From an uncultured Chloroflexia bacterium (GTDB lineage Bacteria > Chloroflexota > Limnocylindria > Limnocylindrales > CSP1-4): DNA of 64,000 nucleotides. This document shows positions 1 to 64,000 of this stretch, piece by piece (positions within the stretch are counted from its first letter, which is position 1; every line of letters starts with the position of its first letter). The notes below the pieces were generated by a model. The model did not search any database and had not been told where the DNA came from. It saw only the letters and a program-made list of their open reading frames with translations. The stretch spans positions 1 to 64,000 of the forward strand of contig CAVVYR010000019.1 in assembly GCA_963752475.1 (NCBI GenBank). Reading direction: 5' to 3'. The position numbers and the translations under genes are program-made.

Positions 1-358
1 GCGGATGCTGCAGGCGGAGCTCAGCGCGGACGAGTTCGCTCACTACTCCGAAGTCGTGCCAACGCCGGAGTCACGCGCGGGCATCGCAGAGTTCCCTAGG
101 CAGATCCGCGCCGCCCGGTCGTGGCTCACCGAGCTGGAGCAGCGAGTGAAGGCGACGTTGACCGACCGGCCGATCGTGTTGGTGCAGGGCCAGAAGGACC
201 CGGCCTTCGGCAGCAAGCGGAGCCTGGATCGCTGGCGCTCCACGTTCCCCGATCACCGTCTCGTGTTGCTCCCCGAGGCTGGCCACTACATCCAGGAAGA
301 TGCTCCCGAGCCCATCGTGGAGGCCATCATCGACCGGTTCGACACCGCCGACGGATAG
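1..358 (+). CDS. alpha/beta-fold hydrolase (haloalkane dehalogenase-like), 5'-truncated
   Basis: C-terminal motifs QGQKDPAFG and AGHYIQEDAPE; frame open to the window edge. Confidence 0.8.
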   Translation, partial: RMLQAELSADEFAHYSEVVPTPESRAGIAEFPRQIRAARSWLTELEQRVKATLTDRPIVLVQGQKDPAFGSKRSLDRWRSTFPDHRLVLLPEAGHYIQEDAPEPIVEAIIDRFDTADG

Positions 359-378
359 GTCGGCCGCCGACATGAGAA

Positions 379-411
379 ACCGGCGGCCGAGTGGGGGACT
401 CGACCGCCGGT
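379..411 (-). terminator. probable intrinsic terminator between convergent genes
   Basis: 14-bp stem ACCGGCGGCCGAGT/ACTCGACCGCCGGT, followed by T-rich bases on the minus strand. Confidence 0.55.
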
Positions 412-441
412 CAGAGGAGGAGGACTGACTCAGAGGTGTCG

Positions 442-1773
442 CTAGCCGAGCGGCACCTGGTTGCGGAAGCCGTCCGCGTCCTCGAGGCGACGCTTGACGG
501 CATTGACGAACTCGGCACCCATGGCGCCGTCCACGATGCGGTGGTCGGCGGTGAGGGTGATGCGCATCATCTTGCGGATGGCCATGCCACCGGCGTAGGG
601 GCGGACCTCCTCGACCACGCTCGACACCGCGAGGATGCCGGCCTCGCCGGGGTTGATGATGGCCGTGAACTGCTCGACGCCGAACATGCCCATGTTGCTG
701 ACCGAGAAGGTCGAACCAGTGAGCAGGTCGAGCGCGAGCGAGCCATCGCGGGCCGCGACGACCGTCTCGGCGGTCTTGTCGTGGAGGCCCTTGACGCTGA
801 GCATGTCGGCCTCGCGGACGACCGGCACCAGCAGGCCGTCGGGAACGGACACGGCCACACCGAGGTGGACGTGCTCGTGCTTCCAGACCTTCACGCCGTC
901 GGTGGAGGCGTTGAGCATGGGGAACTCGCCCAGTGCCTGGACCACGGCCACGTGGACGAAGTCGGTGACGCTGATCTTCGATCCGGCGGCCTTGAGCTGT
1001 GCTCGATAGCCGAACAGGTCGGTCATGTCGACGGCCTGCGTGACCGTGAAGGTGGGCACCGAGGTGTTTTCGGTCAGCCGCCTGGCGATGGTCTGGCGCA
1101 TGCGACTCATGGTCTCGCCCTCGCCCGTCACGTTCGTCGGTGCCGGCGGAGCGGCGACCGGTGCGGCCGGGGCAGGGGAGGCGGGCGCCGGCGCGGCAGC
1201 GGCGGGCGCACTGGCCTGAGCGGCGACGCCACCCTCTGCTGCGGCTCGCACGTCACGCTCGACGATGCGGCCGCCGGGGCCGGTGCCGTGCACCGAACGG
1301 GGGTCGACCCCGAGCTCGGCGGCGACGCGGCTGGCACGCGGGCTGATCTTGAGCTTGCCGTCGCCCGCCGGAGCGGGCGTAGCAGCACGCTCCTGCATGG
1401 GCGGGGTCTCGGGCGCGGACGGTGCCGCCGGGGCCTCGACAGCCGCAGGCGCTGCCGGAGCGGCCTCGGGCTCGGGTGCCGGAGCCGCCGCCGGTGCAGC
1501 GCCGCCCGCAGCCTCAGGCTCGGGCAGCTCCTCGCCGGGCTTGCCGATCCAGGCCACGATCGACTCGACCGGCACCGTCGCCCCTTCGGGCGCATCGATG
1601 CGCAGCAGCGCGCCCTCGTCGAAGGCCTCGATCTCCATGTTCGACTTGTCGGTCTCGATCTCGAAGAGCGGGTCGCCCTTGGAGACCGTCTCGCCCTCGG
1701 CCTTGAACCACTGGAGCACGGTGCACTCCTCGGTCATCTGGCCGGGCATCGGCATGCGGATGGGAACGGCCAT
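442..1773 (-). CDS. dihydrolipoamide acyltransferase (E2) of a 2-oxoacid dehydrogenase complex
   Basis: lipoyl motif ETDKS, Ala/Pro linker, E3-binding motif GTGPGGRI, catalytic DHRIVDG. Confidence 0.95.
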   Translation of the reverse strand: MAVPIRMPMPGQMTEECTVLQWFKAEGETVSKGDPLFEIETDKSNMEIEAFDEGALLRIDAPEGATVPVESIVAWIGKPGEELPEPEAAGGAAPAAAPAPEPEAAPAAPAAVEAPAAPSAPETPPMQERAATPAPAGDGKLKISPRASRVAAELGVDPRSVHGTGPGGRIVERDVRAAAEGGVAAQASAPAAAAPAPASPAPAAPVAAPPAPTNVTGEGETMSRMRQTIARRLTENTSVPTFTVTQAVDMTDLFGYRAQLKAAGSKISVTDFVHVAVVQALGEFPMLNASTDGVKVWKHEHVHLGVAVSVPDGLLVPVVREADMLSVKGLHDKTAETVVAARDGSLALDLLTGSTFSVSNMGMFGVEQFTAIINPGEAGILAVSSVVEEVRPYAGGMAIRKMMRITLTADHRIVDGAMGAEFVNAVKRRLEDADGFRNQVPLG

Positions 1774-4073
1774 CAGATGAGCCCCTTCACAGCGTTGGCG
1801 ATGTCGTCGGCGCCCGGCAGGAAGGCCGCCTCGAGACCCTCGGCCTGCGGGCTGATGCCGTTGGCGGCACCGATGCGAGCGACCGGACCGTCGAGATCAT
1901 CGAAGGCCTCGTTGACCACGCGGGCCACGACCTCGTTGACGTAGCTGCCCGAGAGGATGGCCTGGGCGGCGACGACGCAGCGACCGGTCTTGGCCACCGA
2001 GGCCAGCACCGGCTCCATGTCCAGCGGCACCAGCGTGCGCAGATCGATGACGTCGCACTCGACGCCATCGGCCGCAAGCTGATCGGCGGCCTTGAGCGCA
2101 TCGGGCACGGCCGGGCCCCAGGCCACGATGGTGGCATCGCCACCCTCGCGCACGACCGCGGACTTGCCCAGCGGGACCGTGTACTCACCGTCGGGCACCG
2201 GACCACGCGCGGCGTACAGGCCCTGGCTCTCGCAGAAGAGCACCGGGTCGTCGGAGCGGATGGCCGACTTGAGCATGCCCTTGGCATCCTCGGCGGTCGA
2301 GGGGTAGGCCACGACCAGGCCGGGCAGGTGCGTGAAGAGCGACTCGAGCGACTGGCTGTGCTGGCCGCCGTAGCCCTTGCCGGCACCGACCGAGCAGCGG
2401 ATGACCATCGGGATGGTGGTCTGGCCGCCGCTCATGAAGTGCCACTTGCCGGCCTGGTTGGCGATCTGGTCTGACGCCATCAGCGCGAAGTCCATGTACA
2501 TCAGCTCGACCACCGGGCGAAGTCCGGCCATGGCCGCACCGACGCCGGTGCCGATGATGGCGGCCTCGGAGATGGGGGTGTTGAATACACGGTCTCGGCC
2601 GAAGCGCTCCATCAGGCCCTTGCTGGCCTTGAAGGCGCCGCCGTAGTCGGCCACGTCCTCGCCGTAGAAGATGACTCGCTCGTCGCGCTCCATCTCCTCG
2701 ATCATCGCCTCACGCAAGGCGTCCTTCTGGAGCATGCCCTTGTCGGTGACCTTGGGCTCGGGCGCGTCGTCGTAGAGGGTCGGGTTCGCGAACTCAGGGG
2801 GCACGGTCTCCGAGATGGTGCCCGCGTACATGTACTTGAGCACATCCTCGGGCGCGGGGTCGGTGGCCTTGCTCGCTCGGACCGCAGCAGCGGCGTTTCG
2901 CTCGGCAGCGGCTTTCTTGACCTCGGCCAGGCCGTCCTCGTCGAGGATGCCCTCGGCGATCAGCTGTGCGCCCAGGTTCTCGATGGGGTCGACCGCCTTC
3001 CAGGCCTCTTCCTCCTCCTTGGTCCGGTACTCGTTGCGCGGATCGGAGAGGGAGTGGCCGTAGTAGCGGTAGGTGGAGGCCTCGATGAGCACCGGGCCCT
3101 CGCCGTTGCGGCAGAGCTCGGTGGCGCGGTTGACCGCGTCGCGCATGGCCAGCACGTCCATGCCGTTGACGACCTCGGCGTGCATGCCGTCCTCGGCGAA
3201 GCCGGCACCGCGGACCGCGAGGGCCTTGATGCCCATGACCTCGTCATCGGTACGGTGGGTCATGCCGTAGTGGTTGTTCTGGATGACGTAGATGACAGGG
3301 AGGCCATAGGCCTTGTCGCCCGCGAGGAAGTTCTTCCACTGGTACTGCGCAGCCCAGTTGAGCGACTCGAGCACGACGCCGTTGGCGTACGCGCCGTCGC
3401 CGGCGAAGCAGACCACGACGTCCTCGCTGCCCATGAAGCGCTTGGCCATGGCCGCGCCGGTGGCGATGGGCACCGAGCCACCGACGATGGCGTTGGCGCC
3501 GAGGTGGCCGGTGCTGAAGTCACCGATATGCATGCCACCACCGCGGCCGGCGCAGTAGCCCTCGTCCTTGCCGAAGAGCTCGGCGATGATCCTGTAGATG
3601 TGCTCCTGCAAGGCATCCGCGAGAAGGCCCTCACGGTCGGTGGCCTTGGACCAGGGCGCGCGCTCCTTGAGCTGCTCGTCGGTCATCTGGCGGATGGCGC
3701 TGAAGCCCTTGGCCACCGCGTCGCCATGGCCGCGGTGGGAGCTGGTGATGCGGTCGCTGATGCCGAGCACCGAACTGGCGCCGACGGCGGTGCCCTCCTG
3801 GCCGATGGAGACGTGCGTGGGGCCGCGGTAGGCGAAACCCTGCAGCGGCTCGTAGCCACCCGACCGGAGGCGGACGATCATCTCCTCGACCTCGCGGATC
3901 GCGAGCATGTCGTCGAGCAGGTCGATGGCCGCCTGGCCGTCAAGGTGATGGCTGCGGATCTCGTAGGCCAGGTCGCCGCTGTACCCGAAGCCCTTGACCT
4001 TCGGCGGCTGGATGGTGAACGGCTCGAACTCCGGACGCATGTCCGACTTGTAGAGCGTGCGGGTTTCTGTCAT
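1773..4073 (-). CDS. fused E1 alpha/beta TPP-dependent 2-oxoacid dehydrogenase
   Basis: HRGHG, GDGA...NNHY TPP motif and YRYYGHS in the alpha part; GEDV, NTPISE and GQHSQ in the beta part. Confidence 0.92.
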   Translation of the reverse strand: MTETRTLYKSDMRPEFEPFTIQPPKVKGFGYSGDLAYEIRSHHLDGQAAIDLLDDMLAIREVEEMIVRLRSGGYEPLQGFAYRGPTHVSIGQEGTAVGASSVLGISDRITSSHRGHGDAVAKGFSAIRQMTDEQLKERAPWSKATDREGLLADALQEHIYRIIAELFGKDEGYCAGRGGGMHIGDFSTGHLGANAIVGGSVPIATGAAMAKRFMGSEDVVVCFAGDGAYANGVVLESLNWAAQYQWKNFLAGDKAYGLPVIYVIQNNHYGMTHRTDDEVMGIKALAVRGAGFAEDGMHAEVVNGMDVLAMRDAVNRATELCRNGEGPVLIEASTYRYYGHSLSDPRNEYRTKEEEEAWKAVDPIENLGAQLIAEGILDEDGLAEVKKAAAERNAAAAVRASKATDPAPEDVLKYMYAGTISETVPPEFANPTLYDDAPEPKVTDKGMLQKDALREAMIEEMERDERVIFYGEDVADYGGAFKASKGLMERFGRDRVFNTPISEAAIIGTGVGAAMAGLRPVVELMYMDFALMASDQIANQAGKWHFMSGGQTTIPMVIRCSVGAGKGYGGQHSQSLESLFTHLPGLVVAYPSTAEDAKGMLKSAIRSDDPVLFCESQGLYAARGPVPDGEYTVPLGKSAVVREGGDATIVAWGPAVPDALKAADQLAADGVECDVIDLRTLVPLDMEPVLASVAKTGRCVVAAQAILSGSYVNEVVARVVNEAFDDLDGPVARIGAANGISPQAEGLEAAFLPGADDIANAVKGLI

Positions 4074-4082
4074 CGATCCTCC

Positions 4083-4874
4083 TCAGGCGACCAGGACGCG
4101 GACGCCGGCGTGCTCGAACGTGGCACTGGCCTCCTCGTCCAGCGCGACGTCGGTGATGACGACGTCGATCTGGTCGAGCCGGCCAGCCTTGGCGAATGAA
4201 CGGGTGCCGAGCTTGGAGCCATCCACCAGGAGCACCGCCTCGCGCGAGCGCGCGAGCACGTACTCCTTGGTGAAGGCCTCGGCGGGGTCTGTCGTGGTCA
4301 TGCCAGCGTCGAGCGAAAGGCTGAACGTGCCCACGAAGGCTTGGTCGAGATAGAGCTGATCGAGCACGGGCGTGCTCAGGGGTCCGACGAGCGCCTGGCT
4401 CAGGGCCCGCAGCTCGCCGCCGATGACGATGAGCCGGGGCCCGGCGCCGGCAAGCTCGTTGATGGCGGGCAGGGAGTTGGTGACGATGGTGATGTCGGTG
4501 CGATGGGCCAGGAGCTTGGCCAGCTCGAGGCAGGTGGATCCGGCGTCGAGGTAGATCTTGGCGTCGGCCTCGACCATGGCGGCGGCATGCTCGGCGATGC
4601 GCTGCTTCTGGGCAGGGTTGGTGGCGGCCTTGGCCTCGAAGCGGGCCTCGATCGGGCTCTCGTCGATGGCGATGGCACCGCCGTGGACGCGGCGCAGCTC
4701 ACCTTCCTCCTCCAGCTCGTGGAGGTCACGGCGGATGGTGGCGGTCGACACGCCGAGCTCTTCCTTGAGATCCTCGACGCGGACGGCATGACGCGACTTG
4801 ACGATCTGTTTGACGCGCTCACGCCGCTCTGGCGCGAACGCGATGATGCTGGTGGGTCGCTCAGAATCGCTCAT
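4083..4874 (-). CDS. DeoR/GlpR family transcriptional regulator
   Basis: VSTATIRRDL HTH, RVHGGA, LDAGST, VTNS. Confidence 0.95.
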   Translation of the reverse strand: MSDSERPTSIIAFAPERRERVKQIVKSRHAVRVEDLKEELGVSTATIRRDLHELEEEGELRRVHGGAIAIDESPIEARFEAKAATNPAQKQRIAEHAAAMVEADAKIYLDAGSTCLELAKLLAHRTDITIVTNSLPAINELAGAGPRLIVIGGELRALSQALVGPLSTPVLDQLYLDQAFVGTFSLSLDAGMTTTDPAEAFTKEYVLARSREAVLLVDGSKLGTRSFAKAGRLDQIDVVITDVALDEEASATFEHAGVRVLVA

Positions 4875-4888
4875 GAATGACTACTATT

Positions 4889-4914
4889 CGAGCACAAACG
4901 AGCAGAAACGTCAA
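4889..4914 (-). promoter_or_regulatory. candidate DeoR operator (10-bp direct repeats) beside a -35-like TTGACG
   Basis: CGAGCACAAA CGAGCAGAAA tandem directly upstream of the deoR start. Confidence 0.45.
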
Positions 4915-5135
4915 CGTGCCGGGTGGCCCGTGGGTGGCATAGGCACCCTCCGGTGCCACACATCGGGTCACCGGGCAGACCGCGCCGATCTCCAGGCCCG
5001 AGAGTCTCGCCTGCCGGGGTGACGTCCGGGCCATGGTGGAGAAGGGCGCTCGGCTGGAGAGTGGTGGCAATAGCAGGGTTCCGAGCGCACCGCGTCGTCG
5101 CTGTCGTCCTGGGCCCGACCATCGGGGGACAACTC

Positions 5136-6503
5136 ATGCGCGACCACGACCGCATCGTCATCCACAGTCTGGTGATCGGGCTCGTGCTCGCTCTCGTACT
5201 CGGCACGTTCACCGTGATCCCCGTGGCGGCTGACGATGACGAGCTCTTCGAGCGGGTGGACACGACGTATCGAGTGCTGCCCGACGAGGGTGTCGTCAGG
5301 GTCGATTCGTCGCTGCTCCTGACCAACAAGAGGAAGTCCACCACGAGCCGGGGACCCTGCAAGAACGGCCGGGGTACGTGCAAGTTCAAGAAGAGCTACT
5401 ACTACTACGGCTGGAATGCCTGGTGGACACCCCTCGACGCGCTGAACCCCACGGTCAGCGGGCCCAAGGTGAAGGCGCAGTCGGCGATGGAGGTCGGTGG
5501 CGGCCTCGCCTACGGCATCACCTACCCCAAGCTCTGGAACAAGAAGGGCGCCAAGCAGAAGGCCTCGTTCTCCTTCGACATCCCGGCCGGAACCGCCGCC
5601 AGCGGGGGTGACTCCGTGCGTATCGAGGATGGCTACGCGTACTTCTGCTACTGGGGCATGGCCGGCGACACTGGCACCACGAGGGCCATCCTGCCGCCCG
5701 GCTGGAAACCCGTAGGACGCCGCGACGACGTCGTCATCGAGCACACGTCTGAGGGCGTGGTGCTCAGGGCGAAGACCAAGAAGGACCCCTTCGAGTTCAA
5801 CCATTGCGTCGAGGCTGTCGACCCTGACCGGCTCGACCGGACCTTCGTCGCCGGCGAGGCTGGGAAGAGCCTCGTCGCCATCGAGTCGTGGCCGACCGAC
5901 CCGGACTGGGCCGAGGGCATGAGGCAGGTCGCGGCCGAAGCCCTGCCCAACCTCGAGACGATGCTGGGCTCGACCATGCCTGGCGGCGAGCTGCGCGTGC
6001 GTGAGGTCGCGACACAGACCCGGCGCTTCACCTACGGCGATGACCGCCCGATCGACGGCCTTCTCGGGATGGATGAAGACGCCGATGCTCGGATGCTGGC
6101 CGGTCGGATCGCTCGCACGTGGATCGACCCGACGCAGGTCGCGGACCGCTGGCTGGAGGAAGGACTGGTCCAGTGGCTCGCCACCCAGGCCGCCACCGAC
6201 ATCGCCTGTGGCGAAGCGGGAGAGCACCCGGGACCCGACGCGCCGGATCTCGACGCCTGGGTCGAGGTCACCTCCGGCGAGCTGGTCGAGCTTGGGAACT
6301 GGCAGAACGAGACGGCCTGCACGCTGGTGGAAACGGCCGCGGAGGTCGTCGGGCCTGCGCGCATGATCGAGCTGACCGTCGAGCTACTCGAGGCCCCGGT
6401 ACCTGTGGGCACGAGCCACTGGCTGGCCGGCGTCTCGCGCGATCTGCCCGAGGGCCTGGACACGCTCATCGCTGCCCTCGACGCCGCCGGCGTCGACCAC
6501 TAG
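5136..6503 (+). CDS. secreted hypothetical protein with a degenerate gluzincin/M1-peptidase-like C-terminal region
   Basis: GGGGGA RBS and ATG at 5136; hydrophobic signal peptide; RWLEEGL motif but no HEXXH. Confidence 0.7.
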   Translation: MRDHDRIVIHSLVIGLVLALVLGTFTVIPVAADDDELFERVDTTYRVLPDEGVVRVDSSLLLTNKRKSTTSRGPCKNGRGTCKFKKSYYYYGWNAWWTPLDALNPTVSGPKVKAQSAMEVGGGLAYGITYPKLWNKKGAKQKASFSFDIPAGTAASGGDSVRIEDGYAYFCYWGMAGDTGTTRAILPPGWKPVGRRDDVVIEHTSEGVVLRAKTKKDPFEFNHCVEAVDPDRLDRTFVAGEAGKSLVAIESWPTDPDWAEGMRQVAAEALPNLETMLGSTMPGGELRVREVATQTRRFTYGDDRPIDGLLGMDEDADARMLAGRIARTWIDPTQVADRWLEEGLVQWLATQAATDIACGEAGEHPGPDAPDLDAWVEVTSGELVELGNWQNETACTLVETAAEVVGPARMIELTVELLEAPVPVGTSHWLAGVSRDLPEGLDTLIAALDAAGVDH

Positions 6504-6732
6504 CTGAGCCGCACTTAGCAAGCCGCACTAGCTCCCGGACGTCATCCCACCCTGGCTGAACACGACACGCCGACGCGGGAAGTGCTCGGTTTCATCGCGC
6601 TCACGGCTGAGGGTGTCAGCGCGACCCCCGGGGAGGCTGAGATGCGACACCGCGGCTGCCGGCTCGTCAAGTTCAGCCATGTAGGAATGGGCTCGCCCGG
6701 CCCCGCCCCGCTCGGCGAGACGCCCACGAAGT

Positions 6733-6762
6733 AGCGGCGCCCGAAGGGGGCCGGGCGCCGCT
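6733..6762. terminator. GC-rich hairpin, probable terminator of the metF-folD-fhs-corrinoid operon
   Basis: 11-bp perfect stem AGCGGCGCCCG/CGGGCGCCGCT. Confidence 0.55.
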
Positions 6763-6807
6763 TGGAGGAGTATGCCGTTCCCGGGGCGCAGACGCCCCGG
6801 GAGTGAT

Positions 6808-7434
6808 CTAGCTCAGCAGGTCCTGGGCCACGACCGCGGCGGTGGCGGCATCCTTGGCAAAGCCGTCGGCCCCGATCTCGGCCGCGAACTCGTCGGTCAC
6901 CGGCGCGCCGCCCACGAGGATCTTGGCCTTGGGATCAGCCGCGCGCACGGCCTCGACGGCCGCCTTCATGCCCACCATCGTGGTCGTCAGCAGGGCGCTG
7001 ATGCCGACCACGTCGGCCTTGTGCTCCTTGACGCCCTCGGCGAAGGCCTCGGGGGCCACGTTGGTGCCAAGGTCGACGATGGCGAAGTTGGCGCCCTTGA
7101 GCATCATGCCCACGAGGTTCTTGCCGATGTCGTGGAGGTCGCCCTGGACGGTGCCGATGACCGCGGTGTGGGCGGGCTTCACGCCCGAGGCCGCGAGCAG
7201 CGGCTCGATGAGCGCGGTGGCCTCCTTCATCGCGTGCGCGGCGATGAGCATCTCGGGCACGTACACGCCCTCGTTGCAGGCGAACTTGCGTCCCACCTCG
7301 GTCATGGCCGCGGTCATCGAGTCGAGGATCTCGCCGGGCGCGACGTCCTCGTCGATCGCGGCCTGCGTGAGGCTCACGGCCTCAGCACGGTTGCCCGCCT
7401 CCACGGCGGCGGTCAGAGCGGAAAGGTCGGCCAT
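6808..7434 (-). CDS. corrinoid (B12-binding) methyl-carrier protein, MtaC/MttC-like
   Basis: GDLHDIGKNLV (DxHxxG), SALLTTT, VGGAP, N-terminal cap domain. Confidence 0.93.
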   Translation of the reverse strand: MADLSALTAAVEAGNRAEAVSLTQAAIDEDVAPGEILDSMTAAMTEVGRKFACNEGVYVPEMLIAAHAMKEATALIEPLLAASGVKPAHTAVIGTVQGDLHDIGKNLVGMMLKGANFAIVDLGTNVAPEAFAEGVKEHKADVVGISALLTTTMVGMKAAVEAVRAADPKAKILVGGAPVTDEFAAEIGADGFAKDAATAAVVAQDLLS

Positions 7435-7467
7435 CTTCTGGTCCCTCCTCCTACAGATGATGGTCGG

Positions 7468-9171
7468 CTAGAACAGGCCGACCGGCTTGCCGTTCTCGTC
7501 GATGTCGACGTTGTTCCCGGCGGGCTGGCTGGGCAGGCCTGGCATGGTACGCATGTCGCCTGCGAGTGGATAGATGAATCCTGCACCTGCCGCCAGTTTG
7601 ACGTCTCTGATCGGGACGCGGAAGCCGGTCGGGCGGCCCAGGAGCGTGGGGTCATGTGAGATCGACAGGTGCGTCTTGGCCATACACACCGGCAACTCAC
7701 TGTAGCCGAGCTGATCGTACAGGGCCAGCGCCTTGGTGGCCGCGGGGGCGAGATCCACGCCGTCGGCACCGTAGGCCTTGACCGCGATGGTCTCGATCTT
7801 CTCGGGCAGCGACATGTCGTCGGGGTACAGCAGCTGGAAGTCGGACTCCTCTTCGCAGGCATCCCAGACGGCCGCCGCGAGGGCTTCGGAGCCTGCGCCA
7901 CCGTCGGCCCAGTGAGTGGTCACGACAGCGTCGCGAGCGCCGGCCGCGAGGGCCACCTCGCGGATGGCCTCGAACTCCGACTCGGCATCGCCAGGGAAGG
8001 CGTTGATGGCCACGACCACGGGAACGCCGTAGCCTCGCACCATCTCGATGTGCGCGGCAAGGTTTTCGCCACCGACCCGCACGGCCTCGGGGTTCTCCTC
8101 GAGGAGCGCCGGGTCGAGCGGCTTGCCGGCCACGATCCTGCCCACGCCGCCGTGCATCTTCAGGGCCCGGACGGTGGCCACGACGACCGCGCAGTCGGGC
8201 GCCATGCCCGACGCGCGGCACTTGATGTCGAAGAACTTCTGGGCGCCCATGTCGGCGCCGAAGCCAGCCTCGGTGACGACGATGTCGGAGGTGGCCAGGG
8301 CCACGCGGTCGGCCAGGATGGAGCTGTTGCCGTGAGCGATGTTGGCGAAGGGCCCGGCATGGACGAAAGCCGGTCCACCCTCGAGCGTCTGCAGCAGGTT
8401 GGGCTTGATGGCGTCGAGCAGGAGCACGGTCATGGCGCCTGCGACCTGCAGGTCCTCTGCGGTCACAGCCGAGCCATTGCGGTCGGTGGCCATGACGATG
8501 CGTCCCAGCCGCGCCCGCAGGTCGAAGACGTCGGTGGCCAGCGCGAGGATGGCCATGACCTCCGAGGCCACGGTGATGACGAACTCGCTCTCGCGGGGCA
8601 CACCGTTGATCTTGCCGCCGAGGCCGATGTTGACCTTGCGCAGGGCGCGGTCGCTGATGTCGACGACGCGGGGCCAGCGGATGGAGAAGGGGTCGATGTC
8701 GAGCGGGTTGCCGTGGTGCAGGCTGTTGTCGAGGAAGGCGGACGCGAGGTTGTGGGCGGCACCGATGGCGTGCACGTCACCGGTGAGGTGGAGGTTGAAG
8801 TCCTCCATCGGGATGACCTGGCTGTAGCCGCCGCCGGCCGCGCCGCCCTTGATGCCGAAGACCGGCCCCAGCGACGGCTGGCGGATGGCCACCGCGGCCT
8901 TGTGACCGATGCGGTTGAGGCCCTGCACCACGCCCACGGTGGTGGTCGTCTTGCCCTCACCCAGCGGGGTCGGCGTGATGGCGGTCATGACCACGTACTT
9001 GCCGCGCGGGTTCTCCTGCTCGACACGCTCGAGGCCCTCGAGCGTGACCTTGGCCTTGGTCGTGCCGTAGGACTCGATCTCATCGGGGCGCAGGCCGAGC
9101 TCGGCGGCGATGTCGGCGATCGGCCGCGGTGTCACCGAACGGGCGATGTCGAGGTCGGTCATGGCGGTCAT
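7468..9171 (-). CDS. fhs: formate--tetrahydrofolate ligase
   Basis: TPTPLGEGKTT, GIKGGAAGGGY, HAGPFANIAHG, MPGLP; start reassigned to ATG at 9171. Confidence 0.97.
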   Translation of the reverse strand: MTAMTDLDIARSVTPRPIADIAAELGLRPDEIESYGTTKAKVTLEGLERVEQENPRGKYVVMTAITPTPLGEGKTTTTVGVVQGLNRIGHKAAVAIRQPSLGPVFGIKGGAAGGGYSQVIPMEDFNLHLTGDVHAIGAAHNLASAFLDNSLHHGNPLDIDPFSIRWPRVVDISDRALRKVNIGLGGKINGVPRESEFVITVASEVMAILALATDVFDLRARLGRIVMATDRNGSAVTAEDLQVAGAMTVLLLDAIKPNLLQTLEGGPAFVHAGPFANIAHGNSSILADRVALATSDIVVTEAGFGADMGAQKFFDIKCRASGMAPDCAVVVATVRALKMHGGVGRIVAGKPLDPALLEENPEAVRVGGENLAAHIEMVRGYGVPVVVAINAFPGDAESEFEAIREVALAAGARDAVVTTHWADGGAGSEALAAAVWDACEEESDFQLLYPDDMSLPEKIETIAVKAYGADGVDLAPAATKALALYDQLGYSELPVCMAKTHLSISHDPTLLGRPTGFRVPIRDVKLAAGAGFIYPLAGDMRTMPGLPSQPAGNNVDIDENGKPVGLF

Positions 9172-9187
9172 CGGGTGTTCTCCTGGG

Positions 9188-10078
9188 CTAGCTGGTGCGA
9201 ACCGACGGCGCGCCCACCGCGATCTGGCGGGTGGCCTGGTCGCGCGCGGCACGCATGAGGTGGGTGAGCAGGATGGCGTTGGTCAGCGGCCCCACGCCGC
9301 CGGGAACGGGGGTGATGGCGCTGGCGACTTCCGCGGCCGACTCGAAGTGCACATCGCCGACCAGCTGGTCGTCCACGACGTTGATGCCGACGTCGACGAC
9401 CACGGCCCCGTCCTTGAGCATCGAGCCGGTGACCATCTCGGCCCGGCCGATGGCCACGATGACCACGTCCGCCTCGCGCAGCACGGCCGGCAGGTCCCTG
9501 GTGCGCGAGTGGCAGGTGGTGACCGTGGCGTTCTCCCGCAGCAGCAACTGGGCGGCGGGCTTGCCGATGACGTTGGAGCGACCGACCACGACCGCGTGGG
9601 ACCCTTCCAGCTCGACACCCGAGCGCTTGAGCAGCTCGACCGAGGCATGCGCGGTGGCCGGCAGGTAGCCCTCGTAGCCGAGCGCGAGCAGGCCGGCGTT
9701 CAAGGGATGGATGCCGTCGATGTCCTTGCGCGGATCGAGTGTGTCAAGGACCACGCGCAGGGGGATGCAGTCGGGCAGGGGCTGCTGGACGATGATGCCC
9801 GCGACCCCCTGCTCGGCACCCAGGGCCTCGATGGTCCGGGCCAGCTCCGTTTCGGTGCAGTCACCCTCGAGCTCGACGAGCCGGCCGCCGATGCCGACCT
9901 TCTCGCAGCCCCTGAGGATGCGCTCGAGGTAGACCATCGACGGAGCGTCGGCCCCGGCCACCACGACGGCCAACTCGGGGGTGTAGTCGAACTCATCCTT
10001 GAAGGCGGCGACGTCGGCCGCCACGCCCTCGCGGATCTCGGCCGCGACGGGTCCACCCTTGAGCAGCTCAGCCGTCAT
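9188..10078 (-). CDS. folD: bifunctional methylene-THF dehydrogenase/cyclohydrolase
   Basis: KDIDG, VGRSNVIGKP, ITPVPGGVGPLT. Confidence 0.95.
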   Translation of the reverse strand: MTAELLKGGPVAAEIREGVAADVAAFKDEFDYTPELAVVVAGADAPSMVYLERILRGCEKVGIGGRLVELEGDCTETELARTIEALGAEQGVAGIIVQQPLPDCIPLRVVLDTLDPRKDIDGIHPLNAGLLALGYEGYLPATAHASVELLKRSGVELEGSHAVVVGRSNVIGKPAAQLLLRENATVTTCHSRTRDLPAVLREADVVIVAIGRAEMVTGSMLKDGAVVVDVGINVVDDQLVGDVHFESAAEVASAITPVPGGVGPLTNAILLTHLMRAARDQATRQIAVGAPSVRTS

Positions 10079-10104
10079 CGCTGGTCCCTCCTGCCGTTCC
10101 GAGC

Positions 10105-11142
10105 CTAGCTCAGCTCACCGGCTCGGAAGGCTTCGATGAACCCCATGCCGAAGGCGTCCTCGCCCGTCAACATCGCGCGGGCCAGCATGTAGGCCTTGGA
10201 GTCGCGGTCGGGGTTGAGCGCCGCGGCCACGTCGGCCACCGGGTCGATGATGCCGCTGTCCTGGCCGTTCTCGACGCACATATCGAGGAACGTGTCGGTG
10301 ATGATGCGGCGGGCCGGCAGGCCGAAGCTGATGTTGCTCACGCCGCCGGTGATGTGGATCTCGTCGCCGAAGCGCTCACGGATGGTGCGCACCGCATCGA
10401 GGTAGGCCTGGCCGGCCATGGGGTCGACGCCGATGGGGATGACCAGCGGGTCCACGTGCAGCGAGTCCTCGGGCAGGCCCTTCTCGAGCGCCATGCCGAT
10501 GATCTGCTCTGCCCGCTCGACACGGTCCTGTGTGCCCGAGGGCATCGAGGCGCCGGTGCATGAGAGCACGACCGGCGTGCCGCGCTCCTTGACCAGGTCG
10601 AGCACGTCGGGGCGCTCGGTCGAGGCGGAGTTGATCATGGGCGTGGCACCGTCGGCCCAGGCAGGATCGATGGCGTCGAGGCCAGCTTCGAGCACGGCCG
10701 CGTCAGAAGAGTCGATCGACAGCGGCACGCTCGAGACGGGGCCGACGGCGGCCACCAGCCACTTCATGGCGTCGAGGCGACCGTCCACGTCTGAGCTGAT
10801 CTCATCGACGTTGAGATCGAGGTAGTCGGCACCGCCGGCGATCTGACGCTGGGCCATCCAGGCCACGTAGCGGGCCGCCACATCCGCCTCCGTGCCACCC
10901 GCAAGGCCCTGCCTGACCGCGGCCATCACGTGCTTGATGCGCTCGCTGGAGGTGAACTCCTTCGATCCGAGGATGGAGTCGGGGAGGGGGACCCACGACT
11001 CACCGTCCCCGTCGGGGAAGCGCACACCCGGGCGACCGTCGGGAGCGACGCCGCCACGGATGCCCTCGCGCTTGACGATGCGGCTGCAGTGGATGTTCTC
11101 GCCGATGATGATGAACTCGGTGCCACCTGCGGCCGTCTTCAT
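10105..11142 (-). CDS. methyltetrahydrofolate:corrinoid methyltransferase (AcsE/MetH pterin-binding domain)
   Basis: IIGENI, GADYLDLNV, LSIDSS, VDPLV, GGVSNISFGLP; own RBS (AGGAGAGG) and ATG overlapping the upstream TGA. Confidence 0.88.
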   Translation of the reverse strand: MKTAAGGTEFIIIGENIHCSRIVKREGIRGGVAPDGRPGVRFPDGDGESWVPLPDSILGSKEFTSSERIKHVMAAVRQGLAGGTEADVAARYVAWMAQRQIAGGADYLDLNVDEISSDVDGRLDAMKWLVAAVGPVSSVPLSIDSSDAAVLEAGLDAIDPAWADGATPMINSASTERPDVLDLVKERGTPVVLSCTGASMPSGTQDRVERAEQIIGMALEKGLPEDSLHVDPLVIPIGVDPMAGQAYLDAVRTIRERFGDEIHITGGVSNISFGLPARRIITDTFLDMCVENGQDSGIIDPVADVAAALNPDRDSKAYMLARAMLTGEDAFGMGFIEAFRAGELS

Positions 11143-12627
11143 GTTTCCTCTCCTTGGTTCTCTCGGGCGTAGTGATCGCGCCCCAGGAACGTGTTGGCCC
11201 AGGCGCTGGTGCCGCGCAACGCGTTGTCCTGGAGGACCGGTGCACGGTCGAGCATGGTCATGGCCTCGTCGTACGGACGGAGGCGGTCGTAGGCGACGGC
11301 CCAGACGCAGGGCTTGCCGGGCACCTCGCATTCGCCGTCGATGGAGCCGCCGCAGGGGCCGTTGCGCTGGTTCTTGGCGCAGGCGCCCTCGGGGCACTGG
11401 TAGGCGATGTCCGGCAGCGAACAGTCGCCGCAGTCCTTGCAGTCGAACATCGGCACCTTGACGGCCTGCTCCAGGACGTGGGCGGGCCACATCAGGCGGG
11501 TCTTCTCGAGCGTGCCGTACGACCTTCGCGCCCATCGTGAAGCCCCGCGACCCGGGCTCGAAGGCGACGTCGTGCACGAGGCGATTGAAGCGGTACCAGA
11601 GGGGCACGCGCTTGGTCTTGGTCGGGGGCGTCGGAACGGCCGAGGCCAGCTGCGGCAGATCACCCTGCTCGTACATGCGGTAGGGCTCGGCCTCGGGGAA
11701 GTGGATGTCCGGGAGCACGGCCTGCCAGTCCTGCTGGAACTCGTTAGCCATGCTCAGGACCTTGTCGATCTCACCGGCATTGCGCTGGCCGGCGATGTAG
11801 GCACCGGCGTAGCCCATGCCACGCACCACGGCGACCTGCTTGGCCGCGAACTCGAGGAAGGCGGCACGGCCCTTGTCGTCGGCCCCGGCCTGCTCCTCGG
11901 CCCAGGCCATCTGCGCCTCGCTCAGGCGGATGCCCGGGACACCGTCCCGATGGAAGACCTTGGCCACGCCCTTGGAGAGGACGTAGATCGAGGCCATCAG
12001 CGGGATGGGGCGCAGCTGTTCGCGGTTCCACTGCAGCAGCTCCGACCACGAGCGCGTGTCGTAGCCGACCTGGGTGATGGCGACGTCGGCGCCGGCCCGG
12101 ATCTTCATGGCCAGCTTGAGGTACTGCGGCACGAGGTCCGCCTCGACGGCCTTGAAGGGGTTGATGGCGCAGCCGATGGTGAAGCCGGGGCCGGTGCTAC
12201 CGGCGTCGCGCAGCATCGAGATGAGCCCGACCGAGTCGATGTCGAAGACCGCCCGCGAGCGGCCGCCGAAGCCTTCCTTGGGGTAGTCACCAGAGAGCGC
12301 GAGGGTGTTGGTCAGGCCCTCGCTGGCCAGCCCGTAGACGGTCGACTGGAGGGCGGCGCGGCTGCGATCGCGGCAGGCGAGGTGGACCACGCACTCACCA
12401 CCCATGCCCTGGATGGCCTGGCCCAGGGTGAGCGGGCCGAGCCGGACGAAGCCGCCGGCGTTGTCGGTGACGGTGAGGGCCGTGACACGCTCGTCGGCGA
12501 TGAGTTCACGGGCGGTCTCGCGGTGGCGCTCGCCGGCCTCGTCCTGAAGGGGACCGGCCCACGGCACGAGCTCCACGAGGGTGGTGCTGCCGTCGTCGCG
12601 CGCGAGTGATTCCGCGAACTTGCCCAT
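11139..12627 (-). CDS. metF: methylene-THF reductase with C-terminal Cys-rich MetV-like domain; apparent +1 frameshift at ~11520
   Basis: TVTDNAGG, HLACRDRS, LSGDY, ITQVGYD; second frame gives CKDCGDC...NGPCGG...CEV...CVW; removing one base restores GAKVYGTLEK. Confidence 0.85.
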
Positions 12628-12690
12628 CGATCCTCCATCCTGCGAGAGCCACTTGGCTCAGGCTGGAAGGTATCGTTCCCGGTCACGCAC

Positions 12691-12704
12691 GTCAACCGGT
12701 TGAC
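12691..12704. promoter_or_regulatory. candidate LacI-family operator
   Basis: perfect palindrome GTCAACCGGTTGAC between divergent metF and lacI-type genes. Confidence 0.65.
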
Positions 12705-12765
12705 CAACAAAGGGTCCGGATGGCACGGTAGGGACGTCCGAACGGACTTCCGGAGCAGGGGAACG

Positions 12766-13785
12766 ATGGCGCGAGGAACCGGCAGAGCGACGATCACGGA
12801 CGTGGCCCGCGAGGCCGGCGTCGACCGTGCCGTGGTGTCCAAGGTGCTCTCGGACGATCCCGGTTTGCGGGTGCGCGATGAGACGCGTGAACGCGTCCGG
12901 GCTGCTGCCGCCGCGCTCGACTACCGGCCCAACTTCCACGCTCGTGGCCTCGCTCGTGCACGCGCCGGCGCCCTGGGCCTGTTGGTGCCGGCAGGGGATC
13001 CGCTGATGGTGCCGGTCATCGCCGGCGCAGAGGAGGCGGCGGACGAGCGGGGCCTGCTGCTGTGGACCGCGCACCACGACGGGGAGCTGACCGAACGCTC
13101 CCTGCGTCTGCTGCAGAGCGGGGCCGTCGATGCGGCGCTGGTGGCCGGCCTGCGCGCGGGCTATCACGCCGATGCGCTGCTGCGCGACCCGCGCGTGCCC
13201 ACGCTGCTGGTCGACCGACGCACCGTGGGTTCCGATCGCTGGATCATCGTCGACGACGAGGGAGCCGCCCGCGTCGCGACCGAGCACCTCATCGCTCAGG
13301 GCCACACGCGCATCGGCTGGGCCGGCGGCCGAGCCGGTGTCGATACCGCCCAGCGTCGAGCCAACGGCATCCGCGATGCCATGGCCGCGGCTGACCTCTG
13401 GCTCGACCCGTCGTGGGTCGTGGCCGCCGACTACACCCCCACCGGTGGTGCCAGGGCCGTGGCCGAGATCCTGCAGAGCGAGGTGCGCCCCACGGCCATC
13501 GTGGCCGCCGATCCCAACGAGGCGCTTGGCGCCTGGCACGAGCTGGAGCGACACGGGTTGCGCGTGCCGGATGACATCTCGCTCGTGGCCATCGGGAAGC
13601 TGCCCGCGGAGGACTACCGCGTGGACCCGCTCACCTGCGTCGAGATGCCGCTGAATCGTTTGGGCCGCCTGTCGGTGGAGCTCGTGCTCGACAACCCCTG
13701 GGACCGGCCCATCCGCGAGGTCCTCGCCGATGGCTTCGTCATCTCCGACGGCGCCACGGCCGCACCGCCTCGGGAGGGAGTCTAG
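12766..13785 (+). CDS. LacI family transcriptional regulator
   Basis: TITDVAREAGVDRAVVSKVL, YRPNFHARGL, LRVPDDISL. Confidence 0.95.
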   Translation: MARGTGRATITDVAREAGVDRAVVSKVLSDDPGLRVRDETRERVRAAAAALDYRPNFHARGLARARAGALGLLVPAGDPLMVPVIAGAEEAADERGLLLWTAHHDGELTERSLRLLQSGAVDAALVAGLRAGYHADALLRDPRVPTLLVDRRTVGSDRWIIVDDEGAARVATEHLIAQGHTRIGWAGGRAGVDTAQRRANGIRDAMAAADLWLDPSWVVAADYTPTGGARAVAEILQSEVRPTAIVAADPNEALGAWHELERHGLRVPDDISLVAIGKLPAEDYRVDPLTCVEMPLNRLGRLSVELVLDNPWDRPIREVLADGFVISDGATAAPPREGV

Positions 13786-13820
13786 GCCCGGCGGGCCCAG
13801 CAGCGCCTGCTGTCGAACGG

Positions 13821-15080
13821 CTAGCGGTACTCGTCGACGGCTTCGAACATGGCCTCGATGTTCTGTGGCGGCACGTCGCCGAGCATGTTGTGCGCCGTGG
13901 CAAAGACGAAGCCGCCGCCGGGTGCCAGCGTCTCGATGTTGCGGCGAACGTGGTCGCGGACCGCATCGGGCGTGCCCTTGGGCAGCACCTGTCGCGTGTC
14001 GGCACCACCACCCCAGAAGGTGATGGCATCACCGAACTCGGCCTTGAGCTTGGCCGGCTCCATGTCGCGAGCGCTGATCTGCACCGGGTTGAGGATGTCC
14101 ACGCCGGTCTCGATGATGTCCGGCAACAGGTCGTAGAGCGAGCCGCACGAGTGCAGGAACGTCTTGAGCGAGCTGCGTTCGTGGACGTACGCGTTGAGGG
14201 CCGCATGGCGTGGCTTGAAGATGGCGCGGTACGTGTCGGGCGACATCAGTGGCCCGTTGTCCATGCCCAGGTCATCGCCGAAGCGAACGATGTCGACGAG
14301 GTCGCCGACCGAGGCGATGACGTTGTCCAACGTCTGGAAGTGGATCTCAAGCAGCGCATCGAGGAGCCGCTCTACGTTGGCCTGGTCGACCACGAGGTCC
14401 ATGAGGAAGTTGTCGATGCGGCGCAGGAACGTGCCCCACTCGAAGAGGTTGCAGCCCACGACCACCATCAGCGCCCGGTCGGTGGAGTCTCGCAGGGCCA
14501 GCGTCCGCGCCCGAAGCGTATCCCAGAACCCATCGTCACCGGCATGATTCCAGGGCGTGTGCACGAGCCCGGACCAGAGCACGTTCGGCATCACCTCGGC
14601 CAGCCCCGAGAGGTCGTCGGGATAGCCATCGAGGTAGGGCCAGTGGGTCTGGTCGAAGAAGGCCGCACCCCGCGGCATCGAGGCGATCTTGAGCCCATCG
14701 GCGTTGAAGGCCTCCCAGGCGCCATTCTCCTGCTGCACCGGGTCGAACCCGGCAGGGATCGAGACATCCGCGCCGCCGGGCAGCGTGACTGGCTTCCAGT
14801 CGGCATCGGTGGCGTCGAATGTGCGCCCGATATCGACCACGTCGATGCGCAGACGATCCAGCAGCTCGTCCTGCGGCTGCGCCAGCTGCTGCACCACGTC
14901 GTAGACCCAGGTGCGCTGGTCGGCCAGGCCAAGATGCTTGACCAGGTTCGCATGCGCGACCGCCGAGATGCCCGAGCTGGGCGTGGAGCCCAGATCCACC
15001 GGCAGTCGGTCGGGCTCCCGATGCTCGATGCTGGCGAGGACGCGCTCACGTGGCGTCATCGAGAGCTGGTGTTGCGACAT
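13821..15080 (-). CDS. UroD/MtaA-CmuA family protein (putative corrinoid-dependent methyltransferase)
   Basis: REPDRLPVDLG, GDDLG, LHSCG, FWGGGADT, APGGGFVF. Confidence 0.88.
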   Translation of the reverse strand: MSQHQLSMTPRERVLASIEHREPDRLPVDLGSTPSSGISAVAHANLVKHLGLADQRTWVYDVVQQLAQPQDELLDRLRIDVVDIGRTFDATDADWKPVTLPGGADVSIPAGFDPVQQENGAWEAFNADGLKIASMPRGAAFFDQTHWPYLDGYPDDLSGLAEVMPNVLWSGLVHTPWNHAGDDGFWDTLRARTLALRDSTDRALMVVVGCNLFEWGTFLRRIDNFLMDLVVDQANVERLLDALLEIHFQTLDNVIASVGDLVDIVRFGDDLGMDNGPLMSPDTYRAIFKPRHAALNAYVHERSSLKTFLHSCGSLYDLLPDIIETGVDILNPVQISARDMEPAKLKAEFGDAITFWGGGADTRQVLPKGTPDAVRDHVRRNIETLAPGGGFVFATAHNMLGDVPPQNIEAMFEAVDEYR

Positions 15081-15175
15081 CGTCGGACCTCCAAATCGTC
15101 GTGGCCGACGGTAGCATCACGCGTTCCGTCGGTTCGTTGCTGGGACGCGCGGTGGACGTGAAGCCCCCGCTCGGA

Positions 15176-15940
15176 TCAACCCATCCAGGCGCCACCGGTG
15201 AGATTGACGACCGCACCGGTCACATAGCTCGCGTGGGCCGAGGCCAGGAAGACCGCGACCGAGGCGATCTCCGCCGACGCGGCCTGCCGACCCATGGGCG
15301 TGGACTCCACGAACGCCCGTGTGGCGGCGCTGAAGCCTGCCTGCTGCATGGGGGTATCCACGATACCCGGCGCGATGCTGTTGACTCGGATGCCGAGCGG
15401 TCCGTAGTGGCGAGCCATCGCGTAGGTGAGCGAGATGATCCCGCCCTTGGACGAGGCATACGCCGGGATCGAGCTGGGTCCACCGGTCGTGGCCGAGAGC
15501 GAGGTCAGCATGCAGATGCTTCCCTGCGTGCGGTGCTCCTGCATGTGGCGCCCGGCGGCACGGGCCAGGAAGAACGTCGACTTCAGGTTGGTGTCCAGCT
15601 GCCAGTCCCAGTCCGCTTCGCCGATCTCGTCGAAGGGCTGCCGTCCCAGGACGCCCGCCGAGAGGACGACGCCATGGACGTCACCCAGTTCCTCGCTGGC
15701 GTGGGCCACCAGCCGGCCATGGGCGCTGAGGTCGTTGAGATCGAGTCCGGCCGCACGGTGCGGGCCCCCCGGCAGGGACTCGACGACGTCACCGAGCCGC
15801 TCCTCGTTGATGTCGACCGCACAGACCCGGGCGCCGACGTCCGCGAACGCGCGGGCCGTGGCTTCACCGATGCCCTGGGCCGCACCGGTCACGATGATGC
15901 CGCGGTCCTCGAGGCCCCATCCCGTCCGTCCGGCGTCCAT
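15176..15940 (-). CDS. SDR family oxidoreductase
   Basis: TGAAQGIG, YASSK, RVNSIAPG. Confidence 0.92.
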   Translation of the reverse strand: MDAGRTGWGLEDRGIIVTGAAQGIGEATARAFADVGARVCAVDINEERLGDVVESLPGGPHRAAGLDLNDLSAHGRLVAHASEELGDVHGVVLSAGVLGRQPFDEIGEADWDWQLDTNLKSTFFLARAAGRHMQEHRTQGSICMLTSLSATTGGPSSIPAYASSKGGIISLTYAMARHYGPLGIRVNSIAPGIVDTPMQQAGFSAATRAFVESTPMGRQAASAEIASVAVFLASAHASYVTGAVVNLTGGAWMG

Positions 15941-15972
15941 GCTCGACCTCCACTCCCGCTCGGGGCGCGTTG

Positions 15973-16734
15973 CTAGGGTGCTTCGATCGCCAGGCGCAGG
16001 TCCTCGGCGACCGACACGAGGTGCTCGGACATCATCATGCGTGCTTGTGCCGGATCGTGGGCCTCGACTGCCTCGACGAGCCGTCGGTGGAACTCGATGC
16101 CGTGGTCCCGCCCGCTCTTCGTCATGACCAGCTTGCGGCGAAGCTCGATCTGGAGCTCTGCGACCGAACCGAAGAGGATCGAGTAGAGCGGGTTGTGGGC
16201 AGCTTCGGCGAGCAGGTTGTGGAACTCCATGTCGCGGACCACGATGCCCTCGGTGTCATCGAGGTCACTGGCCGTTTCCTCGGCCAGTCGGGTCAGGCCC
16301 TCGATCTGCTCGTCGGTGGCTCTGATCGCGGCGTGCGCCGCGATGCTCGGCTCGAGCGCCAGCCGCAGCTCCATGAGATGGACGATCGAGACCACGTTGT
16401 CGCCGACGATGGCCACGAGTTCTGGGTCGATCAGGTTCCAGCGCTGCCGCGGTGTCACACGCATGCCCGATCCCTGCACGACCTCGACCAGCCCCTTGGT
16501 GCTCACGATGCGGACGGCTTCGCGCACAGCGGACTTGCCCACCGAGAACTCCCGCACGAGTTCGGACTCGGTCGGCAGCGGCGTCCCGGCTGGCAGGTCC
16601 CGCTCCACGATCTGGCGCATCAGTTGGTTGGCGATCTGATCGGGTAGGCGGGTGCGGGTAACGGTCGACGTCCGGCGGTCCGACGTCCGGCGCTGGTGGG
16701 GGATGGCGGCCTTGGTGGGACGCCCGCGGGTCAC
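15973..16734 (-). CDS. GntR/FadR family transcriptional regulator
   Basis: LPTESEL, VREA, FCD domain with DMEFH. Confidence 0.92.
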   Translation of the reverse strand: MTRGRPTKAAIPHQRRTSDRRTSTVTRTRLPDQIANQLMRQIVERDLPAGTPLPTESELVREFSVGKSAVREAVRIVSTKGLVEVVQGSGMRVTPRQRWNLIDPELVAIVGDNVVSIVHLMELRLALEPSIAAHAAIRATDEQIEGLTRLAEETASDLDDTEGIVVRDMEFHNLLAEAAHNPLYSILFGSVAELQIELRRKLVMTKSGRDHGIEFHRRLVEAVEAHDPAQARMMMSEHLVSVAEDLRLAIEAP

Positions 16735-18248
16735 GCCAGATCCTTCATGATCTCTTCGCTGATCTCGTCGTAGCGGCGCGAGTTCTCGATCTCGGCCACG
16801 ATGCGTCCTCCCTTCATGACCAGGATGCGATCGGCCAGCCGGACCATCTCGGGCATGTCGCTGGAGATCAGCAGGATGGCCTTGCCCGATCGCGCGAGGT
16901 CCCAGATCAGCTCGTGCAGCGCATCCTTGGTCTTGATGTCGATGCCGATGGTGGGCTCATCGATGATGAGGATGTCGGCCTCCGCCGCCAGCCACTTGGC
17001 GATGCTGACCTTCTGCTGGTTGCCGCCACTGAGGTTGCCCACGGTCTGCTCCAACGAGGGCGTACGAACATCGAGTTCCTCTGCGTGTCGCTGGGCGATC
17101 TCACGCTCGGCCGCATCGGGTACCCAGCCGACCACCCACCTGGCCAGCCGTCGCCAGAGGGTCACCGAGATGTTGAAGGTGATGTCCTTGGAGAGGATCA
17201 ACCCGTCGGTCTTGCGGTCCTCGCTCACGTAGCCGATGCGGTAGCGGCCCAGCGCCTGGGCGACACTGCCGATCTTGGCGGTCTTGCCGTTGACTTCGAC
17301 ACTGCCGCCGATCATCTCGTTGATACCGATGACCGCGTGGGCCAGTTCGGTACGTCCGGCACCGACGAGGCCGTAGAGACCCACGATCTCACCGGGGAAG
17401 ACCTCCAGGCTGGCATCCACCACTCCGTCGATGGTGTCCACGTCGTGCAGCGCCAGCGCCGGCCGCTCGCCACGTGGCGGTCGGGACGGCAGGTCCGTGT
17501 CTCGTCTGGTGCGGCCGATCATCCACGAGACCAGCTGGTCTCGGGTCAGGCCTGCGAGGGGCTCGCCCGAGGCCACGTTCTTGCCGTCGCGCAGGACGGT
17601 CACCCGGTCGCAGAGCTCGAAGACCTCCTCCAGCTTGTGCGTGACCACCAGCACGGCCACGCCACGGTCACGCAACGAACGCAGGATCTCGAAGAGGTGG
17701 GCCGCCTCGTGCGGTGTGATCGAGGCGGTGGGCTCGTCGAGCAGGAGCACACTGCTCTCCAGCGCAAGCGCACGCGCGATCTCGACGAGCTGCATCTCAG
17801 CTGCCGAAAGCCGCGCCGCTCGGCGGGTCACGGGGATGTTCAGCTCCATGACCTCGAGCCAGCGAGCGGCTTCCTCATTGATGGTGTCGTAGTCGACCAG
17901 GACCCCATTCCGCAGCGGCATGCGCTCGATGAGGATGTTCTCGCCGACGCTGAACTCGGGGATGAGGTTGCGCTCCTGGGGCACCGAGGCGATGCCGGCC
18001 TCGATGGCGTCGCGAGGGCTGCGGAAGTCGACTTCCTTGCCTGCCATGTGCAAGGTCCCGCTGTCTTGCCCATAGAGGCCGGTGATGATCTTGATGAGCG
18101 TGGACTTGCCTGCGCCGTTCTCGCCCACGAGGGCGTGGATCTCACCGCCCTCGAGCGCCAGCGAGACGTCGTCGAGTGCCAGCACGCCCGGGAAGGCCTT
18201 GCTCACACCGACCGCGTCGAGCGCGATCTGGTCCTGCTGGTCGGTCAT
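16731..18248 (-). CDS. sugar ABC transporter ATP-binding protein (CUT2/RbsA type)
   Basis: GENGAGKST, two ABC domains, LSGGNQQK; start reassigned to ATG at 18248. Confidence 0.95.
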   Translation of the reverse strand: MTDQQDQIALDAVGVSKAFPGVLALDDVSLALEGGEIHALVGENGAGKSTLIKIITGLYGQDSGTLHMAGKEVDFRSPRDAIEAGIASVPQERNLIPEFSVGENILIERMPLRNGVLVDYDTINEEAARWLEVMELNIPVTRRAARLSAAEMQLVEIARALALESSVLLLDEPTASITPHEAAHLFEILRSLRDRGVAVLVVTHKLEEVFELCDRVTVLRDGKNVASGEPLAGLTRDQLVSWMIGRTRRDTDLPSRPPRGERPALALHDVDTIDGVVDASLEVFPGEIVGLYGLVGAGRTELAHAVIGINEMIGGSVEVNGKTAKIGSVAQALGRYRIGYVSEDRKTDGLILSKDITFNISVTLWRRLARWVVGWVPDAAEREIAQRHAEELDVRTPSLEQTVGNLSGGNQQKVSIAKWLAAEADILIIDEPTIGIDIKTKDALHELIWDLARSGKAILLISSDMPEMVRLADRILVMKGGRIVAEIENSRRYDEISEEIMKDLA

Positions 18249-19240
18249 TTCAGCGACCTCTTGGGCTTGCCCGACCGCGACGCCACGTGGCTGGCATAGA
18301 CGGCGCCGAGGATGAACAGCCCGAGTAGGAGCTCCACGTAGATGGGGTCGATGCCGAGGTGTACGAGTGAGTTGTCGATGATGGCGATGATGAGCGCCGC
18401 CACGAGTAGGCCGATGATGCGCACCGAGCCGCCGAACAGGGATACGCCACCGATGATGGGCACGGCGAAGGAGAGCAGCAGCCAGCTCTGTCCGATCATC
18501 GGCTGGGCGGCGCTCAGCTGCGCAGCCCACAGCATGCCGGCGGTACCGGCGAGCAGGCCCGAGAGCACGTGGGCCCAGACGATGCGGCGTCCGACCGGGA
18601 TACCGGCCGTCTTGGCCGCTGAGAGGTTGCCGCCGATAGCCAGGGTCTGGCGGCCGGCAAGGGTGCGGTAGTAGTACACGGCCAGGGCTCCGAGCGTGGA
18701 CAGCGTGATGATGCCCATCAGCGGGAAGAAGGCGAAGCGGGCCTGGCCGAAGGAGGTGAAGCCGGGATCGAGATCGTAGAACGGCTGCGCCGAGGTCAGG
18801 CCCAGGTTGAGCCCCAGGAACACGCTGGCGGTAGCGATGGTGACGATGAAGGCATTGAGGCCGGTCCGAGCCACGATGATGCCGTTGACCGCGCCGCAGG
18901 CTGCGCCACAGGCGATCCCACCGATGACGGCCAGCCATACGGGCAGTCCGTAGGCGTCCATGATGCCGCCCGCGGTGATGGCCGCGAGTCCGCCGATGGC
19001 GCCGACCGAGAGGTTCATCTGTGAGATGGCCAGGACCGACATCTGCGCTGCGCCGATGAGTACGGCCGTGGACACGGCGCGCATTACGACGAAGAGGTTG
19101 AACTCAGACAGGAACGAGTCCGAAACCAGCGCCATGATCGCGACCATGATCAACAGGATCACCAGCAGGCCCGCCCAGCTGTACTCCGTCAGCCGACCCA
19201 GCATCTGCCGACCGCGACCGACGGTCTCTGCCTGGCTCAT
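18245..19240 (-). CDS. sugar ABC transporter permease (RbsC type)
   Basis: multiple transmembrane segments, NLSVGA, IGGN..AA..AGI, IIGGVSLFGG. Confidence 0.92.
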   Translation of the reverse strand: MSQAETVGRGRQMLGRLTEYSWAGLLVILLIMVAIMALVSDSFLSEFNLFVVMRAVSTAVLIGAAQMSVLAISQMNLSVGAIGGLAAITAGGIMDAYGLPVWLAVIGGIACGAACGAVNGIIVARTGLNAFIVTIATASVFLGLNLGLTSAQPFYDLDPGFTSFGQARFAFFPLMGIITLSTLGALAVYYYRTLAGRQTLAIGGNLSAAKTAGIPVGRRIVWAHVLSGLLAGTAGMLWAAQLSAAQPMIGQSWLLLSFAVPIIGGVSLFGGSVRIIGLLVAALIIAIIDNSLVHLGIDPIYVELLLGLFILGAVYASHVASRSGKPKRSLK

Positions 19241-20229
19241 CGACTCGACCGCAACGACATTCGTTCCCCGACCACCGCGCGGATCCGGTCGAGGCTGACC
19301 GCCAGCAGCAGGATGAGGCCAAGGAAGAGGTTCACGAAGAAGTTGCTGACGTTGAGCAGCAGCACTCCGTTGGTGATGCTCGCGACCAGCAGTCCGCCGA
19401 TGATGGCGCCGAATACGGACACAGAGCCGCCGGTGATGGCGGTGCCGCCGATGACCGCGATGGCAAACGAGGGCAGGAGCCAGTCCATGCCGATAACCGG
19501 CACCGCGTCGGCGAGCATGGCCGCGCTCATGATGCCGGCGAGGCCGGCCAGCAGGCCCGAGAGCATGTGCGTCTTGATGAGCGTCAGGTTCACGTTGACG
19601 CCGGACATGGCCGCCGCTCGCCGGTTGGCTCCGATAGAAAGGATCTCGCGCCCGAGTCGGGTCTTGGTGTAGAGAAGCCAGAGGGCGGCAGCGGCCACGA
19701 GCATGACCAGCACCAGCGGCGACACCGGGTAGCCCAGGACGCGGATGCGGCTGAAGGTCAGGAACGCCTCGGGCAGATCGTCATATGAATCTGCCGCGGT
19801 TATCGCCAGCATCAACCCCGTGTACACGCTCGCCGTAGCCAGCGTGATGACGAAGCTGTTGATGCCGGTTCGCACGACGAGGAGGCCGTTGGTAGCACCC
19901 ATCAGCGCGCCCAGTGCCAGCCCGATGGGGATGGCCAGCAGGGGGTCGAGATGGAGGACCTCCATCAGGCCGCCGGCGCACATGGCGACCCCGCCGCCGA
20001 TGGCACCGAGCGAGAGGTTCATCTCACCCGCCGAGAGGGCGATCATCTGCCCGAAGGCGATGACGATCTGCACTGCCGCGAAACGCAGCAGCGTGAACAT
20101 GTTGAAGTCGCTGGTGAATCCGGTCGCGAAGAGCGCGAAGAACAACCAGAAGCTGAGCGTCACCGCCAGCAGGCCGAGCCTGGGCGAGTTGCGCCTGAGC
20201 ATGCTGCGTAGCTGGTCGTTACGCGTCAA
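19237..20229 (-). CDS. sugar ABC transporter permease (RbsC type)
   Basis: multiple transmembrane segments, IGANRRAAAMSG, VIGGTAITGG; TTG start. Confidence 0.9.
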   Translation of the reverse strand: MTRNDQLRSMLRRNSPRLGLLAVTLSFWLFFALFATGFTSDFNMFTLLRFAAVQIVIAFGQMIALSAGEMNLSLGAIGGGVAMCAGGLMEVLHLDPLLAIPIGLALGALMGATNGLLVVRTGINSFVITLATASVYTGLMLAITAADSYDDLPEAFLTFSRIRVLGYPVSPLVLVMLVAAAALWLLYTKTRLGREILSIGANRRAAAMSGVNVNLTLIKTHMLSGLLAGLAGIMSAAMLADAVPVIGMDWLLPSFAIAVIGGTAITGGSVSVFGAIIGGLLVASITNGVLLLNVSNFFVNLFLGLILLLAVSLDRIRAVVGERMSLRSSR

Positions 20230-20348
20230 CTTCCGTGTCTCTCCAGCACTGATGAACGGAGTGGGTGCCGCGAGGCGGACCCGCTTGGGGCCAATCGCGC
20301 CTCGCGGTCACCACGACGAGCGTTTGGACGCTCGCTAGGAAGCCTGTC

Positions 20349-21386
20349 CTAGGGGCAGGTCACGTAGGCTGTGGGGAAGGTCTCGGCGATCTCGCCGGTG
20401 AGGACCTTCAGGTCGTCACCGTAGGTCTCCACGTTGTCAGCGTGGATGAGCAGCGTGCCGGAGTCCACGAAGTACGGAGCATCCTCGGCGGGCGTGCAAC
20501 CGTGGGCCAGCATGGCCAGGATCTTGGAGCCCACGAAGGCCTGACCGTACGGGTTCTGGGCCATGGTGCCGTCGATGATGCCGTCGCGGATGGCGTCGAG
20601 GACGATGGGATCGTCGTCGATGCCGATCATGCGGATGCGGCCGTCACCGAGGTTGCGCAGCGCTGTCGCCGACACGGTGGAGGGGATGTACGCAGATGTC
20701 ACGATGCCATCGATCTCGTCGCCTCGAGCCGCGAGGAACGCATTGATCTTCTCGTCCGCGGACTCCTGGTCATCGATGTCGGCGATGTGCTCGACGATGG
20801 TGACGGCCCCGTCGGTCTCGGCCACGGCCTGCTCGACCGCGTCGATGCGCAGCGTAGTGTTGGGGTCGACTAGCTTGCCGGTGCCGTGCATGATCGCGCC
20901 TTCGCCGCCCATGGCCTCGATGAGGGCCTTGGTGCCGAGGTAGGCCGAGTTGGCCACGTCGGTGCCGAAGCAGAACGCGGCGTCGGTGGGCTCGGTGACA
21001 CAGCCGGCGATGGCCATGACCGGGAAGCCCGCTGCCGAGAGCTCGCTCATGATGGCGTTGGTGGCGTTGGCGTCACCGGGGAAGATGCCGAAGGCGTTGA
21101 AGCCCTGGGCGGCCATGCTGTTGAGCAGCTGGTTCTGATCCTCGAGGTTCCACTCGGGCGGGGCGCGGAAGGCGCTCTCGCCGAGCCCGTTCTCTGCCAC
21201 GGAGTCGGCCAGGCCGGGCTCCATCGGCAGGAAGTAGGGATGCGGGCCGCCGGGAACGATCGCTACGCGTACGTCGGAGAAGTCCATCTCCTCGGCCTGA
21301 GCGACTGCCGGGGCAGCGACCGCCAGAGCCATGAGGGCGCTGAGGCCCAAGCCGCCTAGTCGGATGGCGCGTGATCTGGATGCCAT
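20349..21386 (-). CDS. sugar ABC transporter substrate-binding protein
   Basis: GGAGG RBS, signal peptide ending AVA-QA, HPYF, AQNPYGQA. Confidence 0.9.
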   Translation of the reverse strand: MASRSRAIRLGGLGLSALMALAVAAPAVAQAEEMDFSDVRVAIVPGGPHPYFLPMEPGLADSVAENGLGESAFRAPPEWNLEDQNQLLNSMAAQGFNAFGIFPGDANATNAIMSELSAAGFPVMAIAGCVTEPTDAAFCFGTDVANSAYLGTKALIEAMGGEGAIMHGTGKLVDPNTTLRIDAVEQAVAETDGAVTIVEHIADIDDQESADEKINAFLAARGDEIDGIVTSAYIPSTVSATALRNLGDGRIRMIGIDDDPIVLDAIRDGIIDGTMAQNPYGQAFVGSKILAMLAHGCTPAEDAPYFVDSGTLLIHADNVETYGDDLKVLTGEIAETFPTAYVTCP

Positions 21387-21590
21387 CTGTACCTCCGTTG
21401 GGGTTGCTGTTGACGAAGAGCGATGTAGGTGGTGATGGCGGTCTGAGCCACCATCAGGCAGGGTGAGTTCCACTGCCGTCCAATCGATGTCCCGGTCCGG
21501 TCGGTCCACCTCCCCTCACTGGCCCTGATCGATCGCCGCCTTCTCCCGAGGGGCGACTGTCAGCGGTTGAAACAGGTGACCGATTGAGCG

Positions 21591-21605
21591 TATCACCTGA
21601 TGAAT
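21591..21605. promoter_or_regulatory. candidate GntR/FadR operator
   Basis: TATCACCTGATGA matches the reverse complement of 27123-27135 at 11/13 positions. Confidence 0.5.
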
Positions 21606-21772
21606 ATGCTACGTTGGCCGAGCGCGCAGAACCGTGACCCGACGGGCTCGCCGGCCCGCCGTTGCGGCGGCGCGGGAAGCCGATACAGGCCCAGGGGATC
21701 ATCAGCGACGAGCGACGAGGCTGTCTGCCGCTCGGGTGAACGGCAGCAGGTTCGCGGAAAGGACCGAGGACC

Positions 21773-22528
21773 ATGCGGGACCACGTGACGCGCCAGGAGT
21801 ACGACGCCTGGATCAGCGAATGCGCGGCGCTGGCCGTCGCCTGCGGCTTCCCCATCCGGGACTCCATGATCACCGACAACAGCGGCGTCATCTTCGGCCC
21901 TGACCAGTACGCGGCCTTCGAGAACGGCCTGTGGTCGCGCGAGCCCTACGAGATCATCGCCATCTTCGACGCCATCAACGAGCCCGCCGTCGATGGCCTG
22001 CCGCCAGCGGGGTTGGAGTGGGCCCAGTTCGGCGGTCTGTGTGAGAAGTTGATCGTCGTCCATCCGGGCAAGTTCTGTTCGGCCCACTTCCACTGGCGCA
22101 AGACCGAGTACTACGAGGTCGTGCTGGGTGAGGCCGACGTGTTCTACGCACCCGAGATCATCGACTTCCCCGAGCTGGGTGTCATCGCTTCGGAAGTCGT
22201 CGAGCGCCAGCCCATGCCCCAGGGTGACCCACGACCCGACAGCATCGTCCTGCCGGCCGGCAGGGAGAAGGCATGGGAGCTGCTGACGTCCTACCAGCGC
22301 GTACGCAAGGGTGATCCCAAGTTCGTCGTTCCGCGCAAGCATCTGCACGGCTTCGGCTGCCCGGCCGATGCCCGCACGCCGCTCATCATCCGCGAGAACT
22401 CGACCTACAACCACGAGCCGACGGAGTCGGCGAAGGACAGCCTCATGCCCGAGTGGCAACACATCCACGACAACGCCTTCATGCATCCGGGTGTGGCTGA
22501 GAGCCGCCTCGGCAACGTCATCCGCTAG
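21773..22528 (+). CDS. D-lyxose/D-mannose ketol-isomerase family cupin
   Basis: EKLIVV...HFHWRKTE and HLHGF metal-binding motifs. Confidence 0.7.
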   Translation: MRDHVTRQEYDAWISECAALAVACGFPIRDSMITDNSGVIFGPDQYAAFENGLWSREPYEIIAIFDAINEPAVDGLPPAGLEWAQFGGLCEKLIVVHPGKFCSAHFHWRKTEYYEVVLGEADVFYAPEIIDFPELGVIASEVVERQPMPQGDPRPDSIVLPAGREKAWELLTSYQRVRKGDPKFVVPRKHLHGFGCPADARTPLIIRENSTYNHEPTESAKDSLMPEWQHIHDNAFMHPGVAESRLGNVIR

Positions 22529-22574
22529 CACCCGGCGCGGCGACGCGACGCAGGAGGGCCCGAGAAGGGGACCG

Positions 22575-23747
22575 ATGATGACGATGACCAGCGCAGCTCG
22601 CGTGCGCGCAGCGCTCGACCACGTGGAACCAGATAAGGTCCCGCTCGACTTCGGTGGCGCCGAGGTCGCGGGCATCAACCGCCACACCATGCGCGGCATG
22701 CGCGAGTACCTCGGCCTGAGCCTGGACGTCGAGCTCGATGACCTCATCTGCCAGACGGGCGTGATGGCCGACGACCTCATCGAGCGCCTGGGCGTGGACG
22801 TCAGGATCGTCGGGCCCAACGACCCGTCCGACCCCGGCCTGGAGCAGGACCTGGGGCTGGTCGGGGACCACTACCGCTACATCGACGAGTTCGGCATCGG
22901 CTGGCAGATGCCCCGGGTCGGTGGCCACTACTACGACCTCTATCGGTATCCCTTCGCGGAGGTCGATACCGTGGAGGAGGTGGAGGCCTATCCCTGGCCC
23001 GACATGTCCGACCCGGCCCGCACCAAGGGCATGGCCCAGCGGGCACGAGTGGTCGCGCGCGACGAGCAGAAGGCCGTCTTCCTGGGGCGCGCCAGCTCGG
23101 GCATGTGGGAGCACGTCATGTGGATGACGGGCTACGAGAAGTACTACATGGACATGGTCACCAACCCTGCGCTGTGCCGGGCCAAGATGGAGAAGATCCT
23201 CGAGCTCAAGATGCAGTACTGGGGCCGGGTGCTCGCTGAGGTCGAGGAGGAGTACGTCGTCGTCTCCTGCGCCGATGACCTCGGTGGCCAGAACGGACTC
23301 CTCGTCTCACTCGACATGTACAAGGAACTGGTGTGGCCGTACCACAAGCGCCTCTTCGAGTTCCTCAAGTCGACCCCGTCGAAGGCCAAGGTCTATGTCT
23401 TCTACCACAACGATGGAGCCATCTACGAGACGCTGCCACTGCTCATCGAGGCCGGCGTCGACATCATCAACCCCTGGCAGGTCAACTGTGCGGGCATGGA
23501 TGACACGGCCAGGTTCAAGCGCGAGTTCGGCAACGACCTCACGGTCTGGGGCGGCAGCTGCGATACCCAACAGGTCCTGCCCTTCGGTACGCCCCAGGAG
23601 GTGCGCGACGAGACCCGCCGACGCATCGAAGACCTCGCGCCCGGCGGTGGCTACGTCTTCGCGCCCATCCACATCATCCAGTCGGGCGTACCGGTCGAGA
23701 ACGTGATGGCCATGTGGGAGACGCTGCAGGAGTACGGCGTCTACTGA
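22575..23747 (+). CDS. UroD/MtaA-CmuA family protein (putative corrinoid-dependent methyltransferase)
   Basis: EPDKVPLDFGG, ADDLGGQ, YHNDG, LAPGGGYVF; start ~22575 after GAAGGGG. Confidence 0.88.
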   Translation: MMTMTSAARVRAALDHVEPDKVPLDFGGAEVAGINRHTMRGMREYLGLSLDVELDDLICQTGVMADDLIERLGVDVRIVGPNDPSDPGLEQDLGLVGDHYRYIDEFGIGWQMPRVGGHYYDLYRYPFAEVDTVEEVEAYPWPDMSDPARTKGMAQRARVVARDEQKAVFLGRASSGMWEHVMWMTGYEKYYMDMVTNPALCRAKMEKILELKMQYWGRVLAEVEEEYVVVSCADDLGGQNGLLVSLDMYKELVWPYHKRLFEFLKSTPSKAKVYVFYHNDGAIYETLPLLIEAGVDIINPWQVNCAGMDDTARFKREFGNDLTVWGGSCDTQQVLPFGTPQEVRDETRRRIEDLAPGGGYVFAPIHIIQSGVPVENVMAMWETLQEYGVY

Positions 23748-24616
23748 GCAGCAGGCTCGGCTCCATCATCGAGCGCGTAGACGGTCACGGCCGTGCCCCC
23801 CAGGACCTGTGCCCGCTCGTGCTCCGAGAGATCGGCCAACAGCTCGGTCGCAGCCGCGTGCACCCGCTCGTACCCGGCCGCGAGCGTGCAGACCGGCCAG
23901 TCGGACCCGAACATCAAGCGTCCTGGTCCGTACCACTCGAGTAGACGCTCTGCGTAAGGCCGCAGGTCGTCGATGGTCCAGGCCGCCCAGTCGGCTTCCG
24001 TGACCATGCCCGAGAGCTTGACGCTGACTCCCTCATGGCCGGCCAGCCGTCGCATGAGCTCGCTCCAGGGCTCGAGCTCGCCGGCTGCGATGGGTGGCTT
24101 GGCGATGTGATCGACCACGAAGCGGACCTCGGGCAGATCGGCCACGAGCTCCAGCGTGGCCGGCAGCTCACGCGGTCGGACGAGCAGGTCGTAGACGAGC
24201 CCGGCCTGGCCCACGGCGCGGATGCCCCGCCCGACGTCCGGTCGCAGCAGCCACTCGGGATCAGCCTCATCGTGCACCTGGTGGCGGATCGCCTTGAGCC
24301 AACGTCCGTCGGGCCGGGCTCGCAGCCGGTCGATGACGGCCTCCACGGCGGGGTCGGTCAGATCCACCCAACCGACCACGCCGGCCACGAAGTCGGTCGT
24401 GTCCGCGATGCGCAGGAAGAGCTCGGTCTCCTCGACGCTCGAGATGGTTTGCACCAGCACCGAGCGGTCGATACCGGCGGCCGCGAGGAGCGGACGCAAC
24501 TCGTCGGGCCCGCTCCTGCCTGCCAGGCCGGCAGCGGCACCGGTCATCCAGGGGTACTCGAAGGGACCACTGGTGGTGTCCCAGAAGTGATGGTGTGAAT
24601 CGACGGTCGTGACCAT
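23741..24616 (-). CDS. amidohydrolase family sugar lactonase (L-fuconolactonase-like)
   Basis: DSHHHFW, VVGWVDL, DHIAKP, FGSDWPV. Confidence 0.88.
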   Translation of the reverse strand: MVTTVDSHHHFWDTTSGPFEYPWMTGAAAGLAGRSGPDELRPLLAAAGIDRSVLVQTISSVEETELFLRIADTTDFVAGVVGWVDLTDPAVEAVIDRLRARPDGRWLKAIRHQVHDEADPEWLLRPDVGRGIRAVGQAGLVYDLLVRPRELPATLELVADLPEVRFVVDHIAKPPIAAGELEPWSELMRRLAGHEGVSVKLSGMVTEADWAAWTIDDLRPYAERLLEWYGPGRLMFGSDWPVCTLAAGYERVHAAATELLADLSEHERAQVLGGTAVTVYALDDGAEPAAQ

Positions 24617-24785
24617 CGTGGTCTCCTCTCCGTGCGCGGGCGAGCCCGATGGTGTGCAGCGTAGCCGACCACGGGCTGCCGAAGCCGTGCTCGTGCGCGA
24701 CGGGGGAGACCGCCCTCGCTCGCGGTCGTACGATGGGCATCAGTGGGGGCTACCGGCCCCGACCCAGTCTCAGGGGAGTGAGTGA

Positions 24786-25595
24786 ATGGGCAGATTCGAA
24801 GGTCGCACCGGACTCGTGACCGGAGCCGGACAAGGCATCGGGGCCGCCACGGCGCGTCGTCTCTTGGAGGACGGCGCACGGGTGACCGGCATGGATCGCA
24901 ACGAAGCGGCGCTCGAGCGGACAGCTGCCGCGTTCGGTCCACTCGCAGAGCGGTTCACACCGCTCGTCGGGGATGTCACCGACAAGAGCGCGAGGGCTGC
25001 GGCCATCGAGGCCGCCGTCGACGCCGATGGCGCGCTGCACATGCTGGTGAACAACGCGGCGGTGTTCCTGCTCGCCGGGCCCGGCGCGACCGAGGAGCAG
25101 TGGAACGAGACCATCGCCGTCAACCTCCTGGCGCCGGCCTACCTCTCCGACGAGGCGACCCCGGCCCTGGCCAAGAGCGGCCATGGGGCCATCGTCAACA
25201 TCGCCAGCATCGCGGGGCATGTCGGTCAGATCGACCGCCAGACCTACAACGCGAGCAAGGGCGGCATCCTCGAGCTGACGCGGTGCCAGGCCCTCGACCT
25301 CGCTCGGCACAAGATCCGCTCCAACAGCGTGAGCCCGGGCTGGATCTGGACCGAGGTCCTCGAGGAGTTCTCCGAGGGTGACCGGCCGAAGTGGGAGGCC
25401 GTCTGGGGCAAGTACAGCGTGTTCGATCGGTGCGCCGAGCCCAGCGAGGTGGCCGCGGCCATCGCCTTCCTGCTCAGCGACGACGCCAGCTTCGTGACCG
25501 GTGCCGACCTCCCGGTCGACGGCGGCTACCTGGCGCTCGGACCGGAAGGTGGCTTCAAGCTGACGACGCTCGAGTCGCGAGAACAACAGGGCTGA
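24786..25595 (+). CDS. SDR family oxidoreductase
   Basis: TGAGQGIG, NNAA, YNASK, VDGG. Confidence 0.92.
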   Translation: MGRFEGRTGLVTGAGQGIGAATARRLLEDGARVTGMDRNEAALERTAAAFGPLAERFTPLVGDVTDKSARAAAIEAAVDADGALHMLVNNAAVFLLAGPGATEEQWNETIAVNLLAPAYLSDEATPALAKSGHGAIVNIASIAGHVGQIDRQTYNASKGGILELTRCQALDLARHKIRSNSVSPGWIWTEVLEEFSEGDRPKWEAVWGKYSVFDRCAEPSEVAAAIAFLLSDDASFVTGADLPVDGGYLALGPEGGFKLTTLESREQQG

Positions 25596-25605
25596 AAGCC
25601 TGGGC

Positions 25606-27075
25606 TCAGCCCTCGGGCGGGTCGATCTTCCAGGACACGAACTTGGTCTCGAGGTACTCCTCGAGACCCCACTTGCCGCCCTCGCGGCCGAGTCCCGATT
25701 CCTTGACCCCGCCGAATGGTGCCTGGGGCGTGGAGGGCAATCCGTCGTTGGCGCCGATGATGCCGTACTCGAGCCCCTCAGCCACGCGGATGAGCCGCGA
25801 GGCGTCACGCGTATAGAGGTAAGCGGCGAGGCCGTAGGGCGTGTCGTTGGCCTTGGCGATGGCATCGGCCTCGTCCTCGAAACGGACCACCGGTGCCACG
25901 GGCCCGAACGTCTCTTCGACCATGATGGCCATGCCGGGCCGGACGCCGGTGATGACGGTCGGCGCGAAGAAACGGTCGGCGTGTCCATCGGGCGGCGGCA
26001 GGCGCCTGCCGCCGGTCACGATCGCGGCGCCACCCGCGACCGCATCCGCGATGTGTTCCTCGACCTTGGCCACGGCCCGGTCGTCGACCAGGGGCCCGAT
26101 GTGGGTGCCCGCGGCGAAGCCGTCACCGACCGACAGGCCCTCTGATGCCTCCGTCAGCGCCTCGACGAAGCGATCGTGGATGCCCGCCTGCACGTAGACC
26201 CGGTTGGCGCAGATACAGGTCTGGCCGGCGTTGCGGTACTTCGACGCCAGCGCTCCGGCCACTGCCAGGTCGAGATCGGCATCGTCGAACACCAGCACCG
26301 GCGCGTGGCCACCCAGCTCCAGCCCGAGCCGGGTCACGTGCTCTGCGGCGAGCACCATCAGGCGCTTGCCGACCTCCGTCGAGCCGGTGAACGAGAGCGC
26401 GCGGACGCGGGCGTCGGCGAGCAGCGTCTCCGCGATGACGTCGGCCTTGCCGGAGATGACGTTGACGACACCGGCCGGCAGGCCGGCTTCGATGCTCAGC
26501 TCACCCAGCGCCAGCGCGCTCAGCGGTGTCTTGCTGGCGGGCTTGACGACCATGGTGCAGCCCGCGGCCAGGGCCGGCGCGAGCTTGCGCGTGATCATGG
26601 CCGAGGGCAGGTTCCAGGGGGTGATGGCCGCGGCCACACCGATCGGCTGGCGCAGGACGAGGATGCGCTTGTCGGGCACGAAGGCCTGGACCGTCTCGCC
26701 GTAGATGCGCTTCGCTTCCTCGGCACTCCACTCGACGAAGCCGGCGGCATAGGCGATCTCGCCCCGCGACTCGGCCAGCGGCTTGCCAACCTCGAGGGTG
26801 ATGATCTCCGCCAGCCGCTCCTGGTCTCGCATCATCAGCTCGTACAGCCGGCGCAGCGTGCGAGCACGCTCCGCGCCGGGCAGGGCCCGCCATCCGGGCA
26901 GCGCCGCGTGCGCGGCGTCCACCGCGGCGGTCGTGTCGGCTGCACCGCCCTCCGGCACCGTGCCGATGAGGCTGTCGTCCGAGGGGTTGCGGACCTCGAT
27001 CTCCCGGCCGCTCTTCGCGGCCACCCATTCGCCGCCGATCAGCGCGCGATCCATGACTCGTCCACCTGCCGGCAT
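25606..27075 (-). CDS. NAD(P)-dependent aldehyde dehydrogenase, succinate-semialdehyde dehydrogenase (GabD)-like
   Basis: ITPWN, FTGSTEVG, LELGGHAP, GQTCIC, EETFGP; AGGAGG RBS before ATG at 27075. Confidence 0.9.
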   Translation of the reverse strand: MPAGGRVMDRALIGGEWVAAKSGREIEVRNPSDDSLIGTVPEGGAADTTAAVDAAHAALPGWRALPGAERARTLRRLYELMMRDQERLAEIITLEVGKPLAESRGEIAYAAGFVEWSAEEAKRIYGETVQAFVPDKRILVLRQPIGVAAAITPWNLPSAMITRKLAPALAAGCTMVVKPASKTPLSALALGELSIEAGLPAGVVNVISGKADVIAETLLADARVRALSFTGSTEVGKRLMVLAAEHVTRLGLELGGHAPVLVFDDADLDLAVAGALASKYRNAGQTCICANRVYVQAGIHDRFVEALTEASEGLSVGDGFAAGTHIGPLVDDRAVAKVEEHIADAVAGGAAIVTGGRRLPPPDGHADRFFAPTVITGVRPGMAIMVEETFGPVAPVVRFEDEADAIAKANDTPYGLAAYLYTRDASRLIRVAEGLEYGIIGANDGLPSTPQAPFGGVKESGLGREGGKWGLEEYLETKFVSWKIDPPEG

Positions 27076-27122
27076 CGTTACCTCCTGGGTTCCGCGGCGC
27101 ATGTCCTCCCGATTTGAGCAGG

Positions 27123-27143
27123 TCATACGGTGATAGGATGAAT
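27123..27143. promoter_or_regulatory. candidate GntR/FadR operator (overlapping half-sites)
   Basis: TCATACGGTGATAGGATGAAT in the divergent promoter; similar to the 21591 site. Confidence 0.5.
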
Positions 27144-27192
27144 CTTACGTGACGAGCGTGGCTTCCGCGCTCGGCAACGATGGGAGGAAGCG

Positions 27193-28155
27193 ATGCCCGA
27201 GAACGGTGACCGCCGCCTCGAGTGGTACCGCAGGATGCTGCTCATCCGCAGCTTCGAGGACACCGTCTACCAGATGTTCATGGCCGGACGGATCGAGGGC
27301 ACCGCCCACCTCTGCCAGGGCCAGGAGGCCGTGTCGGTCGGCGCCACCGCGGCCATGACCCGTGGTGATGTCCAGACCAATACCTATCGAGGGCACGGTG
27401 AGGCGCTCGCGCTGGGCATGTCGGCCGAGGAAGCCATGGGCGAGATGCTCGGTCGCGCTACCGGCGGATCCCAGGGCATGGGCGGCTCCATGCACCTGAT
27501 CGATCGGGCCAATGGCAACATCGGTGCCAACGCCATCGTCGGCGCCGGCATGCCCATCGCCGTGGGTGCAGCCATGGCCTTCAAGTTCCGCCAGGAGCCC
27601 AACGTCGCACTCACCTTCATGGGCGATGGGGCGACGAACATCGGTACCTTCCACGAGTCGCTGAACATGGCGGCGGTGTGGGCAGCGCCGGTCGTCTTCA
27701 TCATCACCAACAACCTCTACGGCGAGTACTCGCCGGTCCGCATGACCACGCCGATCGACGATCTGGCGCGTCGGGCCGAGCCGCATGGCATGCCGGGCGT
27801 CGTCGTCGACGGGCAGGACGTCGAGGCGGTGTACGCGGCCACGTCGGAAGCGGTCGGCCGGGCACGTGCCGGCGATGGACCCTCCCTCCTCGAGATGAAG
27901 ACCTACCGGTACCGTGGGCACTCACGCTCCGAGCCGGCGCGCTACCGGCCGGAGGGCGAGCTGGAAGCCTGGGTCGAGCGCGACCCCATCGGGATCCTGG
28001 GCCGCCGACTCCTCGACGAGGGACTGATGACGAGTGGGGAGCAGACCTCGGTCGCCCAGGACATGGAGTCCGAAGTCCAAGTCGCCATCGAGCGCGCGGA
28101 GGCGGCGCCGTATCTGACGCTCGAGGAGGCCCGACGCCATGTCTATGCCGACTGA
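27193..28155 (+). CDS. TPP-dependent dehydrogenase E1 alpha subunit (acetoin/pyruvate type)
   Basis: GQEAV, YRGHG, GDGA...NNLY, YRYRGHS. Confidence 0.93.
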   Translation: MPENGDRRLEWYRRMLLIRSFEDTVYQMFMAGRIEGTAHLCQGQEAVSVGATAAMTRGDVQTNTYRGHGEALALGMSAEEAMGEMLGRATGGSQGMGGSMHLIDRANGNIGANAIVGAGMPIAVGAAMAFKFRQEPNVALTFMGDGATNIGTFHESLNMAAVWAAPVVFIITNNLYGEYSPVRMTTPIDDLARRAEPHGMPGVVVDGQDVEAVYAATSEAVGRARAGDGPSLLEMKTYRYRGHSRSEPARYRPEGELEAWVERDPIGILGRRLLDEGLMTSGEQTSVAQDMESEVQVAIERAEAAPYLTLEEARRHVYAD

Positions 28156-29158
28156 GGCGCAGGCGAAGACCGCCAGCGGTGACGTCGCGGAGATGACCTA
28201 CCGCGAGGCCGTGCAGGCGGCGCTCGACGACAGCCTGGCCGAGGACCCCGCGGTCGTGTTCATGGGCGAGGACGTGGGCAACCAGGGCGGCGTCTACAAG
28301 ACCAATGTGGGCCTGGCCGAGAAGTACGGCCAGCGCATCATCAACACGCCCATCTGCGAGAACGGCTTCACGGGTGTAGCCCTGGGCATGGCCGTGATGG
28401 GCATGCGGCCGATCGTCGAGTTCATGTTCGCCGACTTCATGCCCACTGCCGGCGACGCCATCGTCAACCAGCTGCCCAAGTACCGCTTCATGAGCGGTGG
28501 CCAGCTGTCGGCGCCGGTCACCCTGCGCGTGGTCTCAGGGGCCGGCACTCGTTTCGGTACCCAGCACACCGCCTCGGGCGAGTCATGGTTCATGGCCCAG
28601 CCGGGCCTGCGTGTGGCCGCGGCGGGCACGCCCGCGGCCGCGTACGAGCTACTGCGCGCGGCCGTGCGCTCCAACGACCCCACCATCGTGCACGAGCACC
28701 GGCTGCTGTACCTGCGGAAGGGCGACGTCCGTCGTGGCGCGGTGGCGGAGTTGGGCAAGGCCAAGGTCGAGCGGCAAGGCGCCGACGTCACGATCGTATC
28801 CACGATGCTCATGCTCCAGCGGTCCCTACAGGCCGCCGAGATGCTGGAGCAGGACGAGGGCATCAGTGTCGAGGTCATCGACCTGCGCTGGATCCGCCCG
28901 CTCGACCTGGACACCATCAGCGCCTCGGTCGAGCGGACCGGGCGCCTGGTGGTGGTCGAGGAGCAGCCACACGAGGGTGGCTGGGGGGCCACGCTCATCA
29001 GCCGACTGGCCATGGCCGGCACGAGTATGTCGACCCGACCACGCTGCGTCTCCCTGCTCGACGACATGCTCGTGCCCTTCGCGGCGCCACTCGAGGACGC
29101 CGTCATACCCTCGACCGAGCGGATCGCCGAAGAGGTGCGGGCTAGTCTGATGTCATGA
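28139..29158 (+). CDS. TPP-dependent dehydrogenase E1 beta subunit
   Basis: MGEDV, NTPICE, GTQH, EVIDLRWIRPLD. Confidence 0.93.
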   Translation: MSMPTEAQAKTASGDVAEMTYREAVQAALDDSLAEDPAVVFMGEDVGNQGGVYKTNVGLAEKYGQRIINTPICENGFTGVALGMAVMGMRPIVEFMFADFMPTAGDAIVNQLPKYRFMSGGQLSAPVTLRVVSGAGTRFGTQHTASGESWFMAQPGLRVAAAGTPAAAYELLRAAVRSNDPTIVHEHRLLYLRKGDVRRGAVAELGKAKVERQGADVTIVSTMLMLQRSLQAAEMLEQDEGISVEVIDLRWIRPLDLDTISASVERTGRLVVVEEQPHEGGWGATLISRLAMAGTSMSTRPRCVSLLDDMLVPFAAPLEDAVIPSTERIAEEVRASLMS

Positions 29159-30387
29159 ACACGACCGTCATCGAGAGCATCACCAGCCGCGACCTGCGCT
29201 TCGAGTTGGAGGCGGGGGAGGGCTCCGACTCGGTCCACAACACCGCGGAGTACGCCTACGCGGTGGCATCGCTCACCAGCAACGGGGCACTGGTCGGCAA
29301 CGGCCTGACCTTCACCCTCGGCGGTGGCAACCATCTCGTCTGCCAAGCCATCGAGGCCCTGGGTTCGCCGCTCGTCGGGCGCGATATCGAGGAGGTCATG
29401 GCCGACTTCGGCCGCGTCTTCGACGAGATCGCGGACCATCCGCAGTATCGCTGGCTCGGACCCCATAAGGGTGTCGTGCACCTCGCCCTGGGTGCGCTGA
29501 CCAACGCCTGCTACGACCTTTGGGCCAAGTCTCGCGGCGTGCCGCTGTGGCGTCTGCTGTTGGACCTCTCGCCCGAGGAGCTCGTGCGCACGCTGGACCT
29601 TTCGTACCTCGAGGACGTGCTCACGCACGACGAGGCGGTCGAGATGCTGGCCACCCGCATGGACTCGCGCGCTGAGCGCTCAGATGTCCTGGAGTCGGGT
29701 TACCCCGGCTACGACACGTCGGTCGGCTGGTTCGAGTTCAGCACCGGGCAGGTGCTGGAGAAGGCGCGAGCGGCCGTGGAGCAGGGCTTCGAGGCCGTGA
29801 AGCTCAAGGTCGGCGGAGCGGATAGCCGACGCGACATCGACCGGGCGCTCAAGCTGCGTGAAGCCATGGGCCCGGACATCCGCATCATGCTCGATGCCAA
29901 CCAGCAGTGGCCGCTGCCACGGGCCATCGAGATCTGCGGCGAACTCGCCGCCATGGACCCCTACTGGATCGAGGAGCCTACGCACCCCGACGACGTCTTC
30001 GCTCATCGTGACCTGGCCCGAGCCATCGCACCGGTCAAGTTGGCGGCCGGCGAGGCCGTGCCCAACCGAGTCATCTTCAAGAACCTGCTGCAGGCCCAAG
30101 CCATGCACTTCGTGCAGGTCGACGCCACGCGGGTCGGCGGCATCAGCGAGTTCATCACGGTCAGCCTGCTGGCGAAGAAGTACGGCTTGCCCGTGGTGCC
30201 ACACGTCGGCGACATGGGCCAGATCCACCAGCACCTCGTGCTGTTCAACCGCGTGGCCCTGGATCACGAGGAGATCTTCCTCGAGTACATCCCGCACCTG
30301 CGGGAGCACTTCCTGGAGCCGGCGCGCGTCGAAGGGGGCCGATACCTGGTGCCGAGTGCGCCCGGCAACAGCAGCGACCTGCGCTAA
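29155..30387 (+). CDS. fucD: L-fuconate dehydratase-like enolase superfamily protein
   Basis: GSDSV, RWLGPHKGVVHLA, KLKVG, DANQ, WIEEPT. Confidence 0.85.
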   Translation: MNTTVIESITSRDLRFELEAGEGSDSVHNTAEYAYAVASLTSNGALVGNGLTFTLGGGNHLVCQAIEALGSPLVGRDIEEVMADFGRVFDEIADHPQYRWLGPHKGVVHLALGALTNACYDLWAKSRGVPLWRLLLDLSPEELVRTLDLSYLEDVLTHDEAVEMLATRMDSRAERSDVLESGYPGYDTSVGWFEFSTGQVLEKARAAVEQGFEAVKLKVGGADSRRDIDRALKLREAMGPDIRIMLDANQQWPLPRAIEICGELAAMDPYWIEEPTHPDDVFAHRDLARAIAPVKLAAGEAVPNRVIFKNLLQAQAMHFVQVDATRVGGISEFITVSLLAKKYGLPVVPHVGDMGQIHQHLVLFNRVALDHEEIFLEYIPHLREHFLEPARVEGGRYLVPSAPGNSSDLR

Positions 30388-30405
30388 CCGCTAGGCTCGC
30401 ACGCC

Positions 30406-31449
30406 ATGAGCATCGATCCCTTCGAGCGTGTCCCGCTGGGCCGGGCGCCGGTCGACGTCTGGCAGCTGGGCGTCGGGATGGCCGCGCTCTCGGGCCTCTT
30501 CCGCGAGGTCAGCGACGAAGAGGCGGCTGTGGTGCTGGACCACGCTTGGTCCGAGGGGGTCCGCTACTACGACACCGCGCCGCTCTACGGCTATGGCGTG
30601 GGCGAGGAGCGGCTGGGTCGGATGCTGGCCGGCCACGACCACGCCGACTACACCGTCTCGTCGAAGGTGGGTCGCCTCATCTACCCCATCGAGGCCATCG
30701 ATGCCGACCCCACGCTCGAGCCGGATCGGCCCGCCGTCGAGATCCCCGGCTTCGACCCACGCGAGGGCTACTTCAAGGGCGCGCCGCCCCAGCGGCCGGT
30801 GTTCGACTACAGCTATGACGGCGTGATGCGGTCGGTCGAGGACTCGCTCGCTCGCATGGGCCTCGAGCGCATCGACATCTTCTGGATCCATGACCCCGAC
30901 ATGCACTGGCAGCAGGCCATCGGCGGCGCCTACCCAGCGTTGGACGAGCTCCGTTCGCAAGGTGTCGTGCGTGCCATCGGCGTGGGTATGAACCAGGCGG
31001 AGATGCTGGCGCGCTTCGTGCGCGAGGGTGACTTCGATGCGGTCATGTGTGCCGGCCGCTATACGTTGCTGGACCAGGGTGCGCTGCGTGAGCTGTTCCC
31101 CGCCTGTCGGGAGCGCGGCACGGTCGTGGTCGCAGCCGGCGTGATGAACAGCGGCCTGCTGGCCAACCCGCACCCCGACTCGAAGTTCGACTACGCTCCC
31201 GCGCCTCCGGACCTGCTCCGCCGGGCGTTGGCCATGAAGGATCTCTGCGAACGACACGGTGTCTCCCTGCGGGCGGCGGCGATGCAGTTCGTCTTCGGCC
31301 ACCCGCTGGTGGTCTCGGTCGTCGCCGGTGTCCGCTCGATCCCGCACGTGGACGACGCCATCGCCAACATGCGCTGGGACATCCCCGCCCAGCTGTGGGA
31401 CGAGTTCCGTGCCGAGGGCCTGCTGCCGGAGGAGGTCCCCACGCCTTAG
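30406..31449 (+). CDS. aldo/keto reductase, L-fucose dehydrogenase (D-threo-aldose 1-dehydrogenase)-like
   Basis: DTAPLYG, FDYSYDGV, IHDPD, AGRYTLLDQ. Confidence 0.87.
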   Translation: MSIDPFERVPLGRAPVDVWQLGVGMAALSGLFREVSDEEAAVVLDHAWSEGVRYYDTAPLYGYGVGEERLGRMLAGHDHADYTVSSKVGRLIYPIEAIDADPTLEPDRPAVEIPGFDPREGYFKGAPPQRPVFDYSYDGVMRSVEDSLARMGLERIDIFWIHDPDMHWQQAIGGAYPALDELRSQGVVRAIGVGMNQAEMLARFVREGDFDAVMCAGRYTLLDQGALRELFPACRERGTVVVAAGVMNSGLLANPHPDSKFDYAPAPPDLLRRALAMKDLCERHGVSLRAAAMQFVFGHPLVVSVVAGVRSIPHVDDAIANMRWDIPAQLWDEFRAEGLLPEEVPTP

Positions 31450-32517
31450 AGCCGGCCGAAGACGAGGCAGGCAGGTGTGCCGACGTCCGCCACCGACACG
31501 GCTGGTCCCGGCAGCCCCGTCTGCCCGTCGATGGGCAGCGCCACGATGGTGTCGCTGTCCTGGTTGCCGACGAGCAGGGAGCGCCCGTCGGGCGAGACGA
31601 CGAAGTTGCGAGGCGTCGCCCCCTCGGTGGAGCGGTGCCCGAGCGGCTCCAGCCGGCCGTCGCTGGTGATCCCGAAGACCGTGATCGAGTCGTGGCCCCG
31701 GTTCGAGACATAGAGGAACCGGCCCGACGGGTGGGCTGCGATGTCCGCCGCCTGGCTCACGCCGTCGAAGTCGTCCGGCAGGAGTGGGTAGGTCGCCATC
31801 GACGACAGTCGGCCTTCGTCACCGTCGTAGGCCAGGGCCGTGACCGTGGAGTCGAGCTCTCCTACGACGTAGGCGTGAGCGTCCACTCGACGCGAAGACG
31901 AGATGTCGTGGCCCCGAGCCCGCCGGCAGCTCCAGCTCCGAGTGTGGAACCAGGCCGGCCCCGCCGACGTCGAGTCGGTAGCCGAAGAGGCGATCGGCGC
32001 CAAGGTCCGCGGCGAAGACGAACCGTCCTCCGGGCGCGACCACGATGCAGTGCGTATGCGGCCCATCCTGTCGCTCGGCGTTCGGCCCCGATCCCGCGTG
32101 TCGATGGGCGCTCGCGACCCGACCCAGGGAACCGTCTGCCCCGACCGGCATCAGCGCCACTCGGCCACGACCGTAGTCGGCCAGCAACAACACCCGGCCC
32201 GCCGGGTCTGTCGTCAGGTAGCTGGCCCAGGCGCCACCCATGCCCTGGACGCCGAGCAGCTCCAGCGACCCATCGGCCGCCGAGACGGCGTAGGCGCCGA
32301 TGATGCCCTCTGGCCGCTCCGGGACCTCGGACGCGGCGTAGAGGAAGCGTCCATCGGGCGAGAGGCACAGGAATGCGGGGCTGTCGATGCCCCGCACGAC
32401 CTGCTCGAGCTTCAGCCGACCCGCGATCGGCTCGTAGTCGAAGACGTAGAGGCCCTCACCATTCGTCGATCCCAGGTAGGGCGCCGGCTGGGTGAAGGTC
32501 CCGACGTAGAGCTTCGT
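31446..32517 (-). CDS. beta-propeller lactonase (Pgl/YbhE family); apparent frameshift at ~31878 and ACG at the expected start
   Basis: LYVGTFT, ERQDGPHTH, ADLGAD, GSGPRH, then VGELDS, YVSNRGHDSI and TPRNF in a shifted frame. Confidence 0.82.
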
Positions 32518-32519
32518 GG

Positions 32520-33707
32520 CTACTCCTCGGGCAGGTCCAGCGGGTAGTTCCCGTACTCGCGCACGGTCTTGACGATCAGGTCGTAGGTGTGGCCGGAGAC
32601 GTCACTCGAGACGGAGTGGTCGGACATGAAGATGTAGCCGCCGCCATAGGCTGCGCGCAGGCGGTGCAGGACCTCGCGGCGGACCTCGTCCGGGTCACCC
32701 CGCTCCCACACGCGCATGTCGCTGTTGCCGCAGAACGTGAGGCGGTGGCCCAGGCGCTCGCGCAGCTCGACCACGTCGAGGCCGGCCTTGGCTTCGAGCG
32801 GGTTGTAGCCATCGAGGCCGATCTCGATCATGTCCTCAAGGTAGCTGTTGGCGTTGCCGCAGCCATGGAACATGACCGGTAGATCGTGTGAGTGGCAGAG
32901 CTCGATGATGCGCGCGATCGTCGGCTTGTAGTACTTGCGCCAGTAGGTGGGGCCCATGAAGAGGCCCTTCTTGTAGGCCGCGTCGCCCCAGATGACGAAG
33001 CCGTCGAGCAGGCCGTCCGCCGCTTCGATCTGCGCCTTGGCCACCTCGTAGCCGAACTCGCCGATGCGCAGCAGTTGCTCACCGAAGCGCTCGGGATACT
33101 CGCCGATCCAGGTCAGCGTGTTGAGCTGGCCCAGCAGGCGAGTGGTGATCTCCGAGGACTCGGTCACGCTGCCGTAGACGGGGAAGTCCGGGTGCAGGCT
33201 CCTGACCGTCTCGACCCACGGCGGGCTGTTGCGTTCGAAGCCATCCCCGACCCCGGCGATCTGATTGTCGCCGGCCTCGAAGTAGCGCCGTCGGTCCCAG
33301 GGGTCGTCGAACTCGAAGGCCTCCATCTTCTCGATGGTGTCGGTCTCCCAGCTGATCTGCTCCGGCATGGGCAGGTCGAAGCGCTTGCGGATCTGCGTCT
33401 CGAAGCCGGTCTTGAGCACGACCTCCTCGTCGTCCTCCTTGATGGTCTCGAAGTCGCGGATGTGCGGGTCCATGTTGGGGACCGTGACGATGAAGTCGAG
33501 GTCGTAGTAGCGATGGGGATCGGCATCGTCAGGCAGGCCCAGCTCCTGGCGCCAGCGCCTGGTGAAGGAGCCCCAGAAGAAGTCGCTGATGGGGACCCGG
33601 TCGGCCTCCTCATGCGCGAAGGTCTTGCGTAGGCGCTCGAGCTTGGCCAGCGTCTCGGGCTGGCGTTCGATGCCCTCGGACGCCTTGATGGTTCCGAAGA
33701 AGCTCAT
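32520..33707 (-). CDS. UroD/MtaA-CmuA family protein (putative corrinoid-dependent methyltransferase)
   Basis: EADRVP, IWGD, FHGCG, NPLE, GGGYIFMSDHSV; directly follows a corrinoid protein gene. Confidence 0.85.
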   Translation of the reverse strand: MSFFGTIKASEGIERQPETLAKLERLRKTFAHEEADRVPISDFFWGSFTRRWRQELGLPDDADPHRYYDLDFIVTVPNMDPHIRDFETIKEDDEEVVLKTGFETQIRKRFDLPMPEQISWETDTIEKMEAFEFDDPWDRRRYFEAGDNQIAGVGDGFERNSPPWVETVRSLHPDFPVYGSVTESSEITTRLLGQLNTLTWIGEYPERFGEQLLRIGEFGYEVAKAQIEAADGLLDGFVIWGDAAYKKGLFMGPTYWRKYYKPTIARIIELCHSHDLPVMFHGCGNANSYLEDMIEIGLDGYNPLEAKAGLDVVELRERLGHRLTFCGNSDMRVWERGDPDEVRREVLHRLRAAYGGGYIFMSDHSVSSDVSGHTYDLIVKTVREYGNYPLDLPEE

Positions 33708-33724
33708 GTGTTCGGTCCCCCTTC

Positions 33725-34357
33725 CTATGCTGCGCCGACCAGCGTCTTGGCCACGTCAGCCGCGGCGCCCGCATCCTCGGCGAACCCGTCCGCGCCCACC
33801 TCCGCGGCAAACTCGGCGCTCACCGGGGCACCGCCGATGAGCACCTTGGTGTCGACGCCGCTGGCTTTGACCGCTTCCACCGCCTTGCGCATGTGCGGCA
33901 CGGTCGTGGTCAGCAGCGCGCTCATGCCCACGATATCCGGCTGGTACTCCACTGCTGCCTCGGCGAAGCTCGAAGGGGAAACGTTGACGCCGAGGTCGAT
34001 GACCTCGAAGTTGGCCCCGCGCCACATCATGCCCACGAGGTTCTTGCCGATGTCGTGCAAGTCGCCCTCGACGGTGCCGATGACCGCGGTGTGCGGGGCC
34101 TTCACGCCGGACTCGGCGATGAGCGGCTCCAGCAGGGTCATCGAGGCCTTCATGGCGTTGGCTGCGATGAGCATCTCGGGCACGAAGATCTCGTCGCACT
34201 GGAACTGCTCGCCGATGACGGACATGCCCGGCACCAGCCGCTCTTCGACGATGAAGCTCGCGGCTTCTCCCTCGTCGAGGCACCCCTGCGTCAGCTCGAC
34301 CGCCGCCGCCTTGTCCCCGTCGATGACGGCCTGGGTCAATGGATGCATCTCAGCCAT
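33725..34357 (-). CDS. corrinoid (B12-binding) methyl-carrier protein
   Basis: EIFVPEML, GDLHDIGKNLV, SALLTTT, IGGAP. Confidence 0.93.
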   Translation of the reverse strand: MAEMHPLTQAVIDGDKAAAVELTQGCLDEGEAASFIVEERLVPGMSVIGEQFQCDEIFVPEMLIAANAMKASMTLLEPLIAESGVKAPHTAVIGTVEGDLHDIGKNLVGMMWRGANFEVIDLGVNVSPSSFAEAAVEYQPDIVGMSALLTTTVPHMRKAVEAVKASGVDTKVLIGGAPVSAEFAAEVGADGFAEDAGAAADVAKTLVGAA

Positions 34358-34402
34358 GGTTCGGTTCCTCCCTCTCGCGCGCGTCTCCGCGTGGCCTTGG
34401 TC

Positions 34403-35494
34403 TCATTGGTCGTCGCCGCCGATGTTCACGACGCATCCGGCCTCACCGGACTCGTAGAGCGCGTGCACCAGCTTCAGCGTGCGTAGGTTGTCGCGAGCAC
34501 CCGACTCGGGCTCCCCGCCATCGGCGATCGCCTCCAGCAAGGAGCGCACCGGGCCCAGGAATGAGTCCGGCACCCAGCGACGGGTGACCGGATAGGGCAG
34601 CCAGCCGTCGGTCGGCAGGCTGCGGCTCCAGAGTTCGAGCGTGTCCGGCCGTCCATGCGGGTAGTCCAGCAGGAGACCCAGCGTGCCGCGGATGGAGCCC
34701 TCGGAGCCGTCGATGCGGAAGCGCGCCTCGTTGTCGCCAGCCACGTTCATGTGGTTCGTGTGCACGATCGCCCGCTGGTCGCGGGTGTAGTCGAGGATGC
34801 TCAGCGTGCGCGTCTCTCCCACCGCCTCCTGGCCCGGCAGCCGCCATTGGCGCCCGAAGACCGACACGGGATCGCCCAGGAGCGCCCGGCAGGTGTCCAG
34901 GTAGTGGATCGAGTGGTTGAGCAGGTCCAGGCGCGGCGCCTCCGTCAGCCAGCCCCAGCCGGAGAAGTCGGTCTCGAGGTTGACCTCGAAGGTGACGGTC
35001 GAGACGTCGCCGATCCAGCCGCGCTCGACCATCGCGCGAGCGGCGAGCATGCCCTCCTCATAGCGCATCTGTTGCTGGACCGCGACCTTGCGCCCCAGTT
35101 GCTCGGCTCGTTCGATGATGCGCTCGGCCTCGTCGATATCCCAGGCCAATGGCTTCTGGCACATGAGGTCCTTGCCGGCTTCGAGCGCGCGCAGGGCGAT
35201 CTCCGTCTGCGCCTGGGGCACGACCGCGATGTCGATGATGGCCACGTCCGGATCGGCCAACAGGTCGTCGAGCGTCTCGTGGACCCTGGGGATGCCGTGC
35301 CGTTCGGCGAAGGCCTCGGCCTTGTCGCGGGACCGTCCCCAGATGGCCGGCACCGGGATGCCGGCAGCCTTGTAGGCGGGCAGGTGCGCGGCTTCGAGGA
35401 TGGCTCCGCTGCCGACGATGCCGATCGGCAGGACCTGGTCCGGCTTCGGCATGAGGTCGCAGGCTTCGGCGATCTCGGCGAGGGGACCGATCAT
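34403..35494 (-). CDS. Gfo/Idh/MocA family sugar dehydrogenase
   Basis: GIVGSGAI, CQKPLA, NHSIHYLD. Confidence 0.9.
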   Translation of the reverse strand: MIGPLAEIAEACDLMPKPDQVLPIGIVGSGAILEAAHLPAYKAAGIPVPAIWGRSRDKAEAFAERHGIPRVHETLDDLLADPDVAIIDIAVVPQAQTEIALRALEAGKDLMCQKPLAWDIDEAERIIERAEQLGRKVAVQQQMRYEEGMLAARAMVERGWIGDVSTVTFEVNLETDFSGWGWLTEAPRLDLLNHSIHYLDTCRALLGDPVSVFGRQWRLPGQEAVGETRTLSILDYTRDQRAIVHTNHMNVAGDNEARFRIDGSEGSIRGTLGLLLDYPHGRPDTLELWSRSLPTDGWLPYPVTRRWVPDSFLGPVRSLLEAIADGGEPESGARDNLRTLKLVHALYESGEAGCVVNIGGDDQ

Positions 35495-35502
35495 GGCGTG
35501 GA

Positions 35503-36348
35503 TTACTCCTCGATGCGATAGAAGGCGGCGGCGGTGCCACCGAGGATGGCGTCGCGCTCGGCATCCCCCACACCGAGCTCGTCGAGGGCGAGGTTGGTCT
35601 CATCCCAGACCTTCGCATAATCGCCCGCGAGGATGGCCACCGGCCAGTCGCTGCCGAACAGCAGGCGCTCGGCGCCGAAGACCTCGAGGCTGTGGCCGAT
35701 CGACTCGACGAGGTCTGCGCCGGTCCAGGTCTCCGGGTCGGCCGCGGTGTTGAGGCCGCTGATCTTGGCGTAGACGTTGGGGTGCTCGGCCGCAGCGGTC
35801 ATCTCCGTCTTCCAGACGTCGTACTCGCCCGAGGCGATGGGCGGCTTGGCCAGGTGATCGATGACCATCTTCAGGTCCGGGCACGCATCGGCCAGCGCGG
35901 GCACGTGCTTCAGGTGCAGCGGATGGACGGCGATGACGTCGAAGGTCAGCGCGCGTTCCTCGAGGATCTTGAGCCCATCGATGACCTCCGGCCGCACCAG
36001 CCAGTCGGGATCGGCCTCCTCGTGGTTGAGGTGGCGCACGCCCTTGAACCAGGGGTTCGCCTCCAGCTCGTCGAGCTTCCGCTCAGCCAGCCTATGCGCA
36101 TACAGCGGGACCCAACCCACGACCGCACCGATCCATTCGTGTTCAGCGGCCTGCGCGAGCATGGCCTCGGTGTCCTCGAAGTTGTCCGCCGACTGCACCA
36201 GCACCGTGCGGTCGACGCCCGTGGCGGCCAGCTGTGGCTCCAGCTCGGCCGGCTCGAACGTGCGGTAGATGGGCCCGTACGCGGGCAGGAGCCACGCGTA
36301 GTAGACCTGCTCCGGGTTCCAGAAGTGCTGGTGGCTGTCGACGATCAC
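35503..36348 (-). CDS. amidohydrolase family sugar lactonase (L-fuconolactonase-like)
   Basis: DSHQHFW, DHLAKP, FGSDWPV. Confidence 0.88.
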   Translation of the reverse strand: MIVDSHQHFWNPEQVYYAWLLPAYGPIYRTFEPAELEPQLAATGVDRTVLVQSADNFEDTEAMLAQAAEHEWIGAVVGWVPLYAHRLAERKLDELEANPWFKGVRHLNHEEADPDWLVRPEVIDGLKILEERALTFDVIAVHPLHLKHVPALADACPDLKMVIDHLAKPPIASGEYDVWKTEMTAAAEHPNVYAKISGLNTAADPETWTGADLVESIGHSLEVFGAERLLFGSDWPVAILAGDYAKVWDETNLALDELGVGDAERDAILGGTAAAFYRIEE

Positions 36349-36376
36349 GCTGGGCTGCTCTCCTCCCCGTGCGGCC

Positions 36377-37678
36377 TCACGTGGCGTAGTCCTGCACGAC
36401 CTCGGCCGCGATGTCGGCCCACTGCCACAGGCGCTGGGGCTCGTATCGGACGGTCGAGATGTCCTTCATGATCAGCTCGCGGTGGCAGCCCCTCGAGGCA
36501 TCGAGGAACTCGACCAGCTGGTCGCGCGCCATCTGTGGGTCGAACTGGTCGCGAGCGAAGACGTTGGGGTTGGGCTTTCGCGAGAGGACGTAGTCGGTGC
36601 CGACCTGCTCGACCATGGACTCGACGTTGGCCCACGGGGTCGTCGAGATCTTGCGCAGGTTGGGGATGCGCTTGATGACGTCGATGGACTGGTCCAGTGG
36701 CTCGCAGCAGCCGTAGTAGGTGAGCCCGAAGCGCTTCAGCCACTTGAGGTCGTGTTCGACCGCGAACTCCCAGCGCATCTGGGGTGAGACCTCGCTGAAG
36801 ATCTGGGCGTTGCTGCAGCCCCACATGTCGTGCGTCTTGACCCAGGCCGGATCGTAGTCGTCACCGGGCAGCTCGCTGGTGTGGCCATAGCCGCCGGAGC
36901 CGATGCGCGTGTTGTTGTTATCGAGTGAGAGCAGGTTCATGGACTCGAACTGGTCCATCTCCACCATCCAGGCTTGCACCGTGCGCTCGACGCCGGCGTG
37001 TACGAGGTCGGGGCGCATGACCAGGTCCATCATCGCTTCCTGCACGCCCCACCAGCGCACGAGGAAGTCCCAGGGCGTGTACCAGACGTGGGTCTGACCC
37101 TGCTTCTTCACGGGCATGATGCCGTCATAGACCTCGGACATGGCCGTGAAGCGGAACTCGGTCGCCTCCTCGTTGTGCGTGACCACCGGCATCTTGATCT
37201 TCTCGAGGTCGTCCCAGTCCTTGATCTGGATCTGGAACTCGCGCGAGACGATGTCGTTCTCGTCATCGGTCTTGGCGACCTTGACGTCTTCGATGATGCC
37301 GAAGTCCGTACTGTGGATGGCCAGTGGGCAGGCGAGGAAGTCGTTGATGATCATGTCGCCCTGGAGATGGCGCCACTGGTACAGCGTCCGGCGCAGGTCG
37401 CGCTCCTGGTCCTGGGCCCAGGGGTCCTCGGTCTGGAGGGTGAGCTCGCCATCGACGTCCATCTCGTGCCAGGGGATCTCGTTGATCCAGACCATCGGCC
37501 GCTCGGACTCGAGGTCGTTGAGCTTCTGCCACAGCCGGGCCCGTTCCGCGTTGACCGGGTCCGCGGCGGCTTCGGCCAGGTCCGAGGCCAGCGCGCGCAG
37601 GATGTCACGATCGTGCTCGGAGACCTCGATCTCGTGCGCGATGGGCGGCGGTTCGTAGTGGCTTGGGTCGTGCAGCAT
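36377..37678 (-). CDS. divergent UroD/methyltransferase-fold protein
   Basis: FSEVSP, YGCCEPLD, LRKIST; TIM-barrel methyltransferase-like C-terminus. Confidence 0.6.
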   Translation of the reverse strand: MLHDPSHYEPPPIAHEIEVSEHDRDILRALASDLAEAAADPVNAERARLWQKLNDLESERPMVWINEIPWHEMDVDGELTLQTEDPWAQDQERDLRRTLYQWRHLQGDMIINDFLACPLAIHSTDFGIIEDVKVAKTDDENDIVSREFQIQIKDWDDLEKIKMPVVTHNEEATEFRFTAMSEVYDGIMPVKKQGQTHVWYTPWDFLVRWWGVQEAMMDLVMRPDLVHAGVERTVQAWMVEMDQFESMNLLSLDNNNTRIGSGGYGHTSELPGDDYDPAWVKTHDMWGCSNAQIFSEVSPQMRWEFAVEHDLKWLKRFGLTYYGCCEPLDQSIDVIKRIPNLRKISTTPWANVESMVEQVGTDYVLSRKPNPNVFARDQFDPQMARDQLVEFLDASRGCHRELIMKDISTVRYEPQRLWQWADIAAEVVQDYAT

Positions 37679-37731
37679 GGTCGTCCCTCCTGCTCAGTGG
37701 TCGTCGGTGCGTGTTCGGCGTCGTTGAAGCG

Positions 37732-38826
37732 TCATGACTCGCCCTCCGGTAGCCGAGCGCGAACCTGGCGACGGGGCGGAGGAGCGGTCGATCCACGTTC
37801 CATCAACACCGGCCCCGGATCGGTGATGGTGGTGTCAGCGCCAGGCTGGCCGGAGAGGCGGTCATGGAGCATGCGCATGGCCTCTCGGCCCATCTGCAAC
37901 TGCGGCAGGCGCACGGTCGTGAGCTTGGGCTGCGTGTAGTCGCTGATCCACCAGTCGTGGATGGCCACCATCGAGAGCTGCTCTGGTACCCGCAGGCCGA
38001 TCTCCCGAGCGCCTTCGAGTGCGCCGAGGGCCGCGTGGATGTTGACCGCAACAACGGCGGTGGGGCGGCGCTTGCGCGCCGTGCAGAGCTGACGCATGGC
38101 AAGCCGGCCCACTTCGGGCTTGTAGGGACCTCTCACGACCCACGCTGAACGGCGGCGCATACCGGCTCCGTGGATGGCCTCGAGGTAGCCCTTCTCGCGT
38201 TCACGTGCGGCGTAGTTGTGCTTGTCGCCACCGATCAGCGCGATGTCGCGATGGCCGAGGTCGAGCAGATGTCGTGTGGCCATGCGCCCGGCAGCGAGGT
38301 CGTCGTGGACCACCGATCCGCGCCGCGACCAGCGCGAGTTCATGAGCACGATGGGGCGTCCGCCCGATCCGGCGAGATGGGCGAATTCGCGCTGGTCGGT
38401 CTCGTCAAGACGCTGGATGAGGAAGCCGTCGACGCGGCCTTCCCCGGCCAGCTTGCGCAGGAAGTCGGCGCCAGGCTCGAGGTGCTCCGCTCGGCTCATG
38501 AGCACGTGATAGCCCAGCTCGTAGGCGGTCTCGTCGATGCCCCGGATGAGCTCGCTGAAGATGGGGTTGTTGAGGTCGGGCACCAACACGCCGATAGCGA
38601 AGGCCCGGTTCAGACGCAGGGAACGAGCGGCATGGCTGGGCGTGTAGCTGAGCTCCTTCACCGCTTGGTGGATGCGCTCTCGCGTCTCGGGGCGTGCGCG
38701 CAAGGCAGGGTCGCCATTGAGCTCGCGTGAGACGACGGAGATGGACACGCCGGCCCGCTTGGCCACGTCAGCCTGTGTCACGCGAGTGGTGTCGCTCGTC
38801 TTGTCCGGTGCGCGTCCACTACCCAT
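37732..38826 (-). CDS. LacI family transcriptional regulator
   Basis: TQADVAKRAGVSISVVS, YTPSHAARSL, LRVPEQLS, LTTV. Confidence 0.95.
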   Translation of the reverse strand: MGSGRAPDKTSDTTRVTQADVAKRAGVSISVVSRELNGDPALRARPETRERIHQAVKELSYTPSHAARSLRLNRAFAIGVLVPDLNNPIFSELIRGIDETAYELGYHVLMSRAEHLEPGADFLRKLAGEGRVDGFLIQRLDETDQREFAHLAGSGGRPIVLMNSRWSRRGSVVHDDLAAGRMATRHLLDLGHRDIALIGGDKHNYAAREREKGYLEAIHGAGMRRRSAWVVRGPYKPEVGRLAMRQLCTARKRRPTAVVAVNIHAALGALEGAREIGLRVPEQLSMVAIHDWWISDYTQPKLTTVRLPQLQMGREAMRMLHDRLSGQPGADTTITDPGPVLMERGSTAPPPRRQVRARLPEGES

Positions 38827-38865
38827 CGCCGGCGCCTCGTCAGCCCGCTTCCTGCGCCAAGCGTC

Positions 38866-39805
38866 CTAGCCCTTGACCGCGCCGACGACGGCACCGCGCA
38901 TGAGGTAGCGCTGGGCGGCGATGAAGAGGATGAACAGCGGGATGATGGTGAGCGTGGTAGCCAGGGCCAGCTGTGGCAGCCACATCTTCACGGCCAGGCC
39001 GGTGGAGGTCGAGGGGTCGAAGATGGGGCTCGCGCCGATGAGCTGCTGCAGGCCGACCGACAGCGGGCGCTGGTCCGACAGCGGCAGCATCACCAGCGGC
39101 AGGAAGTAGTTGGTCCAGTTGGCCACGAAGCTGAAGAACACCACCAGCGCCACGGCCTGCTTGGCCAGCGGCGCGGCGATCCTGACGAAGATCGAGACGT
39201 CCGACGAGGCCGTCGATGCGCGCGGCCTCGATGAGCTCGCGAGGCAGGGTCGTCAGGAAGTGGATGTAGGAGAGGTACACGCCGAAGGGATAGAAGGCCA
39301 TGATGACGATGACCGACCAGAGCTCGCCGATGCTGAACATGGGCAGCACCTTCCCGATGGCGCTGAACTCCAGGAAGATGGGGATGACCAGCACGGTGTT
39401 GGGCATGACCATCGTCAGCAGCGTCACGAAGCGCAGCACGGAGCGGCCGGGGAAGCGCAGCTTGGCGATGGCGTAGCCCGCGGGCACCGCGGACACGACC
39501 GCCAGCAGCGTGGCCGTCGTGGCGATGACGATGGAGTTGCCGAACCAGGTCGTGAAGATGCCGCTGTTGAAGGCGAGGACGGTCTCCCAGTTGCGGATGA
39601 CGTTGTCCAGCGACAGACCCGACAGCGAGTAGACGCTCTCCACGACCCGGCCGTTGTCCGCCTCCTGGCGGAACGACAGCAGCATGAAGGTCACGATAGG
39701 CACGGCGAAGACCAGCGCCATCAGCGCGAGCGTGCCCACGCGCACGAGCCGTCCGGAGGTCCAGGCCTGGCCGGCGTGACGCGCGGAGTCGTTGTCGGTG
39801 CTCAT
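38866..39805 (-). CDS. carbohydrate ABC permease (MalG type); apparent frameshift at ~39205
   Basis: ELIEAARIDG EAA motif; the shifted frame continues IFVRIAAPLAK...FVANWTNY...QRYLMRG. Confidence 0.88.
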
Positions 39806-39817
39806 CGGGGTCGCATC

Positions 39818-40738
39818 TCAGGCGTGCTCCGTGTCCGCGAACAGCCCGCTGCGCTCGATGACGATGAGGCCGATGGCGAGGGAGATGCCCAGCAGCAAGA
39901 CGGCCATGGCCGCCGCCGCGGGCGTGTCCAGGATCTGGAAGGCGTACGTGTAGCTGAGCTGGTTGGGGCTCCATTGCGGTGATATCTGGCCGGCCGTGAC
40001 TGCCGAGAGGACCTGCACTTCGATGAAGAGCTGGAAGCCATAGGCCACGTTGAGCAGCGCCATGTAGCCGATCCAGGGCCGGATGATGGGCAGCTGGATG
40101 CGCCAGGCGATGGCGACCTTGCCGGCACCATCCACGGTGGCCGCTTCCATGACTTCCTCGTTGATGCCGTTGAGGCCGCCATTGACGATGACCAGCCAGG
40201 TGCCCGCACCCTGCAGGAACAGGATCCCGGTGAGGATCACGGGCATGTGCTGCGGCTGCGCCACCTGGTTGATGTTGGTGTAGCCCAGGAAGTCCCAGAG
40301 CGGGTCGATCGGGCTCTGCCCGGGATTCATGATGAAGAGCCAGAGCACGATGTTGGCGATGCCCGCGAGTGCACCCGGCATGTAGTAGAGGAAGCGCATG
40401 CTCGAGCCGTAGCGGCCCGGGCTGTTGTAGACGAGCAGCGCCAGACTCACGACGCCGATCATCATCACCGGGATCCACACCGCCAGCGTGGTCAGGATGT
40501 GGATGAAGGTGTCGGCGAAGCGGAAGTCGCTGATGATGCGCTCGTAGGCCGAGAAGCCGAAGCCTCCGCCCCGCTCCTGCAGGCTGATGTAGATGCCGTA
40601 GAGCATCGGGATGATGCCTGCGATCAACAGCAGGAAGCTGAACGGCGCGATGAGGATGAAGGCGGCACGGACCTCGGCCCACAGAGGGGACCGCGGGCGC
40701 AGGCTTCGCCTTCGGTTGGTCGCGGTGGAGACGCTCAT
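39818..40738 (-). CDS. carbohydrate ABC permease (MalF type)
   Basis: EAATVDGA EAA motif, multiple transmembrane segments. Confidence 0.92.
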   Translation of the reverse strand: MSVSTATNRRRSLRPRSPLWAEVRAAFILIAPFSFLLLIAGIIPMLYGIYISLQERGGGFGFSAYERIISDFRFADTFIHILTTLAVWIPVMMIGVVSLALLVYNSPGRYGSSMRFLYYMPGALAGIANIVLWLFIMNPGQSPIDPLWDFLGYTNINQVAQPQHMPVILTGILFLQGAGTWLVIVNGGLNGINEEVMEAATVDGAGKVAIAWRIQLPIIRPWIGYMALLNVAYGFQLFIEVQVLSAVTAGQISPQWSPNQLSYTYAFQILDTPAAAAMAVLLLGISLAIGLIVIERSGLFADTEHA

Positions 40739-40885
40739 GCTCGCTCGTGATGCGCCGATGAACGGATGGTGAGGCCGCGCAGAACGGCGAACCCCATCCG
40801 GTGTCGGTGAGGATGGGCGTCAGGGACGCCCGGATCGACGCTGGGGTGTGGCGACGCCATGCCGGGGCACGGCGTCGCCGATCAC

Positions 40886-42229
40886 CTACTCGTCCTCGTC
40901 GACGACCTCGTAGCCGAAGGTCTTGGCCTCGTTGATGAGCTGGTTGCTGAACGCATCCCACGCCTCACCAAGGGTGCCTTCGCCGGTCAGGACCGGGGTC
41001 ACGGTCTGCTGCCAGATGCCACCGGTGTTGTAGAGCATGTAGGCGAAGTCGCCGCGGACACGCTCGCCCGCGTCGATGAAGGCCTCTGCCAGTCCGTCGA
41101 AGTCGGCGAAGTAGCCGTCGGCTTCGGCCTTCTCCAGCCACTCAGCCTGGACCGGACCGTAGGCGGGCATGCCGGTGGAGAGCTCCACCTGCCAGCGCGG
41201 GTCGCCGGTCACGAACTTGAGGAACTCGAGGGTGTTCTCGAGCTGCTCGCCGGTGATGTGGGTCGAGACCGACCACAGACCGCCGCCCTCGTTGCCAGTG
41301 AAGCCGGGGTCCTCGTCGGCCCAGCGCAGGGCCTTGGCTGCGGTCATCTCGCCGGCCGGGATCTGCCACGTGTCGCGGAACAGGAAGTTGCCCCACCACA
41401 GGGCACCCGGGCTCATGACCAGGTCGGGACCGACCTCCGGCGCCTCGGGGCCGAAGATGCCCGCGGGCGTCATCGCGCCACCGTCGATCATCTCGTCGAC
41501 CAGCTCGACGACGCGCGTGCAGCGCTCGTCGGTCGGGTCGATGTGGACCTTGGTCTCTGAGATGCGGTCGTTGGTCGGGCAACCGGAAGCCCACAGATAG
41601 CGGGACGGGGCGTAGACGTCACCGAGGAAGCCCGAGATCCTGCCCGGGTGCTCTTCCGCGATCTGGATGCCGAGGTCGCGGTACTCCTCCCACGTCTCGG
41701 GCGCGGCGTAGCCGTTCTCGTCGAAGAAGGCCTTGTTGTACCAGAGCACATCGGGAGCCTGGTCGTTGCGCGCGCAGCGCACGCCGCCATCGATGTTGCA
41801 GATGCCGTTGGCGCCCTCGGAGTAGCCCTCGAGGTACTCGGGGATGTCCTGGGACAGGTCACGTGCGTAGTCGATCTGCGAGCTGGTGGCCCAGGCGATG
41901 TCGTCGTTGGAGGGGAAGAAGATGGCGTCCGGCCAGCCTTCTCCCGCCTGGTTGAAGAGCGCGAACTGCTGCTGCAGCGTGGCGTCCGTGCCGATCTGCG
42001 CGATCTGGTTGATCTCGATCTCGATCTCCGGATAGAGCTCCTTGAAGAGCTCTGCCGCGGGCACGCGGGGCGGGTCTACCCAGACCATGATGGGGCCACC
42101 GGAGTCGGTAGCGTCGGGGCTTTCCTGGCCGCCCTGCGCCAGGGTCGCACTCGCGCTGGTCGCTGCCAGCAGCAACGCCAGGGAGCCTCCCGTCACGAGG
42201 CGCAGTGAGCTCTTGTGGAACGAACCCAT
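40886..42229 (-). CDS. extracellular solute-binding protein (CUT1 carbohydrate type)
   Basis: GGAGG RBS, signal peptide, LWYNKAFF..PETWEE. Confidence 0.88.
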   Translation of the reverse strand: MGSFHKSSLRLVTGGSLALLLAATSASATLAQGGQESPDATDSGGPIMVWVDPPRVPAAELFKELYPEIEIEINQIAQIGTDATLQQQFALFNQAGEGWPDAIFFPSNDDIAWATSSQIDYARDLSQDIPEYLEGYSEGANGICNIDGGVRCARNDQAPDVLWYNKAFFDENGYAAPETWEEYRDLGIQIAEEHPGRISGFLGDVYAPSRYLWASGCPTNDRISETKVHIDPTDERCTRVVELVDEMIDGGAMTPAGIFGPEAPEVGPDLVMSPGALWWGNFLFRDTWQIPAGEMTAAKALRWADEDPGFTGNEGGGLWSVSTHITGEQLENTLEFLKFVTGDPRWQVELSTGMPAYGPVQAEWLEKAEADGYFADFDGLAEAFIDAGERVRGDFAYMLYNTGGIWQQTVTPVLTGEGTLGEAWDAFSNQLINEAKTFGYEVVDEDE

Positions 42230-42330
42230 AGAACTTCCTCCCAAGGTCGTGGCCTGCCGGCCACCTGTCGGTCCCGACGTCTTCTCCTCCGCACCGGGAC
42301 GGCCGCAGGTTAGACCTCATCAGGGGCGGC

Positions 42331-42346
42331 TTGTCAACGTTGATAA
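42331..42346. promoter_or_regulatory. candidate LacI-family operator
   Basis: near-palindrome TTGTCAACGTTGATAA with perfect core TCAACGTTGA, in the divergent promoter. Confidence 0.6.
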
Positions 42347-42461
42347 CGATATCTAGGGCCTCAAGTGGCGGATAAATACATACCGCGGCACCGTCCTTTC
42401 AGCCGACTGAACAAGCTCGGACCTCTATCCACGCTTGAAACGGCTCGCTATACTCCCGCCC

Positions 42462-43151
42462 ATGGCTGAACAAACGAATGTTCACGACCCGGAGCTGCGC
42501 TTCGAGGACGTGCCGGGGAAGATCGGTGAGCGACTGACCAGCGCCATGGTCTCGGATTCGCTCGATGCGTCGGGGGTCCGTGGCCAGGTCATGGACGCAC
42601 GCATCGGCCCTGTGACGTCCGGTTCGCGGGCGGTCGGGCGGGCTCGAACCGTCTGCTTCGAGCCGAATGACCGGGACAGCGACGATCCCTACGGCGCAGC
42701 CATGGACTTCATCGACTCGCTCGGCCCCGGCACGGTCGCGGTCATCGCCACCGGCGGGGATGAGCGAACGGCCTACTGGGGCGAGCTCTTCAGCGCCTCG
42801 GCCAAGGGCCACGGGGCCGTGGGCACGGTCTGTGACGGACCCGTGCGCGACGTGGCCAAGGTGCGCCAGGTCGGCTACGACCTCTTCGCGCCGTCGTTCC
42901 GGCCGCTCGACTATCGTGCCCGGATGTACGTCACGAGCATGGCCCAGCCGGTCGAGTGCGGCGGCGTTCCCGTCGCGCCCGATGACCTCGTCTTCGCTGA
43001 CGAGGACGGCGTGGTGGTCGTGCCTCAAGCCGCGGAGGCAGAGGTGCTGGCACGCGCCATCGACCGAGCGACAGCGGAGAGCAACGTGCTCGAGGAGCTG
43101 CTCGGCGGTGCCAGCCTGCGTGAGGTCTGGGAGCGTTGGCACGTCCTGTGA
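42462..43151 (+). CDS. RraA / HMG-CHA aldolase family protein
   Basis: VSDSLD, AYWGEL, DGPVRD, FADEDGVVVVP. Confidence 0.85.
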   Translation: MAEQTNVHDPELRFEDVPGKIGERLTSAMVSDSLDASGVRGQVMDARIGPVTSGSRAVGRARTVCFEPNDRDSDDPYGAAMDFIDSLGPGTVAVIATGGDERTAYWGELFSASAKGHGAVGTVCDGPVRDVAKVRQVGYDLFAPSFRPLDYRARMYVTSMAQPVECGGVPVAPDDLVFADEDGVVVVPQAAEAEVLARAIDRATAESNVLEELLGGASLREVWERWHVL

Positions 43152-43447
43152 ACGGAGCGACGGATCCTCGTCTGCTGCTGCTTGCCGACGGTGACAACGT
43201 GCTCATCACCACGACCTCCATCCGGGCCGGTGAGACGCTAAGCGTGGATGGTCAGCCCGTGGACCTGGCGGTCGACGTGGCCCTCGGCTTCAAGGTGGCC
43301 GCTGCCGACCTCGCCGAGGGCACCACGGTCGTGCGCCTGGGCATGCCCATCGGCCGGACCACGGCTGGCGTGGCACGTGGCGAGGTCATCCACACCCACA
43401 ACCTCGAGAGCCTGTACATGCGTACCCACGCGCGAGGAGAGCAGTGA
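43148..43447 (+). CDS. SAF-domain protein (UxaA/GarD dehydratase small subunit)
   Basis: DNV, GFKVA, GMPIG, GEVIHTHNL. Confidence 0.85.
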   Translation: MNGATDPRLLLLADGDNVLITTTSIRAGETLSVDGQPVDLAVDVALGFKVAAADLAEGTTVVRLGMPIGRTTAGVARGEVIHTHNLESLYMRTHARGEQ

Positions 43448-44668
43448 TGGAGCTCACCGGCTACCTGCGCTCCGATGGGCGCAAGGGCATCCGCAACGTC
43501 GTCGCAGTGGCCTATCTCGTGGAGTGCGCGCATCACGTCGCGGGCCGCATCGGCGCGGGTATGGAGGACGACGTCCACGTCATCGGCTTCGGTGGCTGCT
43601 ACCCCAACGACTACGCCGCCATGATGCTCGAGCGATTGACCACACATCCGAACGTGGGCGCGGTCTTGCTCGTGTCGCTCGGCTGTGAGGGTTTCGACCG
43701 CGCCGAGTTGGCTCGGGCCATCGCGGCCTCTGGCCGACCCGTGGAGACACTGGTCATCCAGCAGGTCGGCGGCACGCGGGCGACGATCGAGGCCGGCCGC
43801 TCCTGGGTCAAGCAGGCGCGCGCAGCAGCTGGCCCGCCAGGAACGCGTGCCCATGGGCCTGGACGAGCTCGTCGTGGGCACCATCTGCGGTGGCTCCGAC
43901 AGCACCAGCGGCATCACTGCCAATCCGTCGGTGGGCCGGGCCTTCGAGAGTCTCGTGGATGCGGGCGCGGTGGCCATCTTCGAGGAGACCGGCGAGCTCA
44001 TCGGCTGTGAACACGCCATGGCCGAGCGCGCCATCACGCCCGAGCTGGGCCAGGAGCTCATCGACGCCGTGGAGAAGGCGGAGCGCTACTACACCACGCT
44101 GGGCCACGGCAGCTTCGCGGCCGGCAATGCCGAGGGTGGTCTCACCACCATCGAGGAGAAGTCACTCGGTGCCTACGCCAAGAGTGGCAGCGGGCCGATC
44201 CACGGGGTCATCAAGCCCGGCGACATCCCGCAGCACGGCGGCCTCTATCTGCTCGATGTCATCCCCGATGGCGAGGTCCGCTTCGGCTTCCCCAACATCA
44301 ACGACAACGCCGAGGCTGCCGAGCTCATGGCTTGCGGCGCCCACATGATCCTGTTCACCACCGGGCGTGGGTCGGTCGTGGGCAGTGCCATCAGCCCCAT
44401 CATCAAGGTCTGCGCCAACCCCGAGACGTACGCACGCATGTCCGAGGACATGGACGTCAACGCCGGCCGGATCCTCCATCGTGAGGCCAGCATCGACCAG
44501 GTCGGCGAGGAGATCTTCCAGCTCGCCCAGCGTGTCGCTGCCGGCGAGCCCAGCGCCAGCGAGGCCATGGGCCACCAGGAGTTCGTGCTGACGTACAAGA
44601 CGTTCGAGCCGGTCGGACCGGCCTGCCTGCCGTTGGTAGCGGCACCACCACCACCTGCGTCGGCCTAG
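43447..44668 (+). CDS. UxaA/GarD family sugar-acid dehydratase large subunit; apparent frameshift at ~43822
   Basis: [17 protein letters not shown], then [19 protein letters not shown] and FTTGRG in a shifted frame. Confidence 0.88.
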
Positions 44669-44678
44669 AGGAGGGGAG

Positions 44679-45137
44679 ATGCGAACGGTCGAGGAGTTCT
44701 TCGAGGACTACGAGATCGGCTTCGCCCGGGAGACCACCGGGCGCACGATGACCGAGGCCGACATCGTCTTGCATGCAGGGCAGACCGGCGACTTCTTTCC
44801 GCACCACATGGATGCCGAGTGGTGCGCCACGCAGCCGTTCGAGCGGCGCGTGGCACACGGCACGCTGGTGATGTCGATGGCCGTGGGCATGACTGCGGGT
44901 GACATCAATCCGCGGGCCATGAGCTACGGCTACGACCGCGTGCGCTTCGTAAGGCCGGTCCACATCGGCGACACACTCAAGGTGCGCGCGGAGATCACCT
45001 CCAAGTACGACCATAGGAAGCGCCCGGAGCAGCTGGGCATGGTCGAGGAAACGGTCACGGTCACCAACCAGGAGGCACAGGTCGTGCTCGTGCTGGTCCA
45101 CCTCTACGTGGTGGAGAAGCGCGGCGCGGCGGCCTGA
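44679..45137 (+). CDS. MaoC family hot-dog fold dehydratase
   Basis: [38 protein letters not shown]. Confidence 0.88.
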
Positions 45138-45151
45138 CAGCGGAGGGGAAG

Positions 45152-45475
45152 ATGCAACGACACGGACAGCTCATCGGGCTCGATCCCGAGCGGTACGACG
45201 AGTACGCCAAGGCCCACGCCGATGTGTGGCCGGGCGTGCTGGCGATGATCAAGGAGTGCAATATCCAGAACTACTCCATCTACCACCACGGCGGCATGCT
45301 CTTCGCCTACTTCGAGTACGTCGGTGACGACTTCGAGGCGGACATGGCCAAGATGGCGGCCGACCCCGAGACCCAGCGCTGGTGGGACTGGATGATGCCC
45401 ATGCAGCGGCCCCGCGAGGACCGGGCCGAAGGCGAATGGTGGCTCGAGATGAAGGAGGTCTTCCACCTCGACTGA
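45152..45475 (+). CDS. L-rhamnose/L-fucose mutarotase family (DUF718)
   Basis: EY..AHADVWP, NYSIY, LFAYFEY, EVFHLD. Confidence 0.88.
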   Translation: MQRHGQLIGLDPERYDEYAKAHADVWPGVLAMIKECNIQNYSIYHHGGMLFAYFEYVGDDFEADMAKMAADPETQRWWDWMMPMQRPREDRAEGEWWLEMKEVFHLD

Positions 45476-45548
45476 GCGTGTGATGTCGCCCGAAGGTCGG
45501 GTTCGTCGATGAGCGGGCACATCTGGCGCTTGCCGCCACGCGCCACGG

Positions 45549-46310
45549 TCAGTCGCCCCTGTACGACTCCGCAGGGACGGCCTTGACCACGTCATCGTCG
45601 TAACTCAAGGTGACAGCCTCGCCGGGCTTGATGACGAGGAAGTCCTCGTTCCACTCGCCGTCGAGCATCCGCTCGACGAGGCCCATGTCGCTGAGCACGG
45701 ACTCGAAGCGCCAGCCCCGGTCCTCCGTTTCTGTCTGTGCGCGTTCCTTGGCCACATCGTCGGGCGCCATACCGGTCTCGAGGAAGGCTCCGCGTGAGTA
45801 ATGCTGCTGCCAGTCGCCGAGCGCCTCCATGAGGTAGTCGGCGTTCTCCTGACCGTACTTCTCGACGTACTCATCGTACGTCGCCTTCACGCTGTTCGAT
45901 CGCTCCGAGCTGCCCAGGAGCGCGCCCATGAAGGCGTTGCCGCGCTTGACGTTGTCCTCGGTGAACCAGTACGTGCCCGGCGTCGACTCCTGCTCCTGCA
46001 TGTAGCGCTCGCGTGAGCCCAGGAAGATGGTCACGCAGTCGTGCGCCCGGGGCAGCACCAGCGGTACGCGCTTCGACTTGAGACCGCCGGTAGCGCCACC
46101 GCAGTACCCGTAGCCCAGGAGGATGGCGTCGACGTCGGGATCTTCGGCCTCGATGCGGTCGACGTGCTCCTGGATGAGGTCGCGCAGCGGCAGCGGCTCG
46201 TTGTGCAACGAGGCCGAGAGGTCGCTGATGACGATGTCGTGCGGCGACTCGGCTGCGAGCGTCTGCGCCGGCAGCATGAGCATGTCGCAGAGGAGGAGTT
46301 GGAGCCGCAT
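45549..46310 (-). CDS. DUF1638 domain protein
   Basis: SLHNEP, ILLGYGYCG, PRAHDCVTIFLGS, GTYWFT. Confidence 0.8.
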   Translation of the reverse strand: MRLQLLLCDMLMLPAQTLAAESPHDIVISDLSASLHNEPLPLRDLIQEHVDRIEAEDPDVDAILLGYGYCGGATGGLKSKRVPLVLPRAHDCVTIFLGSRERYMQEQESTPGTYWFTEDNVKRGNAFMGALLGSSERSNSVKATYDEYVEKYGQENADYLMEALGDWQQHYSRGAFLETGMAPDDVAKERAQTETEDRGWRFESVLSDMGLVERMLDGEWNEDFLVIKPGEAVTLSYDDDVVKAVPAESYRGD

Positions 46311-46320
46311 GCGTCGATCG

Positions 46321-47013
46321 CTACGCGGACGCGGAAAGCGTCTCGGGGTTGATGACGCCGTCAGCTTCGCGCTCGCCGCGGGCGGCCTCTACCACGGCCG
46401 TGGCCACGTGGACCGCGCTCGCGGCATCGGGCGCCCAGCCGTCGGCACCGATCTCCCTGGCGAACTCGAGCGTGACCGGGGCGCCACCGACGATGACGCT
46501 TACGTGCTTGAGGTCGTCGGCAGCGGCCACGGCCTCGGTGACCTGGCGCATGTTTCCCATCGTCGTGGTCAGCAGCGCGCTGCAGCCGATGATGTCGGCG
46601 TTGTGCTCACGAGCCGCAGCGAGGTACTCGTCGGCACTGGTGCTCGTGCCCAGGTCGATGACCTCGAAGTTGGCGCCCTTGAGCATCATGGCCACGAGGT
46701 TCTTGCCGATGTCGTGGAGGTCGCCCTTGATGGTGCCCAGCACGGCCACCTTGTCCGGCTTGTGACCGGAGCCGATGAGCAGCGGCTCGAGCAGCGCCAC
46801 CGCGCCCTTCATGGCACGCGCGCTGATGAGCATCTCGGGGACGAAGATCTCCTGCCGGCTGAAGCGCTCTCCGACCACGCCCATGGCCTCGGTCATGGGA
46901 TCGAGGATCGCGTGCGGATCGAGGCCTTCCTCGATCGCGCCTTGGGTGATCTCGACCGCGGTCTCGCGGTCACCGGCCTCGACGGCCGCCTGGAGTCGCT
47001 CGAAGTCTGCCAT
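46321..47013 (-). CDS. corrinoid (B12-binding) methyl-carrier protein
   Basis: EIFVPEML, GDLHDIGKNLV, SALLTTT, VGGAP. Confidence 0.93.
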   Translation of the reverse strand: MADFERLQAAVEAGDRETAVEITQGAIEEGLDPHAILDPMTEAMGVVGERFSRQEIFVPEMLISARAMKGAVALLEPLLIGSGHKPDKVAVLGTIKGDLHDIGKNLVAMMLKGANFEVIDLGTSTSADEYLAAAREHNADIIGCSALLTTTMGNMRQVTEAVAAADDLKHVSVIVGGAPVTLEFAREIGADGWAPDAASAVHVATAVVEAARGEREADGVINPETLSASA

Positions 47014-47069
47014 GTCCTCCCTCGGGGGCTGCGCTTCGCTAGCGCATCGGGGTTCGTGTGAGCGTCACT

Positions 47070-47939
47070 CTAGCGAACGGGCGGCCCCGGCGTGCGTGCA
47101 CGGCCACGGGTCGGCTGGGGCGTATCGAGGCCAAGGTGCCTGGCTGCCTCGCCGCCCATGCGGCCGGACTCGATGACCCGCTGCAGGAACTCGCGCGTGC
47201 GCTTTTCGTGCGGGTCGCCGAAGACTTGCGACGGGGGGCCGTCCTCGAGGATCCGGCCCTTTTCGAGGAAGCAGATGCGATCGGCGATGTCGCCCGCGAA
47301 GCCCATCTCGTGGGTGGCGATGATCATGGTCATGCCCGATTCGGCCAGTTCTCGGATGACGTCCAGCACCTCCGCCACCAGCTCGGGGTCGAGCGCCGAG
47401 GTGATCTCGTCGAGCAGCAGCAGGTCCGGCTTCATGGCCAGCGCGCGCACGATGGCGACACGCTGCTGCTGGCCGCCGGAGAGTCGATCTGGGTATTGTT
47501 CGGCCTTCTCCTCCAGCCCGAACCGCTGCAGCAGCGCCATGGCCTCGCTGCGGGCCGTCTCCTTGTCCTTCTTGAGCGCCTTCCGTGGCGCCAGCGTGAC
47601 GTTGTCGACGACACTCATATGCGGGAAGAGGTTGAAGGCCTGGAAGACGATGCCGATGCGCCGACGGATGAGATCGAGGTCCACCCCGCGCGCCGTGATC
47701 TCCTCGCCCTCCACCACGACGCGTCCAGCGTGGATCGACTCGAGGAGGTTCACGCACCGAAGCAGCGTGGACTTGCCCGAGCCCGAGGCACCGATGAGGC
47801 AAACGACCTCGTGCTCGGCGACGACGAGATCGATGCCCTTGAGCACCTCGAGGTCGCCGAAGGACTTGTGCAACCCCTCGATGCGCAGCGCCTCCTTGCC
47901 CAGGGATCGTCCACTGGCGCCGACGGTTCGTGCGCTCAT
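47070..47939 (-). CDS. polar amino acid ABC transporter ATP-binding protein
   Basis: GASGSGKST, LSGGQQQR, DEITSALDPE, THEM. Confidence 0.93.
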   Translation of the reverse strand: MSARTVGASGRSLGKEALRIEGLHKSFGDLEVLKGIDLVVAEHEVVCLIGASGSGKSTLLRCVNLLESIHAGRVVVEGEEITARGVDLDLIRRRIGIVFQAFNLFPHMSVVDNVTLAPRKALKKDKETARSEAMALLQRFGLEEKAEQYPDRLSGGQQQRVAIVRALAMKPDLLLLDEITSALDPELVAEVLDVIRELAESGMTMIIATHEMGFAGDIADRICFLEKGRILEDGPPSQVFGDPHEKRTREFLQRVIESGRMGGEAARHLGLDTPQPTRGRARTPGPPVR

Positions 47940-48796
47940 CGAGCACCCGCCATCTGTCGCTTGCGGTCACGAGCCACCAGCCAGTCGACGAACCTGGACA
48001 TCGGGATGGTGAGCACCAGGAAGACCACAGCCACGACCAGATACGGCGTGTAGTTGAACTCCGCGGCCTGGATGATCTGTGCTTTGCGGAAGGCCTCGAC
48101 GATGCCCAGGAAGGCCACCAGCGCAGTGTCCTTCAGGAGGCCGATCGAATCGTTGAGCAGCGGCGGGATCACCCGTCGGACGGCTTGCGGCAGGATGACG
48201 TAGCGCATCGATTGCCCGGCGCTCAGCCCCAGGGAACGCGCAGCGGCGTTCTGGCTGGGATGGACCGACTCGATGCCGGCGCGGTAGACCTCCGCCACAT
48301 AGGCGCTCCAGATGAGCGTCAGTGCGATGACGGCAAAGAAGAACGGGCTGGACTCCAGGCCCGGGAGGCGCAGGGCCGGGATACCGAAGCCGAGCACGAA
48401 GATGACCAGGATGCTGGGCAGGCCCCGGAAGATGTCGATGTAGATGACCGCGGCAGCGCGGATGGGGAAGAAGACAGGCCCCGGAAGGCTGCGCATCACC
48501 GCTACGATCAGCCCACCGACGAGGACCAGCCCCTGCGCGGTCAGGAACAGTTGGATGTTGACTCGGAAGGCGTGGAGGATGTCGTCGAAGCGCTCGACGA
48601 AGACGTCGAAGTCGAGGAAGACGGCTTGGGCTCGTTCCCAGCCGGGCGAGTTGACCACGATGAACGCCACGACGACCAGCAACACGAGGGTGCTGGTCGT
48701 CGCGATCGCGACTGCTTTGGCGCCCGGCGGTGGATGCCGGAGCGCTTCGGCGAAGCGTTGGGACCGCGGGGGGCGTGTCGGTGTCGAGTCGCTCAC
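47936..48796 (-). CDS. polar amino acid ABC transporter permease
   Basis: FRGLP, AYVAEVYRAGI, LPQA. Confidence 0.93.
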   Translation of the reverse strand: MSDSTPTRPPRSQRFAEALRHPPPGAKAVAIATTSTLVLLVVVAFIVVNSPGWERAQAVFLDFDVFVERFDDILHAFRVNIQLFLTAQGLVLVGGLIVAVMRSLPGPVFFPIRAAAVIYIDIFRGLPSILVIFVLGFGIPALRLPGLESSPFFFAVIALTLIWSAYVAEVYRAGIESVHPSQNAAARSLGLSAGQSMRYVILPQAVRRVIPPLLNDSIGLLKDTALVAFLGIVEAFRKAQIIQAAEFNYTPYLVVAVVFLVLTIPMSRFVDWLVARDRKRQMAGAR

Positions 48797-48818
48797 GCTC
48801 CGCCCGCGGACGTTCGGG

Positions 48819-49730
48819 TCATTCGATGACGGGCACGCCCTGCGCCGCCGTGATCGTGGCGTCGTAGATGGCCTGCAGCTCGCCGCTGGCCTCGAGGGCC
48901 GCGATGGCCTCGTTGATGCAAGCGGTCAGCGGGCTGTCGAGGTCGAGGACAGCGCCGATCTGTTCCTCCTGCGCCGACGTCGGGAACTGACCCACGATGG
49001 TGCCGTCGGTCAGCTGCACCGCGACCGAGAAGAAGGCGCTGCCCAGGTCGAGCACCATGCCGTCGATCTGGCCGTTGTCCAGCGCCGTCACGAGGTCGGC
49101 GTTGTTGTTGAAGACTTGCGGCTCGTTGTCAGGCTGGATCTGCTCCTCGATGAACTGAAGGCTGGTGGTGCCAACAGCCGCGCCGAGGTTGTAGCCCTTC
49201 AGGTCGGCGATGCTGGAGACTGCGGTGATGTCGGTGCCGGCGTTCGCGACGAGCGATTGGTTGGCATCGAAGTAGGGATCGGTGAAGTCGACGTTCTCAG
49301 CACGCGCGGGTCGGATCGAGATCTGCGCCATGTGGAAGTCGAAGGGCTTGGGGCCGGGCTGGAAGGCAAGGCTGAACTCCGTGTTCTGCAGCCAATCCAC
49401 CTGCTCGTCGCTGAAGCCCAGGGCGTGCGCGATGGCGTAGGCGACGCCACCTTCGAGTCCTTCACCGCTCGGCGGGTAGCTGAACTCCCAGCCGCTGTCC
49501 GGGTCGACCGAAGGGTCACCACCCCACCACGGGCCGTAGGCCGGGTTGTCGGTGCTGAGCGTCAGGCGCCCGGGGTTCTTGAGCATGTCGTCAAGGTTGG
49601 CTGCTTGGCAGGCCTCGCTGACCATGGCTCCTTCGTGGTTGTCAGCCAGTGCCGCAAGCGGACTCGCGACAAGGGCAATGGTCGCTGCTCCTGCGGCGAG
49701 CACGCTTGCTCGTCGGCGGATCTCGGTCAT
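48819..49730 (-). CDS. polar amino acid ABC transporter substrate-binding protein
   Basis: GAGGAG RBS, signal peptide, VDFTDPYF, GTTS. Confidence 0.88.
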   Translation of the reverse strand: MTEIRRRASVLAAGAATIALVASPLAALADNHEGAMVSEACQAANLDDMLKNPGRLTLSTDNPAYGPWWGGDPSVDPDSGWEFSYPPSGEGLEGGVAYAIAHALGFSDEQVDWLQNTEFSLAFQPGPKPFDFHMAQISIRPARAENVDFTDPYFDANQSLVANAGTDITAVSSIADLKGYNLGAAVGTTSLQFIEEQIQPDNEPQVFNNNADLVTALDNGQIDGMVLDLGSAFFSVAVQLTDGTIVGQFPTSAQEEQIGAVLDLDSPLTACINEAIAALEASGELQAIYDATITAAQGVPVIE

Positions 49731-49809
49731 CTGGGCACCCTCCTCGTAGGTGTCTTGTGGGAAGCGCAATGGTCCCACAGCGCAGCAAGGAATGCCGTCC
49801 CGTGCCAGC

Positions 49810-50514
49810 ATGCGCAACGTGATGGACCCGAGCGCGCCACTGGGCTATCGAGGAGCGCAGTCTCCGCCACCCCAGCAACCGCCGCAGGGTGGACCCGGTG
49901 TACCTGTGGGCTCGCCGCCGGGACGGACCGGAGCACCCCCGGCCTACGCGCCGCCGCCCCCTGGCTACCAGCAGCGACCCTCGGGGCCGCCGCCGATGTA
50001 TGCACCACCGCAGCAGCCGCCCAAGCGCAAGAAGCGCACGCCGGCCAGCGACCCCGGCGGCCTCGTGGCCGGACTCGTCATCGCCGGCATCGGGCTCTTC
50101 TTCCTGGCTGGCCAGCTGGAGCCGGACATCGGCCGTTTCGTGACCGTCTTCATCGGTCTCGCGCTGCTGGCGGTGTTCGTGGTCACGCGCGAGTACGGCT
50201 TCCTCGTGCCGGGCTCGATCCTCACCGGTGTGGGCATCGGGATCGTGCTCGATTCGGCTGCCAGCGGGCAGGCCGAGAGCGGCGTGATGATGCTGGCGCT
50301 CGCCGGCGGCTTCCTCGGCATCTGGGTCATCGGCTCGATCTACCGCTTGTCTGAGAACCATTGGTGGCCGCTGATCCCCGGCGGCATCCTCACGCTCATC
50401 GGCATGGTCCAGCTGACTCGCACGGACGTGGCCGGCGCCCTGCGTCTGTGGCCGGTCGTACTCATCGTGCTGGGCGCGTTCCTGCTCGCCAAGGCCATCA
50501 CCCGCCGCGACTGA
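49810..50514 (+). CDS. membrane protein with Pro-rich N-terminus (LiaF/DUF5668-like)
   Basis: ~7 hydrophobic segments, LWPVVLIVLG. Confidence 0.7.
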   Translation: MRNVMDPSAPLGYRGAQSPPPQQPPQGGPGVPVGSPPGRTGAPPAYAPPPPGYQQRPSGPPPMYAPPQQPPKRKKRTPASDPGGLVAGLVIAGIGLFFLAGQLEPDIGRFVTVFIGLALLAVFVVTREYGFLVPGSILTGVGIGIVLDSAASGQAESGVMMLALAGGFLGIWVIGSIYRLSENHWWPLIPGGILTLIGMVQLTRTDVAGALRLWPVVLIVLGAFLLAKAITRRD

Positions 50515-50520
50515 CGTCCC

Positions 50521-50663
50521 CGGCAGCTCGCGCCCACCGGCCCGCACCCACCGGCCCGCACCCAGCAGCTCGCCCATCGGCCCGCACCCAGCAGCTCGCG
50601 CGCGGGTCGCCCACCGGCCCGCACCCAGCAGCTCGCCCATCGGCCCGCGCGCGGGTCGCCCAT
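50521..50663. repeat. degenerate short tandem repeats
   Basis: CGGCCCGCACCCAGCAGCTCGC recurs 3 times, with partial copies. Confidence 0.8.
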
Positions 50664-50715
50664 ATGGCATTCGGGTCGAATGTCGGCTCAGGCGGCCTTA
50701 GGCCCGAATCTGGCG

Positions 50716-50853
50716 ATGACCGCCTCGGCCCAGAACGTGCTCTATGCCCTGATCGACTGGTTCATGCCCACGCTGGCGAGGAACGAGGTCTACTGGCATG
50801 AGGTAGTGGGCCTACGGCCGCCGGAGGCACCATTCGACCAGGAAGCCTGGTGA
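50716..50853 (+). CDS. possible 45-aa small protein
   Basis: MTASAQNVLYALIDWFMPTLARNEVYWHEVVGLRPPEAPFDQEAW; GC3-rich codons; below the ORF-track cutoff. Confidence 0.35.
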   Translation: MTASAQNVLYALIDWFMPTLARNEVYWHEVVGLRPPEAPFDQEAW

Positions 50854-50934
50854 CGGCGAGGCTGCTCCCGCGTCAGCGCTCTGAGATCGTCTGCGACGCC
50901 GAGGTCGGGTCTGCGCCCACGGCTTCGTATTGCC

Positions 50935-51100
50935 GCGAGATCCACAGCGGCCTCATGCGTGGCGCCGCGGCGAGCAAAGACCCGCCACGAGATCGGCAGC
51001 GGCCCCATGCGTGGCACCGCGGCGCGCAAAGACCCGCCACGAGATCGGCAGGGGCCCCATGCGTGGCACCGCGGCGCGCGACGACCGGCTACGAGATCGG
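50935..51100. repeat. 52-bp tandem repeat, 3 copies plus a partial copy, overlapping the ligD stop
   Basis: copies start at 50935, 50987, 51039 and 51091 (unit ACGAGATCGGCAGCGGCCCCATGCGTGGCACCGCGGCGCGCAAAGACCCGCC). Confidence 0.88.
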
Positions 51101-53815
51101 CGGCAGCTCCTGGGGGTCCTCGAGGACGCCGGCGAAGAGATCGCCCCGCTGGGCCACGCGATCGAGGATGGTGCGCATGTCCCAACGGCCGGCGAAGAGC
51201 TCCCGATCGTCTAGCTCTTCCCACGTGATCGGCGCCGAGACCGAGCCCGCCGCCACCGGCCGCACCGCGTACGGCGCCACCAGCGTCTTGATGAACGAGT
51301 TCTGGGTGTAGTCGAGTCGCGCCCGGCCGCCACGATCCTTCTTGGTCCACTCCCAGGACACGAGATCCGGCACCACGGCGCCCACCCCGCGTGACAGCTC
51401 ACCGACCCAGTCACGCGTCTCGTCGAAGGTGTACTTCGGGGCCACGTGGATCCAGATCTGGACGCCGCGCTTGCCGCTGACCTTGGGGTAGGCCTGCACG
51501 CGCAGATGCCCCAGCGCCGTCCGATAGAGCGTGGCCAGCGTGATCAGCTCCGCCCACGTCGTGTCGGTGCCGGGGTCGATGTCGATGTAGGCATAGGTCG
51601 GACGTCGATAGTGGGGCAGTCGGCTGGTCCAGGGGTGGAGGTCGATGCAGGCCTGGTTGGCCAGCCAGGCCATGGTCGCGACGCGGTCGGCCACGACGTA
51701 CGTGTGCGACTGAGTGCGGCCGGCCTCGGGATAGTCCCAGCGGGCCACCCAGTCGGGCGCGTGGTCGGGGATCTGCTTCTGCCAGAACTGCGTCCTGCCG
51801 GCGACGCCGTCGGGCCAGCGATGCACGTTCAGCGGCCGTTCGCGTAGGTAGGGCAGGATCACCGGCGCGATCGTGGCGTAGTAGCGCACCAGGTCGCGCT
51901 TGGTGAAGCCGGCATCGGGGAACAGCACCTTGTCGAGGTTCGTCAGCTCGACCTCGTGACCCCCCACCGACCATCGACCGCCACCATCGATCTCGTCGAG
52001 CGCTGCCAACTCCTGGGCCGTGGCTCGATCCGTCGCGTCTCCAGCCGACGACGCGCCAGATACATCCGTGGCGTCTCCAGCCGACGACGCGCCAGATACA
52101 TCCGTGGCGTCTCCAGCCGACGACGTGCCAGGCACCACCGCGTCCGACGAGGCGACAGGTACGACCGTGTCCGGCTCCAAGCTCGCGGCCACCGCGGCCA
52201 CCGCCACGGCCTTCTCTCGGGTCACGCTCGATGGATTTCGCTCGGGCTCGAAGCCCTTCAGTACCGCCTGACGAAGCAGTCCATCGGTCGTCCACTCGGC
52301 GAACTCGGCGCGGATGACGTGACGCGGTTCGCAGTAGCGGGCGCTAGCCGAAGGCGGGGTCAACGACGCCGGCGACGACTCGAGCGGCGCCTCCTCCACG
52401 AACGCCCGTAGCGTCTTTCGATCGCGCTCGTCGATACCGCTCCCGACGTGGCCCGCGAACCGCCACCCGTCTTCCTCGTGCGTCGCCACCAGCACCGAAC
52501 CGAGATACTTCGCCCGGCCTTGCCCGGGCTCGTACCCGATCACCACCAGCTCCTGCTCGCGGCGGGCCTTGACCTTGAGCCACTCGCGTGAGCGCACTCC
52601 CGGCCGGTAGCGGCTGCGGCGGTGCTTCGCGATCGAGCCCTCCAGTCCCTCTGCCGCGATGGCAGCCTGGAACTCCGTGCCGTGCTCGTCGATGTGGGTC
52701 ACATACCGGACGGCCGGATGCTCGCGCAGGAGCAGTCGCAAGAGCCGCTTGCGTTCGTCGAGTGCCAGGTCCGTGAGGTCGAGGCCATCGAGGCGCAGGA
52801 GGTCGAACGCGTGATAGACGAGCGTGCCATCGCGAGCCACCTCGTCGGGCGCCATCGACCGCCGCTCGCGGCGTTTCGCACCCAGGCCGCGCATGCCGGT
52901 GAGCTCCTGCAGCAGCCCGAAGTCCGGTCGGCCCTCCGCGTCGAGCGCGACCATCTCGCCGTCGACGATGGCGTCATCGGCTGCGATCCAGTCGGGTGGT
53001 GCGGCCGCGAAGTCGGGGAAGTACGTAGCCGCATCGACCCGCTTTCGTGTCCACAGCTTGACCGTCCCGCCACGCACGACCGCCTGCGTGCGGTAGCCAT
53101 CCAGCTTGAGCTCGAAGAGCCAGGCGGGATCGTTGAACGGTCCGTCGACCGCGGTCGCCAGCATCGGCTTGACGAAGGTGGCGCGCCCGCCCGGCCGAGC
53201 GTCAGCCAGGTCGATGTCGGCCAGCGTTCGCGCCGGGGCCATCGCGCCCGACACCCCAGCGGCCACCTCTTCGTTGGTCCGGCCGCTGAGCACCGAGGTG
53301 GGGTACTCGTCGATGTCCCAGCCCGCGATGGCACCTTCGCGTTTGCGGATGAGTAGCCAGTCCTCCTTGCCTTGCTCGACGCCCGTGCGCACGATGACGA
53401 AGCGACCACGCAACCGCTTGCCGTGGAGGATGAGCTTCAGCTCGCCGTTCGCCACCGACTCGGCCGGGTCCTCCTCGAGCTCCGGGTCCCAGGAGCCATG
53501 GTCCCAGACGATGGCATCGCCTCCGCCGTATTCGCCCTTGGGGATCACGCCCTCGAAGTCGAGGTACTCGATGGGGTGGTCTTCGGTGCGTGCCGCCCGC
53601 CGTTTGGCCAGCGGCTCCATCGACGGCCCCCGCGGCAGCGCCCAGCTCACCAGCACACCGTCGATCTCCAGGCGGAAGTCGTAGTGCAGGCGCGTGGCCC
53701 GATGCCGACCGACCACGAATCGGCGCAACGACGCCGGCAGCACGGGGCCATCCGTACCACGTGGCTCGGGCGTGCGGTCGAACGCGCGTTTGCGCCAGTA
53801 CTCCTCGAGCGGCAT
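51089..53815 (-). CDS. ligD: NHEJ DNA ligase D (phosphoesterase-ligase-polymerase)
   Basis: HRATRLHYDFRLE, ELKLDGYR, WLKVK, LTNLDKVLFP, DIDPG, SGKRG, APYAVR. Confidence 0.93.
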   Translation of the reverse strand: MPLEEYWRKRAFDRTPEPRGTDGPVLPASLRRFVVGRHRATRLHYDFRLEIDGVLVSWALPRGPSMEPLAKRRAARTEDHPIEYLDFEGVIPKGEYGGGDAIVWDHGSWDPELEEDPAESVANGELKLILHGKRLRGRFVIVRTGVEQGKEDWLLIRKREGAIAGWDIDEYPTSVLSGRTNEEVAAGVSGAMAPARTLADIDLADARPGGRATFVKPMLATAVDGPFNDPAWLFELKLDGYRTQAVVRGGTVKLWTRKRVDAATYFPDFAAAPPDWIAADDAIVDGEMVALDAEGRPDFGLLQELTGMRGLGAKRRERRSMAPDEVARDGTLVYHAFDLLRLDGLDLTDLALDERKRLLRLLLREHPAVRYVTHIDEHGTEFQAAIAAEGLEGSIAKHRRSRYRPGVRSREWLKVKARREQELVVIGYEPGQGRAKYLGSVLVATHEEDGWRFAGHVGSGIDERDRKTLRAFVEEAPLESSPASLTPPSASARYCEPRHVIRAEFAEWTTDGLLRQAVLKGFEPERNPSSVTREKAVAVAAVAASLEPDTVVPVASSDAVVPGTSSAGDATDVSGASSAGDATDVSGASSAGDATDRATAQELAALDEIDGGGRWSVGGHEVELTNLDKVLFPDAGFTKRDLVRYYATIAPVILPYLRERPLNVHRWPDGVAGRTQFWQKQIPDHAPDWVARWDYPEAGRTQSHTYVVADRVATMAWLANQACIDLHPWTSRLPHYRRPTYAYIDIDPGTDTTWAELITLATLYRTALGHLRVQAYPKVSGKRGVQIWIHVAPKYTFDETRDWVGELSRGVGAVVPDLVSWEWTKKDRGGRARLDYTQNSFIKTLVAPYAVRPVAAGSVSAPITWEELDDRELFAGRWDMRTILDRVAQRGDLFAGVLEDPQELPPIS
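52028..52135. repeat. 36-bp in-frame tandem repeat x3 in the LigD linker
   Basis: encodes (V)SGASSAGDATD repeats. Confidence 0.88.
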
Positions 53816-53918
53816 GCGGGGAGCGTAGCGTCTGTGCGGGCCGAGGCCGCCGTCGGGCCTAGTGCCGCGTCGTCTCCTGTGGCGAGCCTGGAACGTGGTG
53901 TCCCTACCGGTGGCGAGC

Positions 53919-55022
53919 CTAGAGCGGCGTCATCTCCGGCAGCGGCACCTCGTAGCGCCCGGCCAGGTCGACGAGGCTTTCGAGATGGCCGGAGTCGAGG
54001 TTCACGCCGTGCTCTTCGGCCCGTCGTTCGGCTGCGGCTTCCGGCTCCCCCGGGATCAGCACCCGGCCCGGGGCACCGGCGATCGTCCGTGCCCCCACGA
54101 GGAGCTCGATCTCGTGCTCCATGCGCTTCTCGAAGGCGCCGGGCTCGTCGAGCACGTCGGGGTCGATGGCCATGAAGGTCTGGCTCAGGTCCACGGCTCC
54201 GTGTTCCTCGGAGAAGAGCGGTGCGATGAGTGGTCCCGGCGTCGAGCCGCCGAGCACGCCAGTGAGGATGTCCACCAGCAGCGTCAGGCCGTAGCCCTTG
54301 TAGCCACCGGTCTCCTCGCAACCGCCGAGCGGCAGCAGCGCGCCGGCCAGCGCAGCGTCCGGCGTGTACGCCGGCCGGCCATCGGCATCGATGGCCCAGC
54401 TCGGCTGCAGCAGCTCACCACGTCGGGCCGCGACCTCGATGCGACCACGCGGGATCGTCGACGTGGCCATGTCGAGGCAGAAGTGGTCGTATTGGCCCGC
54501 CGGCGCCGCGACCGCGATGGGATTGCTGCCGAGCATGGCGTCGACCGCACGCGTAGGTGCCACGAGGGGAGAGGAGTTGGTCAGGCTGATGCCGATGAGT
54601 CCTGCGTCGGCCATGCGCAGCGCGTACCAACCGGCGATGCCGTAGTGGTTGGAGTTGCGCACCACGGCCGTGAACGAACCGGCCGCCCTGGCTCCCGCGA
54701 TGGCTGTATCCACGGCCACACGTCCCGCGTGCTGCCCCCATCCGTTGTGGGCATCGAAGAACGCCAGCGCCGAGCGTGACCGGATCACCTCCGGTCGTGC
54801 CTCCGGATCCATCGTGCCTCGCTCGATATGGGCCACGTAGCGCGCCAGACGTGCGGTGCCATGGGAGGCGATGCCTCGGCGGTCGCTGGCCACGAGCACC
54901 GTCGCGACGTCGGCCGCGATGTCCGAAGGCGTGCCCAGTCGCTCGACGAGCGACGTGGTCCAGGACTCGAGCTCGGACGCGCTTGCGGCAGCGCCACCCA
55001 CGGGGTCGGCATAGACGGGCAT
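53919..55022 (-). CDS. Ldh_2 family oxidoreductase (malate/L-lactate/L-sulfolactate dehydrogenase type 2)
   Basis: GIASHG, NSNHYG, GSNPIA, LDMATS, GYKGYGL. Confidence 0.92.
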   Translation of the reverse strand: MPVYADPVGGAAASASELESWTTSLVERLGTPSDIAADVATVLVASDRRGIASHGTARLARYVAHIERGTMDPEARPEVIRSRSALAFFDAHNGWGQHAGRVAVDTAIAGARAAGSFTAVVRNSNHYGIAGWYALRMADAGLIGISLTNSSPLVAPTRAVDAMLGSNPIAVAAPAGQYDHFCLDMATSTIPRGRIEVAARRGELLQPSWAIDADGRPAYTPDAALAGALLPLGGCEETGGYKGYGLTLLVDILTGVLGGSTPGPLIAPLFSEEHGAVDLSQTFMAIDPDVLDEPGAFEKRMEHEIELLVGARTIAGAPGRVLIPGEPEAAAERRAEEHGVNLDSGHLESLVDLAGRYEVPLPEMTPL

Positions 55023-55094
55023 GCCTTGACCCTATCGGTGCCACGCGTGTTCTTGGAGTGACCTACGGCTCAGCGTAGGGAGGCCGCTGGGAAC

Positions 55095-57854
55095 CTAGCC
55101 GGGGATGACGCAACCCTTGGGCTTGTCTGTGAAGCCTGGCTGACAGGTCGGCGAGGCGCCACCGCCGCCACCACTGCCACCACCACCAGAGCTGCTGCTG
55201 CCGCCACCTCCCGAGTCGGAGCTGGAACTGCCCGAGGGCGTGGAGGGTGCTGCGCTCGAGTAGCCGCAACTGCCGGTCTTGATCGTGCCCCACTGGCTGG
55301 ACGACCCGACGCCTCGCGCCGCCCAGGAGTTGATGGCCGAGGAGGGCCACCATGCGCCAGGCACCTCCAGGGCCGTGATGCTGCCGCACGAGAAGGCCGG
55401 GTCCACCTGCTTGTTGCCGCCGGGCTGGGTGCCGCGCACGAAGAGTTCCGTGCGGGTGCCGTCCGGCGTGCGCACCGCTGCGCTGACGACGCCGGTCTTG
55501 GGCGGCTTGAAGGTGGGTGCGGCCTTGCCGGCCATGTAGCGGCTGACGAACGCATGCCAGGACTCGCCGGCGTTGCTCATGGAGTAGATGGGCGGGCTGG
55601 TGATGTTGGGCGCCCGGCTGTTGCTGTTGCCGTACCAGACACCGACGGCCAGCGCGGGCTGCTTGTCGTTGTTGGGCTTGGGCAGGTAGCCGTACGTGGA
55701 GTAGTCCTTGAGGTTGTTGGTGGTGCCGGTCTTGACGGCCAGCTCGCGTCGAGCGCCGTTCTTGGTGTTGTACATGGCGAAGGTGTCTGCCCAGACCGGG
55801 TTCTCTCGCGGATCCGCGTTGCCCTTGAGGATGTCGGTGACGATGTAGGCCGTCTGTGGGCTCCACACCTGTGTGGTCACGGGCTTGCCGGCGTCGTAGA
55901 TGGTGTTGCCGTTGGGGTCCTTGATCTCCAGGACGTAGCGCGGGCGCGTGACCTTGCCGTTGTTACCGAAGGCACCGAAGGCCTTGACGTGATCGAGCGG
56001 CCGGACCTCGACCGTGCCGATGGCGCCGGCCAGGCCTGCGACGTCGAGCGCCTTGTTGCCGAAGCCGACGGGCTCGGGGATGAACTCATAGCCAGCCTTG
56101 ACCGCGTACTTGCGCACGGTCTTGACGCCCGTCTGAGCGAGGGCGCGGATAGCCGGCACGTTGAGCGACTTCTGCAGTGCGTCACGCACGGCGATGGGGC
56201 CGCTGTCCGTCTTCTCCGCGTTCTTGGGCACCCACGTCTGACCTTCGTCATTGCGGCCGCCGAAGGGCGTGGTGATGTCGAGGATGACCGATGCCGCCGT
56301 CAGTGCACCGGTGTCGATGCCGGTGGCATAGACGATGGGCTTCCACGACGAACCCGGCTGTCGCTTGCCCAGGCCGATGTGGTCGTACTGGTAGTCGACG
56401 CGCTGGTTCTTGTTCTTCTTGTAGTAGCCCGGAGGCGCCGCGACGTAGGCGAGGACGTCGCCGGTGCGGTAGTCCATGGCCACGAGCGCGCCGCTGTAGA
56501 CGCCGAGCGCGCGGAGCCGCGTGACCCAGCCCGACTCGGACTGCAGCCCGCGCTTGCGAAGGCCGGCGTACATCTCCGTCGCCGGCAGGTGGGGAGCGAC
56601 AGCGCCGGCCCAGACGATGTCCTCACCGAGCTTCTGCGCCTTGTAGTCGAGCGTGGTCTTGATGCGGTAGCCACCGTCCTTGACCGGGTCGTAGTCGTTG
56701 CCCAGGATCTGCTCGACTTCCTTGAGCGCGGCATTGACGAACTGCGGCGCCTTGTAGCGCACGCCCTGCTCCTTCTTGACGAAGATGCGCTCGTTCTTGG
56801 CTGCTTCGATCTGCGCCTCGGTGGGCTTGACCCAACGACCCTTGCCATCGGCCAGTCGATCGAGGATGAAGTGCTGGCGCTGGACGACCTCCGTCTCGAC
56901 GCACTTGGGCTTGTTGTCCGGGCACTGCCTGATGACGTACTTGATCTTCTTGTTCTTGCCGGAGCCCTTCTTGATCTTGGTCAGGTTGGCGTAGCCGCCC
57001 TTGGCATTCTTGGCGTAGGGGTAGAACACCGCCGGCGTCTGCGGGATGGCCGCCAGCAGGGCGGTCTCCGCCAGCGTCAGCTCTTCGAGGTCCTTGCCGA
57101 GGTAGACGTCAGCGGCGGCCCGGATGCCGTGGACGGCACCGCCGTAGGGGATCTGGTTGAGGTAGGCGGTGATGATCTCCTGCTTGCCATCCTCACCGGG
57201 GAACGCTTGCGTCAGGCGATAGGCCTGGATGATCTCCTTGGCCTTGCGCGTGTACAACGCCTCGTCGCTCTCGAACTGGCTCTGGAGCACGTCTTCCGGC
57301 AGCAGCACCGCACGCACGAGCTGCTGGGTGATGGTGGACGCACCACGGGCGTCGCCGCCTCCGGCAACCGTGAAGAGCTGACCTACGGTGGCCTCGAGGT
57401 CCACGCCTGGATTGGTCCAGAAGGTGTCGTCCTCTGTCGCCGTGGTGGCGTCGAGCACGACCTTGGGGATCTCCTGGAAGCGATCGATGACGTCGCGGCG
57501 GTCGTTCCAGAACTCGGCCAGCTTGACGCCGTCGCGCGAGTACATGAGCGATTGCTCCTTGAAGTCGAGATCCTTGAAGGAGCGGGGATCGGGGAGGCCT
57601 TCCTCGAGCTGGGTGAGCGTGACGGCGGCCGCGCCGCCAGCGGTGATGACGGCGGCAGAGGCGACGGTCACGCCGGAGACCATGAGGATCAGGAACAGGG
57701 CCAGGATCGCGGACGGACCCGAGGATCCCTGCTTGCGATGTCGTTGGCTGCGCTTGACTGCGATACGCGCAGCGAAAGAACCCCGATGATGGGGCCCAGT
57801 CCCGGTCCGCTTGCCGGTCCGGGAAGCACGGCGCTTCTGTGGGCGATACGGCAT
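55095..57854 (-). CDS. class A penicillin-binding protein (transglycosylase/transpeptidase)
   Basis: EDDTF, GASTITQQL, RQPGSSWK (SxxK), SLN, KTGT. Confidence 0.93.
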   Translation of the reverse strand: MPYRPQKRRASRTGKRTGTGPHHRGSFAARIAVKRSQRHRKQGSSGPSAILALFLILMVSGVTVASAAVITAGGAAAVTLTQLEEGLPDPRSFKDLDFKEQSLMYSRDGVKLAEFWNDRRDVIDRFQEIPKVVLDATTATEDDTFWTNPGVDLEATVGQLFTVAGGGDARGASTITQQLVRAVLLPEDVLQSQFESDEALYTRKAKEIIQAYRLTQAFPGEDGKQEIITAYLNQIPYGGAVHGIRAAADVYLGKDLEELTLAETALLAAIPQTPAVFYPYAKNAKGGYANLTKIKKGSGKNKKIKYVIRQCPDNKPKCVETEVVQRQHFILDRLADGKGRWVKPTEAQIEAAKNERIFVKKEQGVRYKAPQFVNAALKEVEQILGNDYDPVKDGGYRIKTTLDYKAQKLGEDIVWAGAVAPHLPATEMYAGLRKRGLQSESGWVTRLRALGVYSGALVAMDYRTGDVLAYVAAPPGYYKKNKNQRVDYQYDHIGLGKRQPGSSWKPIVYATGIDTGALTAASVILDITTPFGGRNDEGQTWVPKNAEKTDSGPIAVRDALQKSLNVPAIRALAQTGVKTVRKYAVKAGYEFIPEPVGFGNKALDVAGLAGAIGTVEVRPLDHVKAFGAFGNNGKVTRPRYVLEIKDPNGNTIYDAGKPVTTQVWSPQTAYIVTDILKGNADPRENPVWADTFAMYNTKNGARRELAVKTGTTNNLKDYSTYGYLPKPNNDKQPALAVGVWYGNSNSRAPNITSPPIYSMSNAGESWHAFVSRYMAGKAAPTFKPPKTGVVSAAVRTPDGTRTELFVRGTQPGGNKQVDPAFSCGSITALEVPGAWWPSSAINSWAARGVGSSSQWGTIKTGSCGYSSAAPSTPSGSSSSDSGGGGSSSSGGGGSGGGGGASPTCQPGFTDKPKGCVIPG

Positions 57855-57891
57855 TCGAGGACATTGTGCACGACCTTCGGCGAAAGCGGGT

Positions 57892-58803
57892 ATGTCGGAG
57901 ATGAAGGTTTCGACACTTTCCAGCCCTCAGGGCGCGCTCGGTGGCTCCCGACTGCGCCGCTTCCAGACCGCGCTGCTCGAGTGGTACGTCCCCCGTGCGC
58001 GGCCACTGCGCATCCGCACGACGCGCGATGCGTGGGCCATCCTCGTCTCGGAGGTCATGGCCCAGCAGACGCAGATCGCCCGGGTCGATGAAGCCTGGGT
58101 CGCGTTCATCGAGCGCTATCCGACCCCCGACTCTCTCGCGAAGGCCACCACTGCCGAGGTGTTGCGCGCCTGGGCCGGGCTTGGCTACAACCGACGAGCG
58201 CTCAACCTGCAGCGCGCGGCGCAGGCCATCGAGGACCGACACGGTGGTGCGGTGCCCTCGTCGATCGATGAGCTCGAGGCCTTGCCGGGGGTGGGGCCCT
58301 ACACCGCCCGAGCGGTCGCGGCCATCGCCTTCGGGCAGCCGGCCGCGGCCGTCGATACCAACGTACGCCGAGTGGTCACGCGCGTGCTGGGCTACGAGCT
58401 TGGACCCGTGCCGCTCCAGGCAGTCGCCGACACGCTCGTCGAGACCTCGGACCCCGCGACCTGGACGCATGCCTCGATGGAACTGGGCGCCATCGTCTGC
58501 ACCGCACGGGCGCCTCGGTGCGAGGCCTGCCCGGTCTCGAAGTGGTGTGCCAGCGCTGGCTCGGTGGAGGTGCCGGCGCGACGAGGCCCGACGACGACGC
58601 CGGCCTTCGAGCTCACGACCCGCTGGCTCAGAGGACGCATCATCGAGCGCCTGCGTGACCTCGACGACGGCACCTGGGAAGCCCTGCCTCAGACCATCGG
58701 CGACCACGACGCAGGGGCCATCGAGGCCGCGGTCAGCGCGCTCCAGCGCGAGGGCTTGCTCGAGCGACGCCCGGATGGAGCGGTGCGCCTACCATCGGGG
58801 TGA
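57892..58803 (+). CDS. mutY: A/G-specific adenine glycosylase (short form)
   Basis: VSEVMAQQT, WAGLGY, LPGVGPYTA, DTNVRR, Cx6Cx2Cx5C Fe-S motif. Confidence 0.92.
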   Translation: MSEMKVSTLSSPQGALGGSRLRRFQTALLEWYVPRARPLRIRTTRDAWAILVSEVMAQQTQIARVDEAWVAFIERYPTPDSLAKATTAEVLRAWAGLGYNRRALNLQRAAQAIEDRHGGAVPSSIDELEALPGVGPYTARAVAAIAFGQPAAAVDTNVRRVVTRVLGYELGPVPLQAVADTLVETSDPATWTHASMELGAIVCTARAPRCEACPVSKWCASAGSVEVPARRGPTTTPAFELTTRWLRGRIIERLRDLDDGTWEALPQTIGDHDAGAIEAAVSALQREGLLERRPDGAVRLPSG

Positions 58804-58804
58804 C

Positions 58805-59611
58805 ATGACCACGACGCTCGATCCCACGACCCTCATCCCGCTGCCCACCGCCGACCCGACCATCTTCGCGGCCGACACCGACATCGAGGCGCTCACGGTC
58901 CGCTGGCGCGAACAGTCCCAGCTCGAGCCCATGACTGCGGCCGAGATGCGCGGGACCGACGTGCGAGCGCAGCGGCTCGGGATCGCGGGCGAGCGGCTGA
59001 TGGAGGAGGCGGGCACGGCCGTGGCCGCGGCCGTGAAGGCGTTGATGGTCTCGACCGACCGCTCGCGGAGCTCGTTGGTGCTGATCCTTTGCGGCCCCGG
59101 CAACAACGGAGGCGACGGCCTCGTCGCGGCCCGGTACCTCGCCGAGCAGGGCATCGGTTGCGAGGTGGTGCTGCTCTCGAGCAACGGCGTGCCCTCCACG
59201 CCGGACGCGCGCCTGAACTGGGACCGGCTCGAGGGGCTGGAGCGTGTGAACCGGGTCTCCACCGCACGCGACTCCGACGTCGCGCTCTACCTCAACGGTA
59301 TCGAGCGGGCCGGCCTCGTCGTCGACTCGCTCCTGGGGACCGGCGTCAGCGGCGACCTGCGCGAGCCGGTCCGCACGGCCGTCGATGTCGTCGTGCGGGC
59401 CCGTCAGGGCCGCGTGCCGGTGCTCGCGGTCGATACCCCCACGGCCGTCGACCTCACCAGCGGCCGACCCTCCAACCCCGTCGTTCGTGCCGACGTCACG
59501 GTCACCTTCCATCGGCCGAAGGATGGCCTGCGCGCCAGGATCGGCAAGCTGCTCGCGGGCCGTGTGCTGGTCGCGCCCATCGGCATCCCCGTCCAAGCGG
59601 ATCGTGGCTGA
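58805..59611 (+). CDS. nnrE: NAD(P)H-hydrate epimerase (stand-alone YjeF N-domain)
   Basis: LMEEAG, CGPGNNGGDG, DSLLGTG, AVDTP, VTVTFH. Confidence 0.88.
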   Translation: MTTTLDPTTLIPLPTADPTIFAADTDIEALTVRWREQSQLEPMTAAEMRGTDVRAQRLGIAGERLMEEAGTAVAAAVKALMVSTDRSRSSLVLILCGPGNNGGDGLVAARYLAEQGIGCEVVLLSSNGVPSTPDARLNWDRLEGLERVNRVSTARDSDVALYLNGIERAGLVVDSLLGTGVSGDLREPVRTAVDVVVRARQGRVPVLAVDTPTAVDLTSGRPSNPVVRADVTVTFHRPKDGLRARIGKLLAGRVLVAPIGIPVQADRG

Positions 59612-59819
59612 AGTGGGCCGTCCCGAGGGTGCCCCGCGTGACCGCCGCGTCTTCCTCATCGTCGGCGCGCTCGTGGTCGGGTTGCTGGTGTTCAGCGTCG
59701 TGAGCGCGCTGCTGCCGGGCATCGACGCCACACTCGCGGCCGTCCCGGTGGTCGTGGTCGTGCTCGTGGTCGGGACCGTGCTCGTGCTCGCCCGGTCACT
59801 ACGCGGAGCTCGCCGCTAG
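59604..59819 (+). CDS. small two-TM membrane protein
   Basis: GTG start overlapping nnrE end; two hydrophobic helices. Confidence 0.55.
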   Translation: MAEVGRPEGAPRDRRVFLIVGALVVGLLVFSVVSALLPGIDATLAAVPVVVVVLVVGTVLVLARSLRGARR

Positions 59820-59840
59820 ACACCCTCGGCCCGCAAGCGT

Positions 59841-60524
59841 CTATTCGGACTCGGTCGTCTCGTCCTCGGTCGCGGCCGCCACGTGGGAGTCGGGAGGTGG
59901 GGTCGGCTGTCGGTCGCCCGATCGGAACCTTCGCTCCTCGCCGGCGAGGAGCCGCTCGATGTTGTCCTTGTGCGCGACCCAGATGATGATCTCGCCGGGG
60001 ACGACATACCAGAGCCAGGCGGGGTCGATCCAGCCCACGACCATGAACAGGATCACGATGAGCGCGCCCGTCAGCGTGCCCAGGATCGAGGCCAGCGAGA
60101 CGTAGCGGGTGGTCCAGATGATGGCGATGAAGGCCGGCAGCGCGAAAGGCACGATCCAGGGTGCGATCGCGAGCATGCCGCCGACGCCGGTCGCCACGCC
60201 GCGTCCGCCGTGGAAGCCGAGGAAGACCGACTTCCAGCTACCGAGGACGGCGGCCACGCCGGTGAGGGCGCGTACCTCGATGGGTGCGTCCAGCCAGCCG
60301 GCGATGAGGATGGGCAGGGCGCCCTTGCCCAGGTCGAGGCCCGCGACAGCGATGGCGCGAGGCCAACCACCCGCACGCAGCATGTTGGTGCCGCCGGTGC
60401 GACCGGAGCCGACCGACCGCGGATCGGTGCCTCCTGTCAGGCGCGCGACGATGACGCCCATCGGCAACGAGCCCATCAGGTAGCCCATCGCGAGAAGTAC
60501 GAGCAGCAGCAGGAGGTCGTTCAC
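59841..60524 (-). CDS. plsY: glycerol-3-phosphate acyltransferase
   Basis: GYLMGSLP, GSGRTGGTN, DLGKG, GGRGVAT, HKDNIERL. Confidence 0.92.
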   Translation of the reverse strand: MNDLLLLLVLLAMGYLMGSLPMGVIVARLTGGTDPRSVGSGRTGGTNMLRAGGWPRAIAVAGLDLGKGALPILIAGWLDAPIEVRALTGVAAVLGSWKSVFLGFHGGRGVATGVGGMLAIAPWIVPFALPAFIAIIWTTRYVSLASILGTLTGALIVILFMVVGWIDPAWLWYVVPGEIIIWVAHKDNIERLLAGEERRFRSGDRQPTPPPDSHVAAATEDETTESE

Positions 60525-60603
60525 GAACGCCGAGTATAGGTGGGCGTGCCGGCCGCTTTGCTACCATCGGACATGTCCGAATCACGCTCCTCCGAGGTCC
60601 ACC

Positions 60604-62040
60604 GTGCCCAACGAAACCCAGTCCTACGACGTCGTCGTCCTTGGCGGCGGCACCGGCGGCTACGGCGCCGCGTTCCGTGCCGGCCAGCTCGGCCTCAAGG
60701 TCGCCCTGGTCGATGACAACCCAGCAGGTCTCGGCGGCACGTGCCTCCATATCGGCTGCATCCCGACCAAGGCCATGCTGGCCTCGGCCGACCTGCTCGA
60801 CCATATGAAGCACTCCTCGGACTTCGGCATCACGGTCGACGGGGCGACGGCCGATCATGCGGCCATCGCAGCGCGCCGCGACAAGATCGTCGAGCGGCTG
60901 GTGAAGGGCGTGACCAGCCTGGCCAAGAAGAACAAGGTCGAGTACATCGTGGGCCGTGGCAAGCTCGAGGGCCCACAGCAGATCCGCGTCCAGACGAAGG
61001 ATGCCGAGGGCAAGTCCAGCGGCGAGGTCATCCTCAAGGCCAAGGACGTCGTGCTCGCGACCGGTTCACGCGTGAAGTCGCTGCCGGGGCTGGAGCCCGA
61101 TGGGAAGCGCATCGTGACCTCGGACGACGTACTGCGATCGTCCGAGGTGCCTGGCTCGATCATCGTCGTCGGTGCCGGCGCGGTGGGCGTGGAGTTCGCC
61201 TCCTACTATCAAGACATGGGTGCCGAGGTGACCGTCCTCGAGTACTTCCCGGCGGTCGTGCCGCTGGAGGATGCCGAGGTCTCCAAGGAGATGGAGCGGG
61301 CCTTCAAGAAGCGCGGTATCAAGGTCATCACCTCCGCGCGCTTCGACCCGTCGGCGGTCAAGGTCGACGACTCGGGCGTGTCCGTGATGGTCGGCCCCGA
61401 GGGCGGCGAGGCTTCCGAGGTCCGTGCCGAGCAGATGCTGGTGGCCACCGGTCGCGCTGCCAACGTCGAGGGCGTGGGCCTGGAGACGACGCGGGCCGTG
61501 GTCACCGACCGCGGGGTCGTCGAGACCGATGAGCAGATGCGCACGGCCGACCCGCACCTCTACGCCGTGGGTGACGTCGCCGGGGGCTTGTGGCTGGCGC
61601 ACGTGGCCACGCACGAGGGCATCATCGCCGCGCACGCCATCGCCGACGAGGAGACCGAGGCGATCGACTACGTGAAGATGCCGCGGGCCACGTACTCGCG
61701 GCCGCAGGTGGCTTCGATCGGCCTGACCACGCAGCAGTGCGAGGAGCGGGGCATCAAGACCAAGGTCGGCAAGATGCCCATGATGGCCGTGGGCAAGGCC
61801 ATCATCGATGGCGACACGACCGGCTTCGTCAAGGTCATCGCCGATGCTGAGACCGACGAGGTCCTGGGCGTGCACATGATCGGCCACCACGTGACCGAGC
61901 TCATCGCCGAGTCCTCGACCGCGATGCTCCTCGAGGCCACGGCCTGGGAGATCGGCGGTGCCGTCCATCCGCATCCGACGCTCTCGGAGGCCATGGGCGA
62001 GGCGGCCATGCTCGTCGACGGCAAGTCCATCAACTTCTAG
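60604..62040 (+). CDS. lpdA: dihydrolipoyl dehydrogenase (E3)
   Basis: GGGTGG, GGTCLHIGCIPTK, HPHPTLSE. Confidence 0.95.
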   Translation: MPNETQSYDVVVLGGGTGGYGAAFRAGQLGLKVALVDDNPAGLGGTCLHIGCIPTKAMLASADLLDHMKHSSDFGITVDGATADHAAIAARRDKIVERLVKGVTSLAKKNKVEYIVGRGKLEGPQQIRVQTKDAEGKSSGEVILKAKDVVLATGSRVKSLPGLEPDGKRIVTSDDVLRSSEVPGSIIVVGAGAVGVEFASYYQDMGAEVTVLEYFPAVVPLEDAEVSKEMERAFKKRGIKVITSARFDPSAVKVDDSGVSVMVGPEGGEASEVRAEQMLVATGRAANVEGVGLETTRAVVTDRGVVETDEQMRTADPHLYAVGDVAGGLWLAHVATHEGIIAAHAIADEETEAIDYVKMPRATYSRPQVASIGLTTQQCEERGIKTKVGKMPMMAVGKAIIDGDTTGFVKVIADAETDEVLGVHMIGHHVTELIAESSTAMLLEATAWEIGGAVHPHPTLSEAMGEAAMLVDGKSINF

Positions 62041-62313
62041 GGAAACCGGGCACCGCTGAGGCACCTGCACCAGCTGCGCACGTGGTGCCTGACGTCGGGT
62101 GCCGGCTCTGTGCCCGAGCTGCCCAGCCGCCCTGGCGTCTGGCCCCTGGTGCCTGACACCGGCGCTGCCTCACACCGGGCGCTGCCACGATACCCAGGTT
62201 GGTGGCCAGAAGTGGTCGTCTGTTACCTGGGGTCGCCGTAGGCCCGAAAGGAGGCCGTTCAGCCGCCACGGACGCGTCGGCCTATGCCCCCTGGGTGCCT
62301 GAACGAACGTGTG

Positions 62314-63045
62314 CTACCGAGGTTCCACGGCTCGGCGGACGCGCCTGACAGACCCTGTTGTGGGCCGAAGGCCGCCTGAGGTGACATTCGACCAGAAAGA
62401 CAGCGCCGACACGGTACCGTGCGGAGCCCGGAGCCAGCCGCGCATCTTTCGGCCATCGTGAGGGAACGCGCGGCGCAGGATCCGTTCATGTAGATACAGC
62501 CGGCGGCGCTCTGCCCGACTCTTGCGAACGACGACCCAGGAGTTGATGGTGGCCGGATCCCAGCCCTGCTCATGGGCGATCACGCTGCCGAGTCGAGCGC
62601 GCCGATGCATCACGGCGACGAGCCCCTGCGGGTCCACCAACTCCGTCTTCAACTCGATGATGAGCAGGCTCCGGGTCTCGGGATGCCACGCGAGGATATC
62701 GATGACGCCGCGCTCTCCATACTGAGAGAACGTCACCTCTGGCAGCCAGATCCAGCCGTCGAGCCCATCTAGGAATGTCCCGAGCTCGCGATGCAGGTCG
62801 GCGTGGGCAGCGTTGACGATGCGGTCGAGCTCGGCACCTCGATAGCGGAGGTTCATGTCGATCCGGGCGCCGAGGGCGTTCGAGATGGATCGGACCGTAT
62901 CGAGTGGGTAGCGACCGGCCGCCCCGGCCTCGACTCGACCGATCAGCTGGCGTGAAACGCCGGCGCGGCGGGCGACGTCGGATTGGCGAAGGTGCTTGCG
63001 GATGCGCAGCACGCGGAGCGTGTTGCCGAGGCGGATGTCGTCCAT
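62314..63045 (-). CDS. XRE-type HTH protein fused to a PD-(D/E)XK nuclease-like domain
   Basis: LRQSDVARRAGVSRQLIGRVEAG; PEV...IDIL...IIELKT. Confidence 0.72.
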   Translation of the reverse strand: MDDIRLGNTLRVLRIRKHLRQSDVARRAGVSRQLIGRVEAGAAGRYPLDTVRSISNALGARIDMNLRYRGAELDRIVNAAHADLHRELGTFLDGLDGWIWLPEVTFSQYGERGVIDILAWHPETRSLLIIELKTELVDPQGLVAVMHRRARLGSVIAHEQGWDPATINSWVVVRKSRAERRRLYLHERILRRAFPHDGRKMRGWLRAPHGTVSALSFWSNVTSGGLRPTTGSVRRVRRAVEPR

Positions 63046-63165
63046 GACCTGAGCGTGACCGGGGTCACTTCGCTGGGACTGCGTGGACGCTTCGCTAGAA
63101 TGGTCGTCCCAAGCCTTGATGTGCCCCAACGTGACCCAACGAACCTACGTGCCAGGAGTCGACTC

Positions 63166-64000
63166 ATGCCTCAGGTGACCATGCCCCAGCTCGGAGAAGG
63201 AGTAGAGGAGGGCACGATCGGCAAGTGGCTCAAGGCTGTCGGTGATGCCGTCCGGGTCGGTGATCCGCTCGTGGAGGTCGTGACCGACAAGGTCAACGCC
63301 GAGGTCCCCTCGCCGTTCGAGGGCACGCTCACCAAGATCCTCGTGCAGGAGGGCGACACCGTCGGCAACGACGTGCCCATCGCCGAAGTCGACGAGGCCG
63401 GCGCTGCCGCTGTGGCCGACGCACCGGCACCTGCGGCCGAAGCCGACGCTCCGGCACCTGCCGCCCAAGCCGCGCCCGAGCCGGCACCGGCACCAGCACC
63501 GGCGCCAGCAGCACCGGCGGCAGAAGCAGCACCGGCGGCAGCAGCACCAGCGGCAGAAGCAACACCGGCGCCCGCAGCACCAGCGGCAGAAGCAGCACCG
63601 GCGGCAGAAGCAGCACCGGCGCCCGCAGCACGCGGCAGAAGCACCCGGCGCCCGCAGCACCAGCGGCAGAAGCAGCACCGGCGCCAGCAGCAACAGCGCA
63701 GGCCACACCGGCTCCAGCGCCCGCTCCTGCCACTCCGCCCGCACCGACACCCGCCATCCCCAGCAACGTGCGCATGACCCCGTCTGTCCGACGCCTGGCC
63801 CGCGATCTGGGCGTCGACGTCAGCGCCATCTCCGGCTCCGGCATCGGCGGCCGCATCACCCGGGCTGACATCCAGGGAGCCGCAGCCGGTGCCACCAACG
63901 GCTCGGCCCCCGCAGCCCCCGCCGCTCCGGGTACCCCGCCCACGCTGGCTGACACCACTCCGGCGGCCCCCACCGTGAACGCCCTCGTCGACTCCCCGGT
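63166..64000 (+). CDS. 2-oxoacid dehydrogenase E2 (lipoyl and E3-binding domains), 3'-truncated; frameshift in linker at ~63631
   Basis: MPQLGEGV, VTDKV; shifted frame gives TPSVRRLARDLGVD...GSGIGGRITRADI. Confidence 0.88.

Follow-up and report, generated by a model that had tools for sequence, protein, structure and literature searches.

The region analysed here, on balance, probably serves as the hub of a corrinoid-dependent system of three components that demethylates methylated sugars in an uncultured, soil-type, aerobic-capable Limnocylindrales-like Chloroflexota. In the window (the whole 64,000-nt stretch of DNA that was analysed), our own gene calls, annotated with Pfam and NCBIfam, revealed sugar-import and sugar-breakdown operons, with sugar-acid enzymes of the non-phosphorylative type, interleaved with corrinoid proteins (CoPs), UroD/MtaA-type proteins and a tetrahydrofolate (THF) one-carbon module. 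The sequence establishes which parts are present, in what order and how well conserved, as well as an MtaA-type metal motif. The features are:

6808–7434 (−): CoP1, B12 cap plus Rossmann domain, last gene of the metFV–MT2–folD–fhs operon (B12-binding 4.3e-26, B12-binding_2 1.3e-13)
7468–9252 (−): Fhs, formate–tetrahydrofolate ligase (FTHFS 8e-252; NF010030 789 bits, above cut-off)
9188–10078 (−): FolD, methylene-THF dehydrogenase/cyclohydrolase (THF_DHG_CYH_C 5e-63, THF_DHG_CYH 1e-25)
10105–11142 (−): MT2, AcsE/MeTr-like methyl-corrinoid:THF methyltransferase, ~345 aa (Pterin_bind 7.4e-19)
11139–12627 (−): MetF with a fused Cys-rich C-terminal domain resembling MetV, PF12225 (MTHFR 2.5e-17)
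12700–13785 (+): LacI-family regulator (Pfam LacI, Peripla_BP_3)
13821–15080 (−): UroD1, MtaA/UroD family, H-S-C motif (URO-D E 3.2e-21)
15176–15940 (−): SDR sugar/sugar-acid dehydrogenase (adh_short_C2 8e-55)
15973–16734 (−): GntR/FCD regulator (Pfam FCD, GntR)
16731–21509 (−): CUT2-type monosaccharide ABC importer; SBP 20349–21509, permeases 19237–20229 and 18245–19240, double ATPase 16731–~18240 (Peripla_BP_4 1e-40, BPD_transp_2 twice, ABC_tran twice; AraG/RbsA/GguA-like in NCBIfam)
21773–22528 (+): 251-aa protein ahead of UroD2, unassigned to any family at E 1e-5
22575–23747 (+): UroD2, MtaA/UroD family, H-N-D instead of H-x-C (URO-D E 1.1e-23)
23741–24616 (−): Amidohydro_2 lactonase-like protein (5e-52; nearest model L-fucono-1,5-lactonase NF052480 at 215.9 bits, cut-off 400)
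24786–31449: sugar-acid block (Pfam, NCBIfam) of the next five lines
24786–25595 (+): SDR
25606–27126 (−): ALDH
27193–29158 (+): E1 alpha/beta
29155–30387 (+): MR_MLE dehydratase
30406–31449 (+): AKR
31446–32523 (−): 7-bladed beta-propeller lactonase immediately following UroD3, its sequence divided between two frames (C-terminal part: Lactonase 1.3e-43)
32520–33707 (−): UroD3, MtaA/UroD family, 18 nt after CoP2 (URO-D E 2.1e-20)
33725–34357 (−): CoP2 (B12-binding 1.7e-27, B12-binding_2 1.2e-20)
34403–35494 (−): GFO/IDH/MocA sugar dehydrogenase (Pfam)
35503–36348 (−): second Amidohydro_2 lactonase-like protein (1e-46; NF052480 184.6 bits, below cut-off)
36377–37678 (−): unk433, 433 aa, from a large family that lacks annotation and conserves a YYGCCEPL motif
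37732–38826 (−): LacI-family regulator inside the operon (Pfam LacI, Peripla_BP_3)
38840–42244 (−): CUT1-type sugar ABC importer; permeases 38840–39805 and 39818–40738, SBP 40886–42244 (BPD_transp_1 twice)
42435–45475 (+): divergent operon of the next four lines
42435–43151 (+): RraA-like aldolase (4e-33)
43248–43688 and 43685–44668 (+): UxaA-type dehydratase (GD_AH_C 7e-83)
44679–45137 (+): MaoC (1e-22)
45152–45475 (+): RhaM mutarotase (rhaM 7e-34)
45549–46310 (−): DUF1638, corrinoid-reactivation-associated (PF07796 3.2e-36)
46321–47013 (−): CoP3, downstream of a polar-amino-acid-type ABC importer (B12-binding 1.7e-27)
47070–49817: that importer, upstream of CoP3–DUF1638 (SBP_bac_3, GlnQ-like and EhuA-like matches)

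This inventory bears out most of the parts listed in an earlier note on this DNA: three DxHxxG corrinoid proteins (each with Pfam B12-binding_2 and B12-binding), an AcsE-like methyl-THF methyltransferase (the Pterin_bind gene), metF(V)–folD–fhs (with metFV frameshifted in the window), DUF1638, two sugar ABC importers, a mutarotase, sugar dehydrogenases, the two dehydratases, the aldolase and three lactonases. Of the four UroD/MtaA-fold proteins it had counted, three are certain from Pfam URO-D matches and the fourth, most likely unk433, is probable only. On the minus strand, the run from 42244 to ~31446 reads SBP, permease, permease, LacI, unk433, lactonase-like protein, GFO/IDH/MocA dehydrogenase, CoP2, UroD3 and lactonase, with intergenic gaps of 0–148 nt. 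The CUT1 SBP gave weak carbohydrate-SBP matches (NCBIfam), no ATPase gene for this importer lies within the operon, and the importer is syntenic in loci L001 and L033. In L025, L038 and L043, UroD3 is immediately preceded by orthologues of the two E1 subunits (50–54% identity). A perfect palindrome, GTCAACCGGTTGAC, is found at 12691–12704, at the start of the first LacI gene, and is no commoner in the window than expected by chance.

The His-x-Cys zinc motif of MtaA is carried by two of the UroD proteins. MtaA/CmuA/MtbA-type models were the only NCBIfam matches of UroD1–3, and the hemE model TIGR01464 gave no match, so that the identity of these proteins as true HemE, a point on which the earlier reading hinged, was rejected. 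Scores against the MtaA/CmuA models were 33–53 bits, far under the curated cut-offs of 235–600 (UroD1 reached 52.6 bits with mtaA_cmuA, below cut-off). The H-G-C of UroD3 aligns with the HICG motif of MtaA (4ay7); in the alignment of this highly conserved family all 28 orthologues share H281, C283, E305 and H364, within the invariant motifs H281-G-C283, E305 and S-D-H364-S, and the column of H364 holds His or Cys in all seven UroD paralogues. The UroD3 model (pLDDT 81) has a UroD/MtaA fold, for which Foldseek did not tell HemE and MtaA apart. The start of UroD2 was picked from the translation, the ORF itself being longer. Its neighbour of 251 aa gave only faint matches to cupin sugar-isomerase-like families (Lyx_isomer 0.064, MannoseP_isomer 0.21), and the orthologue of this protein adjoins UroD2 in L006. 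The host genome holds 16 UroD-family matches, many beside sugar ABC, LacI or SDR genes. We consider UroD3 a candidate methyl-sugar:corrinoid methyltransferase and UroD1 a candidate substrate:corrinoid methyltransferase.

For unk433, Pfam gave no match and hhalign against the UroD3 family was negative. In a protein-language-model atlas it scored 0.97–0.99 to ‘putative URO-D’ clusters, the top 20 Foldseek matches of its low-confidence model (pLDDT 63) were all UroD structures (best E 2.5e-4), and PF01208 was matched by 4 of 35 diverse relatives. Its orthologues (60–71% identity) occur in loci of Planctomycetota, Hydrogenedentota and Spirochaetota. Together these weak ties suggest that unk433 is probably a very divergent UroD fold.

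All three corrinoid proteins keep the GDLHDIGK (DxHxxG), SALLTTT and GG motifs. The genome encodes five methyltransferase-type small CoPs, three in the window and two on contig C27; a sixth small B12-binding ORF adjoins MeaB. The predicted UroD3–CoP2 complex reached an ipSAE of 0.88 in all three runs, compared with 0.00 for the best of three controls (of 157 solved complexes, 116 attained that mark, against 2 among 215 mismatched pairs). The runs shared at least 95% of contacts, partner pLDDT was at least 87, and the modelled interface places the B12 face of CoP2 (DxHxxG/SALLTTT/GG) against the barrel mouth of UroD3 beside C283 and H364. Complexes of corrinoid proteins with TIM-barrel methyltransferases have been solved (MtaBC, CFeSP–MeTr), so this result may partly reflect likeness to them.

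That the corrinoid carriers pass methyl groups to THF, and then to MetF, FolD and Fhs, is strongly supported. Besides FolP and MetH, MT2 and its C27 copy are the sole Pterin_bind genes of the genome (178 bits with NF005719, under its cut-off of 259; its start follows that of the intact copy on C27). The metFV copy in the window has one extra base near 11522, and the GC3 frame switches mid-ORF; this base has no counterpart in the 98% identical C27 copy, an intact 495-aa gene with MTHFR and PF12225, or in the four related loci compared (L002, L012, L015 and L018). Because the extra base fuses the metFV and MT2 ORFs, an apparent 840-aa ‘MTHFR–MT2 fusion’ was rejected as a frameshift artefact; the base itself would be either a sequencing error or the mark of a pseudogene. 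C27 carries a 98% copy of window positions 1–13778, and the linkage of the one-carbon module to sugar operons on this contig could thus be one of two strain arrangements. DUF1638 is single-copy in the genome, and a RACo/RamA-type activase (Fer2, RACo_middle and RACo_C_ter) is encoded at 17195–18826 of contig C10, a contig that overlaps the window at the window's left end.

In the pathway we propose, the sugar ABC importers would bring in methylated carbohydrates, and UroD1, UroD2, UroD3 and probably unk433 would act as substrate-specific zinc MT1 enzymes that transfer methyl groups to Co(I) on CoP1–3. Gene context suggests O-methyl sugars as the methyl donors, and those of UroD3 would most likely be O-methylated 6-deoxyhexoses of the fucose or rhamnose type. 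The single AcsE-like MT2 would move the methyl group from the corrinoid to THF, MetF(V), FolD and Fhs would oxidise it to formate, which is the direction of flux we infer, and DUF1638 with the activase would hold the cobalt reduced. The demethylated sugar would pass through dehydrogenase, lactonase and dehydratase steps, followed by aldolase or dehydrogenase steps. Sugar oxidation might precede or follow demethylation, and ATP might be gained at Fhs, as the earlier note proposed. An alkyl (sugar) methyl ether offers a poorer leaving group than an aryl ether, which would make this a chemically demanding reaction. The host would most likely strip methyl groups from methylated sugars without oxygen; our literature search found no paper on this chemistry and no published enzyme for O2-independent methyl-sugar demethylation.

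The linkage to sugar genes, which had been put forward as a check, is kept across phyla. Eight or more phyla contain UroD3 orthologues (52–66% identity), and Pfam detected at least one carbohydrate gene beside UroD3 in 10 of 10 loci and then in 15 of 15 further ones, including RhaT, GH29 and GH95 (fucosidases), GH38, GH42, GH43, PL11 (a lyase), sulfatases, FucI and sugar ABC/LacI genes. Among 62 distant loci, 26 have a RhaM-type mutarotase no more than 1.5 kb from UroD3, and 19 have a UroD1 orthologue (≥50% identity) within 3 kb of it; a GFO/IDH/MocA gene is present in 9 of the 62 and in 15 of 18 close loci. Fhs/FolD genes are present in 7 of the 18 close loci, and the order LacI–GFO–CoP2–UroD3–UroD1–(metF/MT2)–folD–fhs recurs in L002–L005, L012, L013, L015 and L018.

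A rather unlikely alternative is that the corrinoid system is real and its methyl donors are methoxylated aromatics, pectin methanol, methyl halides, methylthio compounds or methylamines, the sugar genes simply sharing a catabolic island with it. One point in favour is that H-x-C zinc sites of the MtaA type classically activate thiols. Another is the use of methoxy-aromatics or chloromethane by the characterised UroD-fold MT1 enzymes covered in PMC13222342. CoP3–DUF1638 moreover lies behind the polar-amino-acid-type importer and the genome has one MttB-family gene, so that the hub may also serve methylamines. However, the operons of UroD3 and UroD1 have sugar-type ABC systems as their sole transporters, with LacI/GntR regulators, Pfam found no aromatic catabolic genes in the window, and across phyla the surroundings of UroD3 show no recurrent genes for aromatic rings, methylamines or halides, its partners there being of the sugar type listed above. 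The earlier interpretation is supported in part: strongly in its route from corrinoid carrier to THF, MetF, FolD and Fhs, but its all-sugar reading meets counter-evidence in the context of CoP3 and in the distant loci.

Those loci also bear on a second, quite improbable reading, in which the UroD-like proteins are cofactor-independent or zinc enzymes of the UroD/MetE clan (decarboxylase, isomerase or hydrolase) acting on deoxyhexose derivatives, and CoP adjacency in Limnocylindrales is secondary. Within the stretch examined, a corrinoid protein was present in only 12 of the 62 distant loci and absent from 50; none lay within 1 kb of UroD3, and Fhs, FolD or MT2 was present in none of the 62. 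The low MtaA-model scores and the failure of Foldseek to separate HemE from MtaA point the same way. Against this stand the HxC motif that aligns with MtaA, the 18-nt spacing of CoP2 and UroD3, their pairing within 1 kb in 16 of the 18 close loci, the continuation of the relatives’ operon into metF–MT2–folD–fhs and the specific predicted docking. Furthermore, four of five distant genomes with UroD3 and no nearby CoP encode a small stand-alone CoP elsewhere, adjoining DUF1638 with another UroD or an MT2-like gene (the fifth, G004, gave no CoP match). Among 201 Planctomycetota genomes, UroD3 is found in four, all with a small CoP, compared with 57 of 201 overall (~0.007 if genomes were independent, a figure that ignores relatedness).

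Finally, we give very little credence to a reading in which CoP, MT2, MetF and DUF1638 form a split methionine synthase, or an anabolic one-carbon route that leads from formate via methyl-THF and ends in methionine, as known from Phaeobacter and Ruegeria. In its favour, Fhs, FolD and MetF are reversible. The split MetH of P. inhibens consists of precisely the set DUF1638, RamA-like protein, small CoP and pterin protein (PMC5764234), and MtgC/MtgD of R. pomeroyi work in both directions as described in PMC12478193. Against it, the genome already encodes full-length MetH (S-methyl_trans, Pterin_bind and B12-binding on one 1308-aa ORF), so that small CoPs are not needed for methionine synthesis, it holds the five small CoPs and 16 UroD-family matches noted above, LacI/GntR sugar-type regulators govern the operons, and Pfam found no homocysteine methyltransferase gene in the window.

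DUF1638 is tied to corrinoid reactivation in PMC5764234 and PMC12478193. Acetogens, as covered in PMC13222342, use UroD-fold MT1 enzymes, and for the demethylation hub that we favour the system described in PMC12478193 is a precedent, since it demethylates aerobically through corrinoid proteins and involves metF2, RamA and DUF1638.

Genes were called in the window (G+C ∼68%) by third-position G+C and named with Pfam and NCBIfam. The small corrinoid proteins (CoP) and URO-D-type proteins found in this way are as follows:

Corrinoid and URO-D-type proteins of the window
6808-7434, minus strand: CoP1, corrinoid protein with B12 cap and Rossmann domain (Pfam)
33725-34357, minus strand: CoP2, corrinoid protein with B12 cap and Rossmann domain (Pfam)
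46321-47013, minus strand: CoP3, corrinoid protein with B12 cap and Rossmann domain (Pfam)
13821-15080, minus strand: UroD1, Pfam URO-D
22575-23747, plus strand: UroD2, Pfam URO-D
32520-33707, minus strand: UroD3, Pfam URO-D

When aligned with one another, all three corrinoid proteins keep the GDLHDIGK (DxHxxG), SALLTTT and GG motifs, which together with the Pfam domains bears out the three DxHxxG corrinoid proteins that an earlier note had read from the DNA. That note had proposed a corrinoid-dependent O-demethylation of methyl sugars linked to THF oxidation, and had described corrinoid and C1 genes interleaved with sugar importers and sugar-acid enzymes. Such interleaving is indeed what the Pfam and NCBIfam gene list for 6808-47013 contains. 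Among the CoP and UroD genes lie fhs, folD, a metF-type gene, a Pterin_bind gene and DUF1638, interspersed with LacI and GntR regulators. Sugar functions comprise two importers (a CUT2 monosaccharide ABC system and a CUT1 system), dehydrogenases (two SDR proteins, a GFO/IDH/MocA oxidoreductase (GFO) and an AKR), two Amidohydro_2 proteins whose closest NCBIfam model is L-fucono-1,5-lactonase at a score below its cut-off, and one enolase-superfamily and one UxaA-type dehydratase; an RraA-like aldolase, an aldehyde dehydrogenase, an E1 alpha/beta pair, MaoC and a RhaM mutarotase are also present. Ten minus-strand genes run from 42244 down to ∼31446 with gaps of 0–148 nt, in the order SBP, two permeases, LacI, unk433 (an unannotated 433-aa protein, 36377-37678(-)), a lactonase-like gene, GFO, CoP2, UroD3 and a 7-bladed lactonase, with only 18 nt between CoP2 and UroD3. 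Given this inventory and the ten-gene string, the gene list of the earlier note was correct.

The last gene of the string, a 7-bladed beta-propeller lactonase immediately 3′ of UroD3 (31446-32523(-)), is split into the frames 31446-32150 and 31819-32601 and is either a pseudogene or the result of an indel error; in none of 80 related loci did a homologue of it adjoin UroD3. A 526-aa ORF (4923-6503(+)), flanked by a DeoR regulator on one side and CoP1 on the other, has a coding-like GC3 of 0.86 and no match in Pfam or NCBIfam. An Rfam scan of the whole window returned no family, and hence no B12 riboswitch, and a scan of 31400-47200 gave no promoter-like and three terminator-like sites, not above shuffled sequences. 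Two palindromes from a LacI operator search (12691-12704 and 42331-42346) have a GTCAAC half-site in common. Searches with them at up to three mismatches gave three and four matches, equalled by 21 and 23 of 100 shuffles; being no more than chance, these counts give no support for a LacI regulon. Five RNA runs from two studies contained 6–15% of the sampled words. In four of these runs, short RNA contigs (∼40–430 nt, mostly 92–99% alike) covered parts of four genes (unk433, the lactonase-like gene, GFO and UroD3) and piled up on the conserved DxHxxG stretch; they may stem from relatives or from DNA carry-over.

The C1 genes required one correction. An apparent 840-aa 'MTHFR-pterin fusion' ORF was rejected as a frameshift artefact: midway, third-position G+C is 0.52–0.55 in frame against 0.92–0.93 in another frame, and the window (10105-12627) carries one extra base near 11522 that is absent from a 98% identical copy on C27, another contig of the same genome, and from the four related loci that could be aligned at this position. 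On C27 the intact metF encodes a 495-aa MetF with a Cys-rich PF12225 (MetV-like) domain, and overlaps by 4 nt a separate 345-aa AcsE-like gene for the methyl-corrinoid:THF methyltransferase (MT2). MT2 matches Pterin_bind at 7.4e-19 (Pfam) and NF005719 at 178 bits, under the cut-off of 259; beyond FolP and MetH, it and its C27 copy are the only pterin-binding genes of the genome. The AcsE-like methyltransferase and the metF(V)-folD-fhs module listed in the earlier reading are thus present, with metF frameshifted in the window and intact, with PF12225, in the C27 copy.

The UroD proteins differ from HemE. At E ≤0.001 the NCBIfam hemE model matched none of UroD1-3, and a genome search with TIGR01464 gave seven weak matches, none above the cut-off and none of them UroD1-3, so the HemE identity that would have spoken against the proposal was not seen. 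Their only NCBIfam matches are to MtaA/CmuA/MtbA-type models, at 33–53 bits against cut-offs of 235–600; for TIGR01463 (MtaA/CmuA) the scores are 52.6, 38.5 and 32.7 bits against 235.4, which places them outside that family. Among solved structures, MtaA (4ay7; E 9.5e-5, ∼15–16% identity) gives the best sequence match to UroD3, and in this alignment the UroD3 motif FHGCGN falls onto LHICGN of MtaA. Residues H281, C283, E305 and S-D-H364-S are invariant across 28 UroD3 orthologues. UroD1 has the motif H-S-C(-G) and UroD2 the variant H-N-D(-G), and the H364 column holds His or Cys in all seven UroD paralogues of an alignment that leaves out MtaA itself. The His-x-Cys pair of a putative zinc site is present, and the distal ligand would be a Cys or His. 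The UroD3 model (pLDDT 81) adopts a UroD/MtaA barrel, for which Foldseek does not separate UroD from MtaA.

For UroD3 and CoP2, all three complex-prediction runs gave a score of 0.88, compared with 0.00 for the best of three controls. In a benchmark, this mark was attained by 116 of 157 solved complexes and by 2 of 215 mismatched pairs. Contacts agreed to at least 95% between runs, with partner pLDDT of at least 87. The predicted docking sets the cofactor face of CoP2 (residues 98-106, 149-151 and 176-178) against the barrel mouth of UroD3 (including 284, 307-308, 331-335 and 367-369), beside the putative metal site. Because solved structures exist of corrinoid proteins complexed with TIM-barrel methyltransferases, this score may partly mirror likeness to known structures.

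The earlier note had counted four UroD-fold proteins. Three are the Pfam URO-D proteins; the fourth is most likely unk433, judging by a language-model atlas that places it with 'putative URO-D' clusters (0.97–0.99) and by a weak model (pLDDT 63) whose top 20 Foldseek matches are all UroD structures (best E 2.5e-4). PF01208 is matched by 4 of 35 diverse relatives, and unk433 itself has no Pfam match. Since hhalign against the UroD3 family gave probabilities of only 0.5% and 1.1%, and a profile search of PDB sequences nothing meaningful, the link to the UroD fold rests on the weaker evidence of atlas, Foldseek and PF01208. The family is large (2185 clusters at 50% identity, E ≤0.001) and uniform: the best 120 clusters all have at least 69% identity, nearly all are 433 aa long, and each source name given among them is 'hypothetical protein'. 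W286, Y322 and E401 are invariant and G-C-C-E (YYGCCEPL) is nearly so, and members of the family may themselves be metal enzymes.

The window opens contig C19 of a 4.25-Mb assembly (38 contigs, 88.8% complete, 5.8% contaminated). C27:116-13900 matches window 1-13778 at 98.1% and diverges thereafter, so that only the present contig shows the C1 module joined to the sugar operons; C10:1-5017 corresponds, at 99.8% identity, to window 1-5017 in reverse orientation. Together with the extra base near 11522, these copies suggest strain heterogeneity or duplication, plus probable indel errors. The single RACo/RamA-type corrinoid reductive activase of the genome (C10:17195-18826; Fer2, RACo_middle and RACo_C_ter) lies outside the window and, given the C10 overlap, probably ∼12 kb past its left end. 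A haem-copper oxidase subunit I is encoded, and despite this no hemE exceeds the curated cut-off in the genome; the MAG may be incomplete, or haem may be made by a different route. Many of the 16 UroD-family matches in the genome adjoin sugar ABC, LacI and SDR genes. There are six small B12-binding ORFs, five of them of the methyltransferase-carrier type: CoP1-3 of the window, the CoP1 copy on C27, and another C27 gene that has two URO-D genes as neighbours. The sixth, beside MeaB, probably belongs to a mutase. A second corrinoid cluster (C27:42000-61900) contains GntR, URO-D, a CoP (95% to CoP1) and a second URO-D with a high Pfam score of 204 bits, along with a Rieske protein, a sugar SBP, LacI, two family-III CoA-transferases, a CUT1 importer and a P450.

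Sugars may not be the only methyl donors served. CoP3 and DUF1638, the latter in a single copy in the genome, come last, after the genes of a polar-amino-acid-type ABC importer (SBP_bac_3, permease, GlnQ/EhuA-like ATPase; 46321-49817(-)), and the substrate of this pair may be a methylated amine or amino acid instead of a sugar. In view of this arrangement and of the one MttB-superfamily (PF06253) gene of the genome (C6:91690-93093), the hub may serve methylamines as well; Pfam detected no MttB-type gene within the window. A split methionine synthase (PMC5764234), which would call for the lack of a complete MetH and for a homocysteine-binding module that depends on the small CoP, is an unlikely reading here, because the genome encodes a complete MetH (a 1308-aa ORF on C6) and many paralogues of the presumptive substrate:corrinoid methyltransferase (MT1).

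Conservation was followed through UroD3. Its orthologue family is large: the best 120 clusters all have at least 66% identity, and those members that carry a name belong to Verrucomicrobia, Akkermansiaceae, Rhodopirellula and Planctomycetota. A one-genome-per-species scan yielded 135 relatives among 151 candidate stretches, and we compared the window proteins by tblastn with the best 80 loci, 18 of them close (≥80% identity) and 62 distant (52–66%). The closest (82–93% identity) are from MAGs labelled Candidatus Limnocylindrales or uncultured Chloroflexia. In the close group a CoP lies within 1 kb of UroD3 in 16 of 18 loci, a UroD1 orthologue within 3 kb in 12, and Fhs/FolD are found in 7. Eight loci (L002-L005, L012, L013, L015 and L018) have the order LacI-GFO-CoP2-UroD3-UroD1-(metF/MT2)-folD-fhs, with MT1, carrier and folate genes in one co-directional string, which is the strongest argument for methyl transfer to THF.

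The distant loci span Chloroflexota, Acidobacteriota, Planctomycetota, Verrucomicrobiota, Spirochaetota, Hydrogenedentota, Bacteroidaceae, Latescibacterota and one Eubacteriales MAG. Here a CoP is present in only 12 of 62 loci, never within 1 kb, and Fhs, FolD or MT2 in none; 19 have a UroD1 orthologue (≥50% identity) no farther than 3 kb from UroD3, and 37 contain a further UroD paralogue. Of five genomes that have UroD3 without a nearby CoP, four encode a stand-alone small CoP (44–50% identity to CoP2), adjoining DUF1638 and another UroD-like gene, or an MT2-like gene. Among 201 sampled Planctomycetota genomes, all four with UroD3 have a small CoP compared with 57 overall (∼0.007 on the assumption of independence, which does not hold for these genomes).

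The sugar linkage, which the earlier note had asked to see in other genomes, is conserved. Neighbouring genes were scanned with Pfam in 25 distant loci, one set of 10 (94 ORFs) and one of 15 (106 of 245 listed ORFs), and each locus had one or more carbohydrate genes; a RhaM homologue lies within 1.5 kb of UroD3 in 26 of 62 distant loci (anywhere in the locus, 31). Examples are RhaM-UroD3-GH38-RhaT-GH43-GH95 in Isosphaeraceae, UroD3-RhaT-RhaM in Phycisphaerales, a Bacteroidaceae locus with sulfatases, UroD1-like, UroD3, RhaM, RhaT, DUF4450 and PL11, and a Spirochaetota locus with L-fucose isomerase (FucI), a sugar ABC system and RhaM; a GH29 fucosidase adjoins UroD3 in five Acidobacteriota and Planctomycetota loci. 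This context (RhaM, RhaT, GH29, GH95, sugar ABC systems) argues for carbohydrates rather than aryl ethers as methyl donors, and RhaM, RhaT, GH29, GH95 and FucI make fucose/rhamnose-type sugars the best guess for UroD3.

Other neighbours were seen in single loci or small groups. In three Anaerolineae/Caldilineae-type MAGs, a single in-frame ORF of 731–755 aa (L027:5092-7287, L031:1538-3787, L034:6042-8309) encodes a complete LacI-family regulator and, after it, a URO-D domain, and L036, L037 and L042 have ORFs of similar size. The UroD-like domain may act as the sensor of a regulator, or ORF calling may have joined two separate genes. At a distance of 4 kb, the UroD3 orthologue of a Solibacteraceae MAG has a rhamnosyl O-methyltransferase/CmcI-family gene (L024:4799-6046), and that of a Hydrogenedentes MAG a homocysteine S-methyltransferase gene (L019:8695-9666). 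In five Chloroflexota loci a Creatininase-family (PF02633) gene, which has no counterpart in the window, directly follows the UroD3 orthologue on its 3′ side:

Creatininase-family (PF02633) genes
L025:6478-7212
L027:11194-11973
L029:11280-11750
L040:11212-11991
L043:11217-11945

In the chain we propose, methylated sugars would enter through the importers and their anomers be equilibrated by the RhaM-type mutarotase. UroD-fold zinc enzymes would then move the methyl group to Co(I) of a CoP and MT2 would pass it to THF, after which MetF(V), FolD and Fhs would oxidise it to formate and Fhs might yield one ATP. Oxidised cobalt would be repaired by DUF1638 together with the RACo-type activase. The freed deoxyhexose would pass through an AKR, GFO or SDR dehydrogenase, an Amidohydro_2 lactonase, an enolase- or UxaA-type dehydratase and an SDR or RraA-type step, enzymes that presumably resemble those of non-phosphorylative L-fucose and L-rhamnose routes. 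The parts and their linkage are observed in the DNA, and from them we infer the methyl donor, the sequence of reactions and the way the flux runs. The transfer from corrinoid to folate is well supported. That methyl sugars are the donors is the best explanation, and we find it slightly the more probable side of the question; UroD1, UroD2 and unk433 may act on other methyl positions or other sugars. We would give somewhat less than an even chance to the full reading, by which UroD3, UroD1 and the unk433 family are substrate-specific MT1s of a widespread O2-independent, B12-dependent sugar O-demethylation in glycan degraders of at least eight phyla, taking methyl ethers off fucose/rhamnose-type sugars of plant, algal and microbial glycans into folate C1 metabolism, here with the chain from importer to formate in one 40-kb region.

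Methylated sugars such as 2-O-methyl-fucose, 2-O-methyl-xylose, O-methyl-rhamnoses and 6-O-methyl-galactose are common in these glycans and block ordinary sugar catabolism. A corrinoid route would explain their use under scarce oxygen, or without formaldehyde, and a new vitamin B12 demand in glycan-degrading communities of soil, sediment and gut. It would also give a function to very large conserved families now 'hypothetical' or mis-named 'uroporphyrinogen decarboxylase'. The window is a useful exemplar because MT1, carrier, MT2, MetF(V), FolD, Fhs and DUF1638 lie among sugar importers and sugar-acid enzymes. In full-text searches of article main texts that included few subscription journals, no paper linked methylated sugars to methyl transfer by corrinoids or cobalamin.

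Among known systems, the set found here (small CoP, adjoining UroD-fold MT1, pterin MT2, and an activase elsewhere in the genome) is that of three-component O-demethylases. The Odm/Vdm/Mtv systems of acetogens and Desulfitobacterium and CdmBCA of Acetobacterium dehalogenans (PMC13222342) likewise combine a UroD-fold MT1, a DxHxxG CoP, a THF MT2 and an ATP-dependent activase, with the methyl group ending on THF; the UroD-fold MT1 that the earlier note had ascribed to acetogen O-demethylases is therefore documented in these anaerobes. UroD1 and UroD3 have an MtaA-like His-x-Cys site, whereas CdmB showed no metal (PMC13222342). The substrates of the anaerobic systems are aryl methyl ethers or chloromethane, in contrast to the carbohydrate context here, and their methyl groups feed acetyl-CoA synthase in acetogenic hosts, whereas here oxidation would run through Fhs in a host with a haem-copper oxidase. 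Cleavage of an alkyl methyl ether is chemically more demanding than that of an aryl methyl ether. The UroD1, UroD3 and unk433 families appear distinct from these MT1s and are unannotated.

MtgBCD(E), the glycine-betaine demethylase/split methionine synthase of Roseobacters, resembles the present system in its aerobic host, small CoP and pterin methyltransferase beside a metF paralogue (PMC12478193); the same holds for THF-linked C1 oxidation, DUF1638 and a RamA-like activase, and in Ruegeria the aerobic MtgBCD works with metF2, RamA and DUF1638 (PMC12478193, PMC5764234). A CoP and a pterin methyltransferase next to metF2, with DUF1638 and a RamA-type gene, are all found here. The MT1 of MtgBCD is of the MttB family (PF06253; PMC12478193), in contrast to the UroD family here. 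The mlp clusters of Kountz and Balskus, which serve methyl-sulfur and selenide metabolism of anaerobes (PMC10418091), were rejected for their mismatched layout. Unlike MtgBCD, the present system coexists with a separate full MetH, has folD and fhs in one operon with C1 genes, and embeds its CoP/MT1 pairs in sugar operons.

The CmuA/CmuB chloromethane pathway of aerobic methylotrophs, encoded with metF2-folD-purU, joins an MtaA-like MT1 and a corrinoid domain, fused in CmuA, to a pterin MT2, and releases formate by PurU without ATP gain. It thus resembles our system in leading from MT1, corrinoid and pterin MT2 through MetF and FolD to formate in an aerobe, and differs in the fused CmuA, PurU, the methyl halide and the lack of sugar genes. 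MtaA of methanogens is a methylcobamide:CoM methyltransferase, an MT2 with a thiol acceptor; UroD3 has its fold and H-x-C-G-N motif in common with it (PDB 4ay7/4ay8). Judged from the proteins' sequences, the system is not an MtaA/CmuA equivalog, not HemE and not MttB-based. The only sugar demethylase met in the searched literature is the cytochrome P450 that demethylates 6-O-methyl-D-galactose in marine Bacteroidota, which is O2-dependent and yields formaldehyde (PMC6292453, PMC9400963); Pfam found no P450 gene within the window. As described there, that enzyme belongs to an unrelated protein family and, like the system proposed here, removes a sugar methyl ether so that normal catabolism can proceed.
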